Assembly (NCBI GenBank): GCA_038999725.1 | Contig: JAWBWS010000001.1 | Location: 32,001-96,000, forward strand | DNA length: 64,000 nucleotides | Direction of reading: 5' to 3' | Origin: Candidatus Aenigmatarchaeota archaeon | GTDB lineage: Archaea; Aenigmatarchaeota; Aenigmatarchaeia; CG10238-14; SCSR01 | Translations under genes and position numbers: made by a program | Shown: in pieces, positions 1 to 64,000 of the stretch | Layout: each line of letters starts with the position of its first letter | Position numbering within the stretch: position 1 is the first letter of the stretch | The notes under the pieces: model-generated | The model's database searches: none | The model's input: only the letters and a program-made list of their open reading frames with translations | What the model was told of the DNA's origin: nothing

Positions 1-2
1 CG

Positions 3-3000
3 TTCTGGATAACAAGAGACGGTGTGAACTATGATTATAATTTAACATGCTTATCTTACCTTGGTAATTGTACCACAAACTACAATCCTAACTGCAGCTC
101 TTCTGTTGGAATTCAATATTGGAAAGCTGGTGCAACAGATGCCTGCTACCAAAAAGTTAACACGAGCAATGTAAGTTTAACAGTTTACGGTCAACTTAAC
201 ATTTCCATCATCCAACCAACATATGGAAAAATAATAAACCGTGATAAAATCACAAACTTCAACGCAAGCGTAAGTGATGATTGCAATCAACAAATAACAG
301 ATGCTTCTGTGAATTGGTACAATTCTTCTGGTAATTTCCTTGCCTCTGGTTATAACACCAACTGGAAAGTTCCTGCCACTTATAAATTAGGCCTTGAGAC
401 GATTTATTCAAATGTAACAAGACAATATTATGATGGTAACTCAAATGTCACGCTTGTTTATGTTTATGGTTGGAGTGATGTAAGCTATATAGAACCTTCA
501 AATTCTTCTGTTTATTCAGCTGGCTCTTTAATAAACATTAAATGTAAGGTTATAGATGGTAATACATCCTTGCCTCTAGAAAATTATGCTGTCTTCTTTT
601 ACAAGAATGGAAACAATTTTGCGAACAGCTCTACAAATTCTGACGGTATTGCAACAGCTTGGTGGAACACAATTGGTGAAAGTGCTGGTTGGTACAATTT
701 AACTTGTGTGATAAAAGACAATTCAACCCAATATTACAATGCCTCTATTTCACAAAGGGAGACTTGGATAAGGATAACAAGACCTTTGATAATCGATCAA
801 ATAATACCACAATACTCTATTATATACAGAAATGACTCTTTCTTCCCCTACCAAACAAACATTAGTGTGCGTGTAAAGGACGCAAACATAGGCATTGCTA
901 CCAATGCAAATGTAAGTTTTTACAATTCCTCTAGCTTGCTTGGCAGTTGTTTAACAAATTCAATGGGCTGGTGTGAGTTAATAAATTTCAACCCAGAAGA
1001 TACGATAGCTCCACAAGCTTATGTTATCTATATTAATGCTACTCGTCCTGGAAATGAAAATTCTGAAACCAACTCAACATATATAATCATAAAAGGAAAG
1101 CTCAACACAACCATAATTTCTCCATTGAACAATAGCTACTATTCCAAATCTCAGCCAATTCCACTACAGGCTAATGGAACAAGCGAGAATGGAGAAAGTT
1201 TCTTGATTCTTAACCCAATAATCAGATGGTACAATGAAACTGCACAAATAGGAGAAGGTAACGATACGTTTTTGCCACAATGGAAAGTTGCTGAACAATC
1301 AACTGGCATACATCAATTCATGGCAGTTGCAAGTAAAGATTACTTTGATGACGGAAAGGCAAATGTCACAGTAACAATAACAGGCCTTGCTGATGTGAGT
1401 TGGGTCTTGCCTACAGGTATTGTTCCTTATCCAGAATCTTTTGAACCAACTTGTTTAGTTAAAGATCATGACTCTCAAGCTGGTATACCTAACTATGTTG
1501 TTAATTTCTCTTACAAGTGGGAACCTTCTACACAGTTTATATTTAATGGTAGCTATCTCACGAATTCTTCTGGTTATGCTAGTTATAGCTTCACACCAAC
1601 ACAAAAAGGACACATAACCTTTAACTGCACAATTGGAGACAATGAAAGTCAATACTACTCAGCAAATATCAAAGAAGATTTAGAAACAATTTGGGTTAAG
1701 GATGTAACTCCACCAAGAATTTCTGATGTTTCTATGGTTCCTAATACTAGTTTAGAAGCCAACTTAAATTCAACAATTATAACAGCAACGATTTGGGACA
1801 ATTATTGGATAAATTCTGTTTGGGTCAACATAACTCTGCCAAATCAAAGTTATGTGATAATTCCAATGAGCAACATCACAGTACCAGAAATTGGCTTTGG
1901 CTATTACAATGCAACTTATAGAGCAAGTTATTTGCCATCAGTTGAAGGAATTTACAGTGTGAGAATTTATGCAAAAGATGAGGCTCCTGAATATAATGTG
2001 AATTACACGTTCGCTGGCTACCTTGAAGTTTTCGGTAAATCTTATGGAAGTTTGGAGCAATGTGTTAACAACACAGAAGATGGCAATCTAACAGATTGTG
2101 ACAGTGAAATAGAGGCTCCCTTCATCACCCAAACTCAAGGCTTTAATTTTGAGGTTAAAGTTAACTTCACTAACTTGGGACCAACCACAATGTATTCGGT
2201 AAACTTGACACATCAAGACTCAGGATATATGAGTTACAATGAAAGTGAAAAGAATTGTGGTACTCTTTATGCTAGTCAGAGCTGTATTTGGATTTTCTTG
2301 GCAACAGTTTTACCAGCAACACCACCACAAACTTTAGAAACTAAGGTGAATGCAACATGGAGAAATCCTGATTTGAGTATAAACTCGAGTGTGGGTATAA
2401 CTCAAATAAATGTTCACTCTAATCCTGTGCTCAACATACTCCAAGAGAAATTAGAGAATATTACACCTCACAACAAATACAGTTTTGTTGGAATTTTAAA
2501 TGTTTCATCGGATGGAAATGATGAAGTGTTGAATGTTGGGTTGGATGCCTTTGGTTTGTCAACACTGCCAGAAGGTCATAAAAGCTTTGCTGCTTGTTCA
2601 TTTGGTAATCAAAGTTGCGAACTTGTACTTATACCAACCCAACTTGGAAGCATGCCAGCAGGAACTCGATTGCCTGTTAATGTTTATGTTAATATTCCAT
2701 TTGGTACCTCTCCAGGCTTCTACTTATTGAACATAAGAGCTTACGGGGAAGCTCCTCTCGGCGGAACTTTAACCGACACTGCATTGTTAAATATAACTAT
2801 TCCTCTGAACACAAGTTGGGTGAGAACTCCTGAAACATTTGGCACAATTCTCGCTCCTTTAAACACTAGAGGAATAATTGGATACATAAATGTTTCAAAC
2901 ATAGGTAATGTGAAAATAGGCTTTTCTCAATCAGAGCAAGATTGTGGGAGTGAAATAGGTGGACAACTTGGTGGAACTCTGCTTGTCTCAGAAGATCCTT

Positions 3001-6000
3001 CTACAGGATTTGATGTTGAAAGAACTTCTTACAGGCTTATAAATGTGACGTACAATGTGCCGTCAAGTCAACCAGAAGGCTTGTATTGTGTGAGAATTGT
3101 AATAAAGAATTCAACAGCAACTCCGAGCCAGCAATCCACTAATGTTATATTGAACGTTACTGATGTTCCACCAACAATAACAGATGTTTTGATTTATCCA
3201 ACTGTTTTTGAAATTGGTTTTGAAAATGTAACAATTCAAGCAAAGATAACTGACAATTTTGGTGTGAATGATAGCTGGATAAATGTCACTCAACCAGATG
3301 GCTCAATTGTAATTCAGCCTATGAATGTCTTTGACTCAACTTACAATACAACTTATTCGAGTTTGAAGGTTGGAATCCATAAAGTAAAGATTTGTGCAAG
3401 GGATGTTCGAAACTTAACAGGTTGCACTCAAGAATATGAAATAGAAGGTTCGGAAACTACCTTCCTCGAAATCTTGCCAAATGTAACAAAAATAATTGCA
3501 AACAACATAACCATTTATTCTCCCCAAACATTCTCGATAAATGTAACCTTAAACAACACTGGTGGCTCAAGAGCCAAAGATGTTAACTTGAGTATAGAAG
3601 GTTCTGAAAATGTGAGCTCAGACCCACAATTGCTATATTATGGTTTAATATCCAAGTGGTCTTCCAAGAGCAATGTAACAACTATAACAATAGCTGCAAA
3701 CACTGTGCCTGGTTTATATCATGCTAACCTAACTGTAAATTGGACCAATTTGAATAACACGCTCGGCAGAAACAATTTAACACTTGAAATAAATGTAACT
3801 GAAAATCAATTTGTTCATGCTTTAGAAGAAAAGCTAACAATGTTAATAGAAGCTGGTACTGCTAGTACTAAAAAGTTCACAATAAAGTCGGCTGGGAATG
3901 TTAATGCTACCAATATAACCTTTGCTTGCTATTCTGGTGAAGTTTGCTCTAATTTCACAGTATCATTTAGTCCAGATAACATAAACTCCTTGGGTGTAGG
4001 GGAAACTGCTAACATAAATATAACTGTAACAGTTCCACCAAACTATCTTTCAGGTACTCACTTAGGTATTGTGAGAATAAATTATGATGAAGAATACGCA
4101 GAACTTTTGATAGAAGTTAGAGTACCTATGAACATCTCCTGGATGCAAACTCCCCCTGTGTTGAAGAAGAAAGTTTTCGGAAATGAATCTGGAACTTTTG
4201 GTGTAATAACTATAATCAACACAGGTAATACACCAATCCCAATGAACATGAGTGTTAATGGAACTATTGCTGATAAGTTGTTACTTAATGCAACACAGTT
4301 TACACTAGGATATAGGGAAGTTAAATATATAGGGGTGAACTATTCTTCTCCAGATGTTGAGAGAGACTCAAACTTCACAGGCTTTATAACAAGTCAAATA
4401 ATTGGTGATTTGGCTGAGAACGCTTCAGTTAGAGAGATATCAACTTACGCTGAACTTTATGTCTACAACTACAAGGTTTCTGTAATAACTCCAAATAAAG
4501 ATAGCCCGATTTTGAATGTCAATCCAGGAGATTTGTTGCTGGCTAAAGTTAATGTGACATCAAATTCAACTCCAGTAACAGTTGGTATGAGTTTTGATGT
4601 TGCAGTTTATAATTCTTCAACATCCCTACAAGCGAACATTAACTCTTCTCAATTCAACAGTTCAGATTCTCTCTGGTATGTTAGATTTTACGCCCCAAGC
4701 TTAAGTTTGGCTAGGATTTACAACCTCAACATCACTGCAAACTACACTTTATTTGAAGGTAGGGTAAGGTCTAGTTTTTCAGAAGACTCTATTGTTTATA
4801 AAGATGAAGTAAAGCCTGAAATAGATGTTTACATGCCAATAAGAATAGCTGCAAACACAAGTGTACCAATAAAAGTAAATGTAACGGAAGATGGCGGTCT
4901 TAAAAATGTTTCATTCTGGGTGAAGTATCCGGATGGCTCAATTGAAGAAATTGACCTACAGTTTATGGGTAGATTTGATAATAATTACACTTATGCTACA
5001 AACTTCACCAATACTTCCTTAATTGGTATATACACTCTCTCAGTAAAGGCTTGTGATTTAAGTGAGAATTGTGCTGAAAGAAGCAAAACATTTGAAATTT
5101 ATCCAACTGCATTCTTCTCTGGCTACGCTAAGAATGTAGAAGAAATAGAAGAGTCACCACTCTTACTCAACTTCTTGTTCTATGACGTCAACACAACCAA
5201 TTTAAGATTTAATTTCACTTCAAATGCTTCAACAGGCTATTACAATGAGACAATTGACCTGAAATCTTATGATCTTGTTATAGCAACAAAAGATGAAGGT
5301 TTCAAAAACTCCATTAATTTCTACAACCTTACAATTCTCACAAACTTTTTCAATCCTGTAATTCTTGGAAAAATATCAAACACGAGAACAACTAGCAGTG
5401 CGCTCAAAGGAATTTACTTTGATACTGTATTAAATGCATCAAACATCACTCTCACCATAGAATTCTCTGATTGTGTCAATGAAGGTTGTGGAGTCAGAAT
5501 TTTTGATCCAAATCATTTAGGAATCTACAAATACCAAGGAAACTGGACACCTAAAGTTAGCCACTCACAAAACACTTTATGGACAAGAGTAAGCAATCTT
5601 GCTGGAGACAATTCTGATAATTCGGTGAATTTAACGACTCTTACAGCAACGGCAAGAATTCCTGGTAAGGGAGTTTATATTTTGGCAGAATTCATTTGTG
5701 GAAATAATGAATGCGAAACTACATTAGGAGAGAACACTAATAATTGCCCGATGGATTGTCCTTCAGTACCATCTGCACCTGCAGCTGCCCCGCCTGTTGC
5801 AGCTGCTCCACCAGGTCCTGGGATTGGACCTGCACCCACCATACCAAGCGTGCCTACTCCTGTGCCGTTTGAGATAAAATCAACTCTGCTTGAAACTGTG
5901 TTATTCCCAGGAGAAGAGAAAGTCTTTTCTATAGATATAACAAACAATTTAGATAATAGTGTAGGTGCTACTGTTACCGTAGAAGGACCTGCTTTTGCTT

Positions 6001-7730
6001 TGTTAACTGTACAAAGACCTGTATTGAGAGTGTTAGCAAAATCAACAGAAGTTGTTAACATAAAAGCTTATGCATCACCAACAACTGCTCCTGGAATTTA
6101 TCCTGGTGAGATAGTTGTCACAATTGGTAACTCTACTCACAGAACTCCTATAACAATAAAAGTTCAGGCAGTTGTAGAGCCTTTGCTTGACGTTAAAGTT
6201 AAAGTGTTATCAAAAACTGTAGCTCCTGGTGAAAATCTTGTCTTTGAGGTCTCACTCATAAACATGGGTCAAACTTCAAAAATTGAAGATATAACAGTAA
6301 CTTACAATATCAAACCAATATCAGATCCAACAAAAATCATTACAACAAGTAAAGAAACTTTAGCTGTAGAAAATATTTTGACTTATAGGAGAGAAATTCA
6401 AATTCCAGAAGATGTACCACAAGAAAGGTATATAATTGAAGTCAACGCAAGTTATTGGTATGGAAGGAAATATGCTTCCTCTGCTGATAGTTTTGATGTT
6501 AGTGAATTGCCTGTACCTCTTGTAATATTAAGAGCAGTCCTCCTTAATCCACTAACTTATATTGTATTGTTCTTGGGAGTGCCCTCTGTAATAATAGGAG
6601 GTAGATGGTATGCAGCTTACCGAGCAGCAAAGCTTGCAAAAGCAAGGTATATTGCACCCATCGATTTCAAGGCCTTGCCTAAAGCTGGACCAAACTCTAT
6701 AGAGGTTGGAAAAATTGCGGAAACAGATATTAAAGCCTATATAGATATTTCTCAGTTGATAATGCACTCTATAGCGGCCGGTGGTACTGGTTCAGGTAAG
6801 TCTGTCTCCGCCATGATATGTGCTGAAGAATTGCTTAAGAGAAAAGTCCCAGTTATAGTATTTGATCCAACTGCACAGTGGACAGGATTCATGAAGCCAT
6901 GTAAACTTAAACCCATGTTAGATTTGTATCCAAAGTTCGGGCTTAAACCAACGGATGCAACGAGCTTCAAAACAAATATAGTGCTTGTGGAAGATCCTAA
7001 CATGGAAATAGATTTGAAGAAATACATGAATCCAGGTGAAATTACGGTCTTTGTGATGAACAAGCTCAAGCCTGAGCAGTTAGACGCCTTTGTTAGAAGA
7101 AGTGTACAGGCTGTGTTTGACATGAGGCCACCAGAATCTAAAGAGATAAAGCTCTTGATGGTGTGGGATGAGGTTCACAGATTGCTTCCAAAGTATGGAG
7201 GTAAGGGAGGATATGTTGCAATTGAAAGGGCGTGTAGAGAATTCAGAAAATGGGGAATTGGTGTTTTTGTGATATCACAAGTTTTGTTAGATTTCAAGGG
7301 TGCAATTAGAGCAAACATAGCAAACGAAATTCAGTTGAGAACAAAATATGAAGGAGATATAGGAAGGGTGAAATCGAAGTATGGTGCTGAGTATGCTTCC
7401 AAAGTTACAAGGCTTACAATTGGTACTGCACTATTCCAGAATCCTGAGTACAACCATGGAAGACCTTGGTTCATCAGCTTTAGGCCCTTGCTACACTCTC
7501 CATTTGCTTTAACTGATGAAGAAATTAATCAATATGTGAAACTAAATAAGAAAATTGAAGAAATTGGAGGGAAAATAGAGAAATTGAAGGGAAAAGGTGT
7601 AGACACTTACGATTTAGAAATAGAGTTGAACATCGCTAAAGATAAGATTAAAACAGCAGCCTTCAAGATGGCCGAAACTTACTTAGAATCTATAGAAAAA
7701 AGAATTGAAAAATTTGAAAAAGGTAAGTAA
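3..7730 (+). CDS. Giant membrane-anchored surface glycoprotein (Ig-like/NEW3-like repeats, Cys-rich motif, Pro/Ala linker) fused after a TM helix to a HerA/FtsK-like (DUF87-type) ATPase; 5'-truncated by the window edge
   Basis: Frame is open from position 3 (FWITRDGVNY...). Very many NxS/T sequons, CGNNECETTLGENTNNCPMDC motif, TM PLTYIVLFLGVPSVIIGG, Walker A GGTGSGKS, Walker B LLMVWDEVH, REFRKWG and ISQ motifs. Confidence 0.85.
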   Translation, partial: FWITRDGVNYDYNLTCLSYLGNCTTNYNPNCSSSVGIQYWKAGATDACYQKVNTSNVSLTVYGQLNISIIQPTYGKIINRDKITNFNASVSDDCNQQITDASVNWYNSSGNFLASGYNTNWKVPATYKLGLETIYSNVTRQYYDGNSNVTLVYVYGWSDVSYIEPSNSSVYSAGSLINIKCKVIDGNTSLPLENYAVFFYKNGNNFANSSTNSDGIATAWWNTIGESAGWYNLTCVIKDNSTQYYNASISQRETWIRITRPLIIDQIIPQYSIIYRNDSFFPYQTNISVRVKDANIGIATNANVSFYNSSSLLGSCLTNSMGWCELINFNPEDTIAPQAYVIYINATRPGNENSETNSTYIIIKGKLNTTIISPLNNSYYSKSQPIPLQANGTSENGESFLILNPIIRWYNETAQIGEGNDTFLPQWKVAEQSTGIHQFMAVASKDYFDDGKANVTVTITGLADVSWVLPTGIVPYPESFEPTCLVKDHDSQAGIPNYVVNFSYKWEPSTQFIFNGSYLTNSSGYASYSFTPTQKGHITFNCTIGDNESQYYSANIKEDLETIWVKDVTPPRISDVSMVPNTSLEANLNSTIITATIWDNYWINSVWVNITLPNQSYVIIPMSNITVPEIGFGYYNATYRASYLPSVEGIYSVRIYAKDEAPEYNVNYTFAGYLEVFGKSYGSLEQCVNNTEDGNLTDCDSEIEAPFITQTQGFNFEVKVNFTNLGPTTMYSVNLTHQDSGYMSYNESEKNCGTLYASQSCIWIFLATVLPATPPQTLETKVNATWRNPDLSINSSVGITQINVHSNPVLNILQEKLENITPHNKYSFVGILNVSSDGNDEVLNVGLDAFGLSTLPEGHKSFAACSFGNQSCELVLIPTQLGSMPAGTRLPVNVYVNIPFGTSPGFYLLNIRAYGEAPLGGTLTDTALLNITIPLNTSWVRTPETFGTILAPLNTRGIIGYINVSNIGNVKIGFSQSEQDCGSEIGGQLGGTLLVSEDPSTGFDVERTSYRLINVTYNVPSSQPEGLYCVRIVIKNSTATPSQQSTNVILNVTDVPPTITDVLIYPTVFEIGFENVTIQAKITDNFGVNDSWINVTQPDGSIVIQPMNVFDSTYNTTYSSLKVGIHKVKICARDVRNLTGCTQEYEIEGSETTFLEILPNVTKIIANNITIYSPQTFSINVTLNNTGGSRAKDVNLSIEGSENVSSDPQLLYYGLISKWSSKSNVTTITIAANTVPGLYHANLTVNWTNLNNTLGRNNLTLEINVTENQFVHALEEKLTMLIEAGTASTKKFTIKSAGNVNATNITFACYSGEVCSNFTVSFSPDNINSLGVGETANINITVTVPPNYLSGTHLGIVRINYDEEYAELLIEVRVPMNISWMQTPPVLKKKVFGNESGTFGVITIINTGNTPIPMNMSVNGTIADKLLLNATQFTLGYREVKYIGVNYSSPDVERDSNFTGFITSQIIGDLAENASVREISTYAELYVYNYKVSVITPNKDSPILNVNPGDLLLAKVNVTSNSTPVTVGMSFDVAVYNSSTSLQANINSSQFNSSDSLWYVRFYAPSLSLARIYNLNITANYTLFEGRVRSSFSEDSIVYKDEVKPEIDVYMPIRIAANTSVPIKVNVTEDGGLKNVSFWVKYPDGSIEEIDLQFMGRFDNNYTYATNFTNTSLIGIYTLSVKACDLSENCAERSKTFEIYPTAFFSGYAKNVEEIEESPLLLNFLFYDVNTTNLRFNFTSNASTGYYNETIDLKSYDLVIATKDEGFKNSINFYNLTILTNFFNPVILGKISNTRTTSSALKGIYFDTVLNASNITLTIEFSDCVNEGCGVRIFDPNHLGIYKYQGNWTPKVSHSQNTLWTRVSNLAGDNSDNSVNLTTLTATARIPGKGVYILAEFICGNNECETTLGENTNNCPMDCPSVPSAPAAAPPVAAAPPGPGIGPAPTIPSVPTPVPFEIKSTLLETVLFPGEEKVFSIDITNNLDNSVGATVTVEGPAFALLTVQRPVLRVLAKSTEVVNIKAYASPTTAPGIYPGEIVVTIGNSTHRTPITIKVQAVVEPLLDVKVKVLSKTVAPGENLVFEVSLINMGQTSKIEDITVTYNIKPISDPTKIITTSKETLAVENILTYRREIQIPEDVPQERYIIEVNASYWYGRKYASSADSFDVSELPVPLVILRAVLLNPLTYIVLFLGVPSVIIGGRWYAAYRAAKLAKARYIAPIDFKALPKAGPNSIEVGKIAETDIKAYIDISQLIMHSIAAGGTGSGKSVSAMICAEELLKRKVPVIVFDPTAQWTGFMKPCKLKPMLDLYPKFGLKPTDATSFKTNIVLVEDPNMEIDLKKYMNPGEITVFVMNKLKPEQLDAFVRRSVQAVFDMRPPESKEIKLLMVWDEVHRLLPKYGGKGGYVAIERACREFRKWGIGVFVISQVLLDFKGAIRANIANEIQLRTKYEGDIGRVKSKYGAEYASKVTRLTIGTALFQNPEYNHGRPWFISFRPLLHSPFALTDEEINQYVKLNKKIEEIGGKIEKLKGKGVDTYDLEIELNIAKDKIKTAAFKMAETYLESIEKRIEKFEKGK

Positions 7731-9203
7731 ATGCCTGAAAAAATTAAGAAGGAAGAATTGTTAAAAGAGATTGCTGATATAAAGTCTTTGATATCTCATT
7801 TAGAAGATGAGTATAGGAAAGCAAGCATCTCAGAAAAAAATTATCAGGAACTAAGGAAGAAATATTCAGAAAGATTGAAAGAATTAGAAGAGAAGTTGGG
7901 ACTCAAAGAAGAAGAAAAACCAAAGGGTGGTTTTTTAAAAAAGCTATTAGGAGAGAAAGAAGCTAAACCAAAGGTAAAATTAGAGGAAGTTGAAAAACCT
8001 GAAAGAGGAGAGCTTGAAGTTGGAGAAATTGAAGAGATGACACCAGAAGTTATAGAAAGGTTGGCACGGCAAGTAGCTGAAGAATCGGGAGTAACTGCAA
8101 CTGAAACTGAAGTAGAAGAAGAAATACCTGAAAAACCAGAAAGTATGCCATTAATTGAGATAGAAAAATTGAAAGCGATGATTGATGCTATAAGAGAAGC
8201 AAAACATGCTACAGATGAAACCATACACAATATCTCTGAAAGCATAGGTGAGTTGAGGTCGATGATATTTCAAACAGAAGGCTCTTTAAGGGAGACGATA
8301 TTAAAACTAGAGAAGATAGAAGATGAAGTATCCGAAATAAGGCCAAGAGAAATTGAAAAAAAGTTTAGGGAGTTGAACACAACTCTAGAAAAGCAACAAA
8401 TGCTTATTGAAAAATTTGATAGAAAGTCAGAAGATTTGTCAAACAAGATCAATGAAGTTCATAAAATTTTGAAGAGTATTGGTGGAATAGAAAATTTGAT
8501 TAACTTGAACAAAGATATACAAAAGAAAATTAAAGAAATGAAGGAAGCTCTTAAGTATACGGAAAGGCTTGCCCTTAAAACAGAGAAAATCTTCATTGAG
8601 TTGAATAAAAGTTTGGAAGATTTTGTGATTTATAAAGCAAGGCAAGAAAATTTGGATGAAGTGGTAAAAGAGTTAATAAAATCTGTTGATGGAATAAATT
8701 CAAAACTTGAAACTTTTTTAACTAGAAGAGATTTAGAAATGGTCAAAAGCGATATTCTGGTGCTACAAAAACAAATTGAAGAAATCAATAAAGTTTTGCC
8801 AGTTGCTCAAATAAAATTGCCTGAACCGATAACTGCTCTGAGAAAAGAAAGAGAAGATATTTTGCTTTTCTTAGACTCTTTGGAAGAGCAATTAAAAACG
8901 GGCAAAATAAGCATTGGAGAATATGAGGAAGTGAAGAGAAAAAATCTAAGTAAACTTTCGGAAATTGAAAACAAGTTGAAAAAGGAATGGGAAAAAATTG
9001 CAAAGTTGATAGAAAAGGGGGAAATTCCAAAAGAGGAAGAAGTTGTAGAAACTGAAGAAAGAGAAGAGATCCGAGAAGAAGAGCTAAGTTTAGAAGAGGA
9101 AAAACGGCTTTTAAAAGAAGAAGAAATACAGACAGAAGAAAGTGATGAGGGAAGGGAAGAAATGGCCGAAGTTCTTAAAAAGATTAAGGAGAGGGTAAAG
9201 TGA
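7731..9203 (+). CDS. Long coiled-coil, Glu/Lys-rich cytoplasmic protein
   Basis: 490-aa ORF abutting the previous stop codon; heptad-rich; two LE..x..G/A.IS...Y.E motifs; amphipathic GGFLKKLLG. Confidence 0.8.
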   Translation: MPEKIKKEELLKEIADIKSLISHLEDEYRKASISEKNYQELRKKYSERLKELEEKLGLKEEEKPKGGFLKKLLGEKEAKPKVKLEEVEKPERGELEVGEIEEMTPEVIERLARQVAEESGVTATETEVEEEIPEKPESMPLIEIEKLKAMIDAIREAKHATDETIHNISESIGELRSMIFQTEGSLRETILKLEKIEDEVSEIRPREIEKKFRELNTTLEKQQMLIEKFDRKSEDLSNKINEVHKILKSIGGIENLINLNKDIQKKIKEMKEALKYTERLALKTEKIFIELNKSLEDFVIYKARQENLDEVVKELIKSVDGINSKLETFLTRRDLEMVKSDILVLQKQIEEINKVLPVAQIKLPEPITALRKEREDILLFLDSLEEQLKTGKISIGEYEEVKRKNLSKLSEIENKLKKEWEKIAKLIEKGEIPKEEEVVETEEREEIREEELSLEEEKRLLKEEEIQTEESDEGREEMAEVLKKIKERVK

Positions 9204-9955
9204 TTATTGGGGTTATAAGCGCTAAAGGTGGTGTGGGAAAAACTACTGTCGTCTCTAATCTTGGAGCTGTTTTGGTTAAAGAGTTTGGAAAAAAAGTTCT
9301 TGTGGTAGATGGAAATATAACTACACCAACCCTTGGAATTCATCTAGGCATGCTTTCACAAGAGAAAACTATAGATGATGTTTTAGATGGAAATTTAATT
9401 TTTAATCAAGCAATATACATCCATCCATGCGGCTTACACATTGCACCTGCTAGCTTATCTTTGCGCACAAGATACCCTGATGTAGAAAAATTGAAAGAAA
9501 TATTGAGAGGGGTGAAAGAGTCTTATGATGTTATTTTTATTGATGGGGCTGCAGGCATAGGTAGAGAAGTCTTATCTACCATTCAAGCAAGCGATGGTGT
9601 TTTGGTTGTCACAAATCCAGAAATGACTTCTATTGTAGCTGCTATAAAGGCTATAAAAATTTCAAATACACTAAATATACCTGTTCTTGGAATAGTGATT
9701 AACAAAGTTACCAAAGGAAAACATGAATTAAAAATTTCTGATGTGGAAGAGTTGTGTGAAGTGAAAGTGATTTCCACCATACCCTATGATAAAAAGATAC
9801 CTGAAAGTATTAAAAAAATGACTCCAGTTGTTTTACTATATCCAAACTCACCCTCAAGTCTTGCCTTTAAATCTTTAGCAGCTTACATAATTGGAGAAGC
9901 CTATCCTAAGGAAACATTTTGGGATAAATTAAGGAAAATTTTAAGATTGGGTTAA
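9200..9955 (+). CDS. minD: MinD/ParA-family ATPase (paralog 1)
   Basis: Deviant Walker A SAKGGVGKTT, DGAAG, C-terminal amphipathic FWDKLRKILRLG. Confidence 0.9.
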   Translation: MIIGVISAKGGVGKTTVVSNLGAVLVKEFGKKVLVVDGNITTPTLGIHLGMLSQEKTIDDVLDGNLIFNQAIYIHPCGLHIAPASLSLRTRYPDVEKLKEILRGVKESYDVIFIDGAAGIGREVLSTIQASDGVLVVTNPEMTSIVAAIKAIKISNTLNIPVLGIVINKVTKGKHELKISDVEELCEVKVISTIPYDKKIPESIKKMTPVVLLYPNSPSSLAFKSLAAYIIGEAYPKETFWDKLRKILRLG

Positions 9956-10603
9956 ACTTTTGGCTTCTTCTTTTTCTATCAAAATCTCGTGAGAAAGATC
10001 GTGTATTAAGCTAGACAAATCTTCCAACTCTTTCATAAACATAGATTTATTCGAATCGGCCAAACCTTTACCTAGAGAAGAAATTTTATAAATATTTTTA
10101 AATCTACCTTCTAGTCTCTCCAATTTTTCTTTCTTAGCCACATCTACTTTATTTGCTACAAGAAGAAATGGATATCCGTCAAAAAATTTTCTAATATTTT
10201 CAAAATTCTTCAATTGATTCTCTATAGGTTCGGAATTTTCAGAGACATCAAAAAGATAAATAAAATATTTTAAATTCATTTTTTTCAATTCTTGTAAAAT
10301 ATTTGGCTGTCCATCAACAAGATGTGGAAGTTCTATGAATTGAAATTTTTGATCACCAAGAGTTGTTGTGGCAACATTCAAATTTTGGAACGGATGAAGT
10401 GAAGGATAAGATTTCGTTACCATGTTTATGAAAGAAGTTTTTCCACTTCCTTTCATACCTAAAACAACTATAGAGGGTAAGGATTTGAATTCCTTTATCA
10501 ATTTCTCTCTGAACACATAAAATCTCCAGAAGAAAATTGTAATAGAGGCTGCTAAAACTAAAGGGAGAGAGTGAAATATTGGGAAGCTTTCTGGAAGCAA
10601 CAT
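9941..10603 (-). CDS. Membrane-anchored small P-loop GTPase
   Basis: N-terminal TM; G1 GMKGSGKTS; G4 NKVD; G5 ISS; G3 degenerate (ELPH). Confidence 0.75.
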   Translation of the reverse strand: MLLPESFPIFHSLPLVLAASITIFFWRFYVFREKLIKEFKSLPSIVVLGMKGSGKTSFINMVTKSYPSLHPFQNLNVATTTLGDQKFQFIELPHLVDGQPNILQELKKMNLKYFIYLFDVSENSEPIENQLKNFENIRKFFDGYPFLLVANKVDVAKKEKLERLEGRFKNIYKISSLGKGLADSNKSMFMKELEDLSSLIHDLSHEILIEKEEAKSLTQS

Positions 10604-10607
10604 TTCA

Positions 10608-11051
10608 TCACTTCATGATAGATAGTAGCTTGTCAATTAATAATATCTCACCATAAATAATTAAGCATAAGCCAAAGAAAAAACTCAAAAATTGAAGGAT
10701 TGTAAATGGGAAATCCACCATAGCTATCGTGAAATTAAAACCCACTCCTATCCAGAATAAATTTTTCTCCAAGAAATCCTTAAAGAGTAAGAAGAGAAAA
10801 AGGAAAGGTAAAACTAAAACAAATGCCCCTGCTACTGGAAAAAAGATTGAATGTTCTTTTGGACAATTCATCTCGGTATAAGTTCCGAGTTCGGAATCAA
10901 GAAGAACTAACTTTATTCCCTTGCACCCCATACCCATGCCCAGAAAAAAATGACCCATCTCATGCATTAACAAAGTGGAAGAACAAATAAGAAGGTTGAA
11001 AAGGGTGACAAAAAGCAGGGGAAGGATTATATATTTTTTGACTTTTTTCAT
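10608..11051 (-). CDS. Small polytopic membrane protein with HExxH (M50-like zinc peptidase)
   Basis: LMHEMGH within the first TM; four hydrophobic segments. Confidence 0.6.
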   Translation of the reverse strand: MKKVKKYIILPLLFVTLFNLLICSSTLLMHEMGHFFLGMGMGCKGIKLVLLDSELGTYTEMNCPKEHSIFFPVAGAFVLVLPFLFLFLLFKDFLEKNLFWIGVGFNFTIAMVDFPFTILQFLSFFFGLCLIIYGEILLIDKLLSIMK

Positions 11052-11099
11052 AATTCTAATTTCTGTTACAATTAATTAAATCTTCACCAAATTATTATT

Positions 11100-14000
11100 A
11101 TGAAAAAATTTGCAGGTTGGTTATTTTTTGTACTTATTTCTTTATTGATAATCTACATCTTAAGAACAAGGCTTACTGGCTTTTTTGTAGGTTTTGGTCC
11201 ACCTGCCGGCGAATTTGAGTGGTGGAATGTATCTTGGAGATACAGGCTTAGGTTAGAAGTGAATTCCACTACATACAACAGAGTTGATTGGCCGATAGAG
11301 TATCATATAAATTTTACCGAGTTATTGCCTTCTGGCACTTTTGATGAAAATTCTATAAGAGTGATAGAATACAGCCCTTCTGGTTCAATTCTATATGAAA
11401 TACCAAGTCAGTTTGAAAAAGACGAAAACTTTGACGCTTCTTCCAATGCAGTAGGAACATTAGTTTTCCTTATGAATGGGACTACACAGGCCAACTCTAA
11501 AAGGATATATTTTGTTTACTATGATACTCAAGAAAATGGACTCAAATCTCCTCCAAATTATCCAATAGGTTTGAGATATAGTTGGGATGGTCGAATTGTT
11601 AATGTTAACAACACTATACTTAAATTCTATTTTGACACAAATAGAGGAGAGAACACTTCTGGAATTTATCATGTAGAAGATATGGGTGGTACTGTTGTTA
11701 TAACAGCAAGTCCTTCAAGTAGAACTGCTGAATATCTTGAATACTCTAATGGTACAACTAACTTAACTTTTGATTTAAGAAACAGCGTGAGTTTTTTTGA
11801 AGGACCAATAAGACTAACTATCAAACAAGTTGGAGATGAGGTAGTTTTTGGGGATCCTGAAGAAAAAACTGGTGAAGCTAGAGTGATTAAGAAATATCAT
11901 ATTTACAATAAGGTAGGAGCTCAAGAATATGGAACTTTCATAAAAATAGTACAAAAAATTGAAAACATAGCAGATTTTGCTATAGAAAGAAGATCTACAC
12001 CAGCAGGAGCTTTAGCTTTTGACCTCGACAGAACACTCTCTTCAGGCTCTATATACACTCTAGACTTCAATTCTTCTGATCCATATTCTTGGGTGTGGGG
12101 CTCGGGATATGGTGGAGAGATAGTTGGTATAATCAACCTTTTAGAAGAGGGAACTTCTAAGTATTTTTCAACAAACAGCACAAGTTATGGAAGAATAGGA
12201 ATCCAGCTTGACACAGAAACTATACCTTCTGGCTCTTACATCAAACAAGACTCTTTGATATATTTTGCTGCTTGGGGTGGAAGTGATGCTGTCTCAGAAT
12301 TTTTAGCAATAAAAGACAGGTTTGTCAATCCTGTCAATATTGTAGAATATTTGCCTGAAGCTTGGTATGTCACAATATCCCCATCTACAAATGCTACAAT
12401 CTACAACAGAAATGAAACTGTTTTAATACTTGGAAATATTTCTCTTGGTGATCCTTACCATTTGATAAAATACATGAATGCGACCTTAGACATGGGTACA
12501 CCCTCACCAGAAGATGATCAAACTATAATTTTGTACGATGATGGGACTCATGGTGATTTAGAAGAAGGAGACATGGTATTCACAAATCTTTTCTATCTAC
12601 CTAATTATGCAACTATTGGTACATGGACGATTAATTTCACAACTTTCACAGAAAATTTTGAATTCTTGAACTCAACAGTCCTTGCTTTCAATGTTACAAA
12701 TGTGTTAAATGTTAGTGTTGTTGTCACAAATAAAAAACCTATGGTCGGCTCAATCGTGATCGCAAACATATACCTAAAAAATTACAGGCAAGACTCTTGG
12801 ATTGCCGGAGCAACTATAAACTGTAGTTTCGATTCAAATGAAGTGATAAATAAGACAGATTACAACAATGGAACTTATTCAGTTAATTTTACTGCTCCCG
12901 CCCAAGAGGGAGAATATATCTTGGAATGCAATGCAACTAAAAATGGAAATTTCGGAAGTGGTACATATACATTCACAGCAGAACCCGCAAACACAAGCAT
13001 GATTATAGCTGTTCAACCTCAAAATCCAATCGTCTCTCATGTAAGTTTGTATGAAAATGACAGCTTTGTGATAGAAGCGAACATGAGCAACATCGGAAAT
13101 GCCACATCCTATTCCACAAACATAACTCTGGAACTTTTGAGTGGATGGTATGCGAATATAACTTTAGAGCAGTGTGGAGATGTGGAAAAGAATAGCTATT
13201 GTTTGAAGGGATTCAACATAACTGTCCCAAATGGTACCTTACCAGGAGATTATTACATAAATATAAGTGCGAGTTGGAAGAATCCTGACCAAACAATCTC
13301 GTCAAACAAAACTGATGTAAGAGTAACAGTTGAATCAAACCCAAAAGTAGATGTTAAGCAAGAAAGGGTTTCTTCTGAATGTGGAGATGGAATTTGGAGC
13401 ATAGTAGGAAATTTCACAATTTTGTCGATAGGAAATGATGCTTTAGAAGGTATTACATTCTCTTGCGTTTCTGGTGAAGTTTGTGAGAATTTTGTGGTTA
13501 AGTTTATACCAGAAAGTATATCTAGCATACCCGTGGGAGCAAATGAAAATGTCTCAATAAATGTTACAATACCCTTAGGCTTTACACCTGGAACTTATGA
13601 GGGAATTGTGAATGTTTCTGCTAGCAATGATGGTTTTGATACTTTTATTCTTGAAGTTCGTGTTCCACCAAAGACCAATGTTTCCATAGTATCAAACATA
13701 TCAAGCTACACTGCAAGCAAAATAACGAAAGAGGATAATGAAACTTTTTATTTCGAGATTAATGCAACAAATATAGGAAATGGAAGTGCAAGATTTGTAA
13801 ATATAAGTGTTTCTCCTCCTCTTGGTTGGCTTGTAATGCCAAGCTTAGAAGAATGTGGAAATCTTATAAAAGATGCTAGTTGCCAGAAAGAGTTCAATGT
13901 AACAATTCCTGGAGCCACGTCACCAGGAAATTATTTAGTAAATATTTCAATAAACTGGACCCAGTCAGACAATTCCATGGGAACAAATAAAACTTCTATA

Positions 14001-16964
14001 ACAGTAGCTGTAACTTCAAATCCTTTGATAAGTGTAAGTGAAGACGAAATTTCTGGTATAGTTCACGATGGTGCTGAAGAAATAGTAGGAAATTTCACCA
14101 TTTTGTCGATAGGAAATGATGCTTTAGAAGGTATTACATTCTCTTGTGTTTCTGGTGAAGTTTGTGAGAATTTTGTGGTTAAGTTTATACCAGAAAGTAT
14201 CTTAATTCTTCCTGAAAACTCAAACCAATCTATTATGGTTAATGTCACTGTACCATTAAATTATCCAAACGGAACTTATGAGGGAATTGTGAATGTTTCT
14301 GCTAGCAATGATGGTTTTGATACTTTTATTCTTGAAGTTCGTGTTCCTGAAAACAGGACATGGGACCTACAACCAGAATATTGTGAACGATCAACACAAC
14401 AACCTGAAGGTGTGGTTTGTGAGGTTAATGTAACAAATAAAGGAAATGTAAAAATAGGTTTTATTGTTCAGCCGGAAGAAGGCAACTATACAAAAGTCAA
14501 TGAAACCAGCTTTGAAGTGGATAGACTGAGTTGGCATGCATTCAAAATAACTTACAATGTTACTGATGTGCCACCTGGAACTTATAATTCAACTTTTGTT
14601 GTAGATGCTGTACAAATAGATGCAAATCCTGACAATAAAACTGTCGTAGTTTCCTTAGTTCCTTATATCCCACCTGTGATAAACATTTCTGTAACTCCAA
14701 ATGAAACGGAGCAAAACATGAGTGTTTTGATTTCTGCAAATGTCACGGATAGGTCAGGAAGTGGAATTGTTTGGACAAAAGTCAATATAACTAGACCAGA
14801 TGGTATTATCGACTCTTTTGACATGTTTCTCTTGGAAACAAGCGGGAACTTAACAAGGTGGGAGATAACCTATCCCAATGGTATAAGCGGAAGCACTCTT
14901 GAAAGAGGAATTTACAATATAACTGTTTATGCAAGAGATAACATAGGTAATGAAGGAAATTCTAATTCTTCTTTTTCGGTTTACATAAAGCTCAACATCT
15001 TGGTGTCCACACTTTCTGATAAATATTATCAGGGAGATACAGGCTCTGTTTATTACAGTGTTAGAGATTTCACAAACAACCCAATCGAAAACTCTACTGT
15101 AAACTTCAGCATAATTGATTCCCAAAGAAATATCACTTACCTTTCTCCAAACTTCCAAACAAATTCTGATGGTACCATAACTCCAATGCCAACTTTTTCT
15201 ATTCCATCAGATGCTCCCTTGGGAAATTATACCCTTATCTCTAATTCAAAATTTTTTGATAAGGTTGCTAACAAGATTGTTGAAAAACAAGTCAATCAAA
15301 CTTTCCAAGTTCTATCAAGAACGGTTACTGTTACCGGTCTATTTGCTGATATAGAGACTGCTATTGTATGGTATCCTGAAAATATAATGAAGTTTGGGAT
15401 TTTGGTTTATAATGGTGAAGGTAAATCTGTTGATCCTACATCCATGAACCTAACAGTTTATGATCCTGCTGGCAATCTATACTTCACTGCCAATTTATCT
15501 CAAATGACCAAGCAAGCAACAGGCTTCTACATTTATCAGTATGCCATGCCTGTTAACACTCCAAGTGGAATGTTTTTAGCTGTTTTAAATTTGAGTCAAA
15601 ATGAATTCCAAACCATGAAGCTCAAAGCTTTTAGAGTTGCTCATGGCGGTCCATATGATGTGAGGATAACTCTTCTTGAAAATGAAGTTGAGCAAGGAAG
15701 CTACTTAGATTTTATTCTTGTGATAGAAAACAAAGGAGAAGTTTCTCAAGATGTTTTTATTCAGTATTGGGTTTCTTCTCAAAATACAACTTACTACACC
15801 ACATCAGAAGCTGTTTACACTCCAGCCTTGACAAATCAAAGTTTTACAAGAAGTGCTTATATTTATTCAAATCAGCCTTTGGGAAATTACTTTTTAAATG
15901 TGAAAGTTACTTATGATACAGTCCAACCACCAATCTTGGCAAATGCAAGCTTTACTGTTATTGCAAGAACTTTAAACATTACTCCACCATCACCAGTTCA
16001 TGTAAGTTATCCTTATCTAACAGGTGCAATTCCCATCCCAACCCCAACTGAAAAAATAATTGCAAGTATTTTCATCTCCCGCTACAATAGTAACATAAGC
16101 TTGACAAGAGGTTTTTCTAGAATTGAAACTGTTATTATTGAGAACAATGGTCAAATTGATTTGGAAAATGTAAGCCTATTCTTGCTTGGGATACCAACAA
16201 GTTGGTTCAATGTGACTCCTGAAAATTACAAGCAACTTGAAAGGGGAAAATCAACACCCTTCTTAATAACATTCTACATCCCCAGAAATATTAATCCTGG
16301 CGAATATCATGCCACATTAGTAGCAACTTCTGGTGTCGTCAGTGACCAAAGAAAAATAACTCTAACAATCTTTCAATCAATGAAAGAGCTTCTGGCCCAA
16401 GAAATGAGTAAGATAGAAGAAGAACTGCAAGAGCTTATAATTGATACTAAAGTTGCAGAAAAAGAGGGAAAAGACGTCTCTGCCATTCTTTTGCTGATAG
16501 ATGGGATAAAAACACAAATGAAGCTTGCAAAGGAAAATATTGAAAATGAAAATTTTGAAGAAGCGCTAAAAAATATAAACACTGCTAGAGATTTGATTTT
16601 AAGAGCTAGGGAAGTGCTTAGTAAGCTTGAGGTTTTGAAGGCCAAGGCAGTTATTCCTTGGTGGCTCATACTACCAATTTTGCTTCCTGTTTTGATTTTT
16701 AGCTTGTATTTCATCTATAGGAGAAGACCAAACATCGTAAGACCCTGGCTGATTCAACTTGAGAGAGTTGTGAATTTGGCTAAAAAGGGAAGGGAAAGCA
16801 AAGAAGAGTTGATAAAGGAGAGGGAAAAATTGGCAAGAATGCTTGAAATTTTGGAGAAAGAGAGGAGGGAAAAAATAATAAGTCATAGTGCTTACGTTGA
16901 GATGAAAAAAGGAATAGAGAAGAAGATAGAGAGAATAGAGAAGAAAATTTTGAGCTTAAAATAG
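11100..16964 (+). CDS. Large secreted, membrane-anchored surface glycoprotein with repeated Ig-like/NEW3-like domains
   Basis: N-terminal signal/TM, WWNVSWRYR N-terminal motif, LYDDGTHGD motif, internal ~227-aa repeat, helical bundle, C-terminal TM and coiled tail. Confidence 0.85.
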   Translation: MKKFAGWLFFVLISLLIIYILRTRLTGFFVGFGPPAGEFEWWNVSWRYRLRLEVNSTTYNRVDWPIEYHINFTELLPSGTFDENSIRVIEYSPSGSILYEIPSQFEKDENFDASSNAVGTLVFLMNGTTQANSKRIYFVYYDTQENGLKSPPNYPIGLRYSWDGRIVNVNNTILKFYFDTNRGENTSGIYHVEDMGGTVVITASPSSRTAEYLEYSNGTTNLTFDLRNSVSFFEGPIRLTIKQVGDEVVFGDPEEKTGEARVIKKYHIYNKVGAQEYGTFIKIVQKIENIADFAIERRSTPAGALAFDLDRTLSSGSIYTLDFNSSDPYSWVWGSGYGGEIVGIINLLEEGTSKYFSTNSTSYGRIGIQLDTETIPSGSYIKQDSLIYFAAWGGSDAVSEFLAIKDRFVNPVNIVEYLPEAWYVTISPSTNATIYNRNETVLILGNISLGDPYHLIKYMNATLDMGTPSPEDDQTIILYDDGTHGDLEEGDMVFTNLFYLPNYATIGTWTINFTTFTENFEFLNSTVLAFNVTNVLNVSVVVTNKKPMVGSIVIANIYLKNYRQDSWIAGATINCSFDSNEVINKTDYNNGTYSVNFTAPAQEGEYILECNATKNGNFGSGTYTFTAEPANTSMIIAVQPQNPIVSHVSLYENDSFVIEANMSNIGNATSYSTNITLELLSGWYANITLEQCGDVEKNSYCLKGFNITVPNGTLPGDYYINISASWKNPDQTISSNKTDVRVTVESNPKVDVKQERVSSECGDGIWSIVGNFTILSIGNDALEGITFSCVSGEVCENFVVKFIPESISSIPVGANENVSINVTIPLGFTPGTYEGIVNVSASNDGFDTFILEVRVPPKTNVSIVSNISSYTASKITKEDNETFYFEINATNIGNGSARFVNISVSPPLGWLVMPSLEECGNLIKDASCQKEFNVTIPGATSPGNYLVNISINWTQSDNSMGTNKTSITVAVTSNPLISVSEDEISGIVHDGAEEIVGNFTILSIGNDALEGITFSCVSGEVCENFVVKFIPESILILPENSNQSIMVNVTVPLNYPNGTYEGIVNVSASNDGFDTFILEVRVPENRTWDLQPEYCERSTQQPEGVVCEVNVTNKGNVKIGFIVQPEEGNYTKVNETSFEVDRLSWHAFKITYNVTDVPPGTYNSTFVVDAVQIDANPDNKTVVVSLVPYIPPVINISVTPNETEQNMSVLISANVTDRSGSGIVWTKVNITRPDGIIDSFDMFLLETSGNLTRWEITYPNGISGSTLERGIYNITVYARDNIGNEGNSNSSFSVYIKLNILVSTLSDKYYQGDTGSVYYSVRDFTNNPIENSTVNFSIIDSQRNITYLSPNFQTNSDGTITPMPTFSIPSDAPLGNYTLISNSKFFDKVANKIVEKQVNQTFQVLSRTVTVTGLFADIETAIVWYPENIMKFGILVYNGEGKSVDPTSMNLTVYDPAGNLYFTANLSQMTKQATGFYIYQYAMPVNTPSGMFLAVLNLSQNEFQTMKLKAFRVAHGGPYDVRITLLENEVEQGSYLDFILVIENKGEVSQDVFIQYWVSSQNTTYYTTSEAVYTPALTNQSFTRSAYIYSNQPLGNYFLNVKVTYDTVQPPILANASFTVIARTLNITPPSPVHVSYPYLTGAIPIPTPTEKIIASIFISRYNSNISLTRGFSRIETVIIENNGQIDLENVSLFLLGIPTSWFNVTPENYKQLERGKSTPFLITFYIPRNINPGEYHATLVATSGVVSDQRKITLTIFQSMKELLAQEMSKIEEELQELIIDTKVAEKEGKDVSAILLLIDGIKTQMKLAKENIENENFEEALKNINTARDLILRAREVLSKLEVLKAKAVIPWWLILPILLPVLIFSLYFIYRRRPNIVRPWLIQLERVVNLAKKGRESKEELIKEREKLARMLEILEKERREKIISHSAYVEMKKGIEKKIERIEKKILSLK
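13401..14347 (+). repeat. Intragenic direct repeat with 681-bp period
   Basis: 13401-13519 vs 14082-14200 (2 mismatches); 13590-13666 vs 14271-14347 identical. Confidence 0.9.
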
Positions 16965-16971
16965 CTGACTA

Positions 16972-17841
16972 TTATCCAGATGCGTAGACAGTTAGAGTTG
17001 CAACATTGAGGTTGCCACTTGGAATCCCATAGGGAGCGTAAACATTCAAGGTTAAAGTGTGAATATTGCCAGGAGGAAGACTATACTCTTGTATGTATCT
17101 AGAGTTTGCACAAGAAGTAAAACCACTTCTTTTATCGTATTTGTAAATGTAAATTTTTGTGCAGTCATAGTAGGCGGCAACACAGCTTCCGTAGAGCGGA
17201 GCAGTAGCTCGATTTACACTGAAGTAACCCCAATTGACATCTCCACTATCAAGTTGTATGTTACTTGTTGTTGGGGTTCTTGTTTCTACAGTACCATTGT
17301 CAACATCATCTTCTATTGCAAATTGTGCTCCGGTATTGTTGCAATAGCCATTTGTACCGTTACCGAGAAGCCATATATACTCAAAACTTGTGTTCTTGAA
17401 GAAACCCCATGCTACCGGAGAATTCACATTATTTTTTTGTAGGTTTGATATTTCTTCTGTCCAGTTCCACTCTATTCTGCCTGCAAAGAAGAATTTGTTA
17501 TATGTCTCGTTCTTAAGGACTATTACTCCACCTGCTGCATACTCTGTTGCATTGCTCGAACCATAAGGTCTTTTAGTTTCGTCTGTTAAAGTGTCTACAT
17601 AAGCATAGATCTGAGTGACATTCAAAGAGCCGATGTTAATGATGTCTAAAAGCTTGGTACCACCTGTCTGACCGGGCTGCACGTTTGTCCATGAAAGGAC
17701 ACTTGGTACTACAGATATTTGGGCAACAGTTTTTACACTAACATTTATTGTTGCTGTATCATTCACGTTTTCCGCTCTAACGTTTGTTAAAAATGCTAGA
17801 AAAGTTATCAATAGGGATAAGCACAAGGCTTTTTCATTCAT
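16972..17841 (-). CDS. Secreted pilin-like Ig-fold protein, copy A
   Basis: Sec signal peptide; TATINVSV-QISVVPSVLSWTNVQPG; C-terminal strand ATLTVYASG; paralog of 18185-19075. Confidence 0.7.
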   Translation of the reverse strand: MNEKALCLSLLITFLAFLTNVRAENVNDTATINVSVKTVAQISVVPSVLSWTNVQPGQTGGTKLLDIINIGSLNVTQIYAYVDTLTDETKRPYGSSNATEYAAGGVIVLKNETYNKFFFAGRIEWNWTEEISNLQKNNVNSPVAWGFFKNTSFEYIWLLGNGTNGYCNNTGAQFAIEDDVDNGTVETRTPTTSNIQLDSGDVNWGYFSVNRATAPLYGSCVAAYYDCTKIYIYKYDKRSGFTSCANSRYIQEYSLPPGNIHTLTLNVYAPYGIPSGNLNVATLTVYASG

Positions 17842-18577
17842 TCTCTCCTATATATTATTGTTAATCATAGCATTTAAACATTAGTATTAAATATTAATTT
17901 AAAAGAAAAACAATATAATAATGTGAAAAAAGATAAAAAAGAGGCCATACTTAATGTTTTGAAGGCAAACCCGGATGGTTTGACCATCCAGGAAATTTCC
18001 AAGCTTACTGGAATGAGTAGAATTACTACTACAATTTATGTTCATGAGCTTCTTGGGGAAGGAAAAATCACTGAAAGGAAGATTGGAGCCTACAGGCTCT
18101 TCTATCTGAAAGATAAGTATTTGGAAGTGGTAAAAGAAAAGGAAATTCTAGAAAAAATAAAAGAAAAAATAAAGTAGTCTGGTTCTAGCCAGATGCGTAT
18201 ACTGTGAAGGTTGCTGTACTGAGACTACCATCCGGAATTCCATATGGTACGTAAACTCTTAGTGTTAGTGTGTGAGTTTCACCTGGCACTAAGTTTGGTG
18301 CTTGTATGTATCTAGAGTTTGCACAAGAAGTAAAACCACTTCTTTTATCGTATTTGTAAATGTAAATTTTTGTGCAGTCATAGTAGGCGGCAACACAGCT
18401 TCCGTAGAGCGGAGCAGTAGCTCGATTTACACTGAAGTAACCCCAATTGACATCTCCACTATCAAGTTGTATGTTACTTGTTGTTGGGGTTCTTGTTTCT
18501 ACAGTACCATTGTCAACATCATCTTCTATTGCAAATTGTGCTCCGGTATTGTTGCAATAGCCATTTGTACCGTTACC
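17088..18577. repeat. 277-bp identical repeat shared by the two pilin-like paralogs
   Basis: 17088-17364 equals 18301-18577 (offset 1213). Confidence 0.9.
17923..18177 (+). CDS. Small winged-HTH regulator, copy A
   Basis: GLTIQEISKLTGMSRITTTIYVHELLGEGKI...KIGAYRLF. Confidence 0.85.
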   Translation: MKKDKKEAILNVLKANPDGLTIQEISKLTGMSRITTTIYVHELLGEGKITERKIGAYRLFYLKDKYLEVVKEKEILEKIKEKIK

Positions 18578-19075
18578 TAAAGCCCAAAAATATTCAAAAC
18601 TTGTGTTCTTGAAGAAACCCCATGCTACCGGAGAGTTTATATTTGAAAGATCTTTATTTCCCACATCTTCTGTCCAGTTCCACTCTATTCTGCCTGCAAA
18701 GAAGTAAGTAGAATCAGTCTCATTTTTGAAGACTATAACCCCACCAGCTGCATATTTTGTTGGGTCATCTTTTCCGTAAGGCCTTTCAGCTTCGTCCGTT
18801 AATGTGTCTACATAAGCATAGATATTGGTCACATTTACAGAGCCTGTGTTTATTATGTTTAGATATTGTGCTGTTCCAGCACTCCCTGGATTAATATTAG
18901 ACCAAGATAAGCTCTCGGGTATTACCGAGATTTGTGCGACAGCTGCAACACTTACGCTAACAGTAACTGTATCTTCTACCGCTAATGTTAATGGGGGAAA
19001 GAGGAGAAAGCTGATAATCACTAGAAGAATTAGCTTCTCGCAACTTTTGATTTTAACATTACTGTAAACCTTCAT
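18185..19075 (-). CDS. Secreted pilin-like Ig-fold protein, copy B
   Basis: Signal peptide; DTVTVSVSVAAVAQISVIPESLSWSNINPG; highly similar to copy A. Confidence 0.7.
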   Translation of the reverse strand: MKVYSNVKIKSCEKLILLVIISFLLFPPLTLAVEDTVTVSVSVAAVAQISVIPESLSWSNINPGSAGTAQYLNIINTGSVNVTNIYAYVDTLTDEAERPYGKDDPTKYAAGGVIVFKNETDSTYFFAGRIEWNWTEDVGNKDLSNINSPVAWGFFKNTSFEYFWALGNGTNGYCNNTGAQFAIEDDVDNGTVETRTPTTSNIQLDSGDVNWGYFSVNRATAPLYGSCVAAYYDCTKIYIYKYDKRSGFTSCANSRYIQAPNLVPGETHTLTLRVYVPYGIPDGSLSTATFTVYASG

Positions 19076-19231
19076 ATTTAATATTTTTGTTAATACTATT
19101 ATTTAAATCTAATGTTTCAAATGATTTTTCGATTGGTATTTATTTAAAGAAGAAAAATTGATGATAAAAGCTAAAGCAACATTAATTTTAAATGCTAAGT
19201 TAATAAATACCCTTAAACAAAAATATTAAAT

Positions 19232-19426
19232 ATGGAAGATTTTAAGCAAAAAATTCTTGAAATTCTTAAAAAAGAACCAAGGGGTTTAACAATTCAAGAT
19301 ATTTCAAGGCTCGCTAAGATGAATAGATTTAAAGCTACAATTTATGTTCATGAGCTTCTTGGGGAAGGAAAAATCACTGAAAGGAAGATTGGAGCCTACA
19401 GGCTCTTCAAACTGAAAAAAGATTAA
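19232..19426 (+). CDS. Small winged-HTH regulator, copy B
   Basis: Paralog of 17923; 74-bp identical tract (19335-19408 equals 18029-18102). Confidence 0.85.
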   Translation: MEDFKQKILEILKKEPRGLTIQDISRLAKMNRFKATIYVHELLGEGKITERKIGAYRLFKLKKD

Positions 19427-19695
19427 ATGTAAATTATGAATCCTTCCTTTTCCAATTCCTCTAGAACTGGAGCCAAACCTACTTTTGCCTCTTCTGTTGA
19501 AATATTGGCCAACTTTGCCACTTCCTCTGCTATTTGATCAAAAGTTTTTTTCCCATCACACATCATTATAAGTTTAACAAGCCATTTTTCTATCTTCCAC
19601 ATTTTACTTCCATCAAAAGTAGCATAGTAAGTACCTAAGTGATCTATAATCTTCAAATTCTTCGCTTTCAACGGTCTTTTTTCTTCCATAAACAC
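19423..19695 (-). CDS. PqqD/RRE-like small winged-helix protein
   Basis: Beta-strands followed by MCDGKKTFDQIAEEVA...LEELEKEGFI, the PqqD-family pattern. Confidence 0.55.
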   Translation of the reverse strand: MFMEEKRPLKAKNLKIIDHLGTYYATFDGSKMWKIEKWLVKLIMMCDGKKTFDQIAEEVAKLANISTEEAKVGLAPVLEELEKEGFIIYI

Positions 19696-19725
19696 TTATT
19701 TTAATTTTAAATAAATAGTTTAAAT

Positions 19726-20661
19726 ATGCGATTTGGCTTGGTCATGGTGTTTGTAATTTTGTTGTTTTCGATTCCTCAGGCCCTGGCTGTAGAATTTACT
19801 GTTGGTGTTTCTCCTAATATTTTAGATTTGGGTGAAATAGAGGCCGGTTCTACAAAGTTGGTAAAATTTTTCCTAGTTACTCCTTCGTCCGAGCCTTTAT
19901 TGGTTTATCTTGAACCTGAGAATGGTAATCTAGACTTCTTTTCCAGGGATCAATATAACCAGCTTCTCTTTAATTATTCGGAAGAGGAAGTAACAAGTTG
20001 GGTAGAATTTTTATCAAACCCTATAGAGCTTAAACCAGCTAACGAGACTTTAAAAACTAGAGGAGGGGAAATAAGGGGATGGAGAGAAATTAGTTTTCTG
20101 TTGAATGTGCCAAGAGAAGCAGAGCCTGGATACCATTTGCTTAAGATAAAACCTTCCCCCTATGTTCCGTCTGAAACACTCGGCCAAGCTGGGGCAAGAG
20201 TTGTAGCTATAACTTCTGTTACCATTTTGTTCAATTTGCCAGGAGAGATTAGAAGGGAGGGTGTAATCCTTGATGTAACCCCAGGAAAACATCTTGGCGA
20301 CAGGCTTGAAATAAACACATATTTCAAAAATAGCGGTACAGTCACAATTTCCGCAAAAGCCTTTCAAGGCGTTTTTAAAGATGGTGAGTTAATAGAAAAT
20401 CTAACCTCACCGATTCAATTTGTTAAACCTGGTGAAGTTGCAATTTTAAAAACATTTCTACCTTCAAGCAAAATCTCATCTGGAGAGTTCTTGATTGCCA
20501 CGACAGTGAGTTATACTACAGGCTCAGCATCAAAAAATTCAACTTTAGTGATAAAAGCTGCTCCGCCTATAATAGAAAAGCCTGTAGAATTTCCTTTATG
20601 GATAGTGATAATTATTTTAATAGTGTTGATAGCAGTCTTGATATACAAGTGGTATAAATGA
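19726..20661 (+). CDS. Membrane-anchored two-Ig-domain protein (DUF916/pilus-chaperone-like)
   Basis: Signal peptide; VGVSPNILDLGEIEAG; EPGYH...SVTILFNLPG; FKNSGTV; C-terminal TM. Confidence 0.55.
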   Translation: MRFGLVMVFVILLFSIPQALAVEFTVGVSPNILDLGEIEAGSTKLVKFFLVTPSSEPLLVYLEPENGNLDFFSRDQYNQLLFNYSEEEVTSWVEFLSNPIELKPANETLKTRGGEIRGWREISFLLNVPREAEPGYHLLKIKPSPYVPSETLGQAGARVVAITSVTILFNLPGEIRREGVILDVTPGKHLGDRLEINTYFKNSGTVTISAKAFQGVFKDGELIENLTSPIQFVKPGEVAILKTFLPSSKISSGEFLIATTVSYTTGSASKNSTLVIKAAPPIIEKPVEFPLWIVIIILIVLIAVLIYKWYK

Positions 20662-21173
20662 GGAAGAAGATTTGGTTACCGTTATTTATTTCAATTTTTT
20701 TAATTTTATTCACCTTGTTAACCAATCTTCCCTATCAGCCAAAAGGTTTAGTTGAAAACAGAACTTTTGAGAAATATTATGATCTCTTCTTCACATACGA
20801 AATAACAAGATATCCAACTTCAGCACAAGTTCTTCCTGCTCAACCAAATCATGAAAAGCTAACTTTAGGTGTTGTGGTTGATCCTTGGAACTTAAATTTT
20901 GGGATTGTTCCTGCTGGCAAAAATTTTGTTACTAGATTTGTTGATTTAACAAATCTGAAAGAAAAAGATGCTAAAATCATGGTTAGAGTTTATGGCAATA
21001 TTTCACCTTTCGTCAATTTCACAAAAAACAATTTTATCCTCAAGCCAAATGAAAATGCCATGATAGAGGTTAAATTTTATGCTGAGAAAGCAGAAATTGG
21101 TAATTATTCTGGTGAAATAGATGTTGTTGTGCAGAGGCCAAGATATGATTTCTTGTATTACTTCTGGAAGTAG
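20658..21173 (+). CDS. Membrane-anchored single Ig-fold protein
   Basis: N-terminal TM; VDPWNLNFGIVPAG; GNYSGEI. Confidence 0.65.
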   Translation: MRKKIWLPLFISIFLILFTLLTNLPYQPKGLVENRTFEKYYDLFFTYEITRYPTSAQVLPAQPNHEKLTLGVVVDPWNLNFGIVPAGKNFVTRFVDLTNLKEKDAKIMVRVYGNISPFVNFTKNNFILKPNENAMIEVKFYAEKAEIGNYSGEIDVVVQRPRYDFLYYFWK

Positions 21174-21918
21174 GGGAATTGTAATCTTTCTGCTTTTTTC
21201 CCTCTTATTTTTCTTTTCTCTATCGAGGGCAGCTATAATTGAAGTTGACGTCTCCAGAAATCTTGAAGGAAAAATAAGCTCTTTTTCCTGTGATTCATCT
21301 AAGGATTTGATTGCATTCTATCTTGAATTTTACAACACTGGCAGCATAGCTTATAGAGCAAGGGTGAGAGTTGATATCATTAACAATTCTAAAATCGCTT
21401 TCACTGCATGGAGTGGAGAAAAAATTTTGATGCCAGGAGATAGAAAAAATTTTGAAGTTTATTTGTATGACAATTCCACAGGCAATATTACAGTGAGAGC
21501 AAGGATATACTTTGGAAATGAAATTGAGGAAAGAATTTTATCTGTAAAAAAAGAAAGCTATTTTTTGTCGCAAGATATTTTTGAAATAAAAAATTTCAGA
21601 ACTTATGATAATTTTGTTGTTTTCGATATCAAAGCTAGAAGAAATGTAAAGGATGTTGTGGTTATACCTCATGGCTTCCCTCAAAGCTGGATATTTGAAC
21701 AGAAGAAAATTAAGTTCTTGAAGGAAAATGAAGAAAAAACCGTGGCTCTTAACTATAATCCAGCTGTTTGGAGCGAGGAGAAATTAACTTTAATCGTAGC
21801 TTCGGATGGGGGAAAGTATAAAACTGAAAAAACTTTTGAAATGAGAAAAGAAGTTGGAATTATCTGGCTCATTCACTACCTCATTGATAAACTCAAGCTA
21901 TTTTTCAACTCGGCTTGA
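21121..21918 (+). CDS. Secreted Ig-fold protein (start possibly 21145)
   Basis: Hydrophobic signal, FYNTGS motif, beta-rich; overlaps the upstream gene. Confidence 0.65.
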   Translation: MLLCRGQDMISCITSGSRGIVIFLLFSLLFFFSLSRAAIIEVDVSRNLEGKISSFSCDSSKDLIAFYLEFYNTGSIAYRARVRVDIINNSKIAFTAWSGEKILMPGDRKNFEVYLYDNSTGNITVRARIYFGNEIEERILSVKKESYFLSQDIFEIKNFRTYDNFVVFDIKARRNVKDVVVIPHGFPQSWIFEQKKIKFLKENEEKTVALNYNPAVWSEEKLTLIVASDGGKYKTEKTFEMRKEVGIIWLIHYLIDKLKLFFNSA

Positions 21919-21940
21919 TTAAAGTTCTTAAGATTTTTTC

Positions 21941-22005
21941 ATATTGTAACAATATAGTAACCATAATAAAGTAATATTTAAATATCAATAAAACAATATT
22001 GTAAC
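21941..22005 (+). promoter_or_regulatory. Palindromic operator-like sites flanking a TATA box upstream of an HTH gene
   Basis: ATATTGT-A-ACAATAT at 21941-21955; TTTAAATA at ~21977; ATATTGTAAC repeated at 21996-22005. Confidence 0.45.
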
Positions 22006-22008
22006 TAT

Positions 22009-22224
22009 ATGGAAAAAGGGCTTGTAGACAAAAGTATAGAAGAAAAAATCATCCAAATTCTGAGCAAAAGGATTGTGTCAACTTCTGAGCTTGCGAAAGA
22101 GCTTGGGATTAAGAGATATGTTCTTGTTGGTTACTTGGAAGCTATGAAGAATCAGGGTAAGCTTGAATTCCACAAGGTTGGTAAGGCTAATGTTTATACT
22201 GTTGCCAAAGGTGAGAAAAAATGA
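22009..22224 (+). CDS. Small winged-HTH regulator
   Basis: STSELAKELGIKRYVLVGYLEAMKNQGKL...KVGKANVY. Confidence 0.85.
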   Translation: MEKGLVDKSIEEKIIQILSKRIVSTSELAKELGIKRYVLVGYLEAMKNQGKLEFHKVGKANVYTVAKGEKK

Positions 22225-24572
22225 AGAAATTAACTTTAGTCACATTTTTGCTCGGGATTTTGGTTTTTTCCAGTTCGGCTTTAGCTTCTCCTACAATTAA
22301 TGAAATAAAGTTCAGACCATCATCGGAAATTTGGATAGAGGAAGCACTTGGAATTGAAGTGAATTGCACAAATGGTTTGAAAGTTAATGCAACCCTAATT
22401 GGAGAAAGTGGTAGCACAATTTACATAGAAAATTTCACATACAATCCAACAAATAGTTTATTTACCACGAAAATAGATCCGACTTATTGGGGAGGCCAGC
22501 CCAATGTTTTCAGGACAATTATCAGTTGCTTGGACGAATTTAACAACATCGCCCAAAATGAAACCAGATTTAGTGTTTCAAGCTTGAATGTAAAGATTAG
22601 TGGGATTCATCCAAGTACAATATATCTTGGTGATGTAGTAGAAGTTGATATTTTAGTTGAAAGGAACGATGAACCAATTAACTCTACTGATGTTAAGTTT
22701 AAAATAATTGTTGATAACAATGAAATTGAACAACCAGAAGTAAGGTTATATGACCCGTCTGTTGGTTGGAAAATCTTCTTCAATTCTTCAAAAATTCAAA
22801 ACCCAATTGGAACGCACAATTTACAAATAACTGTGTTTTATGGTAGAGTTAATCTCACAAAAACCGCAAGCTTTACAATTAATGAAACAATACAGTTTTC
22901 AATTGTAAATGTGGACAAAACTTGGGTGAAGCCAAATGAAACAATTAATCTAAAAATTCAAGCTTTTGAAAAGGGAAATATAATACAATTAACCTCAGAA
23001 AATCTTGTAATTAAAATTGGTAATACTCAAGCAACAATTGTTGCTATATCTCCTCTTGCTAATTTCTTCAGTGTCACTATCCTTGCACCAAGCTTATCTC
23101 CTGATAGGTATTCTTTAACTGCCTTTCTTTCACATAAGAATTATACTTACACCAGTAGTTCAACTATTTACTACATTGTTCAAATAACTGGAAAATTTGT
23201 GGATGAAAATGATAAAGGAATTCCAACAAGAATTAGCTTTTTCTCTGATGGAGTAGAAAAACTTAGGATTTATACAGATGCATCAGGATCGTATTCAGGA
23301 AACTTATCGCCAGGAACTTATGATATCGAGTTTGTTTTTCCACATTCCACTTTGCGCTTATATGAAGCCGAAATAAGCAACTTTGAAGACCCTGTGAAAT
23401 ATTATTATTTTGACTCAATTGAGTTAGAAGGCTTAAACGTTGCTAGTTTGTTTGTTTATGAAACCGATTTGAACTATTACAAAGCTTCGATTGAAATGAA
23501 ATATGATGAAAGAAATGTGTTGGATGAAAATTTGTTAAAAGTTTATAAATGTGAAAATTGGAACTCTGGCAGAAAGGAATGCTACGGTAAATGGAATGAA
23601 ATTCCTGCAAGCGTTGACAAGATGAGAAACACAGTCTATGTGAACACAACAAGCTTGTCTGCCTATGCTATTGGAACTTTGGGAAAACTTTCAATTGATT
23701 TCAATTTGAATAAACAAATCTTTTATCTTAAAGATTTGGTTAAGGTTAGGGGGATGGTTGTAGATGAGTATAGAAATCCTGTGAAAAATGCTAGCGTAAA
23801 CATTCAAGTAAAAAACACTTCTATCAAACAAAAGGTTTTTTCAGATAGCAATGGTTTATTCACAATAGAATTCTTATCACCAGACCAAGAAGGAAATTAT
23901 TCATTAATTTTAGTTGCAGAAAAGCATCCTTACATAAGTTTCAATTCCACCTTAACTTTGGGTGTGGTGAAAAGAAAAGAAATCTCAATCGTTTTTCCAG
24001 ATACTATAAGAGTAAATCAAGGGGAGAATTTCACTCAAGAGTTTAGTGTGATAAACATAGGTCAAGCTGAACTTTACAATTTAAGTATTTCTTTGGAAGA
24101 AATACCAAGCAATTACTACAAATTGCAAGAAAAAATAGAAAAGCTTGAAGTTGGTGAAGAGAAAAAGTTGCAAATAGAATTTTTCATTCCAGTTAATGCT
24201 TCTGCTGGGACTTCAAGCGGGAAGATAAAGGTTTTCAATGAAGAGGTTTCTAAAGAAAAATTGTTTGGCTTCACAATAATTGAGAGAAATGAGACTCGGG
24301 AAGCAAAAACGATGCCAGTTGGTTTCTTTGGAAGAATAAGTTTACCACAAATATCCCAAAACTACGCTTATCTTCTGCTTTTTGCTGCAATTTCTTTTTC
24401 TTTAGCCTTCTCGCTCAAAAAAAGGAAAATCAAATCTCAAAGCAGGGAAGAAATCAAAAATTCTCTTCTTGATATCAAAGAATTTTTGGAGGAGAGGAAA
24501 AATAGAGCTCAGTCGATGGAAACCCAACCTTCAGAAGAAATTTTGGAAGCAAATGAAAAAGGGGTTGGTTAA
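22221..24572 (+). CDS. Membrane-anchored multi-Ig-domain surface protein (carboxypeptidase-regulatory-like and PGF-pre-PGF-like regions)
   Basis: Signal peptide; TDASGSYS and SDSNGLFT motifs; LKVYKC..W...TTSLSAYAIG; C-terminal TM. Confidence 0.75.
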   Translation: MKKLTLVTFLLGILVFSSSALASPTINEIKFRPSSEIWIEEALGIEVNCTNGLKVNATLIGESGSTIYIENFTYNPTNSLFTTKIDPTYWGGQPNVFRTIISCLDEFNNIAQNETRFSVSSLNVKISGIHPSTIYLGDVVEVDILVERNDEPINSTDVKFKIIVDNNEIEQPEVRLYDPSVGWKIFFNSSKIQNPIGTHNLQITVFYGRVNLTKTASFTINETIQFSIVNVDKTWVKPNETINLKIQAFEKGNIIQLTSENLVIKIGNTQATIVAISPLANFFSVTILAPSLSPDRYSLTAFLSHKNYTYTSSSTIYYIVQITGKFVDENDKGIPTRISFFSDGVEKLRIYTDASGSYSGNLSPGTYDIEFVFPHSTLRLYEAEISNFEDPVKYYYFDSIELEGLNVASLFVYETDLNYYKASIEMKYDERNVLDENLLKVYKCENWNSGRKECYGKWNEIPASVDKMRNTVYVNTTSLSAYAIGTLGKLSIDFNLNKQIFYLKDLVKVRGMVVDEYRNPVKNASVNIQVKNTSIKQKVFSDSNGLFTIEFLSPDQEGNYSLILVAEKHPYISFNSTLTLGVVKRKEISIVFPDTIRVNQGENFTQEFSVINIGQAELYNLSISLEEIPSNYYKLQEKIEKLEVGEEKKLQIEFFIPVNASAGTSSGKIKVFNEEVSKEKLFGFTIIERNETREAKTMPVGFFGRISLPQISQNYAYLLLFAAISFSLAFSLKKRKIKSQSREEIKNSLLDIKEFLEERKNRAQSMETQPSEEILEANEKGVG

Positions 24573-25352
24573 ATGGTGAGAATAATTGATGTTTGCTCTG
24601 GAAAGGGTGGTGTGGGTAAAACAACAATAGTAGCTAATTTAGGTTTAGCTTTAGTTGAGCTTGGAAAAAAAGTTGCTATTGTTGATTGTAACTTAACAAC
24701 TCCACATTTAAGCTTGTTTTTTGGAACTTATTCCTATCCCCTGACCCTAAACGATTTTTTGAGGGGAGAAGCAAAATTTGAAGATATAGTTTATACTCAT
24801 CTTTTTGGTTTAAAAATAGTACCAGCCTCCCTTGAGTTAAAAGATTTGATTGATATTGATGTTGGCAATTTAAGAGAAAAGTTAAGAGAAAACTTCAAAG
24901 ATTTTGATATTGTTTTACTCGATTCTGCCCCAGGTCTGGGAAGAGAGGCCTTAATAGCATTGCAAGCAGCTGATGAAGTTTTATTTGTAGCAAATCCATT
25001 AATTACTTCTTTAATTGATGTAGTTAAATGCAATCAATTAATTAATTCTTTGCACCCTAAACCAGTAGCTATAGGAGTTGTTTTAAACAGGGTGAAGAAA
25101 AAGACTTATGAGATATTGGTTGATGAAGCTAGACAGTTTACAGAATTGCCTGTTATCGGGACGATTCCTGAAGATGAAAAAGTTCTAGAAAGCACTAACA
25201 AAAGAACTCCTGTTTTGATTTCACACAAAAATTCTCCTGCAAGTAAATCAATTTTTGAAATTGCCGCAAAGCTGGCTGGGATAGAACACAAGAAGCCCAA
25301 GCTTCTAGAAAGGTTTTTTGAAATTTTCAAAAGGTGGAAAAATGAGAGTTGA
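24573..25352 (+). CDS. minD: MinD/ParA-family ATPase (paralog 2)
   Basis: SGKGGVGKTT, DSAPGLG, amphipathic tail LLERFFEIF. Confidence 0.9.
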   Translation: MVRIIDVCSGKGGVGKTTIVANLGLALVELGKKVAIVDCNLTTPHLSLFFGTYSYPLTLNDFLRGEAKFEDIVYTHLFGLKIVPASLELKDLIDIDVGNLREKLRENFKDFDIVLLDSAPGLGREALIALQAADEVLFVANPLITSLIDVVKCNQLINSLHPKPVAIGVVLNRVKKKTYEILVDEARQFTELPVIGTIPEDEKVLESTNKRTPVLISHKNSPASKSIFEIAAKLAGIEHKKPKLLERFFEIFKRWKNES

Positions 25353-27240
25353 AGTAAAATTTTTTTTGTTGGCTTTAATTTTCTTCTTTCTTGTCTTTAA
25401 ATCGGTATCTTTTTCAGAAGGAATAGACCCAACATCACAATTCAATCAAACTTCTTCTACAAACATCACAGGAAATGCTTCTACTATAGACCAAGCAACA
25501 ATAGACTCTTACTTGAATTTCAATGGGGATGGTTTAACTTGGGATGTTACAGAAGCACAAGTTGGAACCAATTATACTTACCCTGTCGCAAATCAAAATT
25601 TCACTTCTGGGGCTTATGGTTGGACTTATGGTGAAGAAAACGATGTTAACAATATGGCAACTGGTGCATGGGATCCAGATTCAGGGAGGATAGACCCAGG
25701 GAGTTATAACTTTAGTATTGTAGATACTTCAGCTACACTTATTGCACAGGTAAATCAATATATAAACTACTCTTTTACAGTTGATAATACAGCTGACCTA
25801 GTTTCAGCAACAGCTTATGCAAGCTTTCGTCTAACTTGCACGGATGACCAACTAGTTTATGCAAAACTCAATTTAATTTTGCCGAATGGTGAAGTTTCAA
25901 ACCTTTGGACTTCTCAAACCTGGCAAACTACCAATCCTTTAGACACAGGTTGGTTAAATGTAAGTGTTAATGTGCTTTCAAACTTTACTTCAAAAGGAAT
26001 AGGTACTTATCAATTGAGTTTAATGATTCATACAGAAACAGATGATGCGGGTAAAAACGCTCAAAAAACTACATGCTATCATTACCTGGATGATGCAGGA
26101 GTTGAATTAAGTTATCCTGAATATCAAATTTCAATAGAACACAATGCAACAATAAGCTATTCCGGATCTTTAAACAGTATAAATGTTTCAGTAAACTTTA
26201 CCTCCACGGTTGACGATGTATATCAGTTATACATCTATAATTTTACGGATTCGACCTGGGATTCAAATCCATGTGAATCCCAGGTTGCTATTGCAAATAC
26301 TTACTATACAAAATGGTGCAATGTCACAATAAACCCGCAAAACTACATTTCTGAAAATAAGGTGGTAAGGGTAAGACTCAATTCTACTGTTGATAGTGAT
26401 AAAGGAACTTTAAAGGAAGAATATGTCCAATTTTATGTTGGTTATTCGGTAGGTTATTTGGAAGTTAGGCTAGTTCTGCCCAGTACAGAAACCATAAATA
26501 ATGTGATTCAAAACTCTTCTTTTCTCGTTAACGCGACTGTTTTTTGTAGAAATGCTCCTTGTGGTAATATTTATGGTACTTTGTTGTATAACCTATCTTC
26601 TTCCTATCCAGACACGCCAATAAATACAAGCTATGGAGATAAACCTTTTTTCGTCAATGAATCTCCAGCTTATGCAATAAAGCCTTGTCCAAACAATCCC
26701 TTGAATGCAAACGACTTTTGTAATTTAACTTGGGTTGTAAACGCTTCTGGTGAAATAAGTACTGATTGGAAAATTGGAGTCTATTTCAATTCTTCTTACA
26801 CAGAAGTTCAACCAAATTCTACAAGCAATGCAACCCTCTCAATAGTTTCTTGTACAGTTGATTTCAGCTTAAGTTGGTCTTCCATAGATTTTGGTGAACT
26901 TTTGCCCAATACTCACAACAATTCAGCTCCTGGGAATGCAAATAATGTTTACAACATAACAGTAAATCCAGGCAGCTGCAACTTAGACCTTTACATAAGA
27001 GGCACAGATTTGATTAACTCAACTTTTGGCTCAGTGATAAAAGTTGGGAACATAAGTTGGAGTAACATAAGCAGTAATTTACAAGACGGTTATTTCCAGT
27101 TAACAGAAACAAATTCTGTGATCAAACTTAATGTCCCAGAAAAAACCAACATTACAACTTGGTATTGGCTGAGTGTTCCTCCTGTGTATGCAGGCTTCTA
27201 TACAGGAACAATCTACATCATGGGGGTAAAACATGAATAA
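25342..27240 (+). CDS. Secreted adhesin-like protein with C-terminal pilin-like domain
   Basis: Signal peptide; Cys-paired beta domains; C-terminal SCTVDFSLSWSSIDFGELLPN...YTGTIYIMGV; no C-terminal TM. Confidence 0.65.
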   Translation: MRVEVKFFLLALIFFFLVFKSVSFSEGIDPTSQFNQTSSTNITGNASTIDQATIDSYLNFNGDGLTWDVTEAQVGTNYTYPVANQNFTSGAYGWTYGEENDVNNMATGAWDPDSGRIDPGSYNFSIVDTSATLIAQVNQYINYSFTVDNTADLVSATAYASFRLTCTDDQLVYAKLNLILPNGEVSNLWTSQTWQTTNPLDTGWLNVSVNVLSNFTSKGIGTYQLSLMIHTETDDAGKNAQKTTCYHYLDDAGVELSYPEYQISIEHNATISYSGSLNSINVSVNFTSTVDDVYQLYIYNFTDSTWDSNPCESQVAIANTYYTKWCNVTINPQNYISENKVVRVRLNSTVDSDKGTLKEEYVQFYVGYSVGYLEVRLVLPSTETINNVIQNSSFLVNATVFCRNAPCGNIYGTLLYNLSSSYPDTPINTSYGDKPFFVNESPAYAIKPCPNNPLNANDFCNLTWVVNASGEISTDWKIGVYFNSSYTEVQPNSTSNATLSIVSCTVDFSLSWSSIDFGELLPNTHNNSAPGNANNVYNITVNPGSCNLDLYIRGTDLINSTFGSVIKVGNISWSNISSNLQDGYFQLTETNSVIKLNVPEKTNITTWYWLSVPPVYAGFYTGTIYIMGVKHE

Positions 27241-27829
27241 ATTAAAATTAACTACACTCTTGCTTTTCCTCTTGATTTTACCACAGGCAAAAGCAATTAG
27301 CTTAGGAACAGTTTTGAAGAAAGATTATGCAACCATCAAAGCTAATGAGTCAACAAAATTTGAAATTTTATTTTGGAATGTAGAAGAAGAAACTTATGAA
27401 ATTCAAGTTGAAGTTGATAAAGCCCTAAAGGATTGGTTCATCAAAATAGAACCTCAAAAATTCTTGCTCAATTCTTCAGCTGGGAAAGAATACATAAACT
27501 TGCCCAATTTTGAAAAACCTGTCAAGGCTTCTGTTGTTAACATTTTTGTGAAACCAGAAAATACAGAACCTGGGGAATATAAGATTTTGGTAAGAGCAAA
27601 AGCCGGTCTTCCCTCTCAAGGTATAGCCTTTTTTCAAGAAAGGGAATTTGAATTGAAAGTGAAGATAGAAGGTAAAACCCAAGAAGTTGAAAATAAAACT
27701 TTAGCTATGTCGGAAGAAAATTTCTACTTTAAAGGAAAGTCTGTTGGAGAAATTTCTCCTACACTCTCTTACATTTTGGCCATCATCTGCATTTTAGTGA
27801 TTTCTGCCCTAATATATAAATATGCGTAA
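27233..27829 (+). CDS. Membrane-anchored Ig-fold protein
   Basis: Signal peptide, EPGEYKILVRA, C-terminal TM ending LIYKYA (similar to 19726). Confidence 0.7.
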   Translation: MNKLKLTTLLLFLLILPQAKAISLGTVLKKDYATIKANESTKFEILFWNVEEETYEIQVEVDKALKDWFIKIEPQKFLLNSSAGKEYINLPNFEKPVKASVVNIFVKPENTEPGEYKILVRAKAGLPSQGIAFFQEREFELKVKIEGKTQEVENKTLAMSEENFYFKGKSVGEISPTLSYILAIICILVISALIYKYA

Positions 27830-29066
27830 GAATCTTTTAGCTGTAGTTTTAATTCTTCTCTTCATTTCAATCTTTCTTGCAAGGAATTTTCTTACAACTA
27901 TTGGTCTGGGACTTTTGAGCATGATAAATGTCTCTATCCAAGAAAAAATAGGAGGAAAACTCCTCTTATCATACAAACAATTTATTGAAATTGGTAATCA
28001 GCAAGAAATCTACACAGAATTCATAAACATTGGTACTTCTCCTCTAACAGAAAGAATTGAAGTTAAAGTTTACGGTTATGTGAATGGAACTCTTAAACCT
28101 TTAGCTTATTATTACGATATTTCGGTTCCTCTTCCTTCTGGAGGTAGAAAAGGGTTTCTAAGTATTTTCATGCCACCAGACACAGGTTTATATTACATAC
28201 AAGCAAAAGCAAGCTATGATACAAAAGTCTTGGAAACTTGGGGGGCTTTTTTGGTCCATCTTCCACCCCCTCCCGTAATTTATGTACCAACACCTGTTTC
28301 TCTACCCACTCCTCCTACCCCCATTGTTGGTGTACCAGATTTGAGCTTAGAATACCCGAAGCTTATTGAGTTTTACCCCGGGGAGAAAAAGTTAATAAAT
28401 ATAACAATAAAAAGCGTGGGAACTGCTTCACTACACAATCTTAGGCTCTACACTTCCACATCTTCTTTGATAAATGTCTCTGTTTTTCCGAAACAAATTC
28501 TTGTATTGAGTCCAAATGAAACTTCAATTTTCATAGTTTCAATTGAGGTACCATCGACAACAGAAGATGGGATTTATCCACTTGAATTTGAAACAATGAA
28601 CGATGAGGGGATAAAAAAGAAGGGAGAAATTTCTATCAAAGTTATATCTCTTCCACCTTCAGAAGAAGGAGAAATTTCTGAAAAAATTTTGAATTATGAA
28701 TTCTTGATATCAGAAATTCAGAGAGAAATAAATTACGCCTCCTTTCAAGGCTATGATGTTGAGCTTGCAAACAAAAGTTTGAGTATGGCAAGAATTAGCC
28801 TTGAAAATGCAAAAGGTTATCTTAAATTGAAAAGGATTCAAGATGCTAAATTGGAATTGAAAAAAGTTGAAAAATATATTGAAGATTCTGCACTCCAACT
28901 CGCAAGCTCCCTACTTTACATTTACAAACCACCAGCAATACTTTGGTGGTTAATTATCTCCATAATCATCTTGATAGCTTCGATAATTTTAGTTTACTTG
29001 TACTTTAAAAAGAGGAGGAGAAAAAGACCCAGGTTGTTAGAAGGGGTAGAGGAAATAGAAAAATAA
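27822..29066 (+). CDS. Membrane-anchored protein (Ig/NEW3-like domains, Pro-rich linker, helical bundle, TM)
   Basis: Architecture parallels the C-terminal part of 11100-16964. Confidence 0.75.
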   Translation: MRKNLLAVVLILLFISIFLARNFLTTIGLGLLSMINVSIQEKIGGKLLLSYKQFIEIGNQQEIYTEFINIGTSPLTERIEVKVYGYVNGTLKPLAYYYDISVPLPSGGRKGFLSIFMPPDTGLYYIQAKASYDTKVLETWGAFLVHLPPPPVIYVPTPVSLPTPPTPIVGVPDLSLEYPKLIEFYPGEKKLINITIKSVGTASLHNLRLYTSTSSLINVSVFPKQILVLSPNETSIFIVSIEVPSTTEDGIYPLEFETMNDEGIKKKGEISIKVISLPPSEEGEISEKILNYEFLISEIQREINYASFQGYDVELANKSLSMARISLENAKGYLKLKRIQDAKLELKKVEKYIEDSALQLASSLLYIYKPPAILWWLIISIIILIASIILVYLYFKKRRRKRPRLLEGVEEIEK

Positions 29067-29087
29067 TTCAAATGATAAAAATATTTC

Positions 29088-29336
29088 ATGGGACTATTTG
29101 GGCCCTTCGTTTACAAGTCCAAGAAAAATGGCCAAAAATTTTGGCTTCATATGAAGGTTAAAGGGAATGCAAAAATCTATTATTTTTCAAAAGACCCTAC
29201 TGGAGCTATTTTCGATTTGCCTCTAGGCTATGAAGTTGTGGAGAATCCAAAAACTGGAATGCCTTTCTTAAGAAAAAAGACTTCTGGATTTTTTTCTTTT
29301 TTCAAAATAAAAAAAAGAGAAGTTGAGAAAAAATAA
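29088..29336 (+). CDS. Small conserved basic hypothetical protein
   Basis: IYYFSKDP...LPLGYEVVENPKTGMPFLRKK pattern. Confidence 0.7.
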   Translation: MGLFGPFVYKSKKNGQKFWLHMKVKGNAKIYYFSKDPTGAIFDLPLGYEVVENPKTGMPFLRKKTSGFFSFFKIKKREVEKK

Positions 29337-29364
29337 GTAAATAGCAACACAATTATTAAATAGC

Positions 29365-30159
29365 ATGGCAAGAGTAATTGGAATAGTTTCTGGTAAAGGT
29401 GGTGTTGGAAAAACAACTTTAACCATCAATCTAGGTTCAGCCCTTTCCCATTTTTTCAAGAAGAAAGTTACTGTTATTGATTGTAACATAACAACTTCTC
29501 ATTTAGGCTTATACCTTGGGATGTATTATTGCCCAATAACTTTAAACAAGGTCTTAAGAGGGGAGTCAACAATAGATGAAGCAGTTTATGATCACTACAG
29601 TGGAATGAAAGTTGTGCCAGCTTCGCTTTCTATTAGTGAGCTTGAAGGGGTGGATGTAACTTTATTAAGGGAAAGTATAAAACCATTAGAAGTGAAAAAT
29701 GACATAATATTGCTTGATGGTAGTCCTGGATTGGGAAGAGAGGCTATGGCTTGTCTTAAGGCTTGTGATGAGGTATTATATGTCACAACACCCTATGTGC
29801 CATCTGTCATAGATATAGTAAAATATCAAGAGGTTGTGAGTGAGCTTGGTTTGAAGCCTGTGGGCATTGTTTTGAATGTAGTTGATAGAGCAAGATATGA
29901 AATGAATATAAAAGAAGTGGAAGAATTGACACGTTTACCTGTTCTTGCCTCTATTCCATATGATAAAAATATCAAAAAAGCCCTTTCGCTCAAGATGCCT
30001 GTTGTGTTGTTGAACAAAAATTCTCCAGCCAGCAGGGAAATGATAAAATTTGCTGCAAGACTTGTAGGTGAAGAATATAAATCAGATAGCTCTTTCTATA
30101 GAATAATGGAAAGGTTGAGAAACTTCATGAAGTTTAGGGCTTCTCTAGGTCCTGTTTAA
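29365..30159 (+). CDS. minD: MinD/ParA-family ATPase (paralog 3)
   Basis: SGKGGVGKTT, DGSPGLG, amphipathic tail. Confidence 0.9.
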   Translation: MARVIGIVSGKGGVGKTTLTINLGSALSHFFKKKVTVIDCNITTSHLGLYLGMYYCPITLNKVLRGESTIDEAVYDHYSGMKVVPASLSISELEGVDVTLLRESIKPLEVKNDIILLDGSPGLGREAMACLKACDEVLYVTTPYVPSVIDIVKYQEVVSELGLKPVGIVLNVVDRARYEMNIKEVEELTRLPVLASIPYDKNIKKALSLKMPVVLLNKNSPASREMIKFAARLVGEEYKSDSSFYRIMERLRNFMKFRASLGPV

Positions 30160-30200
30160 CACTTATCTTTAAATATTTTAGTGTTTAAATAATCTAAAAT

Positions 30201-30542
30201 ATGGAAAAGAAAAAAGCTGTCTTAATAACATTCAGTGTAAACTCTGGAAAATTCGAGAATTATTACGAGAGGAATAAATTTTTCCGCAGTTTATATGGTT
30301 GGAAGCAAATCATCAAGAGAGAAATTTTTGTAAGTAAAAAACCAAAAGAAAAAGTTTATGTTTACCAGAGAGAGGGTTTGCTTAATACAATTCCTCACAA
30401 AAAAGTTGATCAAAGCAGCTTTATAGTTCCAGAAGATGAATTTGATAAAATAGAAAAGTTTATGAGAGAATGGGAAGAAAAAGTTATGTGGAAAGCTTTC
30501 AAAATATTATTAGAGGAAGATGTTTTTGAAGAGGGAGGTTGA
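30201..30542 (+). CDS. Conserved hypothetical protein
   Basis: 113-aa ORF with upstream TATA, abutting cdc48. Confidence 0.7.
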   Translation: MEKKKAVLITFSVNSGKFENYYERNKFFRSLYGWKQIIKREIFVSKKPKEKVYVYQREGLLNTIPHKKVDQSSFIVPEDEFDKIEKFMREWEEKVMWKAFKILLEEDVFEEGG

Positions 30543-32840
30543 ATGGTTGAAAAAGAAGAAAAAGAAATAAGGCTGAAAGTTGGTGAGCTTACAGCAAGAG
30601 AAGAAGCAGGGAGAGGAATTGTTAGAATTGATTCTTCGAACATGAACAAAATTGGAGTGAAAGAAGGCGATGTGGTTGAAATTGAAGGTTCAAGAAAAAC
30701 TGCTGCAATAGCTGTTAGAGCCTACCCTGCTGATATTGGTTTGAACATAATAAGAATGGATGGAATAGTGAGGAGAAATGCTGGCTCTGGTGTAGGGGAG
30801 TATGTAAAAGTGAGAAAAGCTGAAACGAAAGAAGCGAAAAGTGTGACAATTGCTCCTGCTGAAAGAGGATTTGTGGTTCATGTTTCCCCAGAGTTGGTTA
30901 AACAAAACCTTTACATGAGGCCTGTGGTGAAGGGTGATATTATTGTCCCCTCTCCTGTGGTAAGAAAGAGGTCTAGGGGAGGAGGTTTCTTTGAAGAATT
31001 TTTCGGCACAGACTTTTTTGAGGAATTCTTTTTCACACCATTTCCAGGAGAAACAAGATTTATAGTTACCAATACAGATCCCCCAGGGATAGTTAGAATT
31101 GGTGACATAACTGAGCTAGAGATTTTGCCAGAGCTTCCTGAAGGCTTGAAGTTGGAGGAAAAAGCAATACCTGCTGTAACTTATGAAGATATTGGTGGTA
31201 TAAGAGATGTTATTGAGAAAGTAAGGGAAATGATTGAGTTGCCTTTAAGGCATCCGGAAATTTTTGAAAGACTTGGCATTGAACCTCCAAAAGGAATTTT
31301 GCTTTATGGACCTCCGGGTACAGGTAAAACTCTGCTTGCAAAGGCTGTTGCAAATGAAAGTGGGGCAAACTTCTTCTCAATTTCCGGCCCAGAAATAATG
31401 TCGAAATTTTATGGTGAATCTGAACAAAATTTAAGAAAAATTTTTGAAGAAGCTGAAAAAAATGCTCCTTCAATAATTTTCATTGACGAGATTGATGCCA
31501 TTGCTCCAAAAAGAGAAGAAACTGCGGGAGAGGTTGAAAGAAGGGTAACAAGTCAACTTCTCACGCTTATGGATGGGTTGAAGAAAAGAGGAAAAGTTGT
31601 TGTTATTGCAGCAACAAACAGACCGAATGCTATTGATCCTGCTTTGAGAAGGGGAGGAAGATTTGATAGGGAGATAGAACTCCCTGTTCCAGATAGAGAT
31701 GGGAGACTTGAAATTTTGAAGATTCACACTAGAAACATGCCTTTAGACAAAGATGTTGATCTCAACTGGCTTGCTGACATAACTTATGGCTATGTTGGTG
31801 CAGATCTTATGGCTTTATGTAAGGAAGCAGCAATGTCAGCCCTAAGAAGAGTTTTACCAGAGATAAAGTGGAAGACTGAAGAGGAACTTCCAAAAGAGGT
31901 TATAGAAAAGCTTGTTGTTAAGAAAGAAGATTTCGAAAATGCTTTAAAGGTTGTCGAGCCTTCTGCAATGAGAGAAGTGCTGGTTGAAATCCCAAAAGTT
32001 AAGTGGGAAGACATAGGTGATTTGGAAGAAGTGAAGCAACAACTTAAGGAAATGGTGGAATGGCCTTTGAAACATCCAGAAAGTTTTGAGAGACTTGGGA
32101 TTACCCCTCCAAAAGGAATTTTGCTTTATGGACCTCCAGGCTGTGGAAAAACTCTGCTTGCAAAGGCTGTTGCAAATGAAAGTGGGGCAAACTTCATAAG
32201 TGTTAAAGGGCCTGAAGTTTTTACGATGTGGTTTGGAGAATCTGAAAGAAAGATAAGGGATTTGTTCAGAAGAGCAAGACAAGTTGCTCCAGCCATAATT
32301 TTCTTGGATGAAGTAGATGCTTTGGCTCCGAGAAGAGGTTATTATAGGGGGAGCGCCGCAACAGAAACAGTTGTATCTCAACTTTTGACAGAGCTTTCTG
32401 GGATAGAAGAAACCAAGGGAGTTGTTGTTATTGCAGCAACAAACAGACCAGATATGGTCGATCCTGCTCTGCTCAGGCCTGGGAGAATTGATAGATTTGT
32501 TCTTATACCACCACCAAACTTAAAGGCGAGACTTGAAATTTTGAAGATTCACACTAGAAACATGCCTTTGAAAGGAGTTGATCTTAAAGAAATTGCTGAG
32601 AGAACGGAAGGATTTTCCGGTGCCGACTTAGAAGCACTTTGTAGAGAGGCTGCCATGAATGCATTGAGAGAGGATATAAAAACAAAAGCTGTGGAGAAGA
32701 GGCACTTTGAAGAAGCTTTGAAAAAAATGACGCCAAGCTTGACGAAAGATGTTTTAGCTTATTATGAGAAGTTTGTTGAAAGGGCTAGGAAAGTAAGAAA
32801 GCCTGAAGAAGAAAGAGAACAATTCGGCTACATAGGATAA
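30543..32840 (+). CDS. cdc48: CDC48/VAT AAA+ ATPase
   Basis: N-domain plus two AAA modules ([16 protein letters not shown]); HbYX-like tail GYIG. Confidence 0.97.
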
Positions 32841-32873
32841 AAATTTGAAAATTAAATTATTATAAGGAGAAAA

Positions 32874-33299
32874 ATGTTGATAAAAGACGTGATGAATAGG
32901 AGTGTTGTGGTAGTTAAACCCAACATTAGCTTGAGGGGAGCTTCTAAACTCATGTGCGAGAAACATATAGGAAGCTTAATAGTTGTTGAAAATGAAGAGA
33001 TAGTTGGAATCTTAACACAAACGGATATTTTGAAAGCAGTGGCGGAAGAAAGAGATTTGGATTTAACAACAGTAGAGGAAGTGATGAACAAAAAGGTCTT
33101 CACCATAGATTATGAAAAAACTATAGAGGATGCTGTGGATCTCATGATGGAAAAGAAGATAAAAAGGCTGCCTGTGACAAAGGATGGTAAACTGGTGGGA
33201 ATAATAACCGCAAGCGATATAATAACGGTTGAGCCAAAACTGATAACAGGGATTGCAAGTTTGCTTTCGATGAAAATTCCTGGATATAAGGGCGGCTAG
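32874..33299 (+). CDS. CBS-pair protein
   Basis: Two CBS motifs (IVGILTQTDI, LVGIITASDI). Confidence 0.9.
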   Translation: MLIKDVMNRSVVVVKPNISLRGASKLMCEKHIGSLIVVENEEIVGILTQTDILKAVAEERDLDLTTVEEVMNKKVFTIDYEKTIEDAVDLMMEKKIKRLPVTKDGKLVGIITASDIITVEPKLITGIASLLSMKIPGYKGG

Positions 33300-33455
33300 G
33301 TGAGAAAGATTCTGGCAAGATGCTTTTGTCCAAAACACGGTAAGCTAACCCTTGAAGAGATAGTGATTAAGAATGGAATTCCTATTTGCTCTAAGTGCTC
33401 CAGTGAACTCCAGTTTGGTAATGTGAGACCTAGATTTAACTTCAAGAAGAGATAA
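33300..33455 (+). CDS. 51-aa zinc-ribbon microprotein (not in ORF track)
   Basis: MRKILARCFCPKHG...CSKCSSEL; GTG directly after the CBS stop codon. Confidence 0.65.
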   Translation: MRKILARCFCPKHGKLTLEEIVIKNGIPICSKCSSELQFGNVRPRFNFKKR

Positions 33456-33456
33456 A

Positions 33457-33597
33457 ATGGTGGAATGCCCAAACTGTAAGTCAAAGAACATAAAGTTTAT
33501 GCCCTGGCTTGGAATAATTTACGAGTGTAAAGATTGTGGATACAGAGGACCTATAATAATCAAGAGGAAGACCAAATCCCAATCTTCCTTTCCCTAG
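33457..33597 (+). CDS. 46-aa zinc-ribbon microprotein (not in ORF track)
   Basis: MVECPNCKS...YECKDCGYRGP. Confidence 0.7.
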   Translation: MVECPNCKSKNIKFMPWLGIIYECKDCGYRGPIIIKRKTKSQSSFP

Positions 33598-34006
33598 CTT
33601 CTTGCTCTGCTTTTTGAAGGCAATTATAATATTTGCTGTTTTCCCTTCCTACATTCTTGGCAAACCCAAGCCTAACCAACTCACAATTGACAAGCTTTCC
33701 ATCTGAAAAAACATATCTCAAGAGTCTCCCATACTTATCTCTCTCCAAAAAAGGGTCTTTCTCTAGGACAATTTTTCCTCCCTCAACCATTTCTCTTAAA
33801 GCAAGGGTAGCTTCTTGGTAAAAAGGTTCTGAAGCCTCTGGGGCATCTATATCAAGAAGCCTTATTCTCTCACCGTTTTTCAACTCTATTGTATCCCCAT
33901 CTATAACTAGAATATATTCTTCCCCAGCATCTAGGTAAATTGACTTCATTAGCCAAAAAAAGATTAAGAGGATTGTTGGGAGAAAGTAGATTATTCTCCT
34001 AAGCAT
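33560..34006 (-). CDS. Thermonuclease (SNase) family protein
   Basis: VIDGDT, IRLLDIDAPE, DKYGRLLRYV. Confidence 0.92.
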   Translation of the reverse strand: MLRRIIYFLPTILLIFFWLMKSIYLDAGEEYILVIDGDTIELKNGERIRLLDIDAPEASEPFYQEATLALREMVEGGKIVLEKDPFLERDKYGRLLRYVFSDGKLVNCELVRLGFAKNVGRENSKYYNCLQKAEQEARERKIGIWSSS

Positions 34007-34122
34007 GTTCCATTTCTATCTTTTGATGCAATTAATCTTTCTTCACCTACTCTATAAGATAGGAAAAATAACCACTTTACAGTAGAGTCAGAGATAGGTT
34101 TTTAAATACAGTCCTACAAAGT

Positions 34123-34245
34123 ATGGTTAAGATGAGTATGACATTACCACAACTTAAACTATGGCAATGGGCCGTTGTTGCAATAGTAGTAATAGTTCTT
34201 CTAGTGCTGCTGGCCCAGTATATGGGATGGATAACCCTATTCTAA
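34123..34245 (+). CDS. Single-TM microprotein (~35-40 aa; not in ORF track)
   Basis: LKLWQWAVVAIVVIVLLVLLAQYMGWITLF; TATA at ~34101; T-rich tract downstream. Confidence 0.55.
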   Translation: MVKMSMTLPQLKLWQWAVVAIVVIVLLVLLAQYMGWITLF

Positions 34246-34281
34246 ACAAACTTTCCAAACCTTTTCTTTCTTTTTTTAAAA

Positions 34282-34513
34282 CTAGCTAGCTATGTTTTTC
34301 TCGAATTTTATTCCCCTCTCGAAAGCTTTCTCATCTACATGCCCATATTTTTCTATGACTTCAGAAGATCGTGTTTCCCCAAGCTTTTTTGAACAATCCT
34401 CACAAACCGTCACAACCCTTTTTACTATCTTCATCCCCAAGGGTGAAAACCTTCCCATTTCCTCCACATAAGTCACATTTGCCTTCAAAAGTGGCCGAAA
34501 GCTTTATTCTCAT
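34282..34513 (-). pseudogene. Zinc-ribbon protein (CDLC...CEDC) split by a 1-nt frameshift
   Basis: ATG at 34513 gives MRIKLSATFEGKCDLCGG...DSKK; the second CxxC lies in the +1 frame after the A5G3 run at ~34416-34423. Confidence 0.6.
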
Positions 34514-34544
34514 TATCACTATTTGTTCCCCATCCTATTTAAAC

Positions 34545-35012
34545 TCAGAGTCTATCCAGGAGCAAGTGAAGGGAATAGAGGGAGTAAATTAAAGAGAAAG
34601 AAAGGAGAGAATCATGAAAGTTAAAGTTAAAGGTTAGACAAAGGAAAAAAGTTGCTAGGAGTGAAAAGATGAGGGAAAAGGCAAAAGTGTGAGTAATTCC
34701 TCTATGTTTGCTTGGCCAGAGGGTTATTAAGAAGTAGGAGAGAAAAAAATAGGGAAAAGCGTAGTACCATGTGTTTGGAAAAAGGATAAAATAAACTAAG
34801 GCAAGAAGTGATGAAAAAAATAGGGAAAAGGTTTTTCTTGATTTGGATTTTCTCATATCTATATCTGGAAAAATGCTTACAATTAGAGTAAGTAAAATGA
34901 AAACAAGGATTTTTCGGAAGCTTAGGTTAAAGATGGGAAGAAGTTGATTGAAAGCAATAAAAAGAGAAAATAGAAGGAGACCAAAAATCAAATGAACTTT
35001 CCAATCTGGCAT
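34545..35012 (-). CDS. Membrane metal-dependent hydrolase (YdjM/DUF457-like)
   Basis: H...PDID...HRGITH...HLLLD. Confidence 0.85.
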   Translation of the reverse strand: MPDWKVHLIFGLLLFSLFIAFNQLLPIFNLSFRKILVFILLTLIVSIFPDIDMRKSKSRKTFSLFFSSLLALVYFILFPNTWYYAFPYFFLSYFLITLWPSKHRGITHTFAFSLIFSLLATFFLCLTFNFNFHDSLLSFSLIYSLYSLHLLLDRL

Positions 35013-35025
35013 CCAACCACAAAAA

Positions 35026-35137
35026 TAGCCCCGGGCAGATTCGAACTGCCGTGTTCAGGTTTCTTTCTTCATCTTTTATCCGAGCTTTAGACTTTAAGTC
35101 CAAAGCCTGACATCCTTGACCGCTAGATGACGGGGCT
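35026..35137 (-). tRNA. trnQ: tRNA-Gln(TTG) with 39-nt intron at 37/38 (35061-35099)
   Basis: Acceptor AGCCCCG/CGGGGCT; anticodon stem TCAGG/CCTGA; BHB central helix CTTT/AAAG; mature 73 nt. Confidence 0.93.
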
Positions 35138-35173
35138 GTCTAAAAATAATTTAATCTTTTTATAAAATTTATT

Positions 35174-35404
35174 CTATTTATCCATTCCCACGACTTTAAT
35201 CCCCTTTGTTGTCACCACATAACTGCTTGAACCAAGGGGTGAAACTTTAGCTAAATAGCCCTTCTCTTCCAGGGATTTAAGTACATTCTCTAAAACAACA
35301 AGATCAGCTTTACCTTCAACCAACTTGAAAAGCTCCTCCTTGCTCATCACAAGCTTTTTAGCAATTTCCTCAAGAATTTCTTTTTCTATTCCATCAACTT
35401 CCAT
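35174..35404 (-). CDS. Small winged-helix protein
   Basis: LKSLEEKGYL...YVVTTKG. Confidence 0.75.
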   Translation of the reverse strand: MEVDGIEKEILEEIAKKLVMSKEELFKLVEGKADLVVLENVLKSLEEKGYLAKVSPLGSSSYVVTTKGIKVVGMDK

Positions 35405-35938
35405 TCAAGCCACCAGCTGCTCTTTAAGCTCCCAGGCTTTTTCCCTTCCCAAAAGCTTTTCAACTATAGCTAAAGCGAATTCGAGGGCAGTTCCTGGCCC
35501 TTGGGAAGTTATAATATTTGCATCTACAACAACCCTTTCATCTCTTGGGTATGGTAATTCTTTTTCCATTCCAGGATAAATTGTTGCCTTTTTATTATCT
35601 AACAAATGGTATTTTGCTAAGATTGAGGGAGCAGCGCAAATAGCTGCTATAAGCTTTCCCTTTTCATTCATTTTTTCCAAGAATTCTTTGACTTTGCTTG
35701 ATTTCAAAAGATTGGCAACACCTTTCGAGCCTCCTGGCAACACAATTCCATCGTATTTTTCCAAATCAACTTCATTCATCTTCTTATCGGCCATTACTCT
35801 TATATTATGACTCCCTGTAACCCAGCCGGCTGTTATGCCAACTGTATCAACCTCCATACCAGCTCTTCTCAGCACGTCTATTACAGTAATTGCTTCTATC
35901 TCTTCAAAACCATCTGCAAGCAAAACAAGAATTCTCAT
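35405..35938 (-). CDS. DJ-1/PfpI (YajL-like) protein
   Basis: GFEEIE, LPGG, AICAAP. Confidence 0.93.
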   Translation of the reverse strand: MRILVLLADGFEEIEAITVIDVLRRAGMEVDTVGITAGWVTGSHNIRVMADKKMNEVDLEKYDGIVLPGGSKGVANLLKSSKVKEFLEKMNEKGKLIAAICAAPSILAKYHLLDNKKATIYPGMEKELPYPRDERVVVDANIITSQGPGTALEFALAIVEKLLGREKAWELKEQLVA

Positions 35939-35969
35939 AAATTAATTTTTGTTTTCATTTTATTTATTT

Positions 35970-36317
35970 ATGAGAAAATTCAAGCAGGTGATTCTTGTAA
36001 GAACAGATTTGAAAATGGGAAAGGGAAAGATAGCAACTCAAGTCGCACACGCTGCCATAGGTGCTTTAAAGCTGGTGAATGAAGAAATAATAAAAAAATG
36101 GGAAAGAGAGGGGAGCAAAAAAGTTGTGTTAAAGGTTAAAAATGGGAAAGAATTGGAAGAAATTTGGAAGAAAGTAAAGAAAGAAAGAATTCCTTGTTTT
36201 CTTGTGAAAGATGCTGGTTTAACTCAAGTCGAGTCAGGAACTATAACAGCTTTAGGAATTGGGCCTGTAGAAGAGGAAAAAATTGACAAGATAACTGGTA
36301 AATTAAAGTTGCTATAG
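35970..36317 (+). CDS. pth2: Peptidyl-tRNA hydrolase 2
   Basis: RTDLKMGKGKIATQVAHA, DAGLTQ, GIGP. Confidence 0.95.
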   Translation: MRKFKQVILVRTDLKMGKGKIATQVAHAAIGALKLVNEEIIKKWEREGSKKVVLKVKNGKELEEIWKKVKKERIPCFLVKDAGLTQVESGTITALGIGPVEEEKIDKITGKLKLL

Positions 36318-36325
36318 ATGATTAA

Positions 36326-37801
36326 ATGATAAGTGGAAAATCAGTTGAAAGGGTAAATCTGAGAGAAAATGCAATGATTCTCATTATTTTTTTTCTTTCC
36401 ACAATTTGGTTTATTTTTCAGCACCGTGTTTGTGTAGGTTGGGATTTTGCCGCCTATGTTCTTAACGCAAAATATTGGTTTGGTGAAAGAATTTATTTTG
36501 AACCTTTAAGGCCACCTCTCACGCCTTTCATCATTGGTGTTTTTGGTTCTGTTTTTGGTTGGAAGGCATCAGAATATTTATACATAATTTTAACTTCTTC
36601 CATTTTTCTTTTCTCAACCCTCAAATTGGCTAAAAGTTTGAATTTAAACAGACTCTGTTTTTATGCAATTTCCTTAAATATTTATGTTTTATTAACTGGT
36701 CTTTTCGTTGGCACCGAATTGCTCTCTTTTGCTTTTCTTCAACTCTTTATAGCAGGTTTGATTGAAGGGAAAAATTCTGGCCACTTTCTAGCATTATCTT
36801 CCTTGACAAGATATAATCTTTTGTCAATGCTTCCTTTATTAATTTGCTATAAAAAACCGAGGAAAATTATAAAAAATTTTCTCTTATTCTTTTTTGTTTG
36901 GCTTCCTTGGCTCATTTACAACTATTTTTCATATGGAAACATTTTAGCTAGTTTCTTTGATAATTACTTGCTTAATATAAAAGAGAGGCAGTATATGTAT
37001 CAAACATTTAATCCAACTCATATTCTACTTGTTACAAATTTTTTAACTCCCTTCTTCTTCCTTAGTTTGTTCCATTTCCTGCTCAGCTTGAGAAGGAAAC
37101 CCATCACGCTGAAATTTTTATTGAGCAAAAAAATTGAATTTTTAATGTTGTTAATTTTTATAATCACAATCCTTCTCTACATTAACACGCCCCTCAAAGA
37201 TCCTAGATTTTTGTTTAACCTAACCCTTCCTGTAGTTTATTTTTCTAGTATTGCCTACCCCTTCAAAAAATTCAGGAAAAGCCTCATGTTATTTTCTATA
37301 ACAATATTCATATTTTCATTGATATCTTCATTGCTTTTGTCTCCCCAAGAAACTGATTCTTGTCTACAACCTTATAAGGCGGCAGTTGAAAGAATAGAAA
37401 ATTTAAATCTGAAAAACTGCTCGATGATGTCCAATGGTTGGGTATACCTCAACTATTTAGGTCAAGCTTCTAAACCAAGCCTGAGAAAAGAATTAGTTTT
37501 GCCTTTGATTCAAGAAGGAGAATTGATCCTACTTTTTTACCACATAAGTGAGCCAGAATATACTAAAAACTCCACATTTATTGAAAACCTACCAATAATT
37601 TATAAGGACAACAGATATGTCTTGATTGGGAATTCCAGATGTAAAGAAAAAGAAATTTTCGATATGTCATACTTAAACCAATTGGCCCAAATCATTCAGA
37701 AGATTTACAACTATTCTATCGATGAAAACTATTGCAAACTTATATTTGATAATGATGTTTTAGCGAAACTTTGCAATCTAGCCACTTACCTAAAAAACTA
37801 A
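36326..37801 (+). CDS. GT-C/PMT-like membrane glycosyltransferase
   Basis: WD..Y...A, RPPL, multiple TMs, KDPRF. Confidence 0.75.
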   Translation: MISGKSVERVNLRENAMILIIFFLSTIWFIFQHRVCVGWDFAAYVLNAKYWFGERIYFEPLRPPLTPFIIGVFGSVFGWKASEYLYIILTSSIFLFSTLKLAKSLNLNRLCFYAISLNIYVLLTGLFVGTELLSFAFLQLFIAGLIEGKNSGHFLALSSLTRYNLLSMLPLLICYKKPRKIIKNFLLFFFVWLPWLIYNYFSYGNILASFFDNYLLNIKERQYMYQTFNPTHILLVTNFLTPFFFLSLFHFLLSLRRKPITLKFLLSKKIEFLMLLIFIITILLYINTPLKDPRFLFNLTLPVVYFSSIAYPFKKFRKSLMLFSITIFIFSLISSLLLSPQETDSCLQPYKAAVERIENLNLKNCSMMSNGWVYLNYLGQASKPSLRKELVLPLIQEGELILLFYHISEPEYTKNSTFIENLPIIYKDNRYVLIGNSRCKEKEIFDMSYLNQLAQIIQKIYNYSIDENYCKLIFDNDVLAKLCNLATYLKN

Positions 37802-38433
37802 ATTAGCTTCTTTATTTTTTCCATATCCTGAAATCCTGGATAAACCTTCTCATTGATTACCAATGTAGGCACAAAAGTTATTCCATACTTTTTCTTTAAA
37901 GCAGCTATGGCTGGGTTTTCTATATCAAAATCAAAGGCGTAAATTGTAACTTTTTCTGGATATTTTTCATAAATGTGATCCAACACAAATCCCTGATTCT
38001 CGCTTTCTGTGACATTTTCGCGATTTGAATAGAAAAAAATTATAATCGTGACATTTTTACCACATTTTTCTTTCCATGTTTGTATAAGCAAAAGATGATT
38101 AATTAAAAGTAATTCATACTCTTCTTTCAACCTCAACACATACACATCGTTTTTTCCTCTCAAGTTTTCTAGCATTGCAACTTCTCTTCCCAATTCAAGT
38201 TTTTCTTTACCCATTTCTTTCAAAACATCATAATTACAAATCTCTCCCTCCAAAATTTTTGCTTGAAGTATAGCACCACTTATCTTGTTTTTTATTTCAT
38301 CATAGGTCGAAAACATCTCTTTTATCCTAAAATCTGATATATAATAACCCAAGAAAATTCCTAGGAGGAATATGGAAAGTGTTATTATTAAAGCTTCCAC
38401 ATACCTTCCTGTGCTCAATTTTCTTTTTTGCAT
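37798..38433 (-). CDS. Membrane-anchored thioredoxin-fold protein
   Basis: N-terminal TM; YGITFVPTLVIN; lacks CxxC. Confidence 0.65.
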   Translation of the reverse strand: MQKRKLSTGRYVEALIITLSIFLLGIFLGYYISDFRIKEMFSTYDEIKNKISGAILQAKILEGEICNYDVLKEMGKEKLELGREVAMLENLRGKNDVYVLRLKEEYELLLINHLLLIQTWKEKCGKNVTIIIFFYSNRENVTESENQGFVLDHIYEKYPEKVTIYAFDFDIENPAIAALKKKYGITFVPTLVINEKVYPGFQDMEKIKKLI

Positions 38434-38458
38434 ATTATTAATTGTAATTAAAATAAAT

Positions 38459-39670
38459 TTACCATTTTGGTTTTTTCCTGAAGAAGAGTCTAGAAAGAGT
38501 TATAATTTCAAATAAAGACAAAACCCAAGAATAGAAAAGAATATGGACTAGAAATCTCTTAAACTTAATTTTTCTATTCTTTCCTCTTATTAGAAGAAAA
38601 AACAAAATCGAAATCAAGAACATGAAAATAAATGCAAAAGTTCTTATGTCAAGTAGTGTGTAAAACAATACTGTGCTTGAGAAAATAGATTTAGTATTGA
38701 TTTCATAATTCACAAGTTGTAATAATTCAAGTGATCTCAGAGTGGTGGTAATAGTGTTGAGGATATTTAAGAAAATTACTAGCAAGAGTGCTCCAATGCA
38801 TATTAAAATTTGGGGTAGGATGAAAGCTCCCAAATCACCGTATTCAAGTCCTAGCAACTTTCTATATTTTATCAATTCAACAAAAGTGCCGTACCTCCAT
38901 CTTACCCTTTGTCTCATCAAACCTCTGAAATTATTTGGGACTACTGTGTGAACTTTAGCATCATAAGCATGCGCGATGTTGAAACCATGAAGATTTATTC
39001 TCAAACCAATCTCAAAATCTTCCGTGAGACTATTTTCATCAAACCCACCGTATTTTTTGAAAAATTGAGATTTGAAGAGTACTGCGGCCGGTGCAACTGG
39101 AATTGAGTAAATTGAGGCTGTGAGCTTTCTGAAGAAATTCATGATGATGTATTCTGTCTCTTGTATTTTTTCTAAGAGATTTCTAGGCTTATAAACTTCT
39201 ATTGAAGGCAATACAGCAACCGTATCTTTATCTTGAATTTCTGAAACCATTTTAATCAAAGTGTTTTTTTCAAGAAAGCAATCTGCATCCATAGTCAAAA
39301 CAAACTCACTTTTTACCTTTTTAAGACCATAATTTAAAGCACTTGCCTTTCCTCCCTTTTCTTTCCTATATACTCTTACACCCTGCTTTCTAAATTTACT
39401 TACAATCTCATAAGTTCTATCGGTAGAGCCATCATCCACAACAATTATCTCTAGCTTATTTTTGGGATAGTTTGAATTCAAAATGGATTTAATTGCTTTT
39501 CCTATGTTTTTTTCTTCATTGTAAGCTGGAATTATCACAGAAATCTTTGGAAATTTTCCACTAAATTTCTTACCATCAAAATCACTAGATTTTTGGATAA
39601 AAAGAAGAAAAAACCAAATTGCTATGTAAGTGTAAATGAAGCAAACTGCTAGTATGATAAACAACATCAC
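38459..39670 (-). CDS. GT2 processive glycosyltransferase
   Basis: PAYNEE, DDGS, DAD, TED, QRVRW. Confidence 0.93.
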   Translation of the reverse strand: MMLFIILAVCFIYTYIAIWFFLLFIQKSSDFDGKKFSGKFPKISVIIPAYNEEKNIGKAIKSILNSNYPKNKLEIIVVDDGSTDRTYEIVSKFRKQGVRVYRKEKGGKASALNYGLKKVKSEFVLTMDADCFLEKNTLIKMVSEIQDKDTVAVLPSIEVYKPRNLLEKIQETEYIIMNFFRKLTASIYSIPVAPAAVLFKSQFFKKYGGFDENSLTEDFEIGLRINLHGFNIAHAYDAKVHTVVPNNFRGLMRQRVRWRYGTFVELIKYRKLLGLEYGDLGAFILPQILICIGALLLVIFLNILNTITTTLRSLELLQLVNYEINTKSIFSSTVLFYTLLDIRTFAFIFMFLISILFFLLIRGKNRKIKFKRFLVHILFYSWVLSLFEIITLSRLFFRKKPKW

Positions 39671-39701
39671 TCCAATCTAAATCTTATTTGACTGTAAAAA
39701 A

Positions 39702-40280
39702 TTAAACTTTTATCTCAAGTATAGACATTAAGAATTTAACTACAGCCAAATCAAAATTTTTCAACTGCTCCCTTAGGCTTGTCGCATTCCTGCCTTGAAT
39801 GTAAACAACATGATCTTCCAGTTTTACTGAAGTTTCATTTGAAAAGACTGGATGAACGAGGGCAATTATCGGATTTTCTCTTCTTCCTCTTAGATTTTCA
39901 TAACTTGTAACATTAACAACTTTGAAGTTTGGCATGTAGGCAAAATTAAGCTTGTAAGCTATTGCAAGCTTGTTCACTATTTCAAAAACTTCAATTGCAT
40001 AATGGGCATTGGTTTGGTTTTCACCTGGTTTAAAAACTATTGTTATGTTTTCTACAAGCTGATTCATAATTTCTTTGCGAATCGTTTCTTCGCTTGGATA
40101 AACTACCACATCTTTTACATCTCTTAAATTAACTCTGAATCTCATCTTGACTCCCATATAGTTTACGGAATAGATTGGAAATGGTATATAGGGGTATAGT
40201 GTTATAAGTAATAAGATTGCTAGCAAGAAAAATGTCAAAACTATAATCTTTCCTCTTGTTATAATTACCTTAACTTTCAT
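39702..40280 (-). CDS. Membrane-anchored hypothetical protein
   Basis: 192-aa ORF with N-terminal TM. Confidence 0.7.
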   Translation of the reverse strand: MKVKVIITRGKIIVLTFFLLAILLLITLYPYIPFPIYSVNYMGVKMRFRVNLRDVKDVVVYPSEETIRKEIMNQLVENITIVFKPGENQTNAHYAIEVFEIVNKLAIAYKLNFAYMPNFKVVNVTSYENLRGRRENPIIALVHPVFSNETSVKLEDHVVYIQGRNATSLREQLKNFDLAVVKFLMSILEIKV

Positions 40281-40351
40281 AGAATTAGAATTTGTTTTTC
40301 AAAAATAAAAAGAAAGGGAAAGCTGTCAAAGATTCCAGCAAGGCATCAGCC

Positions 40352-42442
40352 TTAAATCGGCGTGATACCTGCTGTTGTGGCTGCAGTGACCTTAACAGCT
40401 TTAGCTGTCTGGTCTTTAAGTAATGTATCGTATTGTTGAACCACAGAGCATGCTGTTCTTGTGTTAGCTGCTTCCCATCCTGCCACAACTATTGTGAACT
40501 TGCCTTTGGCAGGATAGTCTTCAACTACTTTTATTATAGCAGCATTCTCTGGTATTGTTGAAGCTGCTCCACAAGCTGGGAATGTTAGACCCAAAGCTGC
40601 GGCAGCTTCCTTGTTGACACATGGTCCACCAACTACGACAAGATTCTTTGTCTTGTCTGTAGCAGTAAGCTCAGTGTCAAGTCTTGCTATTGGCATTGTA
40701 ACTGAGACATATTTCTTGTAAGTTTGTCCTTCTACTGCTGCTCCCAGCTTACCAACATAGACTTTTGCCTTTTGTTGGTCAGCCGGAAGGCTTATTACAA
40801 CCTTGTTTGTTACTGAGTTGGACTTAATTCCCTCTATCACTGTTCCATAGTCAAGAGTTTCTTTCCATTCTTGTGCTCCTTTTTCACTCGTTCCTACTAT
40901 TACATCTACTCCTTCAGCTTCTGATTCTTTATAACCAAGGATGAACTTCTTTGCTGTTGCATCGTAAGTGAATAGAGATTTTATGAGGTCTGTGTCTTGT
41001 GTATCTATCGTTAATGTAGCCACAGTTGGTGGTAATGATGCACTTGTAGCATTGTTGTATAGTATGTTGAATGTATGCTTGTCATATTTTCCTGAAAGTG
41101 CTATACCATTATCTAGTGAAGTATTGGTCCAGGCGCTACCACTCACTATCTTACCAAGCGAATCATCATAGTATGCCAATCGTAAGTGTTCAGAACCACT
41201 AGTGTAATTGTAAGCAATGTATGCCTTGCTATATTGCTCTCCATAAAATACTGGCTTGTCAGCTGTAATAACAATAGCCGGCAATTCTGCCTCCAGCTTT
41301 GTATCTGGATTAGCTATGTTGTAAATTCCACCATATGTCTTTCCTGGTGTAATTGTTAACTTGACGAAATCTTTAACTGCTAACTCATGGAAGCCTAAGT
41401 CGAAGTAATCATTTGGAACAATTACTTTCTCTCCAGCCTTTAGATATTTGTTCGTCTCGTTTATTAGGGAATAAGTCAAAGCTATGTAATCTAGATTTTG
41501 TGTTGATTTTGTGGCTTCTATGTCAAATGTCCAATAGTCGTTCAATGGGAAGGCGTCTCCGTCACCATATTCCTTGAGGGTCTTGCCTTTTGGTCCTACA
41601 ACAATATCTGCTTTTACCACAACATTGTCACTTGTAGCAATCACGTCCAGGAGCATTACCTCTAAGCCGGTGACCGAACTTGTAGCTGCAGTAGATCCTT
41701 TTCTAGGCCAGACTGTGTCAACTCTACTGTCTCCTTTCATTATGTTTATTTTCGCCCAATCAGTACCACCCATCTCTGCGTAAAATGTGTACTCACCGTA
41801 TGTTAGTCCAGTTTTTCCATCAATCGATCCTGTTACACCTGTCAACACTTTGATTTTATCATCATCTGTAACATTCACGATTGAGAACTCTTGACCAAAC
41901 AGCTTTACTTTGAACAACTTGTCATAACTTCCTGCCAATTTTATTGGTGTCGTGAACTTTACCTTGTATGTTAGTAGGGTTGTCGCAGAGGAAAGATCTA
42001 CATATACAGTTCCATTTAGCTCTGCATCATGTTTAACTACAGCATTAGGAATTGTAATTTCTTCTACTAGCCAAGAGCTTTGGTCTTCATAGGTTATTGT
42101 TTCTCTTCTCAAGAGGGGTACTTGAGTTTGTGTCAAAGGATCTGTACCGAATTGGGTTGTTAGATCAGCATCGAATGCTACTGATACCTCTTTTCCTGTC
42201 ACCGCTGCAGCTGCTCCTGGTAATGTAACCTCTTCTGTTGATAGCCCTGCCAAAGTTATTGCTATGTCTGCTGCTCCTACAACATCCTCAGGCTTGGCAG
42301 TTGCTCCAATTACTATTAGCCAATCTTCCACTGGCGTACCAAGTGAGGGTATGGCATCGCCAAGGGTTACTGCCAAGACCGGATAAACTGTTGTAAGAGC
42401 GGTCAATGCAGCCATAAGGCCTGCAATCAACTTTTCTTTCAT
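40352..42442 (-). CDS. S-layer protein
   Basis: IVIGATAKPEDVVGAADI N-terminal and NLVVVGGPCVN...VVAGWEAANTR C-terminal S-layer motifs. Confidence 0.9.
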   Translation of the reverse strand: MKEKLIAGLMAALTALTTVYPVLAVTLGDAIPSLGTPVEDWLIVIGATAKPEDVVGAADIAITLAGLSTEEVTLPGAAAAVTGKEVSVAFDADLTTQFGTDPLTQTQVPLLRRETITYEDQSSWLVEEITIPNAVVKHDAELNGTVYVDLSSATTLLTYKVKFTTPIKLAGSYDKLFKVKLFGQEFSIVNVTDDDKIKVLTGVTGSIDGKTGLTYGEYTFYAEMGGTDWAKINIMKGDSRVDTVWPRKGSTAATSSVTGLEVMLLDVIATSDNVVVKADIVVGPKGKTLKEYGDGDAFPLNDYWTFDIEATKSTQNLDYIALTYSLINETNKYLKAGEKVIVPNDYFDLGFHELAVKDFVKLTITPGKTYGGIYNIANPDTKLEAELPAIVITADKPVFYGEQYSKAYIAYNYTSGSEHLRLAYYDDSLGKIVSGSAWTNTSLDNGIALSGKYDKHTFNILYNNATSASLPPTVATLTIDTQDTDLIKSLFTYDATAKKFILGYKESEAEGVDVIVGTSEKGAQEWKETLDYGTVIEGIKSNSVTNKVVISLPADQQKAKVYVGKLGAAVEGQTYKKYVSVTMPIARLDTELTATDKTKNLVVVGGPCVNKEAAAALGLTFPACGAASTIPENAAIIKVVEDYPAKGKFTIVVAGWEAANTRTACSVVQQYDTLLKDQTAKAVKVTAATTAGITPI

Positions 42443-42465
42443 ATTTTTACCTCAATTTTTCCTTT

Positions 42466-42497
42466 CTGTTCAGTACAGCAAGGGCTATACTGAACAG
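42466..42497 (-). promoter_or_regulatory. 14-bp hairpin in the S-layer 5' UTR
   Basis: CTGTTCAGTATAGC-CCTT-GCTGTACTGAACAG on the minus strand; TATA at ~42537-42545. Confidence 0.65.
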
Positions 42498-42686
42498 TCT
42501 CGGGATTTTTCTTAAATAAAAATTAATTTTTGTGGCTATATATAAATTTCCTGAAACAATTTATAAGAAATTGAAACTGTTTCACCAAACCCATAAAAAC
42601 AGGTTTATAGCCAATTATAAAATCGCTAATTGTTTCTAGAGTAAAAATATGACAAAAAATATAAAAATAAAGCTTTATTTAGACTT

Positions 42687-43592
42687 TTAGAAAAACTTAA
42701 ACTTTTTCTTCACAATTTTCAGCTTGTTTGTCCTCCCAAGTCTCTTGATTTCTATTAACCCACGATCTGCCAAGCTTCTAACAACCCTTGAGACCTTTGC
42801 TTTTGATAAGTTTGTGATCTGAACCACTTTCTTCTGGTTAACTTCTCCACCTGCAGCAATTATAGCGTCCATAACTTTTCTCTCAAATTCATCCAAAACA
42901 GAAAGAATTATCTTCTCCGACTTCTTGAAAAATCTGAAGTAAATCAAAACTGAAGCGAAAATTGTAACAAAAAGGGAAATGCCCAAGTAAAATAAAGCTT
43001 GTGAGAATCGATCTTCCTTAAATTTTTCATAAATTATCCTAAACCTTAGCTCTTGATCTTCAGAAATATTCAGCAACTTCCAAGTTACTATGTGATGCCT
43101 GCCATCACTAAATATTGTCACGTTCTGTGGAAAAGAAAGCCTTCCTTTTACTTCCTCACCAACCAAAGAAAATCCCTCTGGGAGTTTGACCGAAATAAAG
43201 ACGCTTGTTATTTTTCTACCCAAACTAAAATCTGCATCAAAGATGTGATTTTTATCAATAACTTTAACAAAGTCACTTGTCTCGAAATTCAGCTCAATTG
43301 TTCTTCTCTCTTGTGTTAAGTTTAGTTTACATTTAACAACACTTATGGCTCCTGAATTTAAACTGCAATCGATTGGCAAACCCATGCTACTTGCATTCAA
43401 CTTTTCCATTCTCCCTATCAAACTCAATTCAAATTCTCCTTCGGGTTGAAGGAAAGTTATTGTTAATTTGGTTTTAGTTCTTCCCCTTTCGTCTATTACA
43501 GCATCTATACCATAATATTGAATTTGAGCAAAAACTGTGGAAGAAAGCAAAGCTAAAACCAAAAAAAATGATGTTAAAGCTAAAAGTTTCAC
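42687..43592 (-). CDS. Membrane-spanning regulator (extracellular domain, TM, C-terminal wHTH; COG2512-like)
   Basis: QKKVVQITNLSKAKVSRVVRSLADRGLI...GRTNKL. Confidence 0.85.
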   Translation of the reverse strand: MKLLALTSFFLVLALLSSTVFAQIQYYGIDAVIDERGRTKTKLTITFLQPEGEFELSLIGRMEKLNASSMGLPIDCSLNSGAISVVKCKLNLTQERRTIELNFETSDFVKVIDKNHIFDADFSLGRKITSVFISVKLPEGFSLVGEEVKGRLSFPQNVTIFSDGRHHIVTWKLLNISEDQELRFRIIYEKFKEDRFSQALFYLGISLFVTIFASVLIYFRFFKKSEKIILSVLDEFERKVMDAIIAAGGEVNQKKVVQITNLSKAKVSRVVRSLADRGLIEIKRLGRTNKLKIVKKKFKFF

Positions 43593-43627
43593 AAATAAAA
43601 TGAGTTTTCTTGTTAATTTATATTTTC

Positions 43628-44626
43628 CTATTTCAACACAAGATTAATCCCGAGTCCACACTTTGGGCATCTCCCATCTACCAAGTTTATCTTCTTTGTG
43701 GAAAGGTTTTCCCTTATTATTAAAGGTTCTTGACAATTGTAACAATAGGTGTTTTGATTTGGATTTTTCGATACATTGCTTATGTAAACGAACCTTAAAC
43801 CTGCAGCCCTAGCAACATCGGCACATCTCTCTAAAACACTAATTGGCGTGGCAGGCAAGCCTGGAAATTTTGGACTTGGATGAAATTGCAACACGTGAAA
43901 GGGAATTTCTGAACCAAACTCCATGTTTATGAGCTCGGCAAGCTTTCTACATTCCTCTAAATCATCCCCCACTTGTGGAATTATTGTATTGGCAATTTCA
44001 AGGAATATCCTGTGTTTTTTCATTTGTTTAAGTGTATCTATAACTGGAGAAATCTCAGGAATCAAACCGTATTGTGTCATGAATTGTTTAGAGCCAGAAG
44101 CTTTAAATCTTACGCTTGCTGCATCAAGATATTTTGCTATTTTCTTTACAGCATCTTCTGTCACATAGCCGTTAGTCACGAAAATATTTTTTATATTGGC
44201 TCTGTGAGCATATTTTGCTATCTTGAATGTAAACTCAAAAGATATTGTAGGTTCTGTAAAAGAATAGGATATGCTCTTACACCCTTTCTTTTCTGCAGCC
44301 TCCGCCACATCTTCTGCTGAAATCTCCTTGGCTTCTAAATTTTCCAAAGCAGAACCATTTATACAAAAATTATCATTCAGCTCACAACCTGGAAGTGAAA
44401 CAAAAAGGCTTTTGGACTTTGGTAAGAAGTGAAATAAAAGGCTTTTTTCTACCCAATCAACATTTAAACCTAAAACTTTCTCGTAGTTAAGGGTGTAAAG
44501 TTTATTGTTTTCATTTTTTCTAACTTGGCAAAGGCCAAATTTTTCTTTAGAGATAAAGCATCTTGCATGGCAAAGGTCGCAACGCACACCATTTCTTTCC
44601 TTGTGCCAAAGCATAGCTTCTTGCAT
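43628..44626 (-). CDS. AmmeMemoRadiSam/PflA-like radical SAM protein with degenerate cluster motif
   Basis: CDLCHARC, FTEPT, VTNGY, C-terminal CYNC...CPKC; motif reads CELNDNFC. Confidence 0.8.
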   Translation of the reverse strand: MQEAMLWHKERNGVRCDLCHARCFISKEKFGLCQVRKNENNKLYTLNYEKVLGLNVDWVEKSLLFHFLPKSKSLFVSLPGCELNDNFCINGSALENLEAKEISAEDVAEAAEKKGCKSISYSFTEPTISFEFTFKIAKYAHRANIKNIFVTNGYVTEDAVKKIAKYLDAASVRFKASGSKQFMTQYGLIPEISPVIDTLKQMKKHRIFLEIANTIIPQVGDDLEECRKLAELINMEFGSEIPFHVLQFHPSPKFPGLPATPISVLERCADVARAAGLRFVYISNVSKNPNQNTYCYNCQEPLIIRENLSTKKINLVDGRCPKCGLGINLVLK

Positions 44627-44686
44627 TCTCTTCCCCTTAAAAAATCTACAAATATAATATTAGTCGTGTAAAGAAATATAGATTAG

Positions 44687-44770
44687 GCCCCAGTAGCTCA
44701 GCCTGGAAGAGCAACTACCTCGTAAAGTCGAAAAAGTAGTGGGTCGAGGGTTCAAATCCCTCCTGGGGCT
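44687..44770 (+). tRNA. trnT: tRNA-Thr(CGT) with 10-nt intron at 37/38
   Basis: GCCCCAG/CTGGGGC-T; stem ACTAC/GTAGT; insert AAGTCGAAAA. Confidence 0.88.
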
Positions 44771-44844
44771 TTATTTAATCCAAATCATTAAACCTGCACT
44801 AGCAAATAGAATGAATTAAAGGTTTTATAAGTTAATTCAATCTT

Positions 44845-45786
44845 ATGATAAGAATACTATTTTTCTCCAGTAAAGAATACTTTAGCTATGGTTTTGAAAA
44901 CCATCCTTTCTCTAGAGAGAGATATGAAGAAACCATTAAAGAAATGGAAAGAAGGAATTTGTTCGATAGAGAAAATTTAAAAATAATTGAACCGAAAAGA
45001 GCAAGCGAAAAAATTTTAAGGCTGTTTCATTCTCAAGATTACATAAATATAGTGAAAGAGCTTTCTGAAAAGGGGGAAGGTTATTTAGATCCAGACACAC
45101 CTGCTTTCAAAGGAATGTTTGAAGTAAGTAGCACAGTCGTAGGGGCTTCTGTGGAGGCTGTTGAAAGAGTTTTAAAAGGCGAAGCTGACAAAAGCTTTAA
45201 CTTGGTTGGTGGATTACATCACGCAAAGAGGCAAGGAAGCTCGGGATTTTGTATTTTTAATGATGTGGCAATTGCAATAAGTTATGCTTTGGATAAGTTA
45301 AAAGCCAAAAGAATTTTTTATGTTGATGTAGATGCTCACCATGGGGATGGAGTCTTTTATAGTTTTTATGAGGATGAAAGAGTTTGGATTGCTGACATTC
45401 ACCAAGATGGTACAACTTTATTTCCTGGGACAGGATTTGAGTTTGAAGTTGGGGGAGGAAAAGCCTATGGGACAAAGAGGAATTTTTCCCTACCTCCTTA
45501 TTCTGGAGACAAAGAATTGATGGAAGCTTTATGTAAAATTTTAGAGTTCGGTGAAAAAGCTGAACCTGAAATAATCCTGCTTCAAGCAGGAGCTGATGGA
45601 ATAAAAGGAGATCCTTTAACTCAATTGCAATATTCTTTGAAAGCCCACTCAAAGTTTGTGAGAGAAATAAATGAATTGGCAGAAAAAATTTGTGAAGGTA
45701 AGCTTATAATTTTTGGAGGAGGAGGCTATAACATAACCAATTGTAAGAAGGCTTGGTCTAATGCATTAGAGATATTGTTGAAGTGA
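44845..45786 (+). CDS. Histone deacetylase/AcuC-family deacetylase
   Basis: GGLHHA, GFCIFND, DVDAHHGDG, GGGGY. Confidence 0.95.
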   Translation: MIRILFFSSKEYFSYGFENHPFSRERYEETIKEMERRNLFDRENLKIIEPKRASEKILRLFHSQDYINIVKELSEKGEGYLDPDTPAFKGMFEVSSTVVGASVEAVERVLKGEADKSFNLVGGLHHAKRQGSSGFCIFNDVAIAISYALDKLKAKRIFYVDVDAHHGDGVFYSFYEDERVWIADIHQDGTTLFPGTGFEFEVGGGKAYGTKRNFSLPPYSGDKELMEALCKILEFGEKAEPEIILLQAGADGIKGDPLTQLQYSLKAHSKFVREINELAEKICEGKLIIFGGGGYNITNCKKAWSNALEILLK

Positions 45787-45845
45787 ATTTAAACTTGCAA
45801 TCATCAGGCTTAAGAATTAAAATTGCAAAATAAAAATGAGGTGAA

Positions 45846-46172
45846 ATGATGGAAATCCTGCTTTGGATAGAGCAAAAGAATTTGCAAAAGGTTAAGGATA
45901 TTTTGCTTAAAGATGATGTTGTGTCAAGAGCTAGTATAACTTTCAAAGAAGCAAAAATAATGACTAACAAAGAAGGTTACTATTCTTATATTTCTGGTAC
46001 AGAAGAGCAATGTGTGAGGGCTTTAGAGATAGTAAAACTTAAAAATGAAAAAACAGGTGAAATAGTTGAATTAGCCAGAGAGGTAAAAGAAGAAGAAAGG
46101 AAGGAAGTGATAAATAAAATTAAAGAAGAAGAAAGGAAGGCAATGGAAGGATTTGGGGGTATATTTGGATAA
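45846..46172 (+). CDS. Conserved archaeal hypothetical protein
   Basis: SD GAGGTGA; C-terminal AMEGFGGIFG. Confidence 0.75.
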   Translation: MMEILLWIEQKNLQKVKDILLKDDVVSRASITFKEAKIMTNKEGYYSYISGTEEQCVRALEIVKLKNEKTGEIVELAREVKEEERKEVINKIKEEERKAMEGFGGIFG

Positions 46173-46187
46173 ATTGCATTTCAACTC

Positions 46188-46304
46188 GCGCTGGTAGTCC
46201 AGTCGAGAATGACTCTGGATTGGTCTAAGACGTCGATTTAAGCGGAACCCTGCCAACCAGAGGACAGAGCGGCGGAGACCCGGGTTCAAATCCCGGCCAG
46301 CGCA
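46188..46304 (+). tRNA. trnG: tRNA-Gly(GCC) with three introns (16/17, 29/30, 37/38)
   Basis: Removing 46204-46221, 46236-46247 and 46256-46269 gives a canonical 73-nt tRNA-Gly. Confidence 0.88.
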
Positions 46305-46439
46305 TTTAACTTTTTTCTTCAATTCTCCTTTCTTGGAAGCTTGAGTAGTAAGCCAACTGACGATGTTGCTGGGTTTGGAGGGCTAGAGTGCATTTAAGCT
46401 TATATTTCTGAATTCTAAATAATTTTATTGTTGATTTCC

Positions 46440-46949
46440 ATGATTTTTGGAAAGAAAAAAGATGAAAAAGAAGAACAAAAAATTTTTTCAAAAATTGAAG
46501 AGATTAAGCTCCCTACACTTGAAGAAATTAAATCACAAGAAACTCTAAAAGAGCAAGAAAGGAAGATTGAATCCAAGCCCTTGATTGAAGAACCTATACA
46601 TCCTCAGCCATTGCCACAAAAAAGTGAAATTGTGAGAAAATTGCCCCTTTTTGTAAAACTTGAAAATTACGAAGAACTTATTACAGCGATAAGTGAACTA
46701 AAAGAAGTTTTGAGTTTGATTAAAACCTCTTTTTCTTTGCTTGAAGAGGGTGAAAGAACAAAAATTGAAGCTATGGGAACAATCAAAGAAAACTTAAGCA
46801 AGGTAGAAGAAAAAATTTCCTATTTGAATTCAAGTTTGCTGGCTTCCGTACAAGAAGAAAAGAAATACCAAACTGAAGAAATCAAGAATTCTCTTTTAGA
46901 ATTGAAAGCAAAAATTGAAAAACTTAAACAAGAAATGCAGAGAATTTGA
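46440..46949 (+). CDS. Coiled-coil hypothetical protein
   Basis: PLFVKLENYEELI followed by coiled coil. Confidence 0.7.
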   Translation: MIFGKKKDEKEEQKIFSKIEEIKLPTLEEIKSQETLKEQERKIESKPLIEEPIHPQPLPQKSEIVRKLPLFVKLENYEELITAISELKEVLSLIKTSFSLLEEGERTKIEAMGTIKENLSKVEEKISYLNSSLLASVQEEKKYQTEEIKNSLLELKAKIEKLKQEMQRI

Positions 46950-46987
46950 TAAATTTTTTTCTTTTCTTTTTAAAAATAATTAATTGG

Positions 46988-47105
46988 GCAGGGGTAGCCA
47001 AGCGGTTAAAGGCGGCAGGCTCAAGTTTGGTTGAGCTTTGATCTGAGATGAAAGAAGGAACCTGCTGGCTTAGTGCCTTCGTGGGTTCGAATCCCACCCC
47101 CTGCA
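46988..47105 (+). tRNA. trnL: tRNA-Leu(CAA) with 34-nt intron at 37/38 (47026-47059)
   Basis: GCAGGGG/CCCCTGC-A; long variable arm; mature 84 nt. Confidence 0.92.
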
Positions 47106-47159
47106 TGATTTTTCTAACGTGCACCAGTCTTAATGAAATCGAAAAACTGAGTACAGAAT

Positions 47160-47319
47160 ATGAGAGTTGATATACACAATTATGAGAAGAGATTACAATA
47201 TTTTCTAAATAGACTGAATGGAATAGACAAAGAAAATAAAGAGGATATTTTTAAAATTTGTTAAGTATCTTTTTGCTGAAGGAATTTCAAAGGGAAGGAT
47301 TGCCAAGTATGTTTTTTGA
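47160..47319 (+). pseudogene. Frameshifted N-terminal remnant of an archaeal tyrosine integrase
   Basis: MRVDIHNYEKRL...ENKEDI/FVKYLFAEGISKGRIAKYVF*, directly 3' of tRNA-Leu. Confidence 0.6.
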
Positions 47320-47354
47320 TAATAAATAATCAATCTATAAAGCAATATTAAATT

Positions 47355-48065
47355 ATGTTCAATCGGAAATCACTAAGAGAAATAGAAATTGATGCATACA
47401 GAAATTGTCAACTCAAAATTTTGTCTTTGCTAGATCCTCCAGAGGGAGAGAAAAATTTAAAACTTCTTGACATTGGTTGCGGTGATGGTAGCTTTTCACT
47501 TGAAGTAGCTAAAAAATGTAATGCAAAAGAAATTCATGGATTGGAAATAAATAAAGATGTTTTAGAAAAAGCGAAAAAGAAAGGAATTAAAATACACGAA
47601 GGGGATGCAAATAAAAAATTTCCTTTTAAAGACAATTTCTTTGATGTGATTATAGCCAATCAAGTTGTTGAACATTTATTAAATCCTGACAATTTTTTTG
47701 AAGAAATTCACAGGATATTGAAACCAAATGGATATTGTATAATATCCACCCCCAATTTATGTTCACTACATAATAGAATTTTTATATTGCTTGGGTGGCA
47801 AATCACGAATATTTCACCAAGCACAAAAGTTGTTTTTGGTAATCCTAACAGAGGTGCCCAAAGTAATATGTGGGGTCCATATAGACATTTAACTATATTC
47901 TCCCCACCTGCATTAAAAGAAATGTCCGAGTTTTATGGACTTAAGGTGGAAAAAATTACTGGAAGTGGGTTCCATCCCTTTAAGTCTCCAATGTCAAATT
48001 TCCTATCGACAATTTTTCCAAAATTGTCTGTCTTTCTCCTCGTAAAAGCGAGAAAACTAAAGTGA
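47355..48065 (+). CDS. Class I SAM-dependent methyltransferase
   Basis: LDIGCGDG, FDVII, EHL, LKPNG...STPN. Confidence 0.92.
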   Translation: MFNRKSLREIEIDAYRNCQLKILSLLDPPEGEKNLKLLDIGCGDGSFSLEVAKKCNAKEIHGLEINKDVLEKAKKKGIKIHEGDANKKFPFKDNFFDVIIANQVVEHLLNPDNFFEEIHRILKPNGYCIISTPNLCSLHNRIFILLGWQITNISPSTKVVFGNPNRGAQSNMWGPYRHLTIFSPPALKEMSEFYGLKVEKITGSGFHPFKSPMSNFLSTIFPKLSVFLLVKARKLK

Positions 48066-48236
48066 TTTTGTTGATTCTTCTGCTAAAGTCTGTTAAAAAT
48101 TTTGTTAATATGTGTTATGGTAATTACTGGAATTTACCGTTGCTTAGCTTTTTAAGCTCCTTAACTATTTCCTCTTTAAACGAAAAGTCTATTGTGGAAA
48201 ATAAAAAAAAGAAAGAAATACTAAAGTTTGTTCCTT

Positions 48237-48533
48237 CTAGAACACTTCTACCAATGTTTCATAGATTATGAGCAAGGCCCCAAGCAAAGCTAAGAGCCAG
48301 GCTACAAGCTCAAAAGCCTCTTTGATCAATCCAATTTGTGGTGAGACGTACATTGTAACGGCCGGAACTGACCATGCTGCTACAGACAAGAAAAGAGCGG
48401 CAGCAACGGCTATGAGTTGCCATCCTTTTGTCATCTTTATTTTTGCGTACTGTGCCAAAGCTACTGCTAGAAGGAACCCTACACCCAAACCAAGAGCTCC
48501 TTCAAATATTACCATAGCTTCACCTAATTTCAA
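48237..48533 (-). CDS. Small 3-TM membrane protein (start possibly 48515)
   Basis: Three hydrophobic helices. Confidence 0.65.
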   Translation of the reverse strand: MKLGEAMVIFEGALGLGVGFLLAVALAQYAKIKMTKGWQLIAVAAALFLSVAAWSVPAVTMYVSPQIGLIKEAFELVAWLLALLGALLIIYETLVEVF

Positions 48534-48644
48534 TTAAAGTAAGACAAGTATTAAAAGCTTTCTTCATCACCCAACATAAACTATTGTCTAGTGATAAAAA
48601 CTCTTCAGCTGTTTAATAGAATTTAAAAACAAGATTTTAATTAG

Positions 48645-49187
48645 ATGAGAATAGAACCTTCAAAGGCTTACAAACTTCTATCTCCAAGGATTGTTGTTTT
48701 ACTTACAACAATAAACTCAAGGCATGGAATGAATGTTATACCGATTGATTTCATCAGTCAAGTAAACCATTCTCCTCCCATAATTATGGTGGCAATTCAA
48801 ATAGGTAGCCAAACTTACAAGAACATAAAAGAAAATGGAGAGTTTGTAATAAACATTATGAGTAGAAAGCATTTTAATGAAGTGATGAGGTGTGCAACAA
48901 GATATCAAGAAGGAATAAACAAGATACAACAAGTTGGCTTACACCATTTTTCTTCTCAATTAGTCAAGGCGCCTAGAATAAAAGAAGCAAAAGCTTGGTT
49001 GGAATGTAAATTTGTGGATGAAATCCTTTTTAAAGATCATGCAGCAATCTTTGCTGAGATAATTTCTGCAGAGGTTTCTGACGAAATTGTGGTTAATGGT
49101 GAGATAGAATTCTCAAAAATTAATCCAATTCTCTATATTACAAAAGACTACAAAATAGAGTTCAAAGTTATGAAAAAGAAAAAATAA
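48645..49187 (+). CDS. Flavin reductase-like (DIM6/NTAB) protein
   Basis: PRIVVLLTT, NIKENGEFVIN, APRIKEAKAWLEC, DH. Confidence 0.9.
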   Translation: MRIEPSKAYKLLSPRIVVLLTTINSRHGMNVIPIDFISQVNHSPPIIMVAIQIGSQTYKNIKENGEFVINIMSRKHFNEVMRCATRYQEGINKIQQVGLHHFSSQLVKAPRIKEAKAWLECKFVDEILFKDHAAIFAEIISAEVSDEIVVNGEIEFSKINPILYITKDYKIEFKVMKKKK

Positions 49188-49201
49188 AAAATAATGAATC
49201 G

Positions 49202-49285
49202 CTACTCTTCTTCTGTTTCCTCTTCTTCCTCTTCTTCCCACTCTTCCTCTTCATTCCAAGTCTCATCAAATTCTTCAAACTCCAT
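49202..49285 (-). CDS. 27-aa hyper-acidic microprotein (not in ORF track)
   Basis: MEFEEFDETWNEEEEWEEEEEEETEEE; SD AGGTGA 5 nt upstream; TTTAAATA upstream. Confidence 0.55.
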   Translation of the reverse strand: MEFEEFDETWNEEEEWEEEEEEETEEE

Positions 49286-49431
49286 TTTTTTCACCTATAT
49301 GTCTAAGTAAAGAAACGTCAAAGTATTTAAATCTTTACTATTTTTTAAAAAATCACCACTTTAGAGTGATTTTTCTGGATTGAAAAAAAAAATATAAAAG
49401 CTTAAATTTACTATTTCCTTATTTCTTTTTT

Positions 49432-49717
49432 GCAGGAGGTCCCTGGTCGGAGAGCTAGGCCCTCTCTACTGGCCTTGCCAGTGGCAAATGGTCTATATGG
49501 CCGACCAAAGCTCGAGGGCGGTGTAGCTCAGTGAACTATTCCAAGCTTGTCGACTGAGAAGTCTTGTCCCACAGGACCGACTTCCCATCAAACCCAGCCA
49601 GGCGAGGAATCGAGCAACTGTAAGATGGGTTGATCGGTGCTTGTGGCAAACAGGATGGAGAAGACGGCTTGGGTTAAATAGTTTGTTGAGTTACATCCAC
49701 CGAGAGCGACCTCCTGC
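49432..49717 (+). ncRNA. ffs: SRP RNA (7S)
   Basis: Terminal helix GCAGGAGGTC/GACCTCCTGC; helix-8 motif CCAGG-CGA-GGAA-TCG-AGCA; long helix 5; T-tract after the 3' end. Confidence 0.88.
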
Positions 49718-49749
49718 TTTTTTATTTTGAAAAAAACAAGTGATTTAAT

Positions 49750-50490
49750 ATGAAACGTTTATCTTTGCTTTTAATTTTTGTTTTTTTGATTAGCCTAATC
49801 ATCTTGAATTTTTTCACTATAAGCTTCATACCAACAAAAACTGAAACAATAACGATAACTCCCGCTGAAAAAAATCTCTCTTCAAAAAATGTAATTAAAC
49901 TAAAAGTGCCAGCAATTGATGAAAATGGAAATGGTGTTTTAACTATTTTGATAGTGGAAGCTGTTCCTGGAAAAGGAAGGGTCCTTACAGATATAGATCA
50001 CCTCATCTTCTTCATCGATACTCAAAATTCAATTCAAATAGCAAAAGCCGTTGCACAAAATATAACTGGAATAGATACTTCAAAGGTTGATTTGATTTAT
50101 CAGATAGAGACGAATGCCTCGGCAATAGGTGGGCCTTCTGCAGGGGCCGCTCTCACTATAGCGACTATAGCAGCTTTGGAAAATAAGACATTGAACGAAA
50201 AAGTTGGAATAACTGGAACAATAAATCTTGATGGTAGTATTGGCCCTGTGGGGGGAATAGAGGAAAAAGCCAAAGCATCAAAAGAAGCTGGAATAGAAAT
50301 TTTCTTGGTTCCAAAAGGTCAAGGTACAGGCATTACATACATACCAAAAAGGGAATGTAGAAAAATAGGACCCATTCTATTTTGCACTACTGAATATTCA
50401 ATAAAAAAGGTTGATGTAAGTGAAAGTGTTGGCATCAAGGTTAAAGAGGTTAGCAACATTCAAGAAGCCTTAAAATACTTTTTAGAATAA
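49750..50490 (+). CDS. Membrane-anchored S16 (Lon-like proteolytic domain) protease
   Basis: GGPSAGAA, TGTI..DGSIGPVGGIEEK (Ser-Lys dyad). Confidence 0.9.
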   Translation: MKRLSLLLIFVFLISLIILNFFTISFIPTKTETITITPAEKNLSSKNVIKLKVPAIDENGNGVLTILIVEAVPGKGRVLTDIDHLIFFIDTQNSIQIAKAVAQNITGIDTSKVDLIYQIETNASAIGGPSAGAALTIATIAALENKTLNEKVGITGTINLDGSIGPVGGIEEKAKASKEAGIEIFLVPKGQGTGITYIPKRECRKIGPILFCTTEYSIKKVDVSESVGIKVKEVSNIQEALKYFLE

Positions 50491-50491
50491 A

Positions 50492-51061
50492 GTGATTATC
50501 ATGAGTTTGATAAAACTTTTCACAAAAGATGAAATAAAGGATTTAACCATTTCGGTGTTAGCAATTTCTCTGATTTTAGCTTTTCCCAGGTTTGAGCTTT
50601 TTTTATTATATCTAATTGTGGTTGTCATAGCTTTTGTTTTTCATGAACTAGCTCACAAGTTTGTAGCAATGAAATTTCATTGTGCAGCATTTTATGAGAT
50701 GTGGCCTCTTGGTTTATTCTTTGGACTTTTACTCATGATCTTTGGAATCAAAATTCTTGCTCCTGGTGCTGTGATGATAATGCCATATAGATTTGGGAGA
50801 TGGGGATTTAGAATAGCAAGATTAACTATTCCTGAAATTGGAATAATAGCTTTAGCAGGACCTGCTGTAAACCTTGCTTTTGCTTTAATTTTCTACCCCT
50901 TTCCTAGTTTGAGTTTTCTTTCAGATGTAAATGCTTGGCTCGCTTTTTTCAATCTACTTCCAATTCCTCCCTTGGATGGAAGTAAAGTTGTGCAATGGAA
51001 ACCTTGGCTTTGGCTTTTGCTCATAATCTTTGCTTTTATTCTTGTTTCAAGATTCTTTTAA
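50492..51061 (+). CDS. M50 site-2 metalloprotease
   Basis: HELAH, AGPAVN, NLLPIPPLDG. Confidence 0.92.
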   Translation: MIIMSLIKLFTKDEIKDLTISVLAISLILAFPRFELFLLYLIVVVIAFVFHELAHKFVAMKFHCAAFYEMWPLGLFFGLLLMIFGIKILAPGAVMIMPYRFGRWGFRIARLTIPEIGIIALAGPAVNLAFALIFYPFPSLSFLSDVNAWLAFFNLLPIPPLDGSKVVQWKPWLWLLLIIFAFILVSRFF

Positions 51062-51070
51062 GTGAATTGA

Positions 51071-52336
51071 ATGAAAATTGTGACTGACTTCCATTTACAT
51101 TCATTTTGGAGTAAAGCAACAAGCAAAGAGATGAACCTTGATGGAATAGCTAAAGGTGCGAAAATCAAGGGTTTAAATCTCGTGGGCACCGGTGATTTCA
51201 CACATCCCATGTGGTTGGCTGAGCTAAAAAGGAAATTGCAACCTGTGGAGGGTAGTGGCCTATTCAAGTATAAGGATATTTGGTTCATGCTTACAACAGA
51301 AGTAGGTACAATCTTTGAATTTAAAGGAAAAATAAAAAATATTCATCACATCATCCATACATCATCTTTTGAGATTGTAGAACAAATAAATGAAGCTTTA
51401 TCAAAGTATGGAAACTTGAAAGCAGACGGAAGACCAAATCTTAATCTTTCTGCACCCGAACTTGTCGAAATTTTGATGAACATTTCAGAAGATATTATGA
51501 TAACAAGTAGCCATGCATGGACACCATGGCGGTCTGTTTTAGGAAGCAAGTCAGGATTTAATTCAATAGAAGAATGTTACCAAGATCAAACTAGATATAT
51601 TTTTTCAATAGAAACAGGTCTAAGCAGCACTCCTGACATGAACTGGAGATTGTCTTCTTTGGATAAATTCACTTTGGTTTCCAATAGTGATAGCCATTCT
51701 CCTCATCCTTGGCGTTTGGGAAGGGAAGCAAATGTCTTTGATTTAAAAGATGTAAATTATTGGGAAATTATAGATGCGATAAAAAAGAAAGACAAAAAAA
51801 GGTTTTTGTACACGATTGAAGTTGATGCAAATTATGGTAAATATCACTGGGATGGTCATCGTAATTGTGGAATATCTTTGCACCCAAGAGATGCGGTTAA
51901 ATTGAATAACATTTGCCCAAAATGTGGGAAAAAATTAACTATTGGAGTTCTGCATAGAGTTGAAGAATTAGCTGATAGGCCAGAAGGCTTTATTCCAAAA
52001 GATGCGATACCTTTTAAAACTCTTTTACCTTTGTATGAAATAATTTCTTTTGCTTGGGGTATTGGAGAGCTTTATTCAAAAAAAGTTTTGGAAGAGCATG
52101 ATAAGTTGATAGAAAAATTTGGGAGTGAGTTGAATGTTTTGCTAAATGTAACAAAAGAAGATTTACTAAAAGTTACGAATGAAAAAATTGCTGAAGCAAT
52201 AATAAAGGTTAGAGAGGGAAGAGTTAAATATAAACCTGGTGCAGATGGGGAATATGGCACCCCTATATTTGATGAAAATTTTAAAAGAGAAAAAGAAAGT
52301 TTTCAATCTCAAAAGAACTTAAGACAATTTACCTAG
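51071..52336 (+). CDS. endoQ: Endonuclease Q (PHP domain plus zinc ribbon)
   Basis: DFHLHS, GTGDFTHP, SNSDSHS, GKYHWDGHRNC, CPKCG. Confidence 0.88.
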   Translation: MKIVTDFHLHSFWSKATSKEMNLDGIAKGAKIKGLNLVGTGDFTHPMWLAELKRKLQPVEGSGLFKYKDIWFMLTTEVGTIFEFKGKIKNIHHIIHTSSFEIVEQINEALSKYGNLKADGRPNLNLSAPELVEILMNISEDIMITSSHAWTPWRSVLGSKSGFNSIEECYQDQTRYIFSIETGLSSTPDMNWRLSSLDKFTLVSNSDSHSPHPWRLGREANVFDLKDVNYWEIIDAIKKKDKKRFLYTIEVDANYGKYHWDGHRNCGISLHPRDAVKLNNICPKCGKKLTIGVLHRVEELADRPEGFIPKDAIPFKTLLPLYEIISFAWGIGELYSKKVLEEHDKLIEKFGSELNVLLNVTKEDLLKVTNEKIAEAIIKVREGRVKYKPGADGEYGTPIFDENFKREKESFQSQKNLRQFT

Positions 52337-52548
52337 TTTAAATTGATTTAATGAAAGAAATCATGAAATTGAAATTCCATCCTTTTGGACCTTTTGAAAT
52401 TTGCAATCGGGAATAAGACGTGAAAGTTGTGTTAAAACTAAGGAGAAATGAAAAATAGGAAAACCTATTAATTAAAAAGAAATTCATAAATTTTCGTTTA
52501 ATTTAGAAGCTACTCAAATTAAATTTATGAATGTAATAAATTATTAGT

Positions 52549-52630
52549 GGGTCCGTGGTCTAACGGTAGGACGCCAAGAAAGCGGAACCCTCACACGGTG
52601 GAGAATTGGGTTCAACTCCCAACGGACCCA
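52549..52630 (+). tRNA. trnV: tRNA-Val(CAC) with 11-nt intron at 29/30 (52577-52587)
   Basis: GGGTCCG/CGGACCC-A; the stem CCACC/GGTGG forms only after removing AGAAAGCGGAA. Confidence 0.88.
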
Positions 52631-52662
52631 CAAATTTAAACAAATAAAATAATTTATTCTAT

Positions 52663-53436
52663 ATGTTTGAAATCCTGAAAGAGTTTTTTCATTTCATGTT
52701 CCTACCCCAACCAGAATACACTTTTTTGAATACTCTTGTTTATTCAATTGGCTTTGTTATTGCGTCCTATCTTTTCTTCCTATTTTTAAGAAGAATGAAA
52801 ATTAAAATAGATAAAAAGTTTGCGATTTCTATCTTTCCCTTCTTGATTCTTGGTAGCAGCTTAAGGGTTTTTGTGGATGATAAAATTTTTGAAAGCATTT
52901 TTCTTGTAACTCCATTGATCTACCTAACAATTGGCTTCATTTTCACTCTTGTTTTATTATTTTCAATTTTCTTGGAAAGAAAATGTAAAATACCCTACTT
53001 TAAAATAGTTTTTTGTACAGGAATTTTATTATCTCTACCATTTCTCCTAATTCTTTTGATTAAAGCCGTAAATCTCCCTGCTTTCCTTCTTGTATTGCTT
53101 TTTCTCTCGCCTTGGCTTATCTTGCTAAAAATTATAAAATGGAAAAATGAAAATAAAATTACATTTCTTGCCCAAATTTTTGACGCAACTGTTACCTTTG
53201 TTGGCATAACTTTTTTCGGTTATAAAGAAATGCATGTCCTGCCAAAAATTTTAATTCAATCATTTGGCCCCCTCTCTTTCATATTTTTGAAAGCTCTTGT
53301 GATTTTTTCTATTCTAGCTTTGCTTGAAAAGGTAAAGGGAAAGAAAGAGATCAAAAGCTTCATCAAGCTGATGATAAGTATTCTTGGTGCTTCAACCGGG
53401 ATTAGAGATTTTTTAAGGATTTTACTCTTAGTTTAA
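52663..53436 (+). CDS. DUF63-family membrane protein
   Basis: Y...NTLVY, LRVFVD, AQIFDATVTF.G, EMHVLP, GIRD. Confidence 0.8.
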   Translation: MFEILKEFFHFMFLPQPEYTFLNTLVYSIGFVIASYLFFLFLRRMKIKIDKKFAISIFPFLILGSSLRVFVDDKIFESIFLVTPLIYLTIGFIFTLVLLFSIFLERKCKIPYFKIVFCTGILLSLPFLLILLIKAVNLPAFLLVLLFLSPWLILLKIIKWKNENKITFLAQIFDATVTFVGITFFGYKEMHVLPKILIQSFGPLSFIFLKALVIFSILALLEKVKGKKEIKSFIKLMISILGASTGIRDFLRILLLV

Positions 53437-54536
53437 TATTGAGAAATCGTTAGAGTGACATCTTCAAGTGAATAGGATCCTCCCTTTTCTGTGGAAAATG
53501 AAATTGTGTTTATGCCGGCTTTAAGCTCAACTTCCTCCCCAAACCTTTTAACAAGGTAGTATGGTGGCACTTCATTGTAAATTATCTTATCATTTATTTT
53601 GATGATTAGATTTGTTGATTTTGGTGGTGAAATTATTTCATGTGTCTTTGTGAATAGAGAAATTTTCCCTTCTTTGAAATTTTTAACCTCAAAATCTTCG
53701 AGAGAAAAATTAAATTCTCTGAAAATTGTTCCATTGTATTCTACCATGAATTTAACTAAAGGTATTTTGTAAAAAGAGGTTGACCAAAATACAAAACCTG
53801 GTGAACCTGCCCTCAAAACTATTGAATTAGACTTTTTGATTAAATCTTTTGGAATTTCTACAATCACTTCACCAACTCCAACTTTTTTGTCAAAAATTTT
53901 GTTGTTATTAAACTCAACTATCAAACTCCCTAAAGAATTTGTTTGGTCGATTACCATTTGCAAGTAAGCATTTAAAATTAAAGGCAACTTCTCTTCAGGA
54001 ACTATTACTGCAAAACTTGAATAAAACTCTGAAAAGTAGCCTTTTTCCACTTTGAGATTTTCCACTTCCCTTATAACTTCCTCACCAACGATATAGCCAA
54101 CATTAAAATCATCAAAAGAGAATGAAATTTTCTTTTCTTCTGTTTTCATCGAAACATTCACTGAGATTGGAATTACTTTTTTAAAACCAAGCGTTTCAAC
54201 ATAAATTTCTCCCCAATGTACACCGTAAGATGCCCAGAATGGGACATTTACAAAAACTCTAACCTTTTCCTCTTTTTCCACGTTAAGTCTATCTCTCTCA
54301 AAACTTATCCAATTTGCAATTTCTCCAGAACTTCTTAAAGTCACATTAGAAGCTGTGCCATTCATGAAGATGTAAAAAGAGGAAGAAGACCCTCTCTCTA
54401 TGGTTAAATACTTTGACTCTGGCATGACTGTTATTTGAGTTGAGGCCTGTGAACTCCAAACAATAACCAAAATACCTATCAATATCAAACCTGCCATGAG
54501 AACAAACGCAAATTCATCAATTTGAGCTTTCATCAA
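53433..54536 (-). CDS. Surface protein with class III-like signal (KAQ followed by hydrophobic helix)
   Basis: MMKAQIDEFAFVLMAGLILIGILVIVW then beta-rich domains. Confidence 0.6.
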   Translation of the reverse strand: MMKAQIDEFAFVLMAGLILIGILVIVWSSQASTQITVMPESKYLTIERGSSSSFYIFMNGTASNVTLRSSGEIANWISFERDRLNVEKEEKVRVFVNVPFWASYGVHWGEIYVETLGFKKVIPISVNVSMKTEEKKISFSFDDFNVGYIVGEEVIREVENLKVEKGYFSEFYSSFAVIVPEEKLPLILNAYLQMVIDQTNSLGSLIVEFNNNKIFDKKVGVGEVIVEIPKDLIKKSNSIVLRAGSPGFVFWSTSFYKIPLVKFMVEYNGTIFREFNFSLEDFEVKNFKEGKISLFTKTHEIISPPKSTNLIIKINDKIIYNEVPPYYLVKRFGEEVELKAGINTISFSTEKGGSYSLEDVTLTISQY

Positions 54537-54574
54537 AAGCCCCTTAATTTTAATTATGTTTTAAAAAGAATAAG

Positions 54575-54772
54575 TTATTTTAACTTCTCTTCCCTCTTTT
54601 TTATAGAAGTTATATAGCCTGCAATTATATTCCTTATCCTTTTTGAGTTTATGTCAATAAGTTGACCAACAATTTTCTTGTTTGTCTCAAAATCTGTAGA
54701 AAATTTATCTCCATTTTTTTCAAGTAAATATCTTGCCACTCTCTTGACAAAAGAAGTTTTAATTCTTCCCAT
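54575..54772 (-). CDS. rps17e: 30S ribosomal protein S17e
   Basis: MGRIKT...DFETNK...SKRIRNIIAGYIT. Confidence 0.96.
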   Translation of the reverse strand: MGRIKTSFVKRVARYLLEKNGDKFSTDFETNKKIVGQLIDINSKRIRNIIAGYITSIKKREEKLK

Positions 54773-54787
54773 CGAATCACTGAATCT

Positions 54788-55354
54788 CTATGGAGTAAGG
54801 CGCTTAATTTCGTAATAAGTGCAATCATTCTCTCTGTCTACAACCGCCCACACGAAAGTCGCCCTTATATTATGTGCAAGTCTCACTGCCCTCGACATTT
54901 CTGGTAAAGAAAAGGCTGCTTCTTCTGGAACAGCATGAACTACAAATTTTGTGTGTTCATGTGGGGCTTTTGGTCCTCTTACAAGCTTTACTCCTCTTTC
55001 GTAAACTCTGAAATGGGCACCAAATTTAAAACCAGTTTTCACCAGATAGCCTCTCTCCCTCAAGTCGCGATAAACTACAAATTGAGGATGAAATTGGTTT
55101 ACTATTTTTGTTGCAATTTCTAAAAACTCCTTCAAGTCTACATATCTCCTCTTTTCTCCCTCTTTTAAAAAAACTTTCATTCTCCCTTTCTCTAAAAGAT
55201 AGGCTGCCTCCACGAGCTCCAATTCAAGCCTACTGGGATTTTCTTCAGGAACTGGTTTACCAAAACCAGAATCATCATAAAGTCTAACAGCATCCTTATC
55301 CCAAATTATTACTCTGTTTTCCACTAATTCTCCTTCCCAAATTTTCTCTGCCAT
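54788..55354 (-). CDS. endA: tRNA-intron (BHB) splicing endonuclease
   Basis: LVEAAYL, VYRDLRERGY, GFKFGAHFRVY, EH, AVVD...YY. Confidence 0.93.
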   Translation of the reverse strand: MAEKIWEGELVENRVIIWDKDAVRLYDDSGFGKPVPEENPSRLELELVEAAYLLEKGRMKVFLKEGEKRRYVDLKEFLEIATKIVNQFHPQFVVYRDLRERGYLVKTGFKFGAHFRVYERGVKLVRGPKAPHEHTKFVVHAVPEEAAFSLPEMSRAVRLAHNIRATFVWAVVDRENDCTYYEIKRLTP

Positions 55355-55399
55355 ACAACTATTTTTATTTTACTAGGTTTTAAAAACTTTTCTTAAAAA

Positions 55400-55912
55400 C
55401 TACACCCAAACTTTTTTACGACAACTTTGGCAAAGCTCTTTATTTTTCCTGTCCACATCACCAATAGTGTTTGAAAAACTCATCACACATGTTGAAATTG
55501 AGCAATGACCTAAACCAAGCATATGACCAACCTCATGAATTGCTTCTTTGACTGCTCTTTCTATCAGAAGGTTTTTATCTGGTTTTTGTCTATAGAAAGT
55601 TGGATCAAGTCTATGGATTGAAACAACACCATAATTTCCATGATAATAAGCTTGACCAAAAACAAAATTCAAATTTTCGGCATAAAGATCTTTATCTGTA
55701 ACCCCTAAAGTTTTATTTTGAAATTTTTCCGATAAAAATTTAAGTACAAGAGGAGCGGGATATTGGTGCCGAATCTCATTGTAAATTTCCTTCGGAATCT
55801 CTATTGGTCTTGTTGTCTCTGTACTCAACTCAAATTTTTCTCTTAATTCCGAAGCTATCGCCGTAAGTACCTCCTCGGGAATTTTTCCAAGCTGAACAAT
55901 TGTGATTTTCAT
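55400..55912 (-). CDS. amzA: Archaemetzincin
   Basis: HEVGHMLGLGHC...CVMSFS...LCQSC. Confidence 0.92.
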   Translation of the reverse strand: MKITIVQLGKIPEEVLTAIASELREKFELSTETTRPIEIPKEIYNEIRHQYPAPLVLKFLSEKFQNKTLGVTDKDLYAENLNFVFGQAYYHGNYGVVSIHRLDPTFYRQKPDKNLLIERAVKEAIHEVGHMLGLGHCSISTCVMSFSNTIGDVDRKNKELCQSCRKKVWV

Positions 55913-56095
55913 AAAGATAATTTAAGTTTAAAAAAAGAAAAAACAAGAGGATACATTAAAATTCAATTAACTCCACATTTTGTATTTTTATCATTCTTTA
56001 TAGACTTTATTTAACCTTCTTCTGTGATTGTAAATGTCTATATTTTCGCTTTTTTGATTGCCATTAAAGAAGATGAATTTAAATTGAGTTTCTTG

Positions 56096-56200
56096 TGGGG
56101 CGGGTGGGATTTGAACCCACAACACATCGCTCTTCAGGCGATCTAGAGCCAAATGGTTGCTCTCCCGGGTTGAGCTTGCGGTAATTAACATTACCGCCCC
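56096..56200 (-). tRNA. trnF: tRNA-Phe(GAA) with two non-canonical introns (9/10: 56176-56191; 26/27: 56143-56157)
   Basis: BHB central helices GCGG/CCGC and AGAG/CTCT; mature 74 nt with intact anticodon arm ATCGC-CTGAAGA-GCGAT. Confidence 0.87.
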
Positions 56201-56316
56201 GCTCCGCCCCATTTTTTAATATTTTATTTTTAATAATTTATCTTGTTTATACTTTGAATAATTCTGGATCAAATCTCTGTAATTTCCAATAAAATTATAA
56301 AGATTAATTCTACACT

Positions 56317-57003
56317 TCAATTTATTCTTAACCTATATTTTATTCCTTCTTTAATCACAAAAATCAAAACCCCAAAAACCATCCTGATTCCTCTTAAAAA
56401 TCCTGATTTTTTCTTGTAAGTTATTGTTACAGGGACTTGAGCAATTTTAATTTTATTTTTCACTGATGAAATCAACATTTGATCTTCGAGGATATACCCC
56501 CCATGGATGTCATCTTTAATCTTTTCCATGGCTTTTCTAGAAAATGCAACAAAACCGCAATTCGTGTCTTCCAATTTTTGCTTAAACAAGAGATTAAAAC
56601 TTGTCTTCCAGATAAAATTACCAAGCCTGTGCCTCAATGGCACTTTTGACCAATCTCTCTTCCCCATGACAAAATCCGCCTTTCCCTCTTTTAGAGGCTT
56701 AAGAAGATTTATCGCTTCATCTGGTAAATATTGCATGTCGGCATCAACAATAACAACATTCTCAGTAGAAGGATATTTTTTGATTAAAAAATTGATGCCT
56801 GTTTTGATAGCTTCACCTTTCCCTTTATTTTTCTCATGTCTCAAAACAAGTGCTCCAGCTTTCTTTGCCAACTCAAATGTTCTATCTTTTGAGCAATCGT
56901 CAATTACAATCACCTTTAAGCCAATTTTTTTCAATCTATAAACAACCTCACAAATAGTTTTTTCTTCATTATAGGCTGGTACGAGTGCTATTTGCATAAT
57001 CAA
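56317..57003 (-). CDS. GT2 (DPM-synthase-like) glycosyltransferase
   Basis: PAYNEE, DDCSKD, NKGKG, DADMQ, DTNCGF. Confidence 0.92.
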   Translation of the reverse strand: MIMQIALVPAYNEEKTICEVVYRLKKIGLKVIVIDDCSKDRTFELAKKAGALVLRHEKNKGKGEAIKTGINFLIKKYPSTENVVIVDADMQYLPDEAINLLKPLKEGKADFVMGKRDWSKVPLRHRLGNFIWKTSFNLLFKQKLEDTNCGFVAFSRKAMEKIKDDIHGGYILEDQMLISSVKNKIKIAQVPVTITYKKKSGFLRGIRMVFGVLIFVIKEGIKYRLRIN

Positions 57004-57056
57004 TCTTTGAAATTTAAAATTATTTAAAAACAGCTAAAACCTTTCAATTTCTAACA

Positions 57057-58181
57057 CTAATCGAGGAAGTCCTTATTTTTGATTTTTTCTGGAATGTATT
57101 TATCTGAAATGAATGTTATACCTTTAGAGGAAAGTGCAGCCAATTCTACTTTCCCATTTAATTCTTTTAACATTTTGAATTGCCTTTGCCAATCTTTGTT
57201 ATTTTTAAACCATGGGTATTGTTCTACCTGTTTCATTCTTTTGATATCAGCTTCTTCAAATTTTATCAAATGTCTCTTCAACTCATATTTTATCACATCA
57301 TCAACAGTAAGACCCAAGAATTTTGCATTTGGTATAGCCAACTTTTCTGATATATGAGATAAACTTATACTCCCATACTTTATCACAGAATAAATATAGA
57401 AACCCCAAACATCAAGATCCGTTAAAACATAAATCGGCAATTTGTGTTCCAAATGAAGCCTTTGTAAAAGTCTTCTAACCCCTCTTGTAGCCTGACCTTG
57501 AGAACTAACTATCACACAATTCAATTTTTCCCAGACTCGATCTTCATGTAACCTTTCCCACTCAGCAGCTTTCTCCATATATATCACAAATTTTGCATCC
57601 ACCTTCTTGAAAATTATATCTTCGACATTGGAAGGAATGCTCCAACCTCCGGAACCAAGCTTGCTCCAGTCAATCACATCACCCTTATCTTCAATCACAA
57701 CCTTTCCAGCAACGGAACCCATCTTGTTTGCATTTATGTGGAGCTGCTCTCTAGAAGCATTTGCTATAAGCTCCAAATCTTCTATAGCTTCATTCGATTC
57801 TGTTTGCTCATCAACAAGATTTATGTTCGAATTTGGTAAAGTCCTCTTCATCCTATAGAAAGCTTCTCTCAAGCTCAAATGCTTATCCATCTCAATTAAT
57901 TCTTTTGAAAGTGCGGCCGCCTCTATTGTTTGAACAAACTTCCTCACATGTGCTATGTTGAAGAAATACCTTTTTGCTGTAGCATTTCCCAAAACGAGCA
58001 TTTTTGTTTGTTCATCAAACCTGACGTTACTTAAAGCTCTTATAGGTATCTCTAAGCATGGGTTTCTCATGGCTTTTATATCCTCCAAGATCTTTTCCCC
58101 TATTTTCTCAAGATTCCTCTTTACTTCCTTCTTCTTTTCCACCCACACCACCCTTCTCCAATATTTTTTCCAAACCTTCAA
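57057..58181 (-). CDS. top6A: DNA topoisomerase VI subunit A (true start probably ~35-40 nt downstream)
   Basis: LREAFY catalytic Tyr; TOPRIM MEK...DLD; ELAAL. Confidence 0.95.
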   Translation of the reverse strand: MKVWKKYWRRVVWVEKKKEVKRNLEKIGEKILEDIKAMRNPCLEIPIRALSNVRFDEQTKMLVLGNATAKRYFFNIAHVRKFVQTIEAAALSKELIEMDKHLSLREAFYRMKRTLPNSNINLVDEQTESNEAIEDLELIANASREQLHINANKMGSVAGKVVIEDKGDVIDWSKLGSGGWSIPSNVEDIIFKKVDAKFVIYMEKAAEWERLHEDRVWEKLNCVIVSSQGQATRGVRRLLQRLHLEHKLPIYVLTDLDVWGFYIYSVIKYGSISLSHISEKLAIPNAKFLGLTVDDVIKYELKRHLIKFEEADIKRMKQVEQYPWFKNNKDWQRQFKMLKELNGKVELAALSSKGITFISDKYIPEKIKNKDFLD

Positions 58182-59679
58182 TTATTTTTTGCTTTTTCTC
58201 ATTTGTTAGCTTTTCTAGAGATTCAGCAAACTCTGGTATATACTTCTCAAATAACTCCCTCCTTAATCGAGATTCTCTTGCTTTCTTTATTTGTCTCACA
58301 TAGCTAGCAAGCCTCCTTCCAGCCTCTTGTAAAGCAAGTTTTACCTCACGCAGGATCTCTGGGTATTTTGCTATTGCTTGTTTTCCTTCAGAAGTGAAAG
58401 GAACCCAAACTGAAGCAAAATGAATGAAGATTACCAATGGTCCAACGGGAAGTTGACCTTGAGATTGTGATAAACCATAACGACGAAAATCTGTTTCTAT
58501 CGTAGCTTCAGTCAAAGCACAATCACCTTGGTGATATAGCAAAGGAACTTTATTAGCAAACCTCAACAGCTCAGCTGTTTGATCTTCTGGTAAATTTCCC
58601 CCATAAGCTAAACCCACTTCCACCAAAAATGGGTTGCCACGATAAACTGCAGGTGACCTGGTGACTGCAACCACGTATTCGGCACCTGTCTCTTTTTCCA
58701 GCCCTTCCCTTATCAGTTTTTCACCAAGAGGGGAAAGACAATCTGTGGGCGGTGCTTTTAGTTTAACAAGCTGCATAGCTTTATGTAACCTCTCAGACTC
58801 TTCATGAGTAAGTTGACTTGGCTTTTTGTTCGGTTCAAGCTTTGCAAGCCTACAAATTTGCTCAGCAGACCTTTTTCCAACTCTAGAAAATTCAGAAGTC
58901 AAAAATTGTAAAATATTTCTTGTTTTAGTTGAAGAGAGCATTCTTCTGAGCAAACCAATTTCAACACCGTAAGGATGTGGTTTGATTTCCCTTGGTTCTC
59001 TTGGCATCTCTTCAACAGCTCTTTCAAAAGTTGTTTTACCACTTGGTCCGTCAAAGATTATTTTAGCATATGGATTTGCTATTGCTGTTTGCCTTAGATA
59101 TTCAGTTATTGATTGTGCCCTTTCCACATATTTACCTTCGATTTCCATTTCTACTTTAACACCATGCCACTTACTTGGATTTTTTTCTACTGTATGGGAA
59201 ACAATTATAGGCTCATTTTTAACTACATCAATCATAAGTTCAAAGATGTGAATATCTTTGCCTATGCTTGTTGTGATTTTTGTTGGTTTTCCTGTTGTGA
59301 GTTGAGAATAAAGAACTGCACCATGAATTCCCAGGCCCTGGATTCCTCGAGACTGTTTTAGCCTATGGAATTTTGAGCCATACAAAAATTTACCAAAAGC
59401 ATAAGGCACTTTCGATTCAACAACCCCAGGACCATTGTCTTCAACCATAACTCTAAATCTTTCCCCACTTGTCGGTTTAACAACAACTTTTATTTCTGGT
59501 AAAATTCCGGCTTCACAGCAAGCATCTAGAGAATTGTCAACCGCTTCTTTAACTACAGTCAACAAAGCTTTTGTTGGATTCTCGTATCCAAGCAAATGCC
59601 TGTTCTTCTCGAAAAATTCGGCTACCGAAACTTCTTTCATCTCTTTTGCCATTTTTTCAGCTATACTTTCTTCAACCAT
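58108..59679 (-). CDS. top6B: DNA topoisomerase VI subunit B
   Basis: EAVDNSLDAC, EDNGPG, SRGIQGLG, RFANKVPL. Confidence 0.97.
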   Translation of the reverse strand: MVEESIAEKMAKEMKEVSVAEFFEKNRHLLGYENPTKALLTVVKEAVDNSLDACCEAGILPEIKVVVKPTSGERFRVMVEDNGPGVVESKVPYAFGKFLYGSKFHRLKQSRGIQGLGIHGAVLYSQLTTGKPTKITTSIGKDIHIFELMIDVVKNEPIIVSHTVEKNPSKWHGVKVEMEIEGKYVERAQSITEYLRQTAIANPYAKIIFDGPSGKTTFERAVEEMPREPREIKPHPYGVEIGLLRRMLSSTKTRNILQFLTSEFSRVGKRSAEQICRLAKLEPNKKPSQLTHEESERLHKAMQLVKLKAPPTDCLSPLGEKLIREGLEKETGAEYVVAVTRSPAVYRGNPFLVEVGLAYGGNLPEDQTAELLRFANKVPLLYHQGDCALTEATIETDFRRYGLSQSQGQLPVGPLVIFIHFASVWVPFTSEGKQAIAKYPEILREVKLALQEAGRRLASYVRQIKKARESRLRRELFEKYIPEFAESLEKLTNEKKQKIIEGLEKILEKGGVGGKEEGSKEES

Positions 59680-60160
59680 ACCTACCCTCAATCAAGGCCT
59701 TGAAGACCGTTGAATGTTTTCTCCCTTGAATCAAACTTTCTATGGCTCTCCTTGCTTTTTGAACCTCGTCCCACTTACCTATCATTGAAACTGTTTTACC
59801 ATAAATTGCAATTTTAACATTTGTATATTTCTCTATTAATTTTTTTGCTTTACCTTCTCTCCCAATTACTCTACCTTTTACCACAATCATTCTTTTCCTC
59901 GATTTACCCAAAATTTGTTGGAGATTTATGGTCTCTAAGCAATATTCCTCATCCAACAAATTTAATGCAACGTCCAAATCAAAACCTCTTCCAAAAGCAT
60001 TCACCACTTCTTTTATTCTCATCAGTAACAGCGAATTCTCTGCTTCAATTGAAATTTCTTCATTTATTTTGATTTTGCAACCCAAAAGCTTTTCTAATTT
60101 ATCTACATAATTCCTAAAAATTTTCAACCTTTCTTCAGGAATTTTCACAAAATCTATCAT
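59672..60160 (-). CDS. KH-domain ribosome biogenesis protein (Dim2/Pno1)
   Basis: GRGF, GRVIGREGK, GRKHSTV. Confidence 0.9.
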   Translation of the reverse strand: MIDFVKIPEERLKIFRNYVDKLEKLLGCKIKINEEISIEAENSLLLMRIKEVVNAFGRGFDLDVALNLLDEEYCLETINLQQILGKSRKRMIVVKGRVIGREGKAKKLIEKYTNVKIAIYGKTVSMIGKWDEVQKARRAIESLIQGRKHSTVFKALIEGRYG

Positions 60161-60161
60161 A

Positions 60162-60497
60162 CTACTCTATCTGAATGTTTTTAATAAACCCCTTTTTCTT
60201 GAGCCAACCAGCTTGGGTTGGGGTGTACTTGAAGATTACATCCCCTTTCTCATTGCTTTGAACTTTCCATGGTTGTATGAGAACCAAATCGCCTGCACCT
60301 ATCCAAACCTTCTTCCTCAGTCTGCCAGGAATCCTGCATATTCTTGTATTTCCATCATCACATACAACCTTGAGCTTATCCCCTCCCAGCATCATTTCAA
60401 CCGCACCTAAGACTTCACCTTCTCTTGGAATTCTAATTCTAGCTATCTCAAGTTCTTCTTGTGTTGGCTCATATTTTTTTGTCATGTTACCACTCAT
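60162..60497 (-). CDS. eif1a: Translation initiation factor aIF-1A
   Basis: MLGG, RICRIPGRLRKKVWI..GD. Confidence 0.95.
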   Translation of the reverse strand: MSGNMTKKYEPTQEELEIARIRIPREGEVLGAVEMMLGGDKLKVVCDDGNTRICRIPGRLRKKVWIGAGDLVLIQPWKVQSNEKGDVIFKYTPTQAGWLKKKGFIKNIQIE

Positions 60498-60509
60498 TTA
60501 ATTTTTCAT

Positions 60510-61184
60510 TCAAGAAATAGAAATTAGTATCGTATCTCTATAAACTTTTTTCCCTCTAACTCTTCCTCCTATTTTTCTGGTGATCTTGACTTTAGCCATA
60601 AACTTAGATTTGAGGATTCTTGCTATTTGGTGAGCAGAATTTTTAGAACCTATAAAAACATCGAAGCCATTTTTAGTTTCTTTTAGACTTGAAATAAACG
60701 CTAACCTATCATATTGATTTAGATAATTGATTTGACTTTCAATCTCATCTTTAATTTTTTCTAACAAATCTTTAGGTGCTCTCACTTGAAGAACTGCTTG
60801 AAAATATCCGGAGCTCTTCATGAAGCAAGCTTGGCAAGTTATCTTCTTTATCTTCAAATCTATTACCTTCTCCTCACTTTTTTCCAAATCATTTGTTTTT
60901 AAATTAAGCGTTAGGTAAATTTTACCGTCAGCTATCCTGTAGAAAAGAGAGTTTAATTCTTCTTCCCTAAAAAGCTGTTGGAAAAACCCTTCAATCAACT
61001 CTTCTATATTTGAAGAAGAATAGCTTCTAAAGAAAAATCTTCCACATGATACACATTCTTTAACTTCCAATCTTTCTGACAGTTTACCCAAAAAAGAAAA
61101 TTTTGAGAGGAAACATACTTCACAAAGTCCTTCATACAACTTTTCAGTTTTCTTTCCACATTTTGGACAAAACTTTTCTCTCAC
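60510..61184 (-). CDS. nmd3: NMD3-family protein
   Basis: CPKCG, CEVC, CVSCG, CQAC, YFQAVLQVR. Confidence 0.88.
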   Translation of the reverse strand: MREKFCPKCGKKTEKLYEGLCEVCFLSKFSFLGKLSERLEVKECVSCGRFFFRSYSSSNIEELIEGFFQQLFREEELNSLFYRIADGKIYLTLNLKTNDLEKSEEKVIDLKIKKITCQACFMKSSGYFQAVLQVRAPKDLLEKIKDEIESQINYLNQYDRLAFISSLKETKNGFDVFIGSKNSAHQIARILKSKFMAKVKITRKIGGRVRGKKVYRDTILISIS

Positions 61185-61234
61185 AAAAAGAAAATTATTT
61201 TTAAATTAGTTAAGCTTAAATAAAATTTTAGGAA

Positions 61235-61328
61235 GCCTCGTTAGCTCAGTTGGTAGAGCATCCGAAGAGTTAAAACTCTGGTGAACCTTGTAAGCGGAGG
61301 GTCGTGGGTTCAAATCCCACACGAGGCT
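61235..61328 (+). tRNA. trnT: tRNA-Thr(TGT) with 21-nt intron at 30/31 (61265-61285)
   Basis: BHB: CATC/GGTG central helix, AGAGT/ACTCT inner helix; mature 73 nt. Confidence 0.92.
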
Positions 61329-61340
61329 TTCAAGCAAATT

Positions 61341-62375
61341 TTACAATAGATCTATGTCTAGTAATCTCGCCAAGTTTGAGAGATTTAAATTTTTTATTAG
61401 AGAAAAAAGGAATGGTTTATCAGAAATTTTTGATAAAAACCATTTCACCAACAATCCTTTTTTTATGGGCCAGGCAAGTCTTCCTTTCCATTTTTTATCA
61501 TAATTCTCCATCAAAAAATCTCTTGAGAAATTGTTTGTTTCTATAGCTTTTACTATAGCATCTCCAGCAATCTCTGCGCAAATCTTATTGTACACCAGAC
61601 CACCTGCAGAAAAAGGTTTAACCTGACAAGCAGCATCTCCTACAAGCAAAACATTATCAGAAACTGACTCTTCAATTAAACCATATCTTATCACATCACC
61701 TATCCTATTAGAAAAAATTTTTTTATCAAACCTTAATTTTAGGAAATTTTCCAAATAGTTGTTTGGGTTTTTGTTTGTCATTAAACCAACTCTAGCGATT
61801 TTTTCATTTTCGGGAACAACCCAAGCAAAGGAGCCTGGAGCAATTTTGGAACCAAAATGGAGTTCAACACTCCTAGCTTCAAAATTTGACTCCACCTTCA
61901 CTTGTAAAGCAAATAGAAAATTTTTGGGCTGGTTTATTCCAGCTTTTTTGGCAACAGTTGAATTTGGGCCATCTGCACCTACTAGAACCTTACATTTAAA
62001 TTTTCCCTTGTTAGTAAAAATTGTGTTGCCTTTGAAATCTAAAAATCTTGTTGATGTTTTAATTTCAGCTCCAGCTTTTTCAGCCCTTCTTGCAAGCCAT
62101 AAATCATATTTTCTCCTATCTAAAACAAACATTCTTTCTCTTGAGTTAATTTCAAAAAATTTATCTCCAGAGAAAAATCTTGCTTTATCAATTTTGTTTA
62201 AAATCATATCTTTTGGAATTTTACCTATCCTTTTACTAACCAAGCCTGTGCATTGAACAGGCTCTCCAATTTTTGAGTGCTCTTCTAATATTAAGACTGT
62301 GTACCCTTTTCTGGCAACATTCTCACCTGTGATACAACCAGCAGGGCCTGCGCCAACAATAATACAATCGAACAA
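61341..62375 (-). CDS. Geranylgeranyl reductase-family FAD oxidoreductase
   Basis: GAGPAG, GADG, FAWVVP, VGDAA. Confidence 0.9.
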   Translation of the reverse strand: MFDCIIVGAGPAGCITGENVARKGYTVLILEEHSKIGEPVQCTGLVSKRIGKIPKDMILNKIDKARFFSGDKFFEINSRERMFVLDRRKYDLWLARRAEKAGAEIKTSTRFLDFKGNTIFTNKGKFKCKVLVGADGPNSTVAKKAGINQPKNFLFALQVKVESNFEARSVELHFGSKIAPGSFAWVVPENEKIARVGLMTNKNPNNYLENFLKLRFDKKIFSNRIGDVIRYGLIEESVSDNVLLVGDAACQVKPFSAGGLVYNKICAEIAGDAIVKAIETNNFSRDFLMENYDKKWKGRLAWPIKKGLLVKWFLSKISDKPFLFSLIKNLNLSNLARLLDIDLL

Positions 62376-62520
62376 ATCAATCCCCTAAACAAATATAATA
62401 TCCAAAAATTAAAATCCATCTAGAAGATCTTGGCATAACGAAACATTAGAATAAAAGATGATTGGAAACATTCACTAAAATAATAGTTGATTAATTTTAC
62501 TCTGTTCAATAATTCTCATC

Positions 62521-63266
62521 TTACCTACCAAAATTCCTTTGTATAGAGTTATACCATTTAATTGCCTTAATCAAATCTTTTTTGGAGAAATCTGGCCAAA
62601 GCTTTTTGGTAACATAAATTTCTGCATAAGATGCTTGTATCAACATGAAGTTTGAAAGTCTGGAAAAGCCCCCAGTCCTTATCACAAGGTCAAGAGGAGC
62701 AGGAACAAGCAAATTAGCTTCTATGTCTTTTTCTGTTACTTCTACTTTACCAATTTTTATCGCTTTTTCTACAATTTTTTTTATCGCTTGAGTTAATTCA
62801 AATTTGCTTCCGTAGGCTATCATTATGTTTAAAACCCTTTCCTGATATTTTGCGGTATTTTGCATTATTTTCCCCATAAGCTTAACGAGCTTTGGTGGTA
62901 ATTTTTCAAGGTCGCCAATAAACCTAACTTTGACTTGATATTTATCCAAAAATCCCCCTTCCTTCTTTTTCCCCCTCTCCCACTTTTTCAAATAATTGTA
63001 GAAAATCTTGAAAATTTCTTCCAATTCCCTTTTTGGTCTATTCAAGTTTTCTGTAGATAAAACATATGCCGAAACTTGTGGTATTCCTAACTCTAGACAC
63101 CAGTTCAAAAACTCTTCAAACTTTTTTGTGCTTGTGAGAGTTTATCCTCTCAACAATTTGCACCATATTTATGTCCTTCCCAAGGTTGTAAACCATGAAG
63201 TCTTGCCCATCTTCTGTTTCCATCCAAAATTATTCCTAGATGATTTGGGAGTGTCAACTCGTTCAT
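62521..63266 (-). CDS. uppS: Cis-prenyltransferase (UppS), join(63266..63158, 63125..62521), 237 aa, with a 32-nt intron
   Basis: Exon 1 encodes PNHLGIILDGNRRWA...EGHKYGA; exon 2 encodes KFEEFLNWC...STEN...IRTGG..RLSNF. Confidence 0.9.
63126..63157 (-). other. BHB-type pre-mRNA intron in uppS
   Basis: GTGC-AA^A-TTGTTGAGAG-GATAAA-CTCTCACAA-GCAC-AA^A; removal restores the frame (GGT GCA AAA AAG TTT). Confidence 0.85.
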
Positions 63267-63335
63267 CGATACACCTCCATTTTTTCATAAATTTTAAATA
63301 ATATAAATATTTTTAAAAACAAAAAAGTTTGAAAT

Positions 63336-63439
63336 GGGGTCGTCGTCTAACCAGGTAGGACAGCAGGCTCCAGGTTCAATGGAGCTCTGACAAAAGATGA
63401 AGAAACCTGTATGTGAGGGTTCAAATCCCTCCGACCCCA
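63336..63439 (+). tRNA. trnW: tRNA-Trp(CCA) with 31-nt intron at 37/38 (63374-63404)
   Basis: GGGGTCG/CGACCCC-A; stem GCAGG/CCTGT; mature 73 nt. Confidence 0.93.
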
Positions 63440-63492
63440 TCTACTTTCATTTTTCAATTATTGATAAAAATTCTAATTGATAAACACTATTT

Positions 63493-64000
63493 ATGTCAAT
63501 AGATGTGATTGGAGGGGGACCAGCTGGTTCTGCTGCTTCGATTTTCTTAGCTAAAAGAGGATTTGATGATATAAGGCTATATGAAAAATCTCCTAAATTA
63601 AGAAAACCATGCGGTGGTGGTTTAACTTGGAGAGTTTTTGAAAGATATGGCTATCTCTTAGAGGGTTTGAAAACAAATCCAATCAAAACAATTATTGTTG
63701 ATCTTGAGAATACTATGGTGAAATTTGAGTTCAAAAAAGCGGTGTTAAAAATAGTAGATCGCCTAAGACTCGACAAACATTTAAGAAAAATTGCCAAGAG
63801 CTTTGGTGTTAAAATAATTAAAAAAATGTTGAACCAAAAGAATTGAACAGTAAACTTGTGATTGATGCTAGAGGATTTGATTCAGAACAAGATTTTTCAA
63901 TCGCAAAGGTTGCCATTTGTAAAATAAAGAATTCTGTCGCTACTTTTGTCTTTAGGGAAAAAACTCATAAGTAGAGGTTACTTTTGGATTTTTCCAATAA
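63493..64000 (+). pseudogene. Geranylgeranyl reductase-like FAD protein frameshifted at an A7 run; continues off the window
   Basis: GGGPAG, KPCGGG; after A7 (63820-63826) the -1 frame gives NVEPKELNSKLVIDARG...GYFWIFP. Confidence 0.7.

Follow-up and report, generated by a model that had tools for sequence, protein, structure and literature searches.

What does a HerA-type ATPase do at the cytoplasmic end of a giant surface protein? The gene that raises this question belongs to a hot-spring Aenigmatarchaeote, one of the DPANN archaea, whose genomes are tiny and which rely on host contact. The window, by which we mean the whole stretch of 64,000 nucleotides analyzed, begins inside an open reading frame on its forward strand (positions 3 to 7730). 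Followed upstream on its contig (C1), this frame proved to be free of stop codons for 39.7 kb, back to base 2 at the contig end, so that the protein has at least 13,242 residues and its gene, at that length, takes up 5.4% of a 730-kb genome. Positions 6507 to 7730 very probably encode a membrane anchor and a cytoplasmic HerA-clade P-loop ATPase that form the C terminus of a giant N-glycosylated surface protein. A previous sequence-only reading had given the ectodomain more than 2,100 residues; that figure was too small, the ectodomain having at least 12,835. The missing N terminus, with a predicted winged-helix domain, TM helix, and Hint domain, is probably located at the end of another contig, C4, where the encoded piece is 51% identical (E = 1.7e-128) to the start of a 14,236-residue frame in a relative that ends in the same ATPase. 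Since C4 and C1 share no suffix-prefix overlap, this join is based on homology only; with it counted, the full protein probably has about 14,000 to 15,000 residues.

One transmembrane segment had been proposed to separate a huge, sequon-rich ectodomain from a compact ATPase, and both parts of that proposal hold over the much longer protein. The helix (positions 6507 to 6600, forward strand; residues 2169 to 2200 of the window frame) peaks at a hydropathy of 2.17 and is the sole 19-residue segment above 1.6 in the 13,242 residues, and the AF2 model places helices at residues 9 to 18 and 21 to 51 of the modeled fragment. Of 150 family representatives (the best 150 of 915), 141 have a TM segment immediately N-terminal to the ATPase, and in the consensus of the family alignment the sequence of this helix is poorly conserved. 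The 12,835 ectodomain residues contain 622 sequons, against 231 expected from composition, and the 375 cytoplasmic residues form a lysine-rich inside tail with none.

Outside the membrane, the window holds about the last 1,900 residues of the giant ectodomain proper (positions 3 to 5696, forward strand), predicted to be N-glycosylated. Pfam recognizes NEW3, Big_1, and Big_7 beta-sandwich domains in the ectodomain, together with Big_3_3, DUF11, and Invasin_D3 domains, and a repeat of about 330 residues, with a median identity of about 29%, spans residues ~95 to 11,000 of the whole protein. The ectodomain is thus a string of divergent beta-sandwich-type repeats, a build appropriate to a fiber rather than a tube. 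Positions 5697 to 5867 (forward strand) encode a Cys motif, CGNNECE..CPMDCP, and after it about 36 residues of Pro/Ala-rich linker; judging from the residues themselves, this stretch may serve as a hinge or be a site of processing. In the study of Hamm et al. (2019; PMC6642349), the ectodomain of a SPEARE protein and its TM/cytoplasmic parts turned up in separate size fractions. The remaining ~210 juxtamembrane residues (positions 5868 to 6506, forward strand) resemble a beta-sandwich of the ASH or Nis1 type (E = 0.0015 and 0.00087, both below the cut-offs of those Pfam families).

A repetitive gene cut by a contig end, in which the contigs of all runs break at window positions ~7220 to 7307, might be suspected of being an assembly chimera or a decaying pseudogene. 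We consider this extremely improbable given 39.7 kb without a stop codon and repeats so divergent from one another. Single contigs from three runs (X1, X2, and X3) each cover positions 5800 to 7220 with at most one mismatch, bridging the junction from ectodomain through TM helix to Walker A, and the common break point falls within the most conserved motif of the family. The same architecture recurs in independent loci: in 73 of 80 the frame is open upstream of the ATPase as far as the locus edge, and relatives' frames in the sampled genomes reach 14,526 residues. Certain contig joints (one of them skipping 768 bases) had sides of 20 to 27 letters with 90% likeness and were taken to come from other organisms or paralogues. 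The ATPase itself matches 915 representative proteins at E ≤ 1e-3, and 359 matches reach E ≤ 1e-30; in the best 150 of the 915 it stands at or near the C terminus of proteins of 356 to 7,665 residues. The gene is present in 92 of 201 sampled genomes of the phylum and was not found in the other 109, and thus it is not essential to the lineage.

Assignment of the ATPase core (positions 6666 to 7508, forward strand) to the HerA/FtsK superfamily, as first suggested, was upheld by profile searches and by fold. Pfam gives the DUF87/HerA central domain (E = 1.3e-11, 45.4 bits, cut-off 23.2), followed by HerA_C (1.1e-6), T4SS-DNA_transf (7.7e-5), and FtsK_SpoIIIE (0.002), and all eight PDB profile matches at E ≤ 0.01 are HerA type. 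With the AF2 model (pLDDT 90.6, pTM 0.84), Foldseek ranks 1 to 26 are all HerA-type chains, the first other being TcpA at rank 27. Among solved folds, hexameric HerA 4d2i comes closest (VIA-align Z 25.9, rmsd 2.8 Å over 254 residues), ahead of DndH (23.9), VirB4 (4ag5; 23.1), TrwB (18.3), FtsK (17.4), and EccC (~16.7). By homology to HerA, the ATPase is expected to be hexameric.

The catalytic residues are intact. Walker A (GGTGSGKS) lies at positions 6780 to 6803, D126 at 6864 to 6866, Walker B (..WDEVH) at 7158 to 7178 with its D-E pair at 7167 to 7172, and REFRKWG at 7236 to 7256 with the arginine finger, R253, at 7245 to 7247, all on the forward strand. Across 73 aligned sequences of the family, K104, D126, E228, and R253 do not vary, in keeping with the intact Walker motifs and RK(W)G finger read earlier, and they align with K154, D176, E356, and R381 of Sulfolobus HerA, the R of RKWG falling on R381 in the alignment to 4d2i. 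Those four HerA residues are essential, and R381 is a trans-acting arginine finger (PMC4351679, in the part drawn on here). Q264 (positions 7278 to 7280), in the SQ motif at 7269 to 7286 of the same strand, is likewise invariant among the 73; its label as a putative sensor comes from the earlier reading. The loop between Walker B and the arginine finger (H230, R231, K235, G237, G238, and G241) is invariant or nearly so. The domain closes with a conserved three-helix tail (positions 7515 to 7727, forward strand; stop codon at 7728 to 7730), in which helices 343 to 368, 374 to 388, and 392 to 411 are modeled at pLDDT above 90 and Y349, D372, D375, E379, and Y398 are nearly invariant in the family alignment; it corresponds to the "coiled-coil at the tip" of PMC10266531, in the portion consulted. 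A restriction endonuclease, as read in 2019, was rejected: ResIII matches only at E = 0.1, over the P-loop, and the 2023 paper, in that same portion, also withdrew this reading (PMC10266531).

The giant protein is a member of the SPEARE family of giant membrane-anchored DPANN proteins, as these are presented in the parts of two publications used throughout this comparison: Hamm et al. 2019 (PMC6642349), which also reported similar cytoplasmic sequences in Aenigmarchaeota, and PMC10266531, which renamed them "giant membrane-anchored extracellular proteins" of Nanohaloarchaeota (SVXNc_0300, 9,409 residues; BNXNv_0298, 8,880 residues). The protein here has the same plan, being mostly extracellular and of adhesin type, with a single C-terminal-proximal TM helix, a cytoplasmic ATPase, and a helical tail. 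Its ATPase is 43 to 45% identical (E ~ 1e-108) to the ends of frames of 9,433, 8,891, and 8,592 residues in our sample of the phylum Nanohaloarchaeota, which fit the published proteins of 9,409, 8,880, and 8,553 residues (PMC6642349, PMC10266531), equated by length match alone. It is also larger, with at least 13,242 residues against 9,409 for the largest in those accounts (PMC6642349, PMC10266531), and its probable N terminus would be a membrane-tethered winged-helix domain with Hint, whereas a plain signal peptide is described there. Unlike SPEARE proteins, it has no laminin-G, protease, or toxin-like domain by Pfam at E ≤ 1e-3 in the 13,242 residues, about 800 residues in an assembly gap excepted, and the same classes are absent at E ≤ 0.1 from the N-terminal piece on C4. 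The 2023 account disputes the protease and endonuclease domains of SPEARE proteins (PMC10266531). In Nanohaloarchaeota, a second VirB4/TraG-like ATPase is described immediately downstream (PMC10266531), and a short paralogous ATPase adjoins the giant frames in our sample; here, that place is taken by a coiled-coil gene. Finally, the ATPase here ranks with HerA before VirB4/TraG by both sequence and fold.

Likeness to HerA (4D2I; DUF87/PF01935), the best sequence and fold match, extends to Walker A, D176, Walker B, and the trans-acting arginine finger. It does not extend to the HAS-barrel, in place of which about 50 residues, modeled as one helix, lie between TM helix and core, nor to NurA, the neighbors here being a coiled-coil protein, MinD, and a GTPase; moreover, the domain is membrane tethered. 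The NCBIfam HerA_Thermprot equivalog scores far under its threshold (39.3 bits, cut-off 800). CedB and CedD of the crenarchaeal Ced DNA import system are also TM-tethered HerA-clade ATPases; CedD is needed for import, and the proteins form homo-oligomers when the TM is deleted (PMC11868833). NCBIfam CedD is the second-best match (E = 1.7e-9, 36.9 bits, cut-off 600, P-loop region only). However, the Ced ATPases carry a VirB4-like N-terminal domain, lack an ectodomain, and work with polytopic CedA/CedE, whereas here that domain is missing, the TM helix comes after a giant ectodomain, and no CedA-like protein is encoded nearby. VirB4, VirD4/TrwB, FtsK, and EssC/EccC share the superfamily, core fold, and membrane siting and are ring motors, but they have N-terminal TM helices (two to four per protomer) or soluble N-domains and belong to multiprotein translocons; we know of none that carries a fused extracellular domain thousands of residues long. 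With VirB4, only the C-terminal ATPase fold is common, and no CagE/VirB4 or AAA_10 match was found by Pfam in the giant protein. Still, VirB4 lies within 3 Z units of HerA, which leaves room for a protein- or pilin-handling role.

The neighborhood offers further clues. Directly after the giant gene's stop comes the ATG of a 490-residue coiled-coil protein (positions 7731 to 9203, forward strand; conserved core at residues ~141 to 423). Of 80 loci, 77 have a homologue downstream of the ATPase, among them all 75 with at least 1.5 kb of flank. For this protein, Pfam yields generic coiled-coil families only, the PDB has no match, Foldseek against the PDB has none at E ≤ 0.001, and the ESM Atlas returns only unnamed archaeal clusters and subthreshold rows, including FliH/SctL at TM 0.37. 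No fusion to the ATPase was seen by hmmsearch with its profile over 252 proteins or by BLASTP over 150 family representatives. Next are an archaeal MinD-type ATPase (positions 9200 to 9955, forward strand; TIGR01969, 214 bits, cut-off 201.75), one of three MinD/ParA paralogues in the cluster and a neighbor of the ATPase in 18 of 80 loci; a small GTPase with an N-terminal TM helix (positions 9941 to 10603, reverse strand), in only 3 of 80 loci and so weakly linked; and a 147-residue membrane protein with three TM segments and a HEMGH motif (positions 10608 to 11051, reverse strand; 8 of 80 loci), mini site-2-protease-like in sequence and with no Pfam match. Beyond them lies a 1,954-residue surface protein that has a signal/TM at its N terminus and a TM at its C terminus (positions 11100 to 16964, forward strand). 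Of the 57 loci whose flank reaches at least 5 kb, 41 have a match downstream of the ATPase to its N-terminal 500 residues, which gave nothing above 0.86 in the ESM Atlas. The giant ATPase gene and the gene for this protein are inherited together: 63 of the 201 phylum genomes have both, 4 this protein only, 29 the ATPase only, and 105 neither. Several downstream ORFs combine a signal sequence with a C-terminal TM. The constant coiled-coil partner, the co-occurrence of the 1,954-residue protein, and the ~330-residue ectodomain repeat are new beyond the parts of PMC6642349 and PMC10266531 drawn on here. In our literature search of papers apart from their supplements, the architecture was described only in those two, and the partner and the link to the 1,954-residue protein nowhere.

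How might these parts work? Six bundled giant stalks had been envisioned as a conduit for DNA, protein, or nutrients from a host, and the evidence leans against so simple a straw. Its fuller form, a T4SS-like device in which a VirB4-like ring pumps effectors, DNA, or nutrients through the bundled giants into or out of the host, is in print for nanohaloarchaeal relatives as "secretion channels (straws)" (PMC10266531, in the part drawn on here) and could explain the close match to the VirB4 C-terminal domain (Z 23.1), the weak T4SS-DNA_transf and FtsK matches, and the adjoining paralogous ATPase of Nanohaloarchaeota. We nevertheless judge it quite unlikely. The VirB4 N-terminal domain was not found, and the genome (93% complete) has no AAA_10 (VirB4-type) match; a hydropathy scan of 17 ORFs at 7.7 to 33 kb of the window found no VirB6/CedA-like polytopic protein, the only polytopic one being the HEMGH protein; each protomer has a single, weakly conserved TM helix; the ectodomain is built as a fiber instead of a tube; and HerA ranks first by sequence and by Foldseek. 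The poorly conserved helix and the lack of a channel partner would also fit a reading in which nothing is translocated and an ATP-dependent ring simply clusters and positions adhesin fibers, at a pole or host contact, together with the ever-present coiled-coil protein and MinD-type ATPases, of which the cluster holds three paralogues. This, too, seems unlikely, if less so, since catalytic residues and a post-Walker B loop that are invariant in distant members go beyond the need of a pure scaffold, and MinD is near the ATPase in fewer than a quarter of the loci. To our knowledge, moreover, all characterized HerA-clade enzymes move along or pump a polymer.

VirB4 acts as a pilin dislocase, and in a similar way the ring might pull out the C-terminal TM anchors of small secreted proteins encoded downstream and feed them into a fiber built on the giant protein, thus serving as assembly motor of the neighboring fiber locus. 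The VirB4-like fold, the signal-plus-TM ORFs, and the 63 genomes with both large proteins against 4 with the 1,954-residue one alone would fit. On the other side, 29 of 92 ATPase genomes have no detectable protein of that type, and the counts come from related genomes and are thus nonindependent; such a motor appears very unlikely.

Taken as a whole, the best explanation, held with about as much confidence as doubt, is a SPEARE-type giant with a HerA-like ring motor at the base of host contact, acting on a polymer. The ATPase domains would form a ring directly beneath the membrane, the arginine finger of one protomer completing the ATP site of the next, and the ring would bring as many as six stalks together in one place, each comprising some 30 or more divergent ~330-residue supermodules of beta-sandwich domains and reaching several hundred nanometers if extended. 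We imagine that the ring works with the coiled-coil protein encoded directly downstream as stator, adaptor, or tether, a motor-partner pairing to which we give roughly equal weight for and against, and that in most relatives it is also paired with the co-inherited 1,954-residue surface protein. Ring, coiled coil, and surface protein would then be the ATP-driven base of a host-contact apparatus, with a polymer threaded through, or held at, the ring pore. HerA, DndH, and TdpA act on DNA, and membrane-tethered CedB/CedD import it. These precedents make host DNA or nucleic acid the leading candidate substrate by analogy, ahead of a purely structural role; DNA taken singly is a tentative and somewhat unlikely choice. 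Several observations sit uneasily with the ring motor: the HAS-barrel of true HerA is missing, no DNA-passing membrane channel protein is encoded in the neighborhood, a wide enough pore is unlikely to arise from six lone TM helices of poor conservation, the partner has no detectable family or fold match and is never fused to the ATPase among 252 proteins, VirB4 scores so near to HerA, and the gene was not found in more than half of the phylum's genomes. 

One can envision a more speculative, and highly unlikely, extension of the ring motor: a two-ended, membrane-spanning tether and sensor, in which a membrane-tethered winged-helix regulator at the N terminus would be released on host contact or tension by the juxtamembrane Hint domain (site 1) and the neighboring 147-residue HEMGH protein as an intramembrane protease (site 2), while a six-protomer HerA-type ring at the C terminus, with the coiled coil as stator like FliH/SctL in type III ATPases, would import host DNA or nucleotides or reel the fiber in.

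Roughly half the Aenigmatarchaeota in our sample (92 of 201 genomes) devote up to 5 to 6% of their DNA to a single gene of this sort. A ring ATPase at the inner end of a fiber several hundred nanometers long would be the most concrete molecular handle on how DPANN archaea hold, sense, and exploit their hosts. Added here are a frame that ranks among the longest seen (at least 13,242 residues, with relatives up to 14,526), a constant coiled-coil partner, and a genomic link with another large surface protein and a fiber locus, which together provide defined constructs for biochemistry. If the two-ended tether and sensor were true, it would be a contact-sensing feeding machine of a kind undescribed in any domain of life.

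The frame that ends at window position 7730 (+) runs from position 3 with its 5′ end open, and its translation comprises a long region rich in Asn, Ser, and Thr, a single hydrophobic segment (amino acids 2169 to 2200 of the window frame, window 6507-6600, plus strand, by hydropathy), and a Lys-rich tail of about 375 amino acids carrying the motifs GGTGSGKS (window 6780-6803), ..WDEVH, and REFRKWG...SQ. The transmembrane (TM) segment and the ATPase motifs described in the sequence-only reading are present; the size that it gave for the ectodomain, more than 2,100 amino acids, is far too small, as the frame stays open to base 2 of contig C1, of which the window spans 32001-96000, giving 13,242 stop-free codons (39.7 kb), or 5.4% of the 729,769-bp genome (9 contigs, 93% complete). 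Over all 13,242 amino acids, only one stretch passes the TM hydropathy threshold. The ectodomain has 622 N-X-S/T sequons, compared to 231 expected from its composition, and no sequon occurs in the 375 cytoplasmic residues. A repeat of about 330 amino acids builds residues ~95 to 11,000, with a median copy-to-copy identity of 29%; in a self-comparison, 17 of 1,028 off-diagonal matches reached at least 50% identity. The final ~2,200 amino acids, the portion within the window, are mostly unique and include a Pro-rich linker at window 5760-5867. Across the whole frame, Pfam detects only scattered beta-sandwich families (NEW3, Big_1, Big_7, Big_3_3, DUF11, and Invasin_D3).

The N terminus of this protein probably lies on another contig of the genome, C4, where an 839-codon frame (L085; bases 1-2517, minus strand) runs off the contig end. 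We favor this assignment because the homologue of the C4 piece in a related genome, G004 (51% identity, E 1.7e-128), begins a 14,236-amino-acid frame that ends in an ATPase (locus L017) 84% identical to that of the giant gene. The C4 frame combines a head resembling a winged helix with a TM helix, a spacer rich in Ser and Thr, and an insert resembling an intein/Hint domain, with weak Pfam matches that are both under cutoff (Intein_splicing, E 8.5e-4; HTH_24, E 0.026). There is no overlap between the ends of C4 and C1, and the gap was sized by collinearity with a second relative, G001, which suggests that ~790 amino acids are absent; the full length of near 14,800 amino acids is therefore an estimate only. 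Frames of further relatives reach 11,428, 11,249, and 9,184 amino acids. Elsewhere in this assembly, the open frames at the ends of contigs C5 (minus strand) and C2 (plus strand) have an identical segment of ~40 amino acids in common (KVGIVNWF...KEYLK), and the assembly seems to break there at a repeated gene.

Could the fusion of stalk and ATPase be an assembly chimera? Using the tail as a query against 1.84 billion representative proteins, we found 915 relatives at E ≤ 1e-3 and 359 at E ≤ 1e-30. Among the best 150, the ATPase sits at or near the C terminus of proteins of 356 to 7,665 amino acids (63 of at least 2,000 and 9 of at least 5,000), and a hydropathy scan places a TM segment immediately ahead of it in 141. 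A scan of species-representative genomes yielded at least 604 loci, and in 73 of the best 80 the ATPase frame reaches the upstream edge of the locus still open. Window 5800-7220 takes in the junction of ectodomain, TM helix, and Walker A and is covered by single contigs of each of three sequencing runs with 0 to 1 mismatch; the runs belong to one study, and one of them (X1) may be the source sample. Contigs of all runs break at ~7220 to 7307, inside the motif that the family conserves best. Given the open upstream frames and the contigs spanning the junction, we reject a chimera.

The earlier placement of the tail in the HerA/FtsK superfamily holds, with a Pfam match to the DUF87/HerA central domain over cutoff (E 1.3e-11) and weaker ones to HerA_C, T4SS-DNA_transf, and FtsK_SpoIIIE. 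A profile of 73 family sequences had eight PDB matches at E ≤ 0.01, all HerA-type (HerA, Sir2-HerA, DUF4297-HerA, and YjgR). With the AF2 model of the ATPase (pLDDT 90.6, pTM 0.84), Foldseek returned HerA-type chains at ranks 1 to 26, the first non-HerA chain being the coupling protein TcpA at rank 27, and VIA-align (48,161 chains) placed HerA 4d2i on top (Z 25.9, rmsd 2.8 Å, 254 residues), followed by DndH-C (23.9), VirB4 4ag5 (23.1), TrwB (18.3), FtsK (17.4), and EccC (~16.7). Since profile, Foldseek, and VIA-align all put HerA-type proteins on top, HerA ranks first by all measures used, with VirB4 close in fold.

In Sulfolobus HerA, the essential residues reported in the accessible text of PMC4351679 are K154, D176, E356, and the trans-acting R381. 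These align to K104, D126, E228, and R253 of P0002, the piece comprising the TM helix and ATPase tail, and all four are invariant in 73 of 73 family sequences, which bears out the intact Walker A/B motifs and arginine finger read from the sequence at the outset. Likewise invariant, or nearly so, in the family alignment is a basic loop, rich in glycine, that joins Walker B to the arginine finger. Whereas canonical HerA has a HAS-barrel, the giant protein has none; its TM helix leads, through ~50 residues modeled as a continuation of that helix, into the core. Unlike canonical HerA and its relatives, it also has a conserved three-helix tail after the core, and it falls far short of the cutoffs of the NCBIfam equivalogs for HerA and CedD. 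The genome also encodes two ordinary soluble DUF87 proteins; no match to AAA_10 was found in this 93% complete assembly.

A constant neighbor of the ATPase is a coiled-coil protein of 490 amino acids (window 7731-9203, plus strand) whose ATG directly abuts the stop codon of the giant gene. Its core (amino acids ~141 to 423) is encoded after the ATPase in 77 of the best 80 loci, the three misses having less than 310 nt of flank, and in 75 of the 75 with at least 1.5 kb. The AF2 model is all-helical (pLDDT 80, pTM 0.29); family and fold searches gave no match for this protein, and no fusion of partner and ATPase was found among the relatives. A helical-hairpin motif near its C terminus (~380 to 417) recurs at the N terminus (amino acids 7 to 56, profile i-Evalue 3.5e-9).

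A gene for a 1,954-amino-acid surface protein lies further along (window 11100..16964, plus strand); where a locus has 5 kb of flank or more, the first 500 amino acids of this protein have a counterpart downstream in 41 of 57 cases. Among 201 sampled genomes of the phylum, the ATPase (E ≤ 1e-40) was found in 92 and the 1,954-type domain (E ≤ 1e-20) in 67; both were found in 63, the domain only in 4, the ATPase only in 29, and neither in 105. In these counts, related genomes do not serve as independent observations, and genes can be missed where a genome is incomplete. ATPase-ending frames in this sample reach 14,526 amino acids, and seven, the giant frame included, exceed 13,000.

Archaeal MinD (9200-9955, plus strand; TIGR01969, above cutoff) is near the ATPase in 18 of the 80 loci. 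Overlapping its end on the opposite strand is a gene for a small GTPase of Ras/Arf/SR-beta-like type, whose N-terminal TM helix covers residues 6 to 26 (9941-10603, minus strand); it is near the ATPase in 3 of 80. A 147-amino-acid protein with three predicted TM segments (10608-11051, minus strand) has an HEMGH motif ending the first of these and was located by tblastn close to the giant gene in 8 of 80 loci. Pfam has no match for this protein, whose sequence resembles a miniature intramembrane metalloprotease of the site-2 type; taken with the membrane-tethered winged-helix/Hint N terminus, it raises the prospect of regulated intramembrane proteolysis. A 21-kb stretch contains three MinD/ParA-type ATPase paralogues (9200-9955, 24573-25352, and 29365-30159, plus strand), interleaved with surface-protein genes, and a Cdc48-type AAA ATPase comes after them at 30543-32840. 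Two secreted paralogues of ~290 amino acids (16972-17841 and 18185-19075, both minus strand) are letter-for-letter identical over their C-terminal ~90 amino acids and differ in their N-terminal parts, a pattern indicative of a recent duplication or of gene conversion.

Archaeal SRP RNA and tRNA genes in the window identify the organism as an archaeon; its nearest database relatives carry the Aenigmatarchaeota label, and hot-spring metagenomes contain window DNA. Rfam finds six tRNA genes of 82 to 118 bases (including 35026-35137, 46988-47105, 52549-52630, and 63336-63439); ARAGORN misses four and reads an unusual anticodon in each of the two that it recovers. The window tRNA genes probably carry introns.

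Giant proteins of this build have been described. In the portions of Hamm et al. 2019 (PMC6642349) available to us, SPEARE proteins of Nanohaloarchaeota reach 8,553 amino acids and are largely extracytoplasmic, with a TM domain near the C terminus; the cytoplasmic portion, the most conserved part, was interpreted as restriction-enzyme-like. Similar sequences are noted there in Woesearchaeota, Aenigmarchaeota, Micrarchaeota, and Altiarchaeales, and proteomics demonstrated production of the protein, its ectodomain appearing in a different size fraction from the TM and cytoplasmic parts. The accessible text of a 2023 paper (PMC10266531) instead assigns to the cytoplasmic region a VirB4/TraG-like ATPase with a coiled coil after it, and describes members of 9,409 and 8,880 amino acids and a second ATPase gene downstream. 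For the superfamily as a whole the label VirB4/TraG-like can stand; it is not the best fit.

In 70 genomes from the phylum of a Nanohalarchaeota-labeled locus, 27 have the ATPase. Frames ending in it reach 9,433, 8,891, 8,592, 8,315, and 7,869 amino acids, with 43 to 45% identity to the giant gene's ATPase and a 620- to 680-amino-acid ATPase paralogue beside each. By the fit of lengths, we infer that these are the published SPEARE proteins. In the nanohaloarchaeal sample (e.g., G257:C1:270350-273369), the short paralogue follows the giant gene and replaces or precedes the coiled-coil gene; therefore, the family has at least two kinds of neighborhood. The nearest experimentally studied analogues are CedB and CedD, membrane-tethered HerA-clade ATPases of DNA import in Sulfolobales (PMC11868833, from the part accessible), which differ from the giant protein in domain build and partners.

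How might such a protein work? The analysis establishes the topology and family of the protein, the integrity of its catalytic residues, the constancy of the partner gene, and co-inheritance with the 1,954-amino-acid protein. By homology to HerA, the ATPase domains would form a six-member ring right beneath the membrane, and such a ring would gather up to six stalks. We propose a hexameric, ATP-driven base of a host-contact fiber, working with the coiled-coil partner. ATP turnover appears to be under strong selection, as does the loop that joins Walker B to the arginine finger, and both speak for a working motor rather than a mere anchor. To our knowledge, DNA is what every HerA-clade enzyme studied so far acts on, and nucleic acid is therefore the leading candidate for the substrate, but any transport model has to contend with one weakly conserved TM helix per protomer and with the lack of a visible membrane channel, a polytopic partner being absent from the neighborhood (no polytopic channel-like protein was found in window 7.7 to 33 kb). 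We are highly confident of the identity of the giant protein and its ATPase, moderately confident of the fiber-base model, and have low confidence in DNA as the substrate.

The conduit envisioned in the sequence-only reading is already in print, as far as the accessible text of PMC10266531 goes, in the proposal that the giant proteins are secretion "straws." The protein is a real, striking new member of a published family. Relative to the text of PMC6642349 and PMC10266531 available to us, it is new to that family in its size, in having a coiled-coil partner that is always there, in its link with the 1,954-amino-acid protein and the fiber locus, in the 330-amino-acid supermodule, and in the probable winged-helix/Hint N terminus.

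Follow-up and report, generated by a model that had tools for sequence, protein, structure and literature searches.

A candidate cis-embedded half C/D guide in tRNA precursors of an Aenigmatarchaeota archaeon

Eight tRNA introns and one tRNA leader in the 730-kb genome of a tiny hot-spring archaeon of the Aenigmatarchaeota carry a short module that, judged from its sequence features, is a real, conserved and probably functional half C/D guide, minimal and embedded in cis, and would represent a new form of the guide known from the pre-tRNA-Trp intron. The module consists of 6-11 nt antisense to nt 31-37 of the host tRNA, one further nucleotide, YKGA, 6-9 nt and ATGA(A/U)RR. It lies in the 37/38 introns of Trp CCA, Leu CAA, Leu UAA, Gln UUG, Lys UUU, Glu UUC, Arg UCU and Met CAU and, as the ninth case, in the 5′ leader of tRNA-Ser UGA, while the Lys CUU and Gln CUG tRNAs of the same genome do not have it. 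The first-pass annotation had proposed, from three introns, that a half-guide was generalized to several tRNAs. This reading held up wherever sequence analysis could probe it, and the family of at least eight introns and one leader is wider than it claimed.

Modules in the window, the genome and its relatives

The window, which is the whole 64,000-nt stretch of DNA analyzed, holds three module introns, all inserted at 37/38 and with borders parsed by hand. The tRNA-Trp(CCA) gene (63336..63439, plus strand; Rfam tRNA, 53.1 bits) has a 31-nt intron (63374-63404) with its module at 63380..63403, in which the guide TGGAGC (63380-63385) and a T are followed by a D′-like CTGA (63387-63390), CAAAAG (63391-63396) and a C′-like ATGAAGA (63397-63403). 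The tRNA-Leu(CAA) gene (46988..47105, plus strand; 49.5 bits) has a 34-nt intron (47026-47059) whose module (47031..47054) reads guide TTGAGC (47031-47036), T, D′-like TTGA (47038-47041), TCTGAG (47042-47047) and C′-like ATGAAAG (47048-47054). On the minus strand, the tRNA-Gln(UUG) gene (35026..35137; 46 bits) has a 39-nt intron (35061-35099) whose module (35066..35093) is composed of the guide AGTCTAAAGC (35093-35084), T, D′-like CGGA (35082-35079), TAAAAG (35078-35073) and C′-like ATGAAGA (35072-35066). These sequence read-outs place every element of the three motifs where the first-pass annotation had put it. The Trp and Leu(CAA) guides each form a 6-bp duplex with nt 31-36 of their own tRNA, and the Gln guide forms a 10-bp duplex, with two G.U pairs, with nt 31-37 and three intron nucleotides. 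The base opposite the fifth nucleotide upstream of the D′-like box is C34 in Trp, C34 in Leu(CAA) and U34 in Gln, so that the pairing bears out the earlier application of the D+5 rule to position 34. The spacing of exactly 6 nt between the boxes also holds for this trio but not across all 63 modules parsed, where it is 6 (27 modules), 7 (31), 8 (4) or 9 (1). A 21-nt pattern common to the three introns, AGCTYKGANNNNNNATGAARR, has three matches in the window, all within these introns, against an expectation of 0.02, and none of 100 shuffles reaches three; an Rfam tRNA scan finds three further tRNAs in the window, which lack the motif.

When the genome was scanned for the K-loop only, with no guide required, 76 matches were obtained, compared with 23 in each of two control genomes. 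Nine of them fall in pre-tRNAs, and in all nine the upstream bases pair with host nt 31-36 or beyond, with nt 34 at N+5. These nine own-genome modules are the sole set unbiased for register, that of the relatives being imposed by the search pattern. The introns are clearly paralogous, with a common T-YKGA, an AAG-ATGAA core and the 3′ end RAAGAA|A, and module-free introns of the same genome pair over just 2-4 bp with the anticodon loop, near their 3′ end (hand parse). No second box pair and no terminal K-turn of box C (RUGAUGA) and box D (CUGA) is present in the 31-39-nt introns, and the Trp intron contains neither a D box nor an antisense to U39, with only 2 intron nt left after its C′ box.

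Elements with the same K-loop, and with guides complementary to rRNA, are embedded in or near the rRNA genes. CTGA-AAAAAG-ATGAAGA recurs in a full C/D RNA just upstream of 23S, whose D guide forms 10 bp with 23S. A second full C/D unit, in a 16S helix-44 insertion, matches the CCCGUCA region over 11 bp and the 3′ end over 8 bp, and an 82-nt 16S insertion is another half unit, with 8 bp to the exon just upstream. A full-length C/D pattern scan of the genome gave one convincing match (C4:71991), to which the 16S insertion element was added by eye; the scan found few other guides for the genome's Nop5 and fibrillarin.

Modules are common to relatives across the order and the class. A strict composite pattern matches 19 of the 24 relatives' genomes, with no match for the reversed-pattern control, and in a class/phylum sample it matches 106 of 300 genomes (183 matches versus 5 control matches, counted by hand), the first-pass annotation having treated a lack of box conservation in orthologs as telling against a guide. 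Many relatives have Trp modules, and one family of the order (f4) has the module almost solely in Trp, among the matches listed.

Box covariation and guide register

YKGA, 6-9 nt and ATGA(A/U)RR are present in 63/63 modules, and the GA dinucleotides are invariant; position 5 of the C′ box is A rather than U in most copies. Read by the K-turn pairing scheme, all 63 modules are sequence-compatible with a K-turn/K-loop motif, that is, tandem sheared G.A pairs and a short NC stem. The first D′ position and the sixth C′ position (D′1:C′6) form U-A in 44 modules, C-G in 17 and U.G in 2, without a mismatch (Fisher 1.7e-13 over the 63 modules, uncorrected for phylogeny); both states are found inside each of Gln, Trp, Leu UAA and Ser, and the TTGA/ATGAAAG of Leu(CAA) is the U-A form. 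The K-loop covariation score is 0.369 on 55 distinct rows, as compared with 0.257 +/- 0.029 for shuffles, none of 500 being as high, and it falls to 0.114 when the register is slid by -1. A plain Watson-Crick hairpin register gives mismatches at the corresponding pair in 26/63 modules, and a plain-hairpin reading of the boxes was rejected since the compensatory changes follow the K-loop register, which upholds the D′/C′ reading of the first-pass annotation. We infer that the D′-like and C′-like boxes form a K-loop able to bind L7Ae. The NC stem changes only by double substitution and the box positions are invariant across several families and orders, which amounts to purifying selection rather than decay.

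The guide is complementary to its own host anticodon in 63/63 parsed modules, 57 loci from relatives having been chosen by eye for visible complementarity. It extends the pairing into the first intron bases in 39/63 modules, which indicates that the precursor is targeted before splicing and leaves the earlier suggestion that the guide acts as an excised circle unsupported. Leader modules (n = 7) place the guide about 58-80 nt upstream of its target, and their guides track the first two pre-tRNA-Ser intron bases (CC:GG, TC:GA, CT:AG). Covariation at such long range rules out a local hairpin or splice-motif requirement. The complementarity in all parsed modules agrees with the co-variation of guide and anticodon loop noted at first pass. 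For the intron copies, part of the N+5 = 34 register may be a consequence of three-way-junction geometry because the guide begins directly behind the anticodon stem; no such geometry constrains the leader copies, and nt 34 is at N+5 in 7/7 of them.

Guide helix, processing and rival explanations

The guide helix and the bulge-helix-bulge both use nt 32-35, and the two folds exclude each other. In 7/7 anticodon arms folded, forcing the canonical bulge-helix-bulge costs 6.1-12.7 kcal/mol of stability relative to the guide-helix fold, which bears out the competition between the two helices that had been proposed. In its canonical hBHBh′ form the bulge-helix-bulge has two 3-nt bulges around a 4-bp helix of nt 32-35 with intron -6..-3. 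All four pairs of this helix form in the Lys and Gln precursors, three in those of Arg and Trp, and two in those of Leu CAA and Met; the Glu helix consists of the C32-G pair, a mismatch, a U-A pair and a U.G pair. The C′ box abuts or overlaps the 3′ splice site, at a distance of 0-13 nt (A38 and G39 of Glu UUC are C′ positions 6-7), and in the Ser leader it is 0-3 nt away from the RNase P site, where it abuts or overlaps the tRNA 5′ end.

In the proposed mechanism, a K-loop would form from the D′-like YKGA and the C′-like ATGA[A/U]RR, 6-9 nt apart, and would recruit first L7Ae and then Nop5-fibrillarin. Upstream of it, beyond one spacer base, a stretch of 6-11 nt would pair with nt 31-37 of its own precursor, often reaching the first bases of the intron, so that fibrillarin would face the 2′-OH of wobble nt 34, opposite the fifth guide base upstream of D′. 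Methylation would come first and processing afterwards: the RNP would have to leave before the endonuclease or RNase P acts because nt 32-35 are shared and the C′ box adjoins the processing site. We infer L7Ae binding, nt 34 methylation and this order of events from the sequence. The first-pass annotation had treated a lack of fibrillarin or Nop5 as telling against a guide function; fibrillarin, full-length Nop5 and L7Ae are all encoded in the genome, and the length of Nop5 matches that of solved dimeric Nop5, so there is no sign of monomeric adaptation. Perhaps two precursors per Nop5 dimer allow a single box pair to satisfy the dimeric scaffold. The sole tRNA-splicing endonuclease gene detected in the genome encodes a catalytic domain at 54815..55093 (C1:86815-87093; minus strand; PF01974, E 2.8e-27, Pfam scan) within a 193-aa open frame, and this enzyme must excise the module introns. 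C/D guides have been documented or predicted to direct ribose methylation of the wobble base in Leu CAA, Leu UAA, Met and Trp of Pyrococcus (PMC7994747) and in Trp and Gln of Pyrobaculum (PMC6009581), and measurements have found Cm34 and Um34 in archaeal tRNAs for Trp, Met and Gln UUG (PMC7668247).

Three other readings have to be weighed against that of a functional guide. An AT-rich intron could resemble short box motifs by chance, given that YKGA and ATGAARR are short and common, that the K-loop alone has 76 matches in the genome (23 per control) and that loose box patterns are swamped by matches in coding sequence; yet the three window matches against 0.02 expected, the absence of control matches in 24 genomes and the anticodon complementarity in 63/63 modules make this hardly credible, and the shuffle, 24-genome and 300-genome pattern controls rule it out. 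It is quite improbable, too, that a mobile or duplicated family of introns, derived from a full C/D intron of the tRNA-Trp kind, left the modules behind as functionless passengers with decaying boxes, the antisense surviving only since pairing with the anticodon loop is obligatory for introns in archaea. The paralogy of the introns and the near restriction of the module to Trp in family f4, among the matches listed, would fit such an origin, and tRNA intron transposition is described in other archaea. However, the box positions are invariant and the NC stem has no mismatch in 63 modules from several families and orders, a guide pairing of 6-11 bp at a constant box distance exceeds the splicing need seen in module-free introns (2-4 bp), and the Ser leader shows that the module is not confined to introns.

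More serious, though still unlikely, is a folding or processing checkpoint without methylation, in which L7Ae would bind the K-loop and the anticodon loop would be masked by the antisense helix. The unit would then either hold the precursor in a form that cannot be spliced or cleaved by RNase P, or protect the anticodon against nucleases and premature modification for as long as the protein stays. The greater stability of the guide fold over the splice-competent one in all seven arms and the position of the C′ box against the 3′ splice site or the tRNA 5′ end would suit such a role, as would the poor site specificity of single-box-pair units in vitro (PMC1635284, in the part cited). In that study, single-site "hemi" C/D RNPs showed activity in vitro without site specificity, pinpoint specificity required both box motifs, and the bipartite architecture is described as absolutely conserved among natural complexes (PMC1635284). 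Counting against a functional guide are the single box pair of all modules, the full-length Nop5, the 6-bp guides of Trp and Leu CAA, which are shorter than usual guides, and the A at C′ position 5. A pure mask, however, needs no fixed box distance, yet the leader copies keep nt 34 at N+5; furthermore, the tRNAs that carry the module correspond to ones in which Nm34 is known from other organisms, the same unit in 16S and in the full C/D RNAs is aimed at conserved rRNA sites, and Nop5 and fibrillarin are kept in the genome though few other guides were found.

Known guides and implications

The known pre-tRNA-Trp C/D intron is about 100 nt long and has two box pairs. In the cited passages, the euryarchaeal pre-tRNA-Trp intron is a complete C/D RNA for two sites, C34 and U39, and is termed "a unique example" (PMC4090602). 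The modules resemble this guide, as described in the cited parts for Haloferax volcanii and Pyrococcus sR50, in the 37/38 intron, the antisense upstream of D′ to the host C34 and the precursor target (PMC4090602, PMC7994747); they differ in residing in 31-39-nt introns with one box pair, one guide and no U39 guide, in eight tRNAs rather than one. The elongator tRNA-Met of Nanoarchaeum equitans, another DPANN archaeon, has a stable 66-nt intron predicted to be a C/D sRNA with boxes C and D, and Met CAU is a carrier here too; that case concerns a single tRNA, its intron is longer and bears boxes C and D at its ends, and the passages cited give no target register for it; before it, only tRNA-Trp introns were known to hold functional C/D RNA (PMC3491384). 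Trans-acting archaeal C/D sRNAs directed to tRNA position 34 have in common with the modules the target position, the N+5 rule and an overlapping tRNA set, according to the cited sections (PMC7994747, PMC6009581), but are free-standing and bipartite with 10-12-nt guides, whereas here the guide lies inside its target's own precursor with one K-loop. The engineered half-mer or hemi C/D RNPs (Hardin and Batey 2006) are alike in having one box pair and one guide; in the part of that work cited, they use a terminal K-turn in trans and lose site specificity (PMC1635284), whereas the K-loop here is in cis with a 2-16-nt loop and the anticodon stem, a tether that might supply the missing second anchor. 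The Ser leader version resembles dicistronic tRNA-C/D sRNAs of archaea and plants, in which the guide is co-transcribed and freed by tRNA processing; the archaeal ones quoted lie downstream of the tRNA and have no host-tRNA target in the passages cited, whereas the Ser unit lies upstream, abuts the RNase P site and targets its own wobble base (PMC7994747, as excerpted).

A self-targeting intron guide has so far been described for only one or two tRNAs; the same logic is here seen in eight or nine tRNAs of one genome and throughout a DPANN lineage. The purpose of tRNA introns is an old open question to which the pre-tRNA-Trp guide is the one clear archaeal answer, and by published in vitro work the stripped-down single-box-pair form should not be site-specific. 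If functional, the module would be the smallest natural RNA-guided methyltransferase substrate, cis-tethering could stand in for a second box pair, and intron retention would be tied to decoding accuracy at split codon boxes. For annotators, it is a signature of disrupted tRNA genes in DPANN genomes.

More tentatively, and as a possibility that we do not favor, Aenigmatarchaeota may have rebuilt guided methylation so that essentially every guide lies inside the precursor of its own target, mostly as a single K-loop, with tethering replacing the second anchor and the RNP timing splicing or RNase P cleavage until the wobble base is methylated. The carriers may then be tRNA introns, a tRNA leader, a 16S intron, a 16S helix-44 insertion and the pre-23S spacer. 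If this were true, the introns would gain a positive function, which would explain their persistence at 37/38 in exactly those tRNAs that discriminate purine-ending codons.

Predicted half-guide modules in the pre-tRNAs of G000

Three tRNA introns in the window, those of tRNA-Trp (63374–63404, + strand), tRNA-Leu(CAA) (47026–47059, +) and tRNA-Gln(UUG) (35061–35099, −), share one layout, in which a stretch antisense to the anticodon loop is followed by one nucleotide, a D′-like YKGA box, a spacer and a C′-like ATGA(A/U)RR box; we call this predicted half box C/D guide a module. The sequence read-out matches every motif position claimed in the first-pass annotation, and the common 21-nt pattern occurs three times in the window, exclusively in these introns, whereas shuffled sequence gives an expectation of 0.02. 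A hand parse puts the introns at the canonical position 37/38, with lengths of 31 nt for Trp, 34 nt for Leu CAA and 39 nt for Gln UUG. In all three, the wobble nucleotide 34 is the partner of the fifth nucleotide upstream of the D′-like box (N+5), just as the D+5 rule had been read to place it.

The idea that such units had been generalised to several tRNAs was borne out and widened, with nine modules found in pre-tRNAs of this Aenigmatarchaeota genome (G000; 729,769 bp in nine contigs, 93% complete, ~35% G+C). Inspection of all 35 Rfam tRNA hits added the introns of tRNA-Lys(UUU), Arg(UCU), Glu(UUC) and Met(CAU). A guide-free scan of the whole genome for the K-loop pattern YKGA-N4-7-G-ATGA(A/T)RR, which gave 76 matches compared with 23 in either of the two genomes used as controls, revealed two more, in an intron of tRNA-Leu(UAA) and in the 5′ leader of tRNA-Ser(UGA), the latter ending 3 nt upstream of the mature 5′ end. 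The tRNA-Leu(UAA) gene, outside the window (contig C1, 198336–198502, − strand), was missed by the genome-wide Rfam search and scored 38.9 bits in a local Rfam search only; of its two introns, at 30/31 and 37/38, the second bears CTGA with the consensus ATGATGA box. All nine guides pair with nt 31–36 or beyond of their own host and place nt 34 at N+5; since the guide played no part in finding these modules, this tests the register without bias.

Every one of the five U34 tRNAs decoding two-codon purine-ending boxes is a carrier; the others are Met and Trp, which read single codons, Leu CAA and Ser UGA, the last being an outlier. By hand parse of G000, the module is absent from Lys CUU, which has no intron, and from Gln CUG, which has two other introns. 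The tRNA-Gln(CUG) gene (C1, 242331–242427) seemingly holds two short introns (29/30 and 37/38), and a second Arg-like tRNA (C2, 147004–147113) has a complex interrupted anticodon arm. A tRNA hand-read as Arg(UCG) (C8, 3849–3936, −) has a 12-nt intron with the C-box-like 3′ end TTGATGAA and neither D′ box nor guide; this string may be a module remnant or chance.

The window itself (contig C1, 32001–96000) contains six tRNA genes, all intron-bearing, and among them one archaeal SRP RNA gene (49433–49716, +; 113 bits, Rfam). Default ARAGORN detected two of the six tRNAs and mislabelled most anticodons once introns were permitted, and the hand parse was used instead. Sequencing runs containing the window DNA are hot-spring metagenomes.

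Box pairing and distribution among relatives

In the K-turn scheme, tandem G·A/A·G pairs are followed by D′2:C′5 and D′1:C′6, the latter joining the first D′ base to the sixth C′ base. Judged from the sequences, this is the register that fits all modules. To the nine modules of G000 we added 57 loci of relatives, picked by eye from match lists for visible guide–anticodon complementarity; three of these 66 were left out, one with a spacer too long for the regular expression and two mis-parsed. Covariation across related genomes, called for in the first-pass annotation, was found: D′1:C′6 is U-A in 44 of the 63 modules, C-G in 17 and U·G in 2, with no mismatch, and the corresponding pair of a plain hairpin register is mismatched in 26. 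The Gln, Trp, Leu UAA and Ser modules each include both the U-A and the C-G form; the double substitution must therefore have arisen more than once. The missing C/A combination is not an ascertainment artefact because the search pattern let any Y go with any R. In a MAFFT alignment of the box region (55 distinct rows; UA 40, CG 14, UG 1, unpaired 0) the covariation score was 0.369, against 0.257 ± 0.029 for 500 shuffles, none of which reached it, and 0.114 after sliding by −1, figures of a kind that kinship inflates. An alignment of whole anticodon arms was discarded, its variable loops being misaligned. In RNAfold predictions the box region closes into a small hairpin in five of the arms and stays open in those of Trp and Gln.

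A strict composite pattern matched 19 of 24 close relatives, and its reversed control none. Of 300 genomes sampled from the phylum, every one carrying the same class label, 106 matched (183 matches versus 5 for the control, by hand count): 42/56 in the family of G000, 4/19, 12/17, 3/3, 1/1, 0/1 and 0/1 in other families of the order, with clear Gln, Arg, Trp, Glu and Lys modules in other orders too. One family of the same order has the module in Trp only, among readable rows, and still as a half unit. At order level a loosened pattern matched 113/117 genomes but also gave control matches; its listed sequences were used and its tallies discarded. Also discarded were a first loose box pattern and, separately, a G·U-tolerant target scan against all tRNAs; coding-sequence noise dominated both.

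Guide duplex versus splicing helix

An intron stretch complementary to the anticodon loop could simply be the central helix of the splicing fold. That canonical helix (nt 32–35 with intron positions −6 to −3) has just 2–4 pairs, and module-free introns of G000, parsed by hand, likewise form merely 2–4 bp with the anticodon loop, beside the intron 3′ end. The guide duplexes span 6–11 bp (6 bp in 20 of the 63 modules, 7 bp in 4, 8 bp in 14, 9 bp in 15, 10 bp in 9 and 11 bp in 1). As the first-pass annotation had proposed, the guide competes with the bulge-helix-bulge (BHB) helix: in 7/7 arms the forced splice fold is 6.1–12.7 kcal/mol weaker than the free fold. Furthermore, the leader guides of tRNA-Ser lie ~58–80 nt from their target, outside the junction geometry, and have U34 at N+5 in 7/7 cases; their 5′ bases covary with the first two bases of the pre-tRNA-Ser intron (CC:GG, TC:GA and CT:AG). 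Together, duplex length, fold competition and the Ser leader copies favour a guide over a splicing helix. The duplex extends into the intron in 39 of the 63 modules, which points to the unspliced precursor as the target.

Related rRNA elements, machinery and predicted function

Elements with the same boxes are embedded at the rRNA genes of contig C4, outside the window. At 2,354 nt the 16S gene is longer than its model of 1,478 positions. The Rfam alignment places in it an insertion of 82 nt within the GAUUAGAUACCC loop region (~65289–65370) and a 149-nt expansion of the helix-44 tip in place of 36 model positions (~66750–66850). The insertion carries a half unit (CTGA-TTCAAG-ATGAAGA) whose guide pairs over 8 bp with the exon immediately upstream. 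The expansion is of full C/D type (ATGAAAA, guide, CTGA, AAATTG, ATGATGA, guide, TTGA), and its guides match the same 16S over 11 bp at the conserved CCCGUCA stretch and, aligned by hand, over 8 bp at the 3′-terminal TCACCTCC. Two further C/D-like RNAs lie in the spacer directly upstream of 23S (71880–72060). The second is a full C/D RNA by its sequence (TTGATGA, 14 nt, CTGA, AAAAAG, ATGAAGA, 13 nt, TTGA), with a D guide that forms 10 bp with part of the 23S, a fragment lying on contig C6. The first (~71880–71950) was rejected as a working guide: its D box is degenerate, and the target search gave no convincing target, its 11-nt 16S match being no better than several elsewhere in the genome. 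A full-length C/D pattern scan of G000 gave only one convincing free-pattern match. Since the rRNA-embedded elements share the boxes of the modules, the variant boxes would be those that G000 uses in RNAs resembling working guides. All predicted guides found in this genome sit within the precursor of their own target.

The first-pass annotation had held that a genome lacking fibrillarin or Nop5 would speak against a guide role. Both genes are present and adjacent (C1, 188,896–190,578), L7Ae is encoded as well, and the single splicing endonuclease gene detected in G000 lies inside the window. The nearest relatives of this fibrillarin among GTDB genomes are 74–81% identical, in MAGs titled Candidatus Aenigmatarchaeota. 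A Nop5 without its dimerising coiled coil was considered and rejected, as residues 1–350 of 357 align to residues 2–372 of the solved dimeric Sulfolobus protein. A second match to the L7Ae family, outside the window (C1, 226942–227211, −), has one in-frame TGA.

The Trp intron guide has been called "a unique example" in a review (PMC4090602). A C/D RNA is predicted in the tRNA-Met intron (66 nt) of N. equitans by Randau (2012, PMC3491384), who states that Trp alone had been known previously. Guides are aimed at nt 34 of Leu CAA, Leu UAA, Met and Trp in Pyrococcus (PMC7994747) and at Trp C34 and Gln U34 in Pyrobaculum (PMC6009581). Cm34 is reported to confine C34 to G and so keep A from being read, and S. 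acidocaldarius Gln UUG contains Um34 and s2Um34 (PMC7668247). In a search limited to open-access papers and to terms other than "C/D", we found no prior account of such half guides spread over several tRNA introns or placed in the leader of a tRNA.

Neither Elp3 nor a PP-loop ATPase of the NcsA/TtuA type was matched in the 93%-complete G000. Among 68 genomes of the same family, 25 have Elp3, including 6/6 of a genus rich in modules, and only 1/7 of the genus of G000 has it; the PP-loop family occurs in 28 of 68, and both are common in a sister family of the order. This distribution gives no clean either/or, and Um34 as a general substitute for the usual wobble-uridine chemistry was dropped; such replacement is a possibility only as a lineage-specific one.

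The finding that single-site RNPs are active yet non-specific (Hardin and Batey, PMC1635284) counts against a half unit acting as a guide. The main rival holds that the modules are elements bound by L7Ae that mask the precursor or serve as a checkpoint, with no methylation. We regard it as rather unlikely. Our preferred reading, which we consider probable, is that the modules are natural half C/D guides, tethered in cis, which would direct 2′-O-methylation of the wobble nucleotide (Nm34) and also gate processing of the pre-tRNAs that carry them.

Follow-up and report, generated by a model that had tools for sequence, protein, structure and literature searches.

A probable tRNA-type intron in the uppS message of an Aenigmatarchaeota archaeon, and similar micro-introns in other essential genes

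Introns of the tRNA type in archaeal protein genes

The archaeal protein genes known to contain introns of the bulge-helix-bulge (BHB) type are cbf5 and HVO_1309, and more such genes probably await discovery, according to a 2023 review (PMC10485636). The cbf5 pre-mRNA intron of the Crenarchaeota (Watanabe 2002; Yoshinari 2006; Yokobori 2009; PMC2738675; PMC10485636) was named as the classic case in a first-pass annotation of the DNA studied here, in agreement with the literature (PMC5829648; PMC10485636). The HVO_1309 mRNA of Haloferax volcanii is cut by the splicing endonuclease EndA (Schwarz et al. 2020, PMC7714728; PMC10485636).

The window analyzed here is a stretch of 64,000 nt from a metagenome-assembled genome of a hot-spring archaeon of the Aenigmatarchaeota (G000; 729,769 bases in 9 contigs, 93% complete). 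Positions refer to the window unless they are prefixed with a genome and contig. The window contains a uppS gene whose reading frame is broken by 32 nt that have the build of a BHB intron. The resemblance to cbf5 is as follows: in both instances a short intron with a relaxed BHB motif interrupts a protein-coding gene, the cbf5 intron being cut by the tRNA-splicing endonuclease and the ends then ligated, and in both the distribution among related species is patchy, which for cbf5 has been attributed to gain and loss. The uppS intron differs from the crenarchaeal one in its host lineage (a DPANN archaeon), in its host gene, and in the enzyme at hand, a single-copy alpha4-like EndA instead of the (alpha-beta)2 form. 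Furthermore, some species have two intron sites in uppS, and the lineage also harbors introns in aEF-2, rtcB and cbf5, some of them of only 13-15 nt. Like HVO_1309, the uppS message would be an mRNA substrate of an archaeal splicing endonuclease outside the Crenarchaeota; the uppS intron sits inside the reading frame and has to be removed to make the protein at all, and the comparison with HVO_1309 does not extend to the details of its site. The introns of archaeal tRNA and rRNA share the 4-bp helix, the 3-nt bulges, the cut rule and the presumed enzymes with the uppS intron, but here the host RNA is a translated message, and an unspliced copy can be translated into a truncated peptide.

In HAC1/XBP1 splicing, the dedicated endonuclease Ire1 cuts the message at stem-loops, a tRNA ligase (RtcB in animals) joins the ends, the reading frame changes, and the process is regulated by stress. 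The uppS message would be similar in that a protein-coding mRNA is cut at stem-loops and joined by a tRNA-type ligase with a change in frame; it differs in that the nuclease is not Ire1 and in that nothing hints at regulation of uppS by stress. This unconventional mRNA splicing is mentioned for eukaryotes in PMC8718801 and in titles cited by PMC5829648. Our literature search returned no report of such introns in uppS, in aEF-2 or in the protein genes of DPANN archaea. Introns of the tRNA type are very rare in archaeal protein genes. The genes uppS and aEF-2 would represent further hosts, no homing-endonuclease gene being conspicuous beside uppS, and the splicing would take place in a cell whose transcription and translation are coupled.

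The interrupted uppS gene and the fold of its insert

On the minus strand, an open reading frame starts with the ATG at 63266 and ends after 38 amino acids (...GHKYGANC) at a TGA (63152-63150), while the remainder of uppS lies in a different frame, in which a TAA (63144-63142) follows; both stop codons are inside the insert. Taking out 63157..63126 joins 109 and 602 nt into 237 codons with the junction GHKYGA/KKFEEFLNWC (the slash marks the joint). Exon 1 matches positions 1-25 of the Pfam profile PF01255 with 24.9 bits, slightly below the 27-bit cut-off, and exon 2 matches positions 31-219 with 181.5 bits (E 2.2e-53); the two pieces abut like the profile match of intact orthologs, which runs from 1 to 219, and together give a full-length match to the UppS/cis-prenyltransferase family. 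The first-pass annotation had described an N-terminal UppS piece that ends at the TGA out of frame with the rest of the protein, and had placed a Shine-Dalgarno motif GGAGGTG ahead of the ATG at 63266. The reading frames and the two profile pieces agree with the former, and the motif is found at 63278-63272, with the similar sequences GAGGTG and GGGGTGA ahead of the uppS start in relatives. It also holds that cutting by the EndA rule takes out exactly 32 nt and leaves a gene of 237 codons. The resulting junction is the one found in intronless orthologs: in the same genus, uppS is uninterrupted in genomes G007 (GHKHGAKKFEEFLKWC) and G002 (GHKYGAKNFENFLRWC), both of which align to the spliced sequence without an indel; an alignment of this kind was among the checks proposed in the annotation. 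The genomes G000 and G007 are collinear on both sides of the intron, and their 7152-nt collinear alignment has a 32-nt gap at the uppS insert. A second, intact uppS, which the annotation had named as an observation that would speak against an intron, was not found; PF01255 has no other match in the 93%-complete genome. The coordinates of all features are collected in Table 1.

Table 1. Features of the uppS locus, the presumed splicing enzymes, and the introns and tRNA genes discussed in the text.
Feature	Position	Strand	Remarks
Shine-Dalgarno-like GGAGGTG	63272..63278	-	5 nt before the uppS ATG
uppS exon 1	63158..63266	-	ATG 63266-63264; 36 full codons and 1 base of a split Lys codon; holds HLGIILDGNRRWA...GHKYGA
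uppS intron, 32 nt	63126..63157	-	A, 25-nt hairpin, GCAC, AA; predicted from ortholog gap, fold and EndA rule
uppS exon 2	62521..63125	-	completes the split codon with 2 bases, then 200 codons and the stop (62523-62521)
Central helix, 5' strand GTGC	63160..63163	-	exonic, from codons GGT GCA; pairs with 63131-63128 (MFE and centroid)
5' bulge AAA	63157..63159	-	unpaired in MFE fold; predicted cut between 63158 and 63157
Inner hairpin TTGT-T-GAGAG / CTCTC-ACAA, loop GATAAA	63132..63156	-	9 pairs, MFE and centroid
Central helix, 3' strand GCAC	63128..63131	-	intronic; MFE fold
3' bulge AAA	63125..63127	-	cut predicted at 63126/63125; not followed by a stable outer helix
endA, tRNA-splicing endonuclease, 188 aa	54788-55354	-	Pfam PF02778 and PF01974; only PF01974 match in G000
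rtcB	G000:C2:9735-11039		E 2.2e-165; one RtcB in the genome
aEF-2 intron, 20 nt	G000:C1:225002-225021	-	outside the window; locus L083/L084; filtered genome scan
aEF-2 intron, 13 nt	G000:C1:225158-225170	-	outside the window; locus L083/L084; inspection
rtcB introns, 2 x 19 nt	G007:C1:32344-32362 and 32429-32447		L124; Pfam; absent from G000
cbf5 intron, 15 nt	G007:C6:1131-1145	-	L119; Pfam; absent from G000
tRNA genes, 6, 82-118 nt	35026-35137 (-), 44687-44770, 46988-47105, 52549-52630, 61235-61328, 63336-63439 (+)		Rfam

The 67-nt stretch with the uppS intron has an MFE of -15.0 kcal/mol (z -3.26), and none of 200 shuffled sequences is equally stable. Its MFE and centroid structures both return the fold drawn in the first-pass annotation, i.e., a GTGC/GCAC helix with AAA bulges and an inner hairpin. 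In what follows, site B is the codon that is interrupted in G000, and site A is a second intron position in uppS, inside DG/NRRW. The 4-bp central helix between the cut sites has 4/4 pairs in all five variants at site B and in all three at site A, whereas the chance rate of 4/4 central pairs at random positions of G000 is 2.4%. The canonical hBHBh' form, with both 3-nt bulges closed by helices on each side, is not what we find: only the 5' AAA has a helix on either side, namely the central helix and the inner hairpin, and the outer helix (H1) has no pairs in any of the site-B variants and 1-3 pairs at site A. Since no outer helix closes the 3' AAA, the uppS motif represents the relaxed BHB form, which is how the annotation had classified it on account of a weak outer helix. 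An automatic listing gives two to six equivalent peptide-restoring deletions per uppS case. In G000, six deletions restore the conserved peptide, and exactly one of these combines 4/4 central pairs with the geometry of an EndA substrate; the same holds for each of the 11 uppS instances (8 distinct), which have exactly one such frame-restoring deletion.

Probable introns in related genomes and in other genes

A PF01255 match at E<=1e-10 is present in 89 of the 117 genomes of the order. Away from contig ends, this match is broken at profile position 23-24 in four genomes: G000, G001 and G004, which belong to the same genus, and G078 from another genus. The uppS genes of G004 and G001 contain 29 nt at site B and 33 nt at site A, and that of G078 contains 52 nt at site B and 26 nt at site A. 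Among metagenome contigs, L064 and L073 have a single insert, of 30 nt at site B, whereas L067 has 29 nt at site B and 21 nt at site A. This makes five distinct variants at site B (29-52 nt) and three at site A (21-33 nt), and in all eight the EndA cut rule, applied to the DNA, yields the sequence of the orthologs without an indel.

The pairing is retained while the sequences change. At site B, every one of the 60 cells is paired and, of the 13 pairs, five have changed on both sides, these two-sided changes falling on five of the nine pairs of the inner hairpin; none of 500 shuffles matches this, and slid controls are 26-53% paired with 0-1 double changes, although the counts are only indicative because the samples are small (five distinct sequences at site B and three at site A) and the sequences are related. 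At site A, the helix ATGG/CCAT of G004 is ACGG/CCGT in G078 and L067, the exonic change being a synonymous one from GAT to GAC (Asp). Changes of the central helix among the uppS variants amount to one G-C to G-U and one double change, and the direction of the covariation is uniform across the uppS sites. The 5' strand of the uppS central helix consists of codons, and synonymous sites therefore covary with the intron; this points to selection on synonymous codon positions that keeps the RNA helix.

A covariance model of the site-B intron found no further copies in G000, G001, G004 and G078, the best other match having E 0.07, and thus the intron is not a multi-copy element in these four genomes. 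A pattern scan for the site-B core in genome contigs returned only the three known relatives and four chance matches in bacteria; in the metagenomes, 3 of 14 loci were uppS.

Inserts of this type also occur in the gene for the elongation factor aEF-2, which is interrupted twice in G000. Removal of both introns by the EndA rule gives EEMAGK/VMFTWFDEQE... and ...TPGHVD/FGGDV, as in intronless congeners, and the Pfam GTP_EFTU positions over the three exons (2-32, 47-81 and 82-187) follow one another. In total, aEF-2 has 16 micro-introns of 13-32 nt at eight sites in six genomes, with up to five in one gene. Five of these genomes belong to other genera of the family and contain two to five introns each, of 14-32 nt (G021, locus L096; G017, L102; G040, L095; G043, L097; G080, L098); in G021 there are five within about 110 codons. 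The EndA rule works in 16 of 16, with central pairs of 4/4 in 15 and 3/4 in one. At the site HVD/FGG the helix is GTGG/CCAT, GTCG/CGAC or GTTG/CAAC, which means that the wobble base of the Val codon covaries with an intron base, and such covariation of exonic synonymous bases with intron bases is seen at three aEF-2 sites. The last aEF-2 exon, of 631 residues, has 57 matches that span nearly all of it, 55 of which are without an internal stop.

A comparison of the whole genomes of G000 and G007 (447 kb aligned), which catches only introns that differ between the two, reveals uppS and the two aEF-2 introns as protein-coding differences on the side of G000 and two rtcB introns and one cbf5 intron on the side of G007. 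The remaining differences are introns of rRNA and tRNA and indels at 5' ends. The intron in uppS belongs to a group of micro-introns that are found in essential genes across the lineage. Micro-introns give essential genes a frameshifted or truncated appearance, and gene callers and completeness estimates of DPANN genomes will therefore miss them. All introns seen in protein genes (uppS, aEF-2, rtcB and cbf5) are located within the first ~120 codons, those of aEF-2 within ~110. The first base is A in 21 of the 24 introns of uppS and aEF-2, and the last two are AA in 17 of the 24.

A genome-wide scan of apparent frameshifts for BHB motifs had been suggested in the first-pass annotation; it ranked the uppS insert first and added aEF-2 intron 2. 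Of 7625 ORF-joining BHB-like candidates in G000, the filter for MFE consistency left 55, among which the uppS insert is top by energy per base and the only real ones are uppS and aEF-2 intron 2. Unfiltered scans for BHB motifs plus ORF joining gave 13,202 and later 923 candidates, mainly at gene boundaries, and were set aside. Candidates near C1 228160 and C1 181594 were, by eye, plain coding sequence in another frame. The split matches flagged by tblastn between G000 and G007 (G000 C2 113.9k, 120.7k and 154.2k; G007 C1 44.7k, C2 6.6k and C4 50.0k) were conserved antisense or RNA-gene 'ORFs' and were set aside as not protein-coding or not BHB-like; the one at G007 C2 6528-6543 looks, by eye, like a tRNA T-loop intron.

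Presumed splicing enzymes, alternative explanations and intron history

The organism encodes a splicing endonuclease and an RNA ligase, EndA and RtcB, each once. The EndA gene that the annotation had placed at 54788 is there, with both Pfam domains, and we regard its product as the presumed cutting enzyme of the uppS intron. It aligns over its full length to the EndA of M. jannaschii (1a79), with a six-residue insertion, LVRGPK, just before the catalytic His region. A single subunit of ~180 aa with N- and C-terminal domains, and no gene for a second subunit, would place it with the alpha4 type. Relaxed motifs are counted among the substrates of EndA enzymes of broad specificity; cleavage of such motifs has been shown only for the (alpha-beta)2 and epsilon2 types, specificity-widening loops lie near the catalytic His, and DPANN alpha4 enzymes with inserts co-occur with disrupted tRNA genes (PMC5829648). 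The relaxed 3' site, paired with a single-copy alpha4-like EndA, is an observation that speaks against a BHB intron in uppS.

Nevertheless, positions 63157..63126 very probably represent a tRNA-type (BHB) intron of the uppS pre-mRNA that is cut by EndA and joined by RtcB; cleavage, ligation and the enzymes responsible we infer from DNA. In the transcript, the exonic GTGC would pair with the intronic GCAC, leaving an AAA bulge with the 9-bp hairpin stacked on it on the 5' side and an AAA stretch on the 3' side. The single EndA would then cut each AAA behind its second base, and ligation of the exons by RtcB would give the mature mRNA for a cis-prenyltransferase of 237 aa, while an unspliced message would yield the 38-aa peptide only. 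If this is the case, then the sole uppS, which encodes the lipid-carrier enzyme, and aEF-2 can be expressed only after their messages have been cut and rejoined, with one EndA to do so. The 24 introns at 10 sites, which go down to 13 nt and many of which are without an outer helix, would constitute a natural substrate set that defines what an alpha4-like EndA of DPANN archaea must accept.

Could the 32 nt be an artefact of assembly or binning, absent from the real genome? The genome is metagenome-assembled and in nine contigs, and the annotation had itself raised an assembly artefact. However, the insert is spanned by contigs from three samples in two studies, namely from the metagenome X1, from X3 (a different sample) and from X5 (a different study); the X3 contig (depth 9.9) covers 62300-63362 with 0 mismatches, the 175-nt X5 contig covers 63058-63232 with one mismatch and no gap, and no contig from these metagenomes omits the 32 nt. 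With related inserts in four other assemblies and in three metagenome contigs (L064, L073 and L067), an artefact has a practically negligible chance of being the explanation. A further alternative is a decaying gene, in which the 32 nt would be an insertion mutation in a cell that does without UppS or takes the carrier from its host. This would suit a DPANN archaeon with a 730-kb genome, and 28 of the 117 genomes of the order have no PF01255 match at E<=1e-10, so that members of this group may be able to lose uppS. The gene is, however, under purifying selection: over the 193 codons of the C-terminal exon, pairs with intron-bearing alleles have dN/dS values of 0.03-0.09 (0.09 for G000-G004, 0.068 for G000-G002, 0.043 for G078-G076), intronless pairs having 0.054 and 0.074, and G004 and G001 differ by six synonymous and no non-synonymous substitutions. 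The exons contain no other stop codons or frameshifts, eight distinct inserts of differing lengths all keep the structure and a precisely removable frame, and the same kind of insert is found in the essential aEF-2. Decay of this uppS copy is thus highly improbable.

An alternative explanation is that the ribosome gets past the insert, through programmed frameshifting, read-through of the stop codon or translational bypassing. The bypassing site of phage T4 gene 60 has a hairpin after the stop codon and a flanking repeat, and uppS likewise has a stable hairpin just past its stop and a GCA repeat on both sides. However, the TGA of the exon-1 frame precedes the last stop of the exon-2 frame, which leaves the two frames no overlap, and therefore no single shift can join the exons. 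Landing on the second GCA would lead into the wrong frame, and bypassing explains neither the covariation of an exonic synonymous site with an intronic base nor the constant distance that the helix keeps to either junction (8/8 distinct uppS introns, 15/16 in aEF-2). We consider a translational explanation scarcely credible. Removal from the RNA by an activity other than EndA and RtcB, i.e., another nuclease or ligase, would account for a 3' site that lacks the outer helix required by canonical alpha4 EndA (PMC5829648). However, in 23 of 24 cases (distinct or instance-level) both sites have precisely the helix and bulge geometry and the cut offsets of EndA substrates, the rRNA and tRNA genes of the same genome hold many introns of the same build, and the genome has one EndA and one RtcB only; this makes the involvement of other enzymes very unlikely.

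The intron-bearing uppS alleles do not form one clade. In a tree of the C-terminal exon (32 of 45 loci, the other 13 being missed by the motif filter), their distribution implies three changes, and none of 200 bootstrap trees implies a single one, so that a single recent origin is rejected; G078 is placed beside the intronless G076 and G077. Gain and loss of the intron are indistinguishable in this tree. G078 and G076/G077 are 95.8% identical from a point that coincides exactly with the 3' end of intron B (L078, G078:C36:1889-4421, position 1570); upstream of this breakpoint there is no match to G076/G077 and exon 2 is merely 65% identical, whereas the upstream part is collinear with G004 at ~70% identity. 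Two explanations fit this pattern: a recombination event whose crossover fell at the intron boundary, or a 4.4-kb contig that is chimeric. Homologous introns occupy identical codons in different genera, beside close relatives that lack them, and through this presence and absence it should be possible to test directly, in a prokaryote, how protein genes gain and lose introns. It is possible, and we advance the idea only tentatively, that EndA-type micro-introns of 13-52 nt have spread into the 5' parts of the essential genes uppS, aEF-2, rtcB and cbf5 in this family of Aenigmatarchaeota and are still being gained, lost or recombined between species, which is what the patchiness and the G078 breakpoint would then mean. 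If this were the case, then the family would show intron-rich protein genes at work in a prokaryote, and the production of RtcB and of the elongation factor would itself require the splicing system.

Four of the six tRNA genes in the window are at least 94 nt long (94-118 nt) and are therefore interrupted, and ARAGORN recovers only two of the six, with nonsense anticodons. One tRNA gene lies just upstream of uppS on the opposite strand; inside it, 63356 is followed directly by 63414 in contigs of three runs, with 57 nt skipped, a joint with only 21 bases on the shorter side that may derive from tRNA genes of other organisms. Relative to G007, an apparent rRNA operon of G000 contains an 87-nt insert with a canonical BHB (CGGT aga ... 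ACCG aag; G000:C4:66377-66463), and several other inserts are peculiar to G007, at C5 50-55 kb. An archaeal SRP RNA is located at 49433-49716 on the plus strand (Rfam RF01857, 113 bits).
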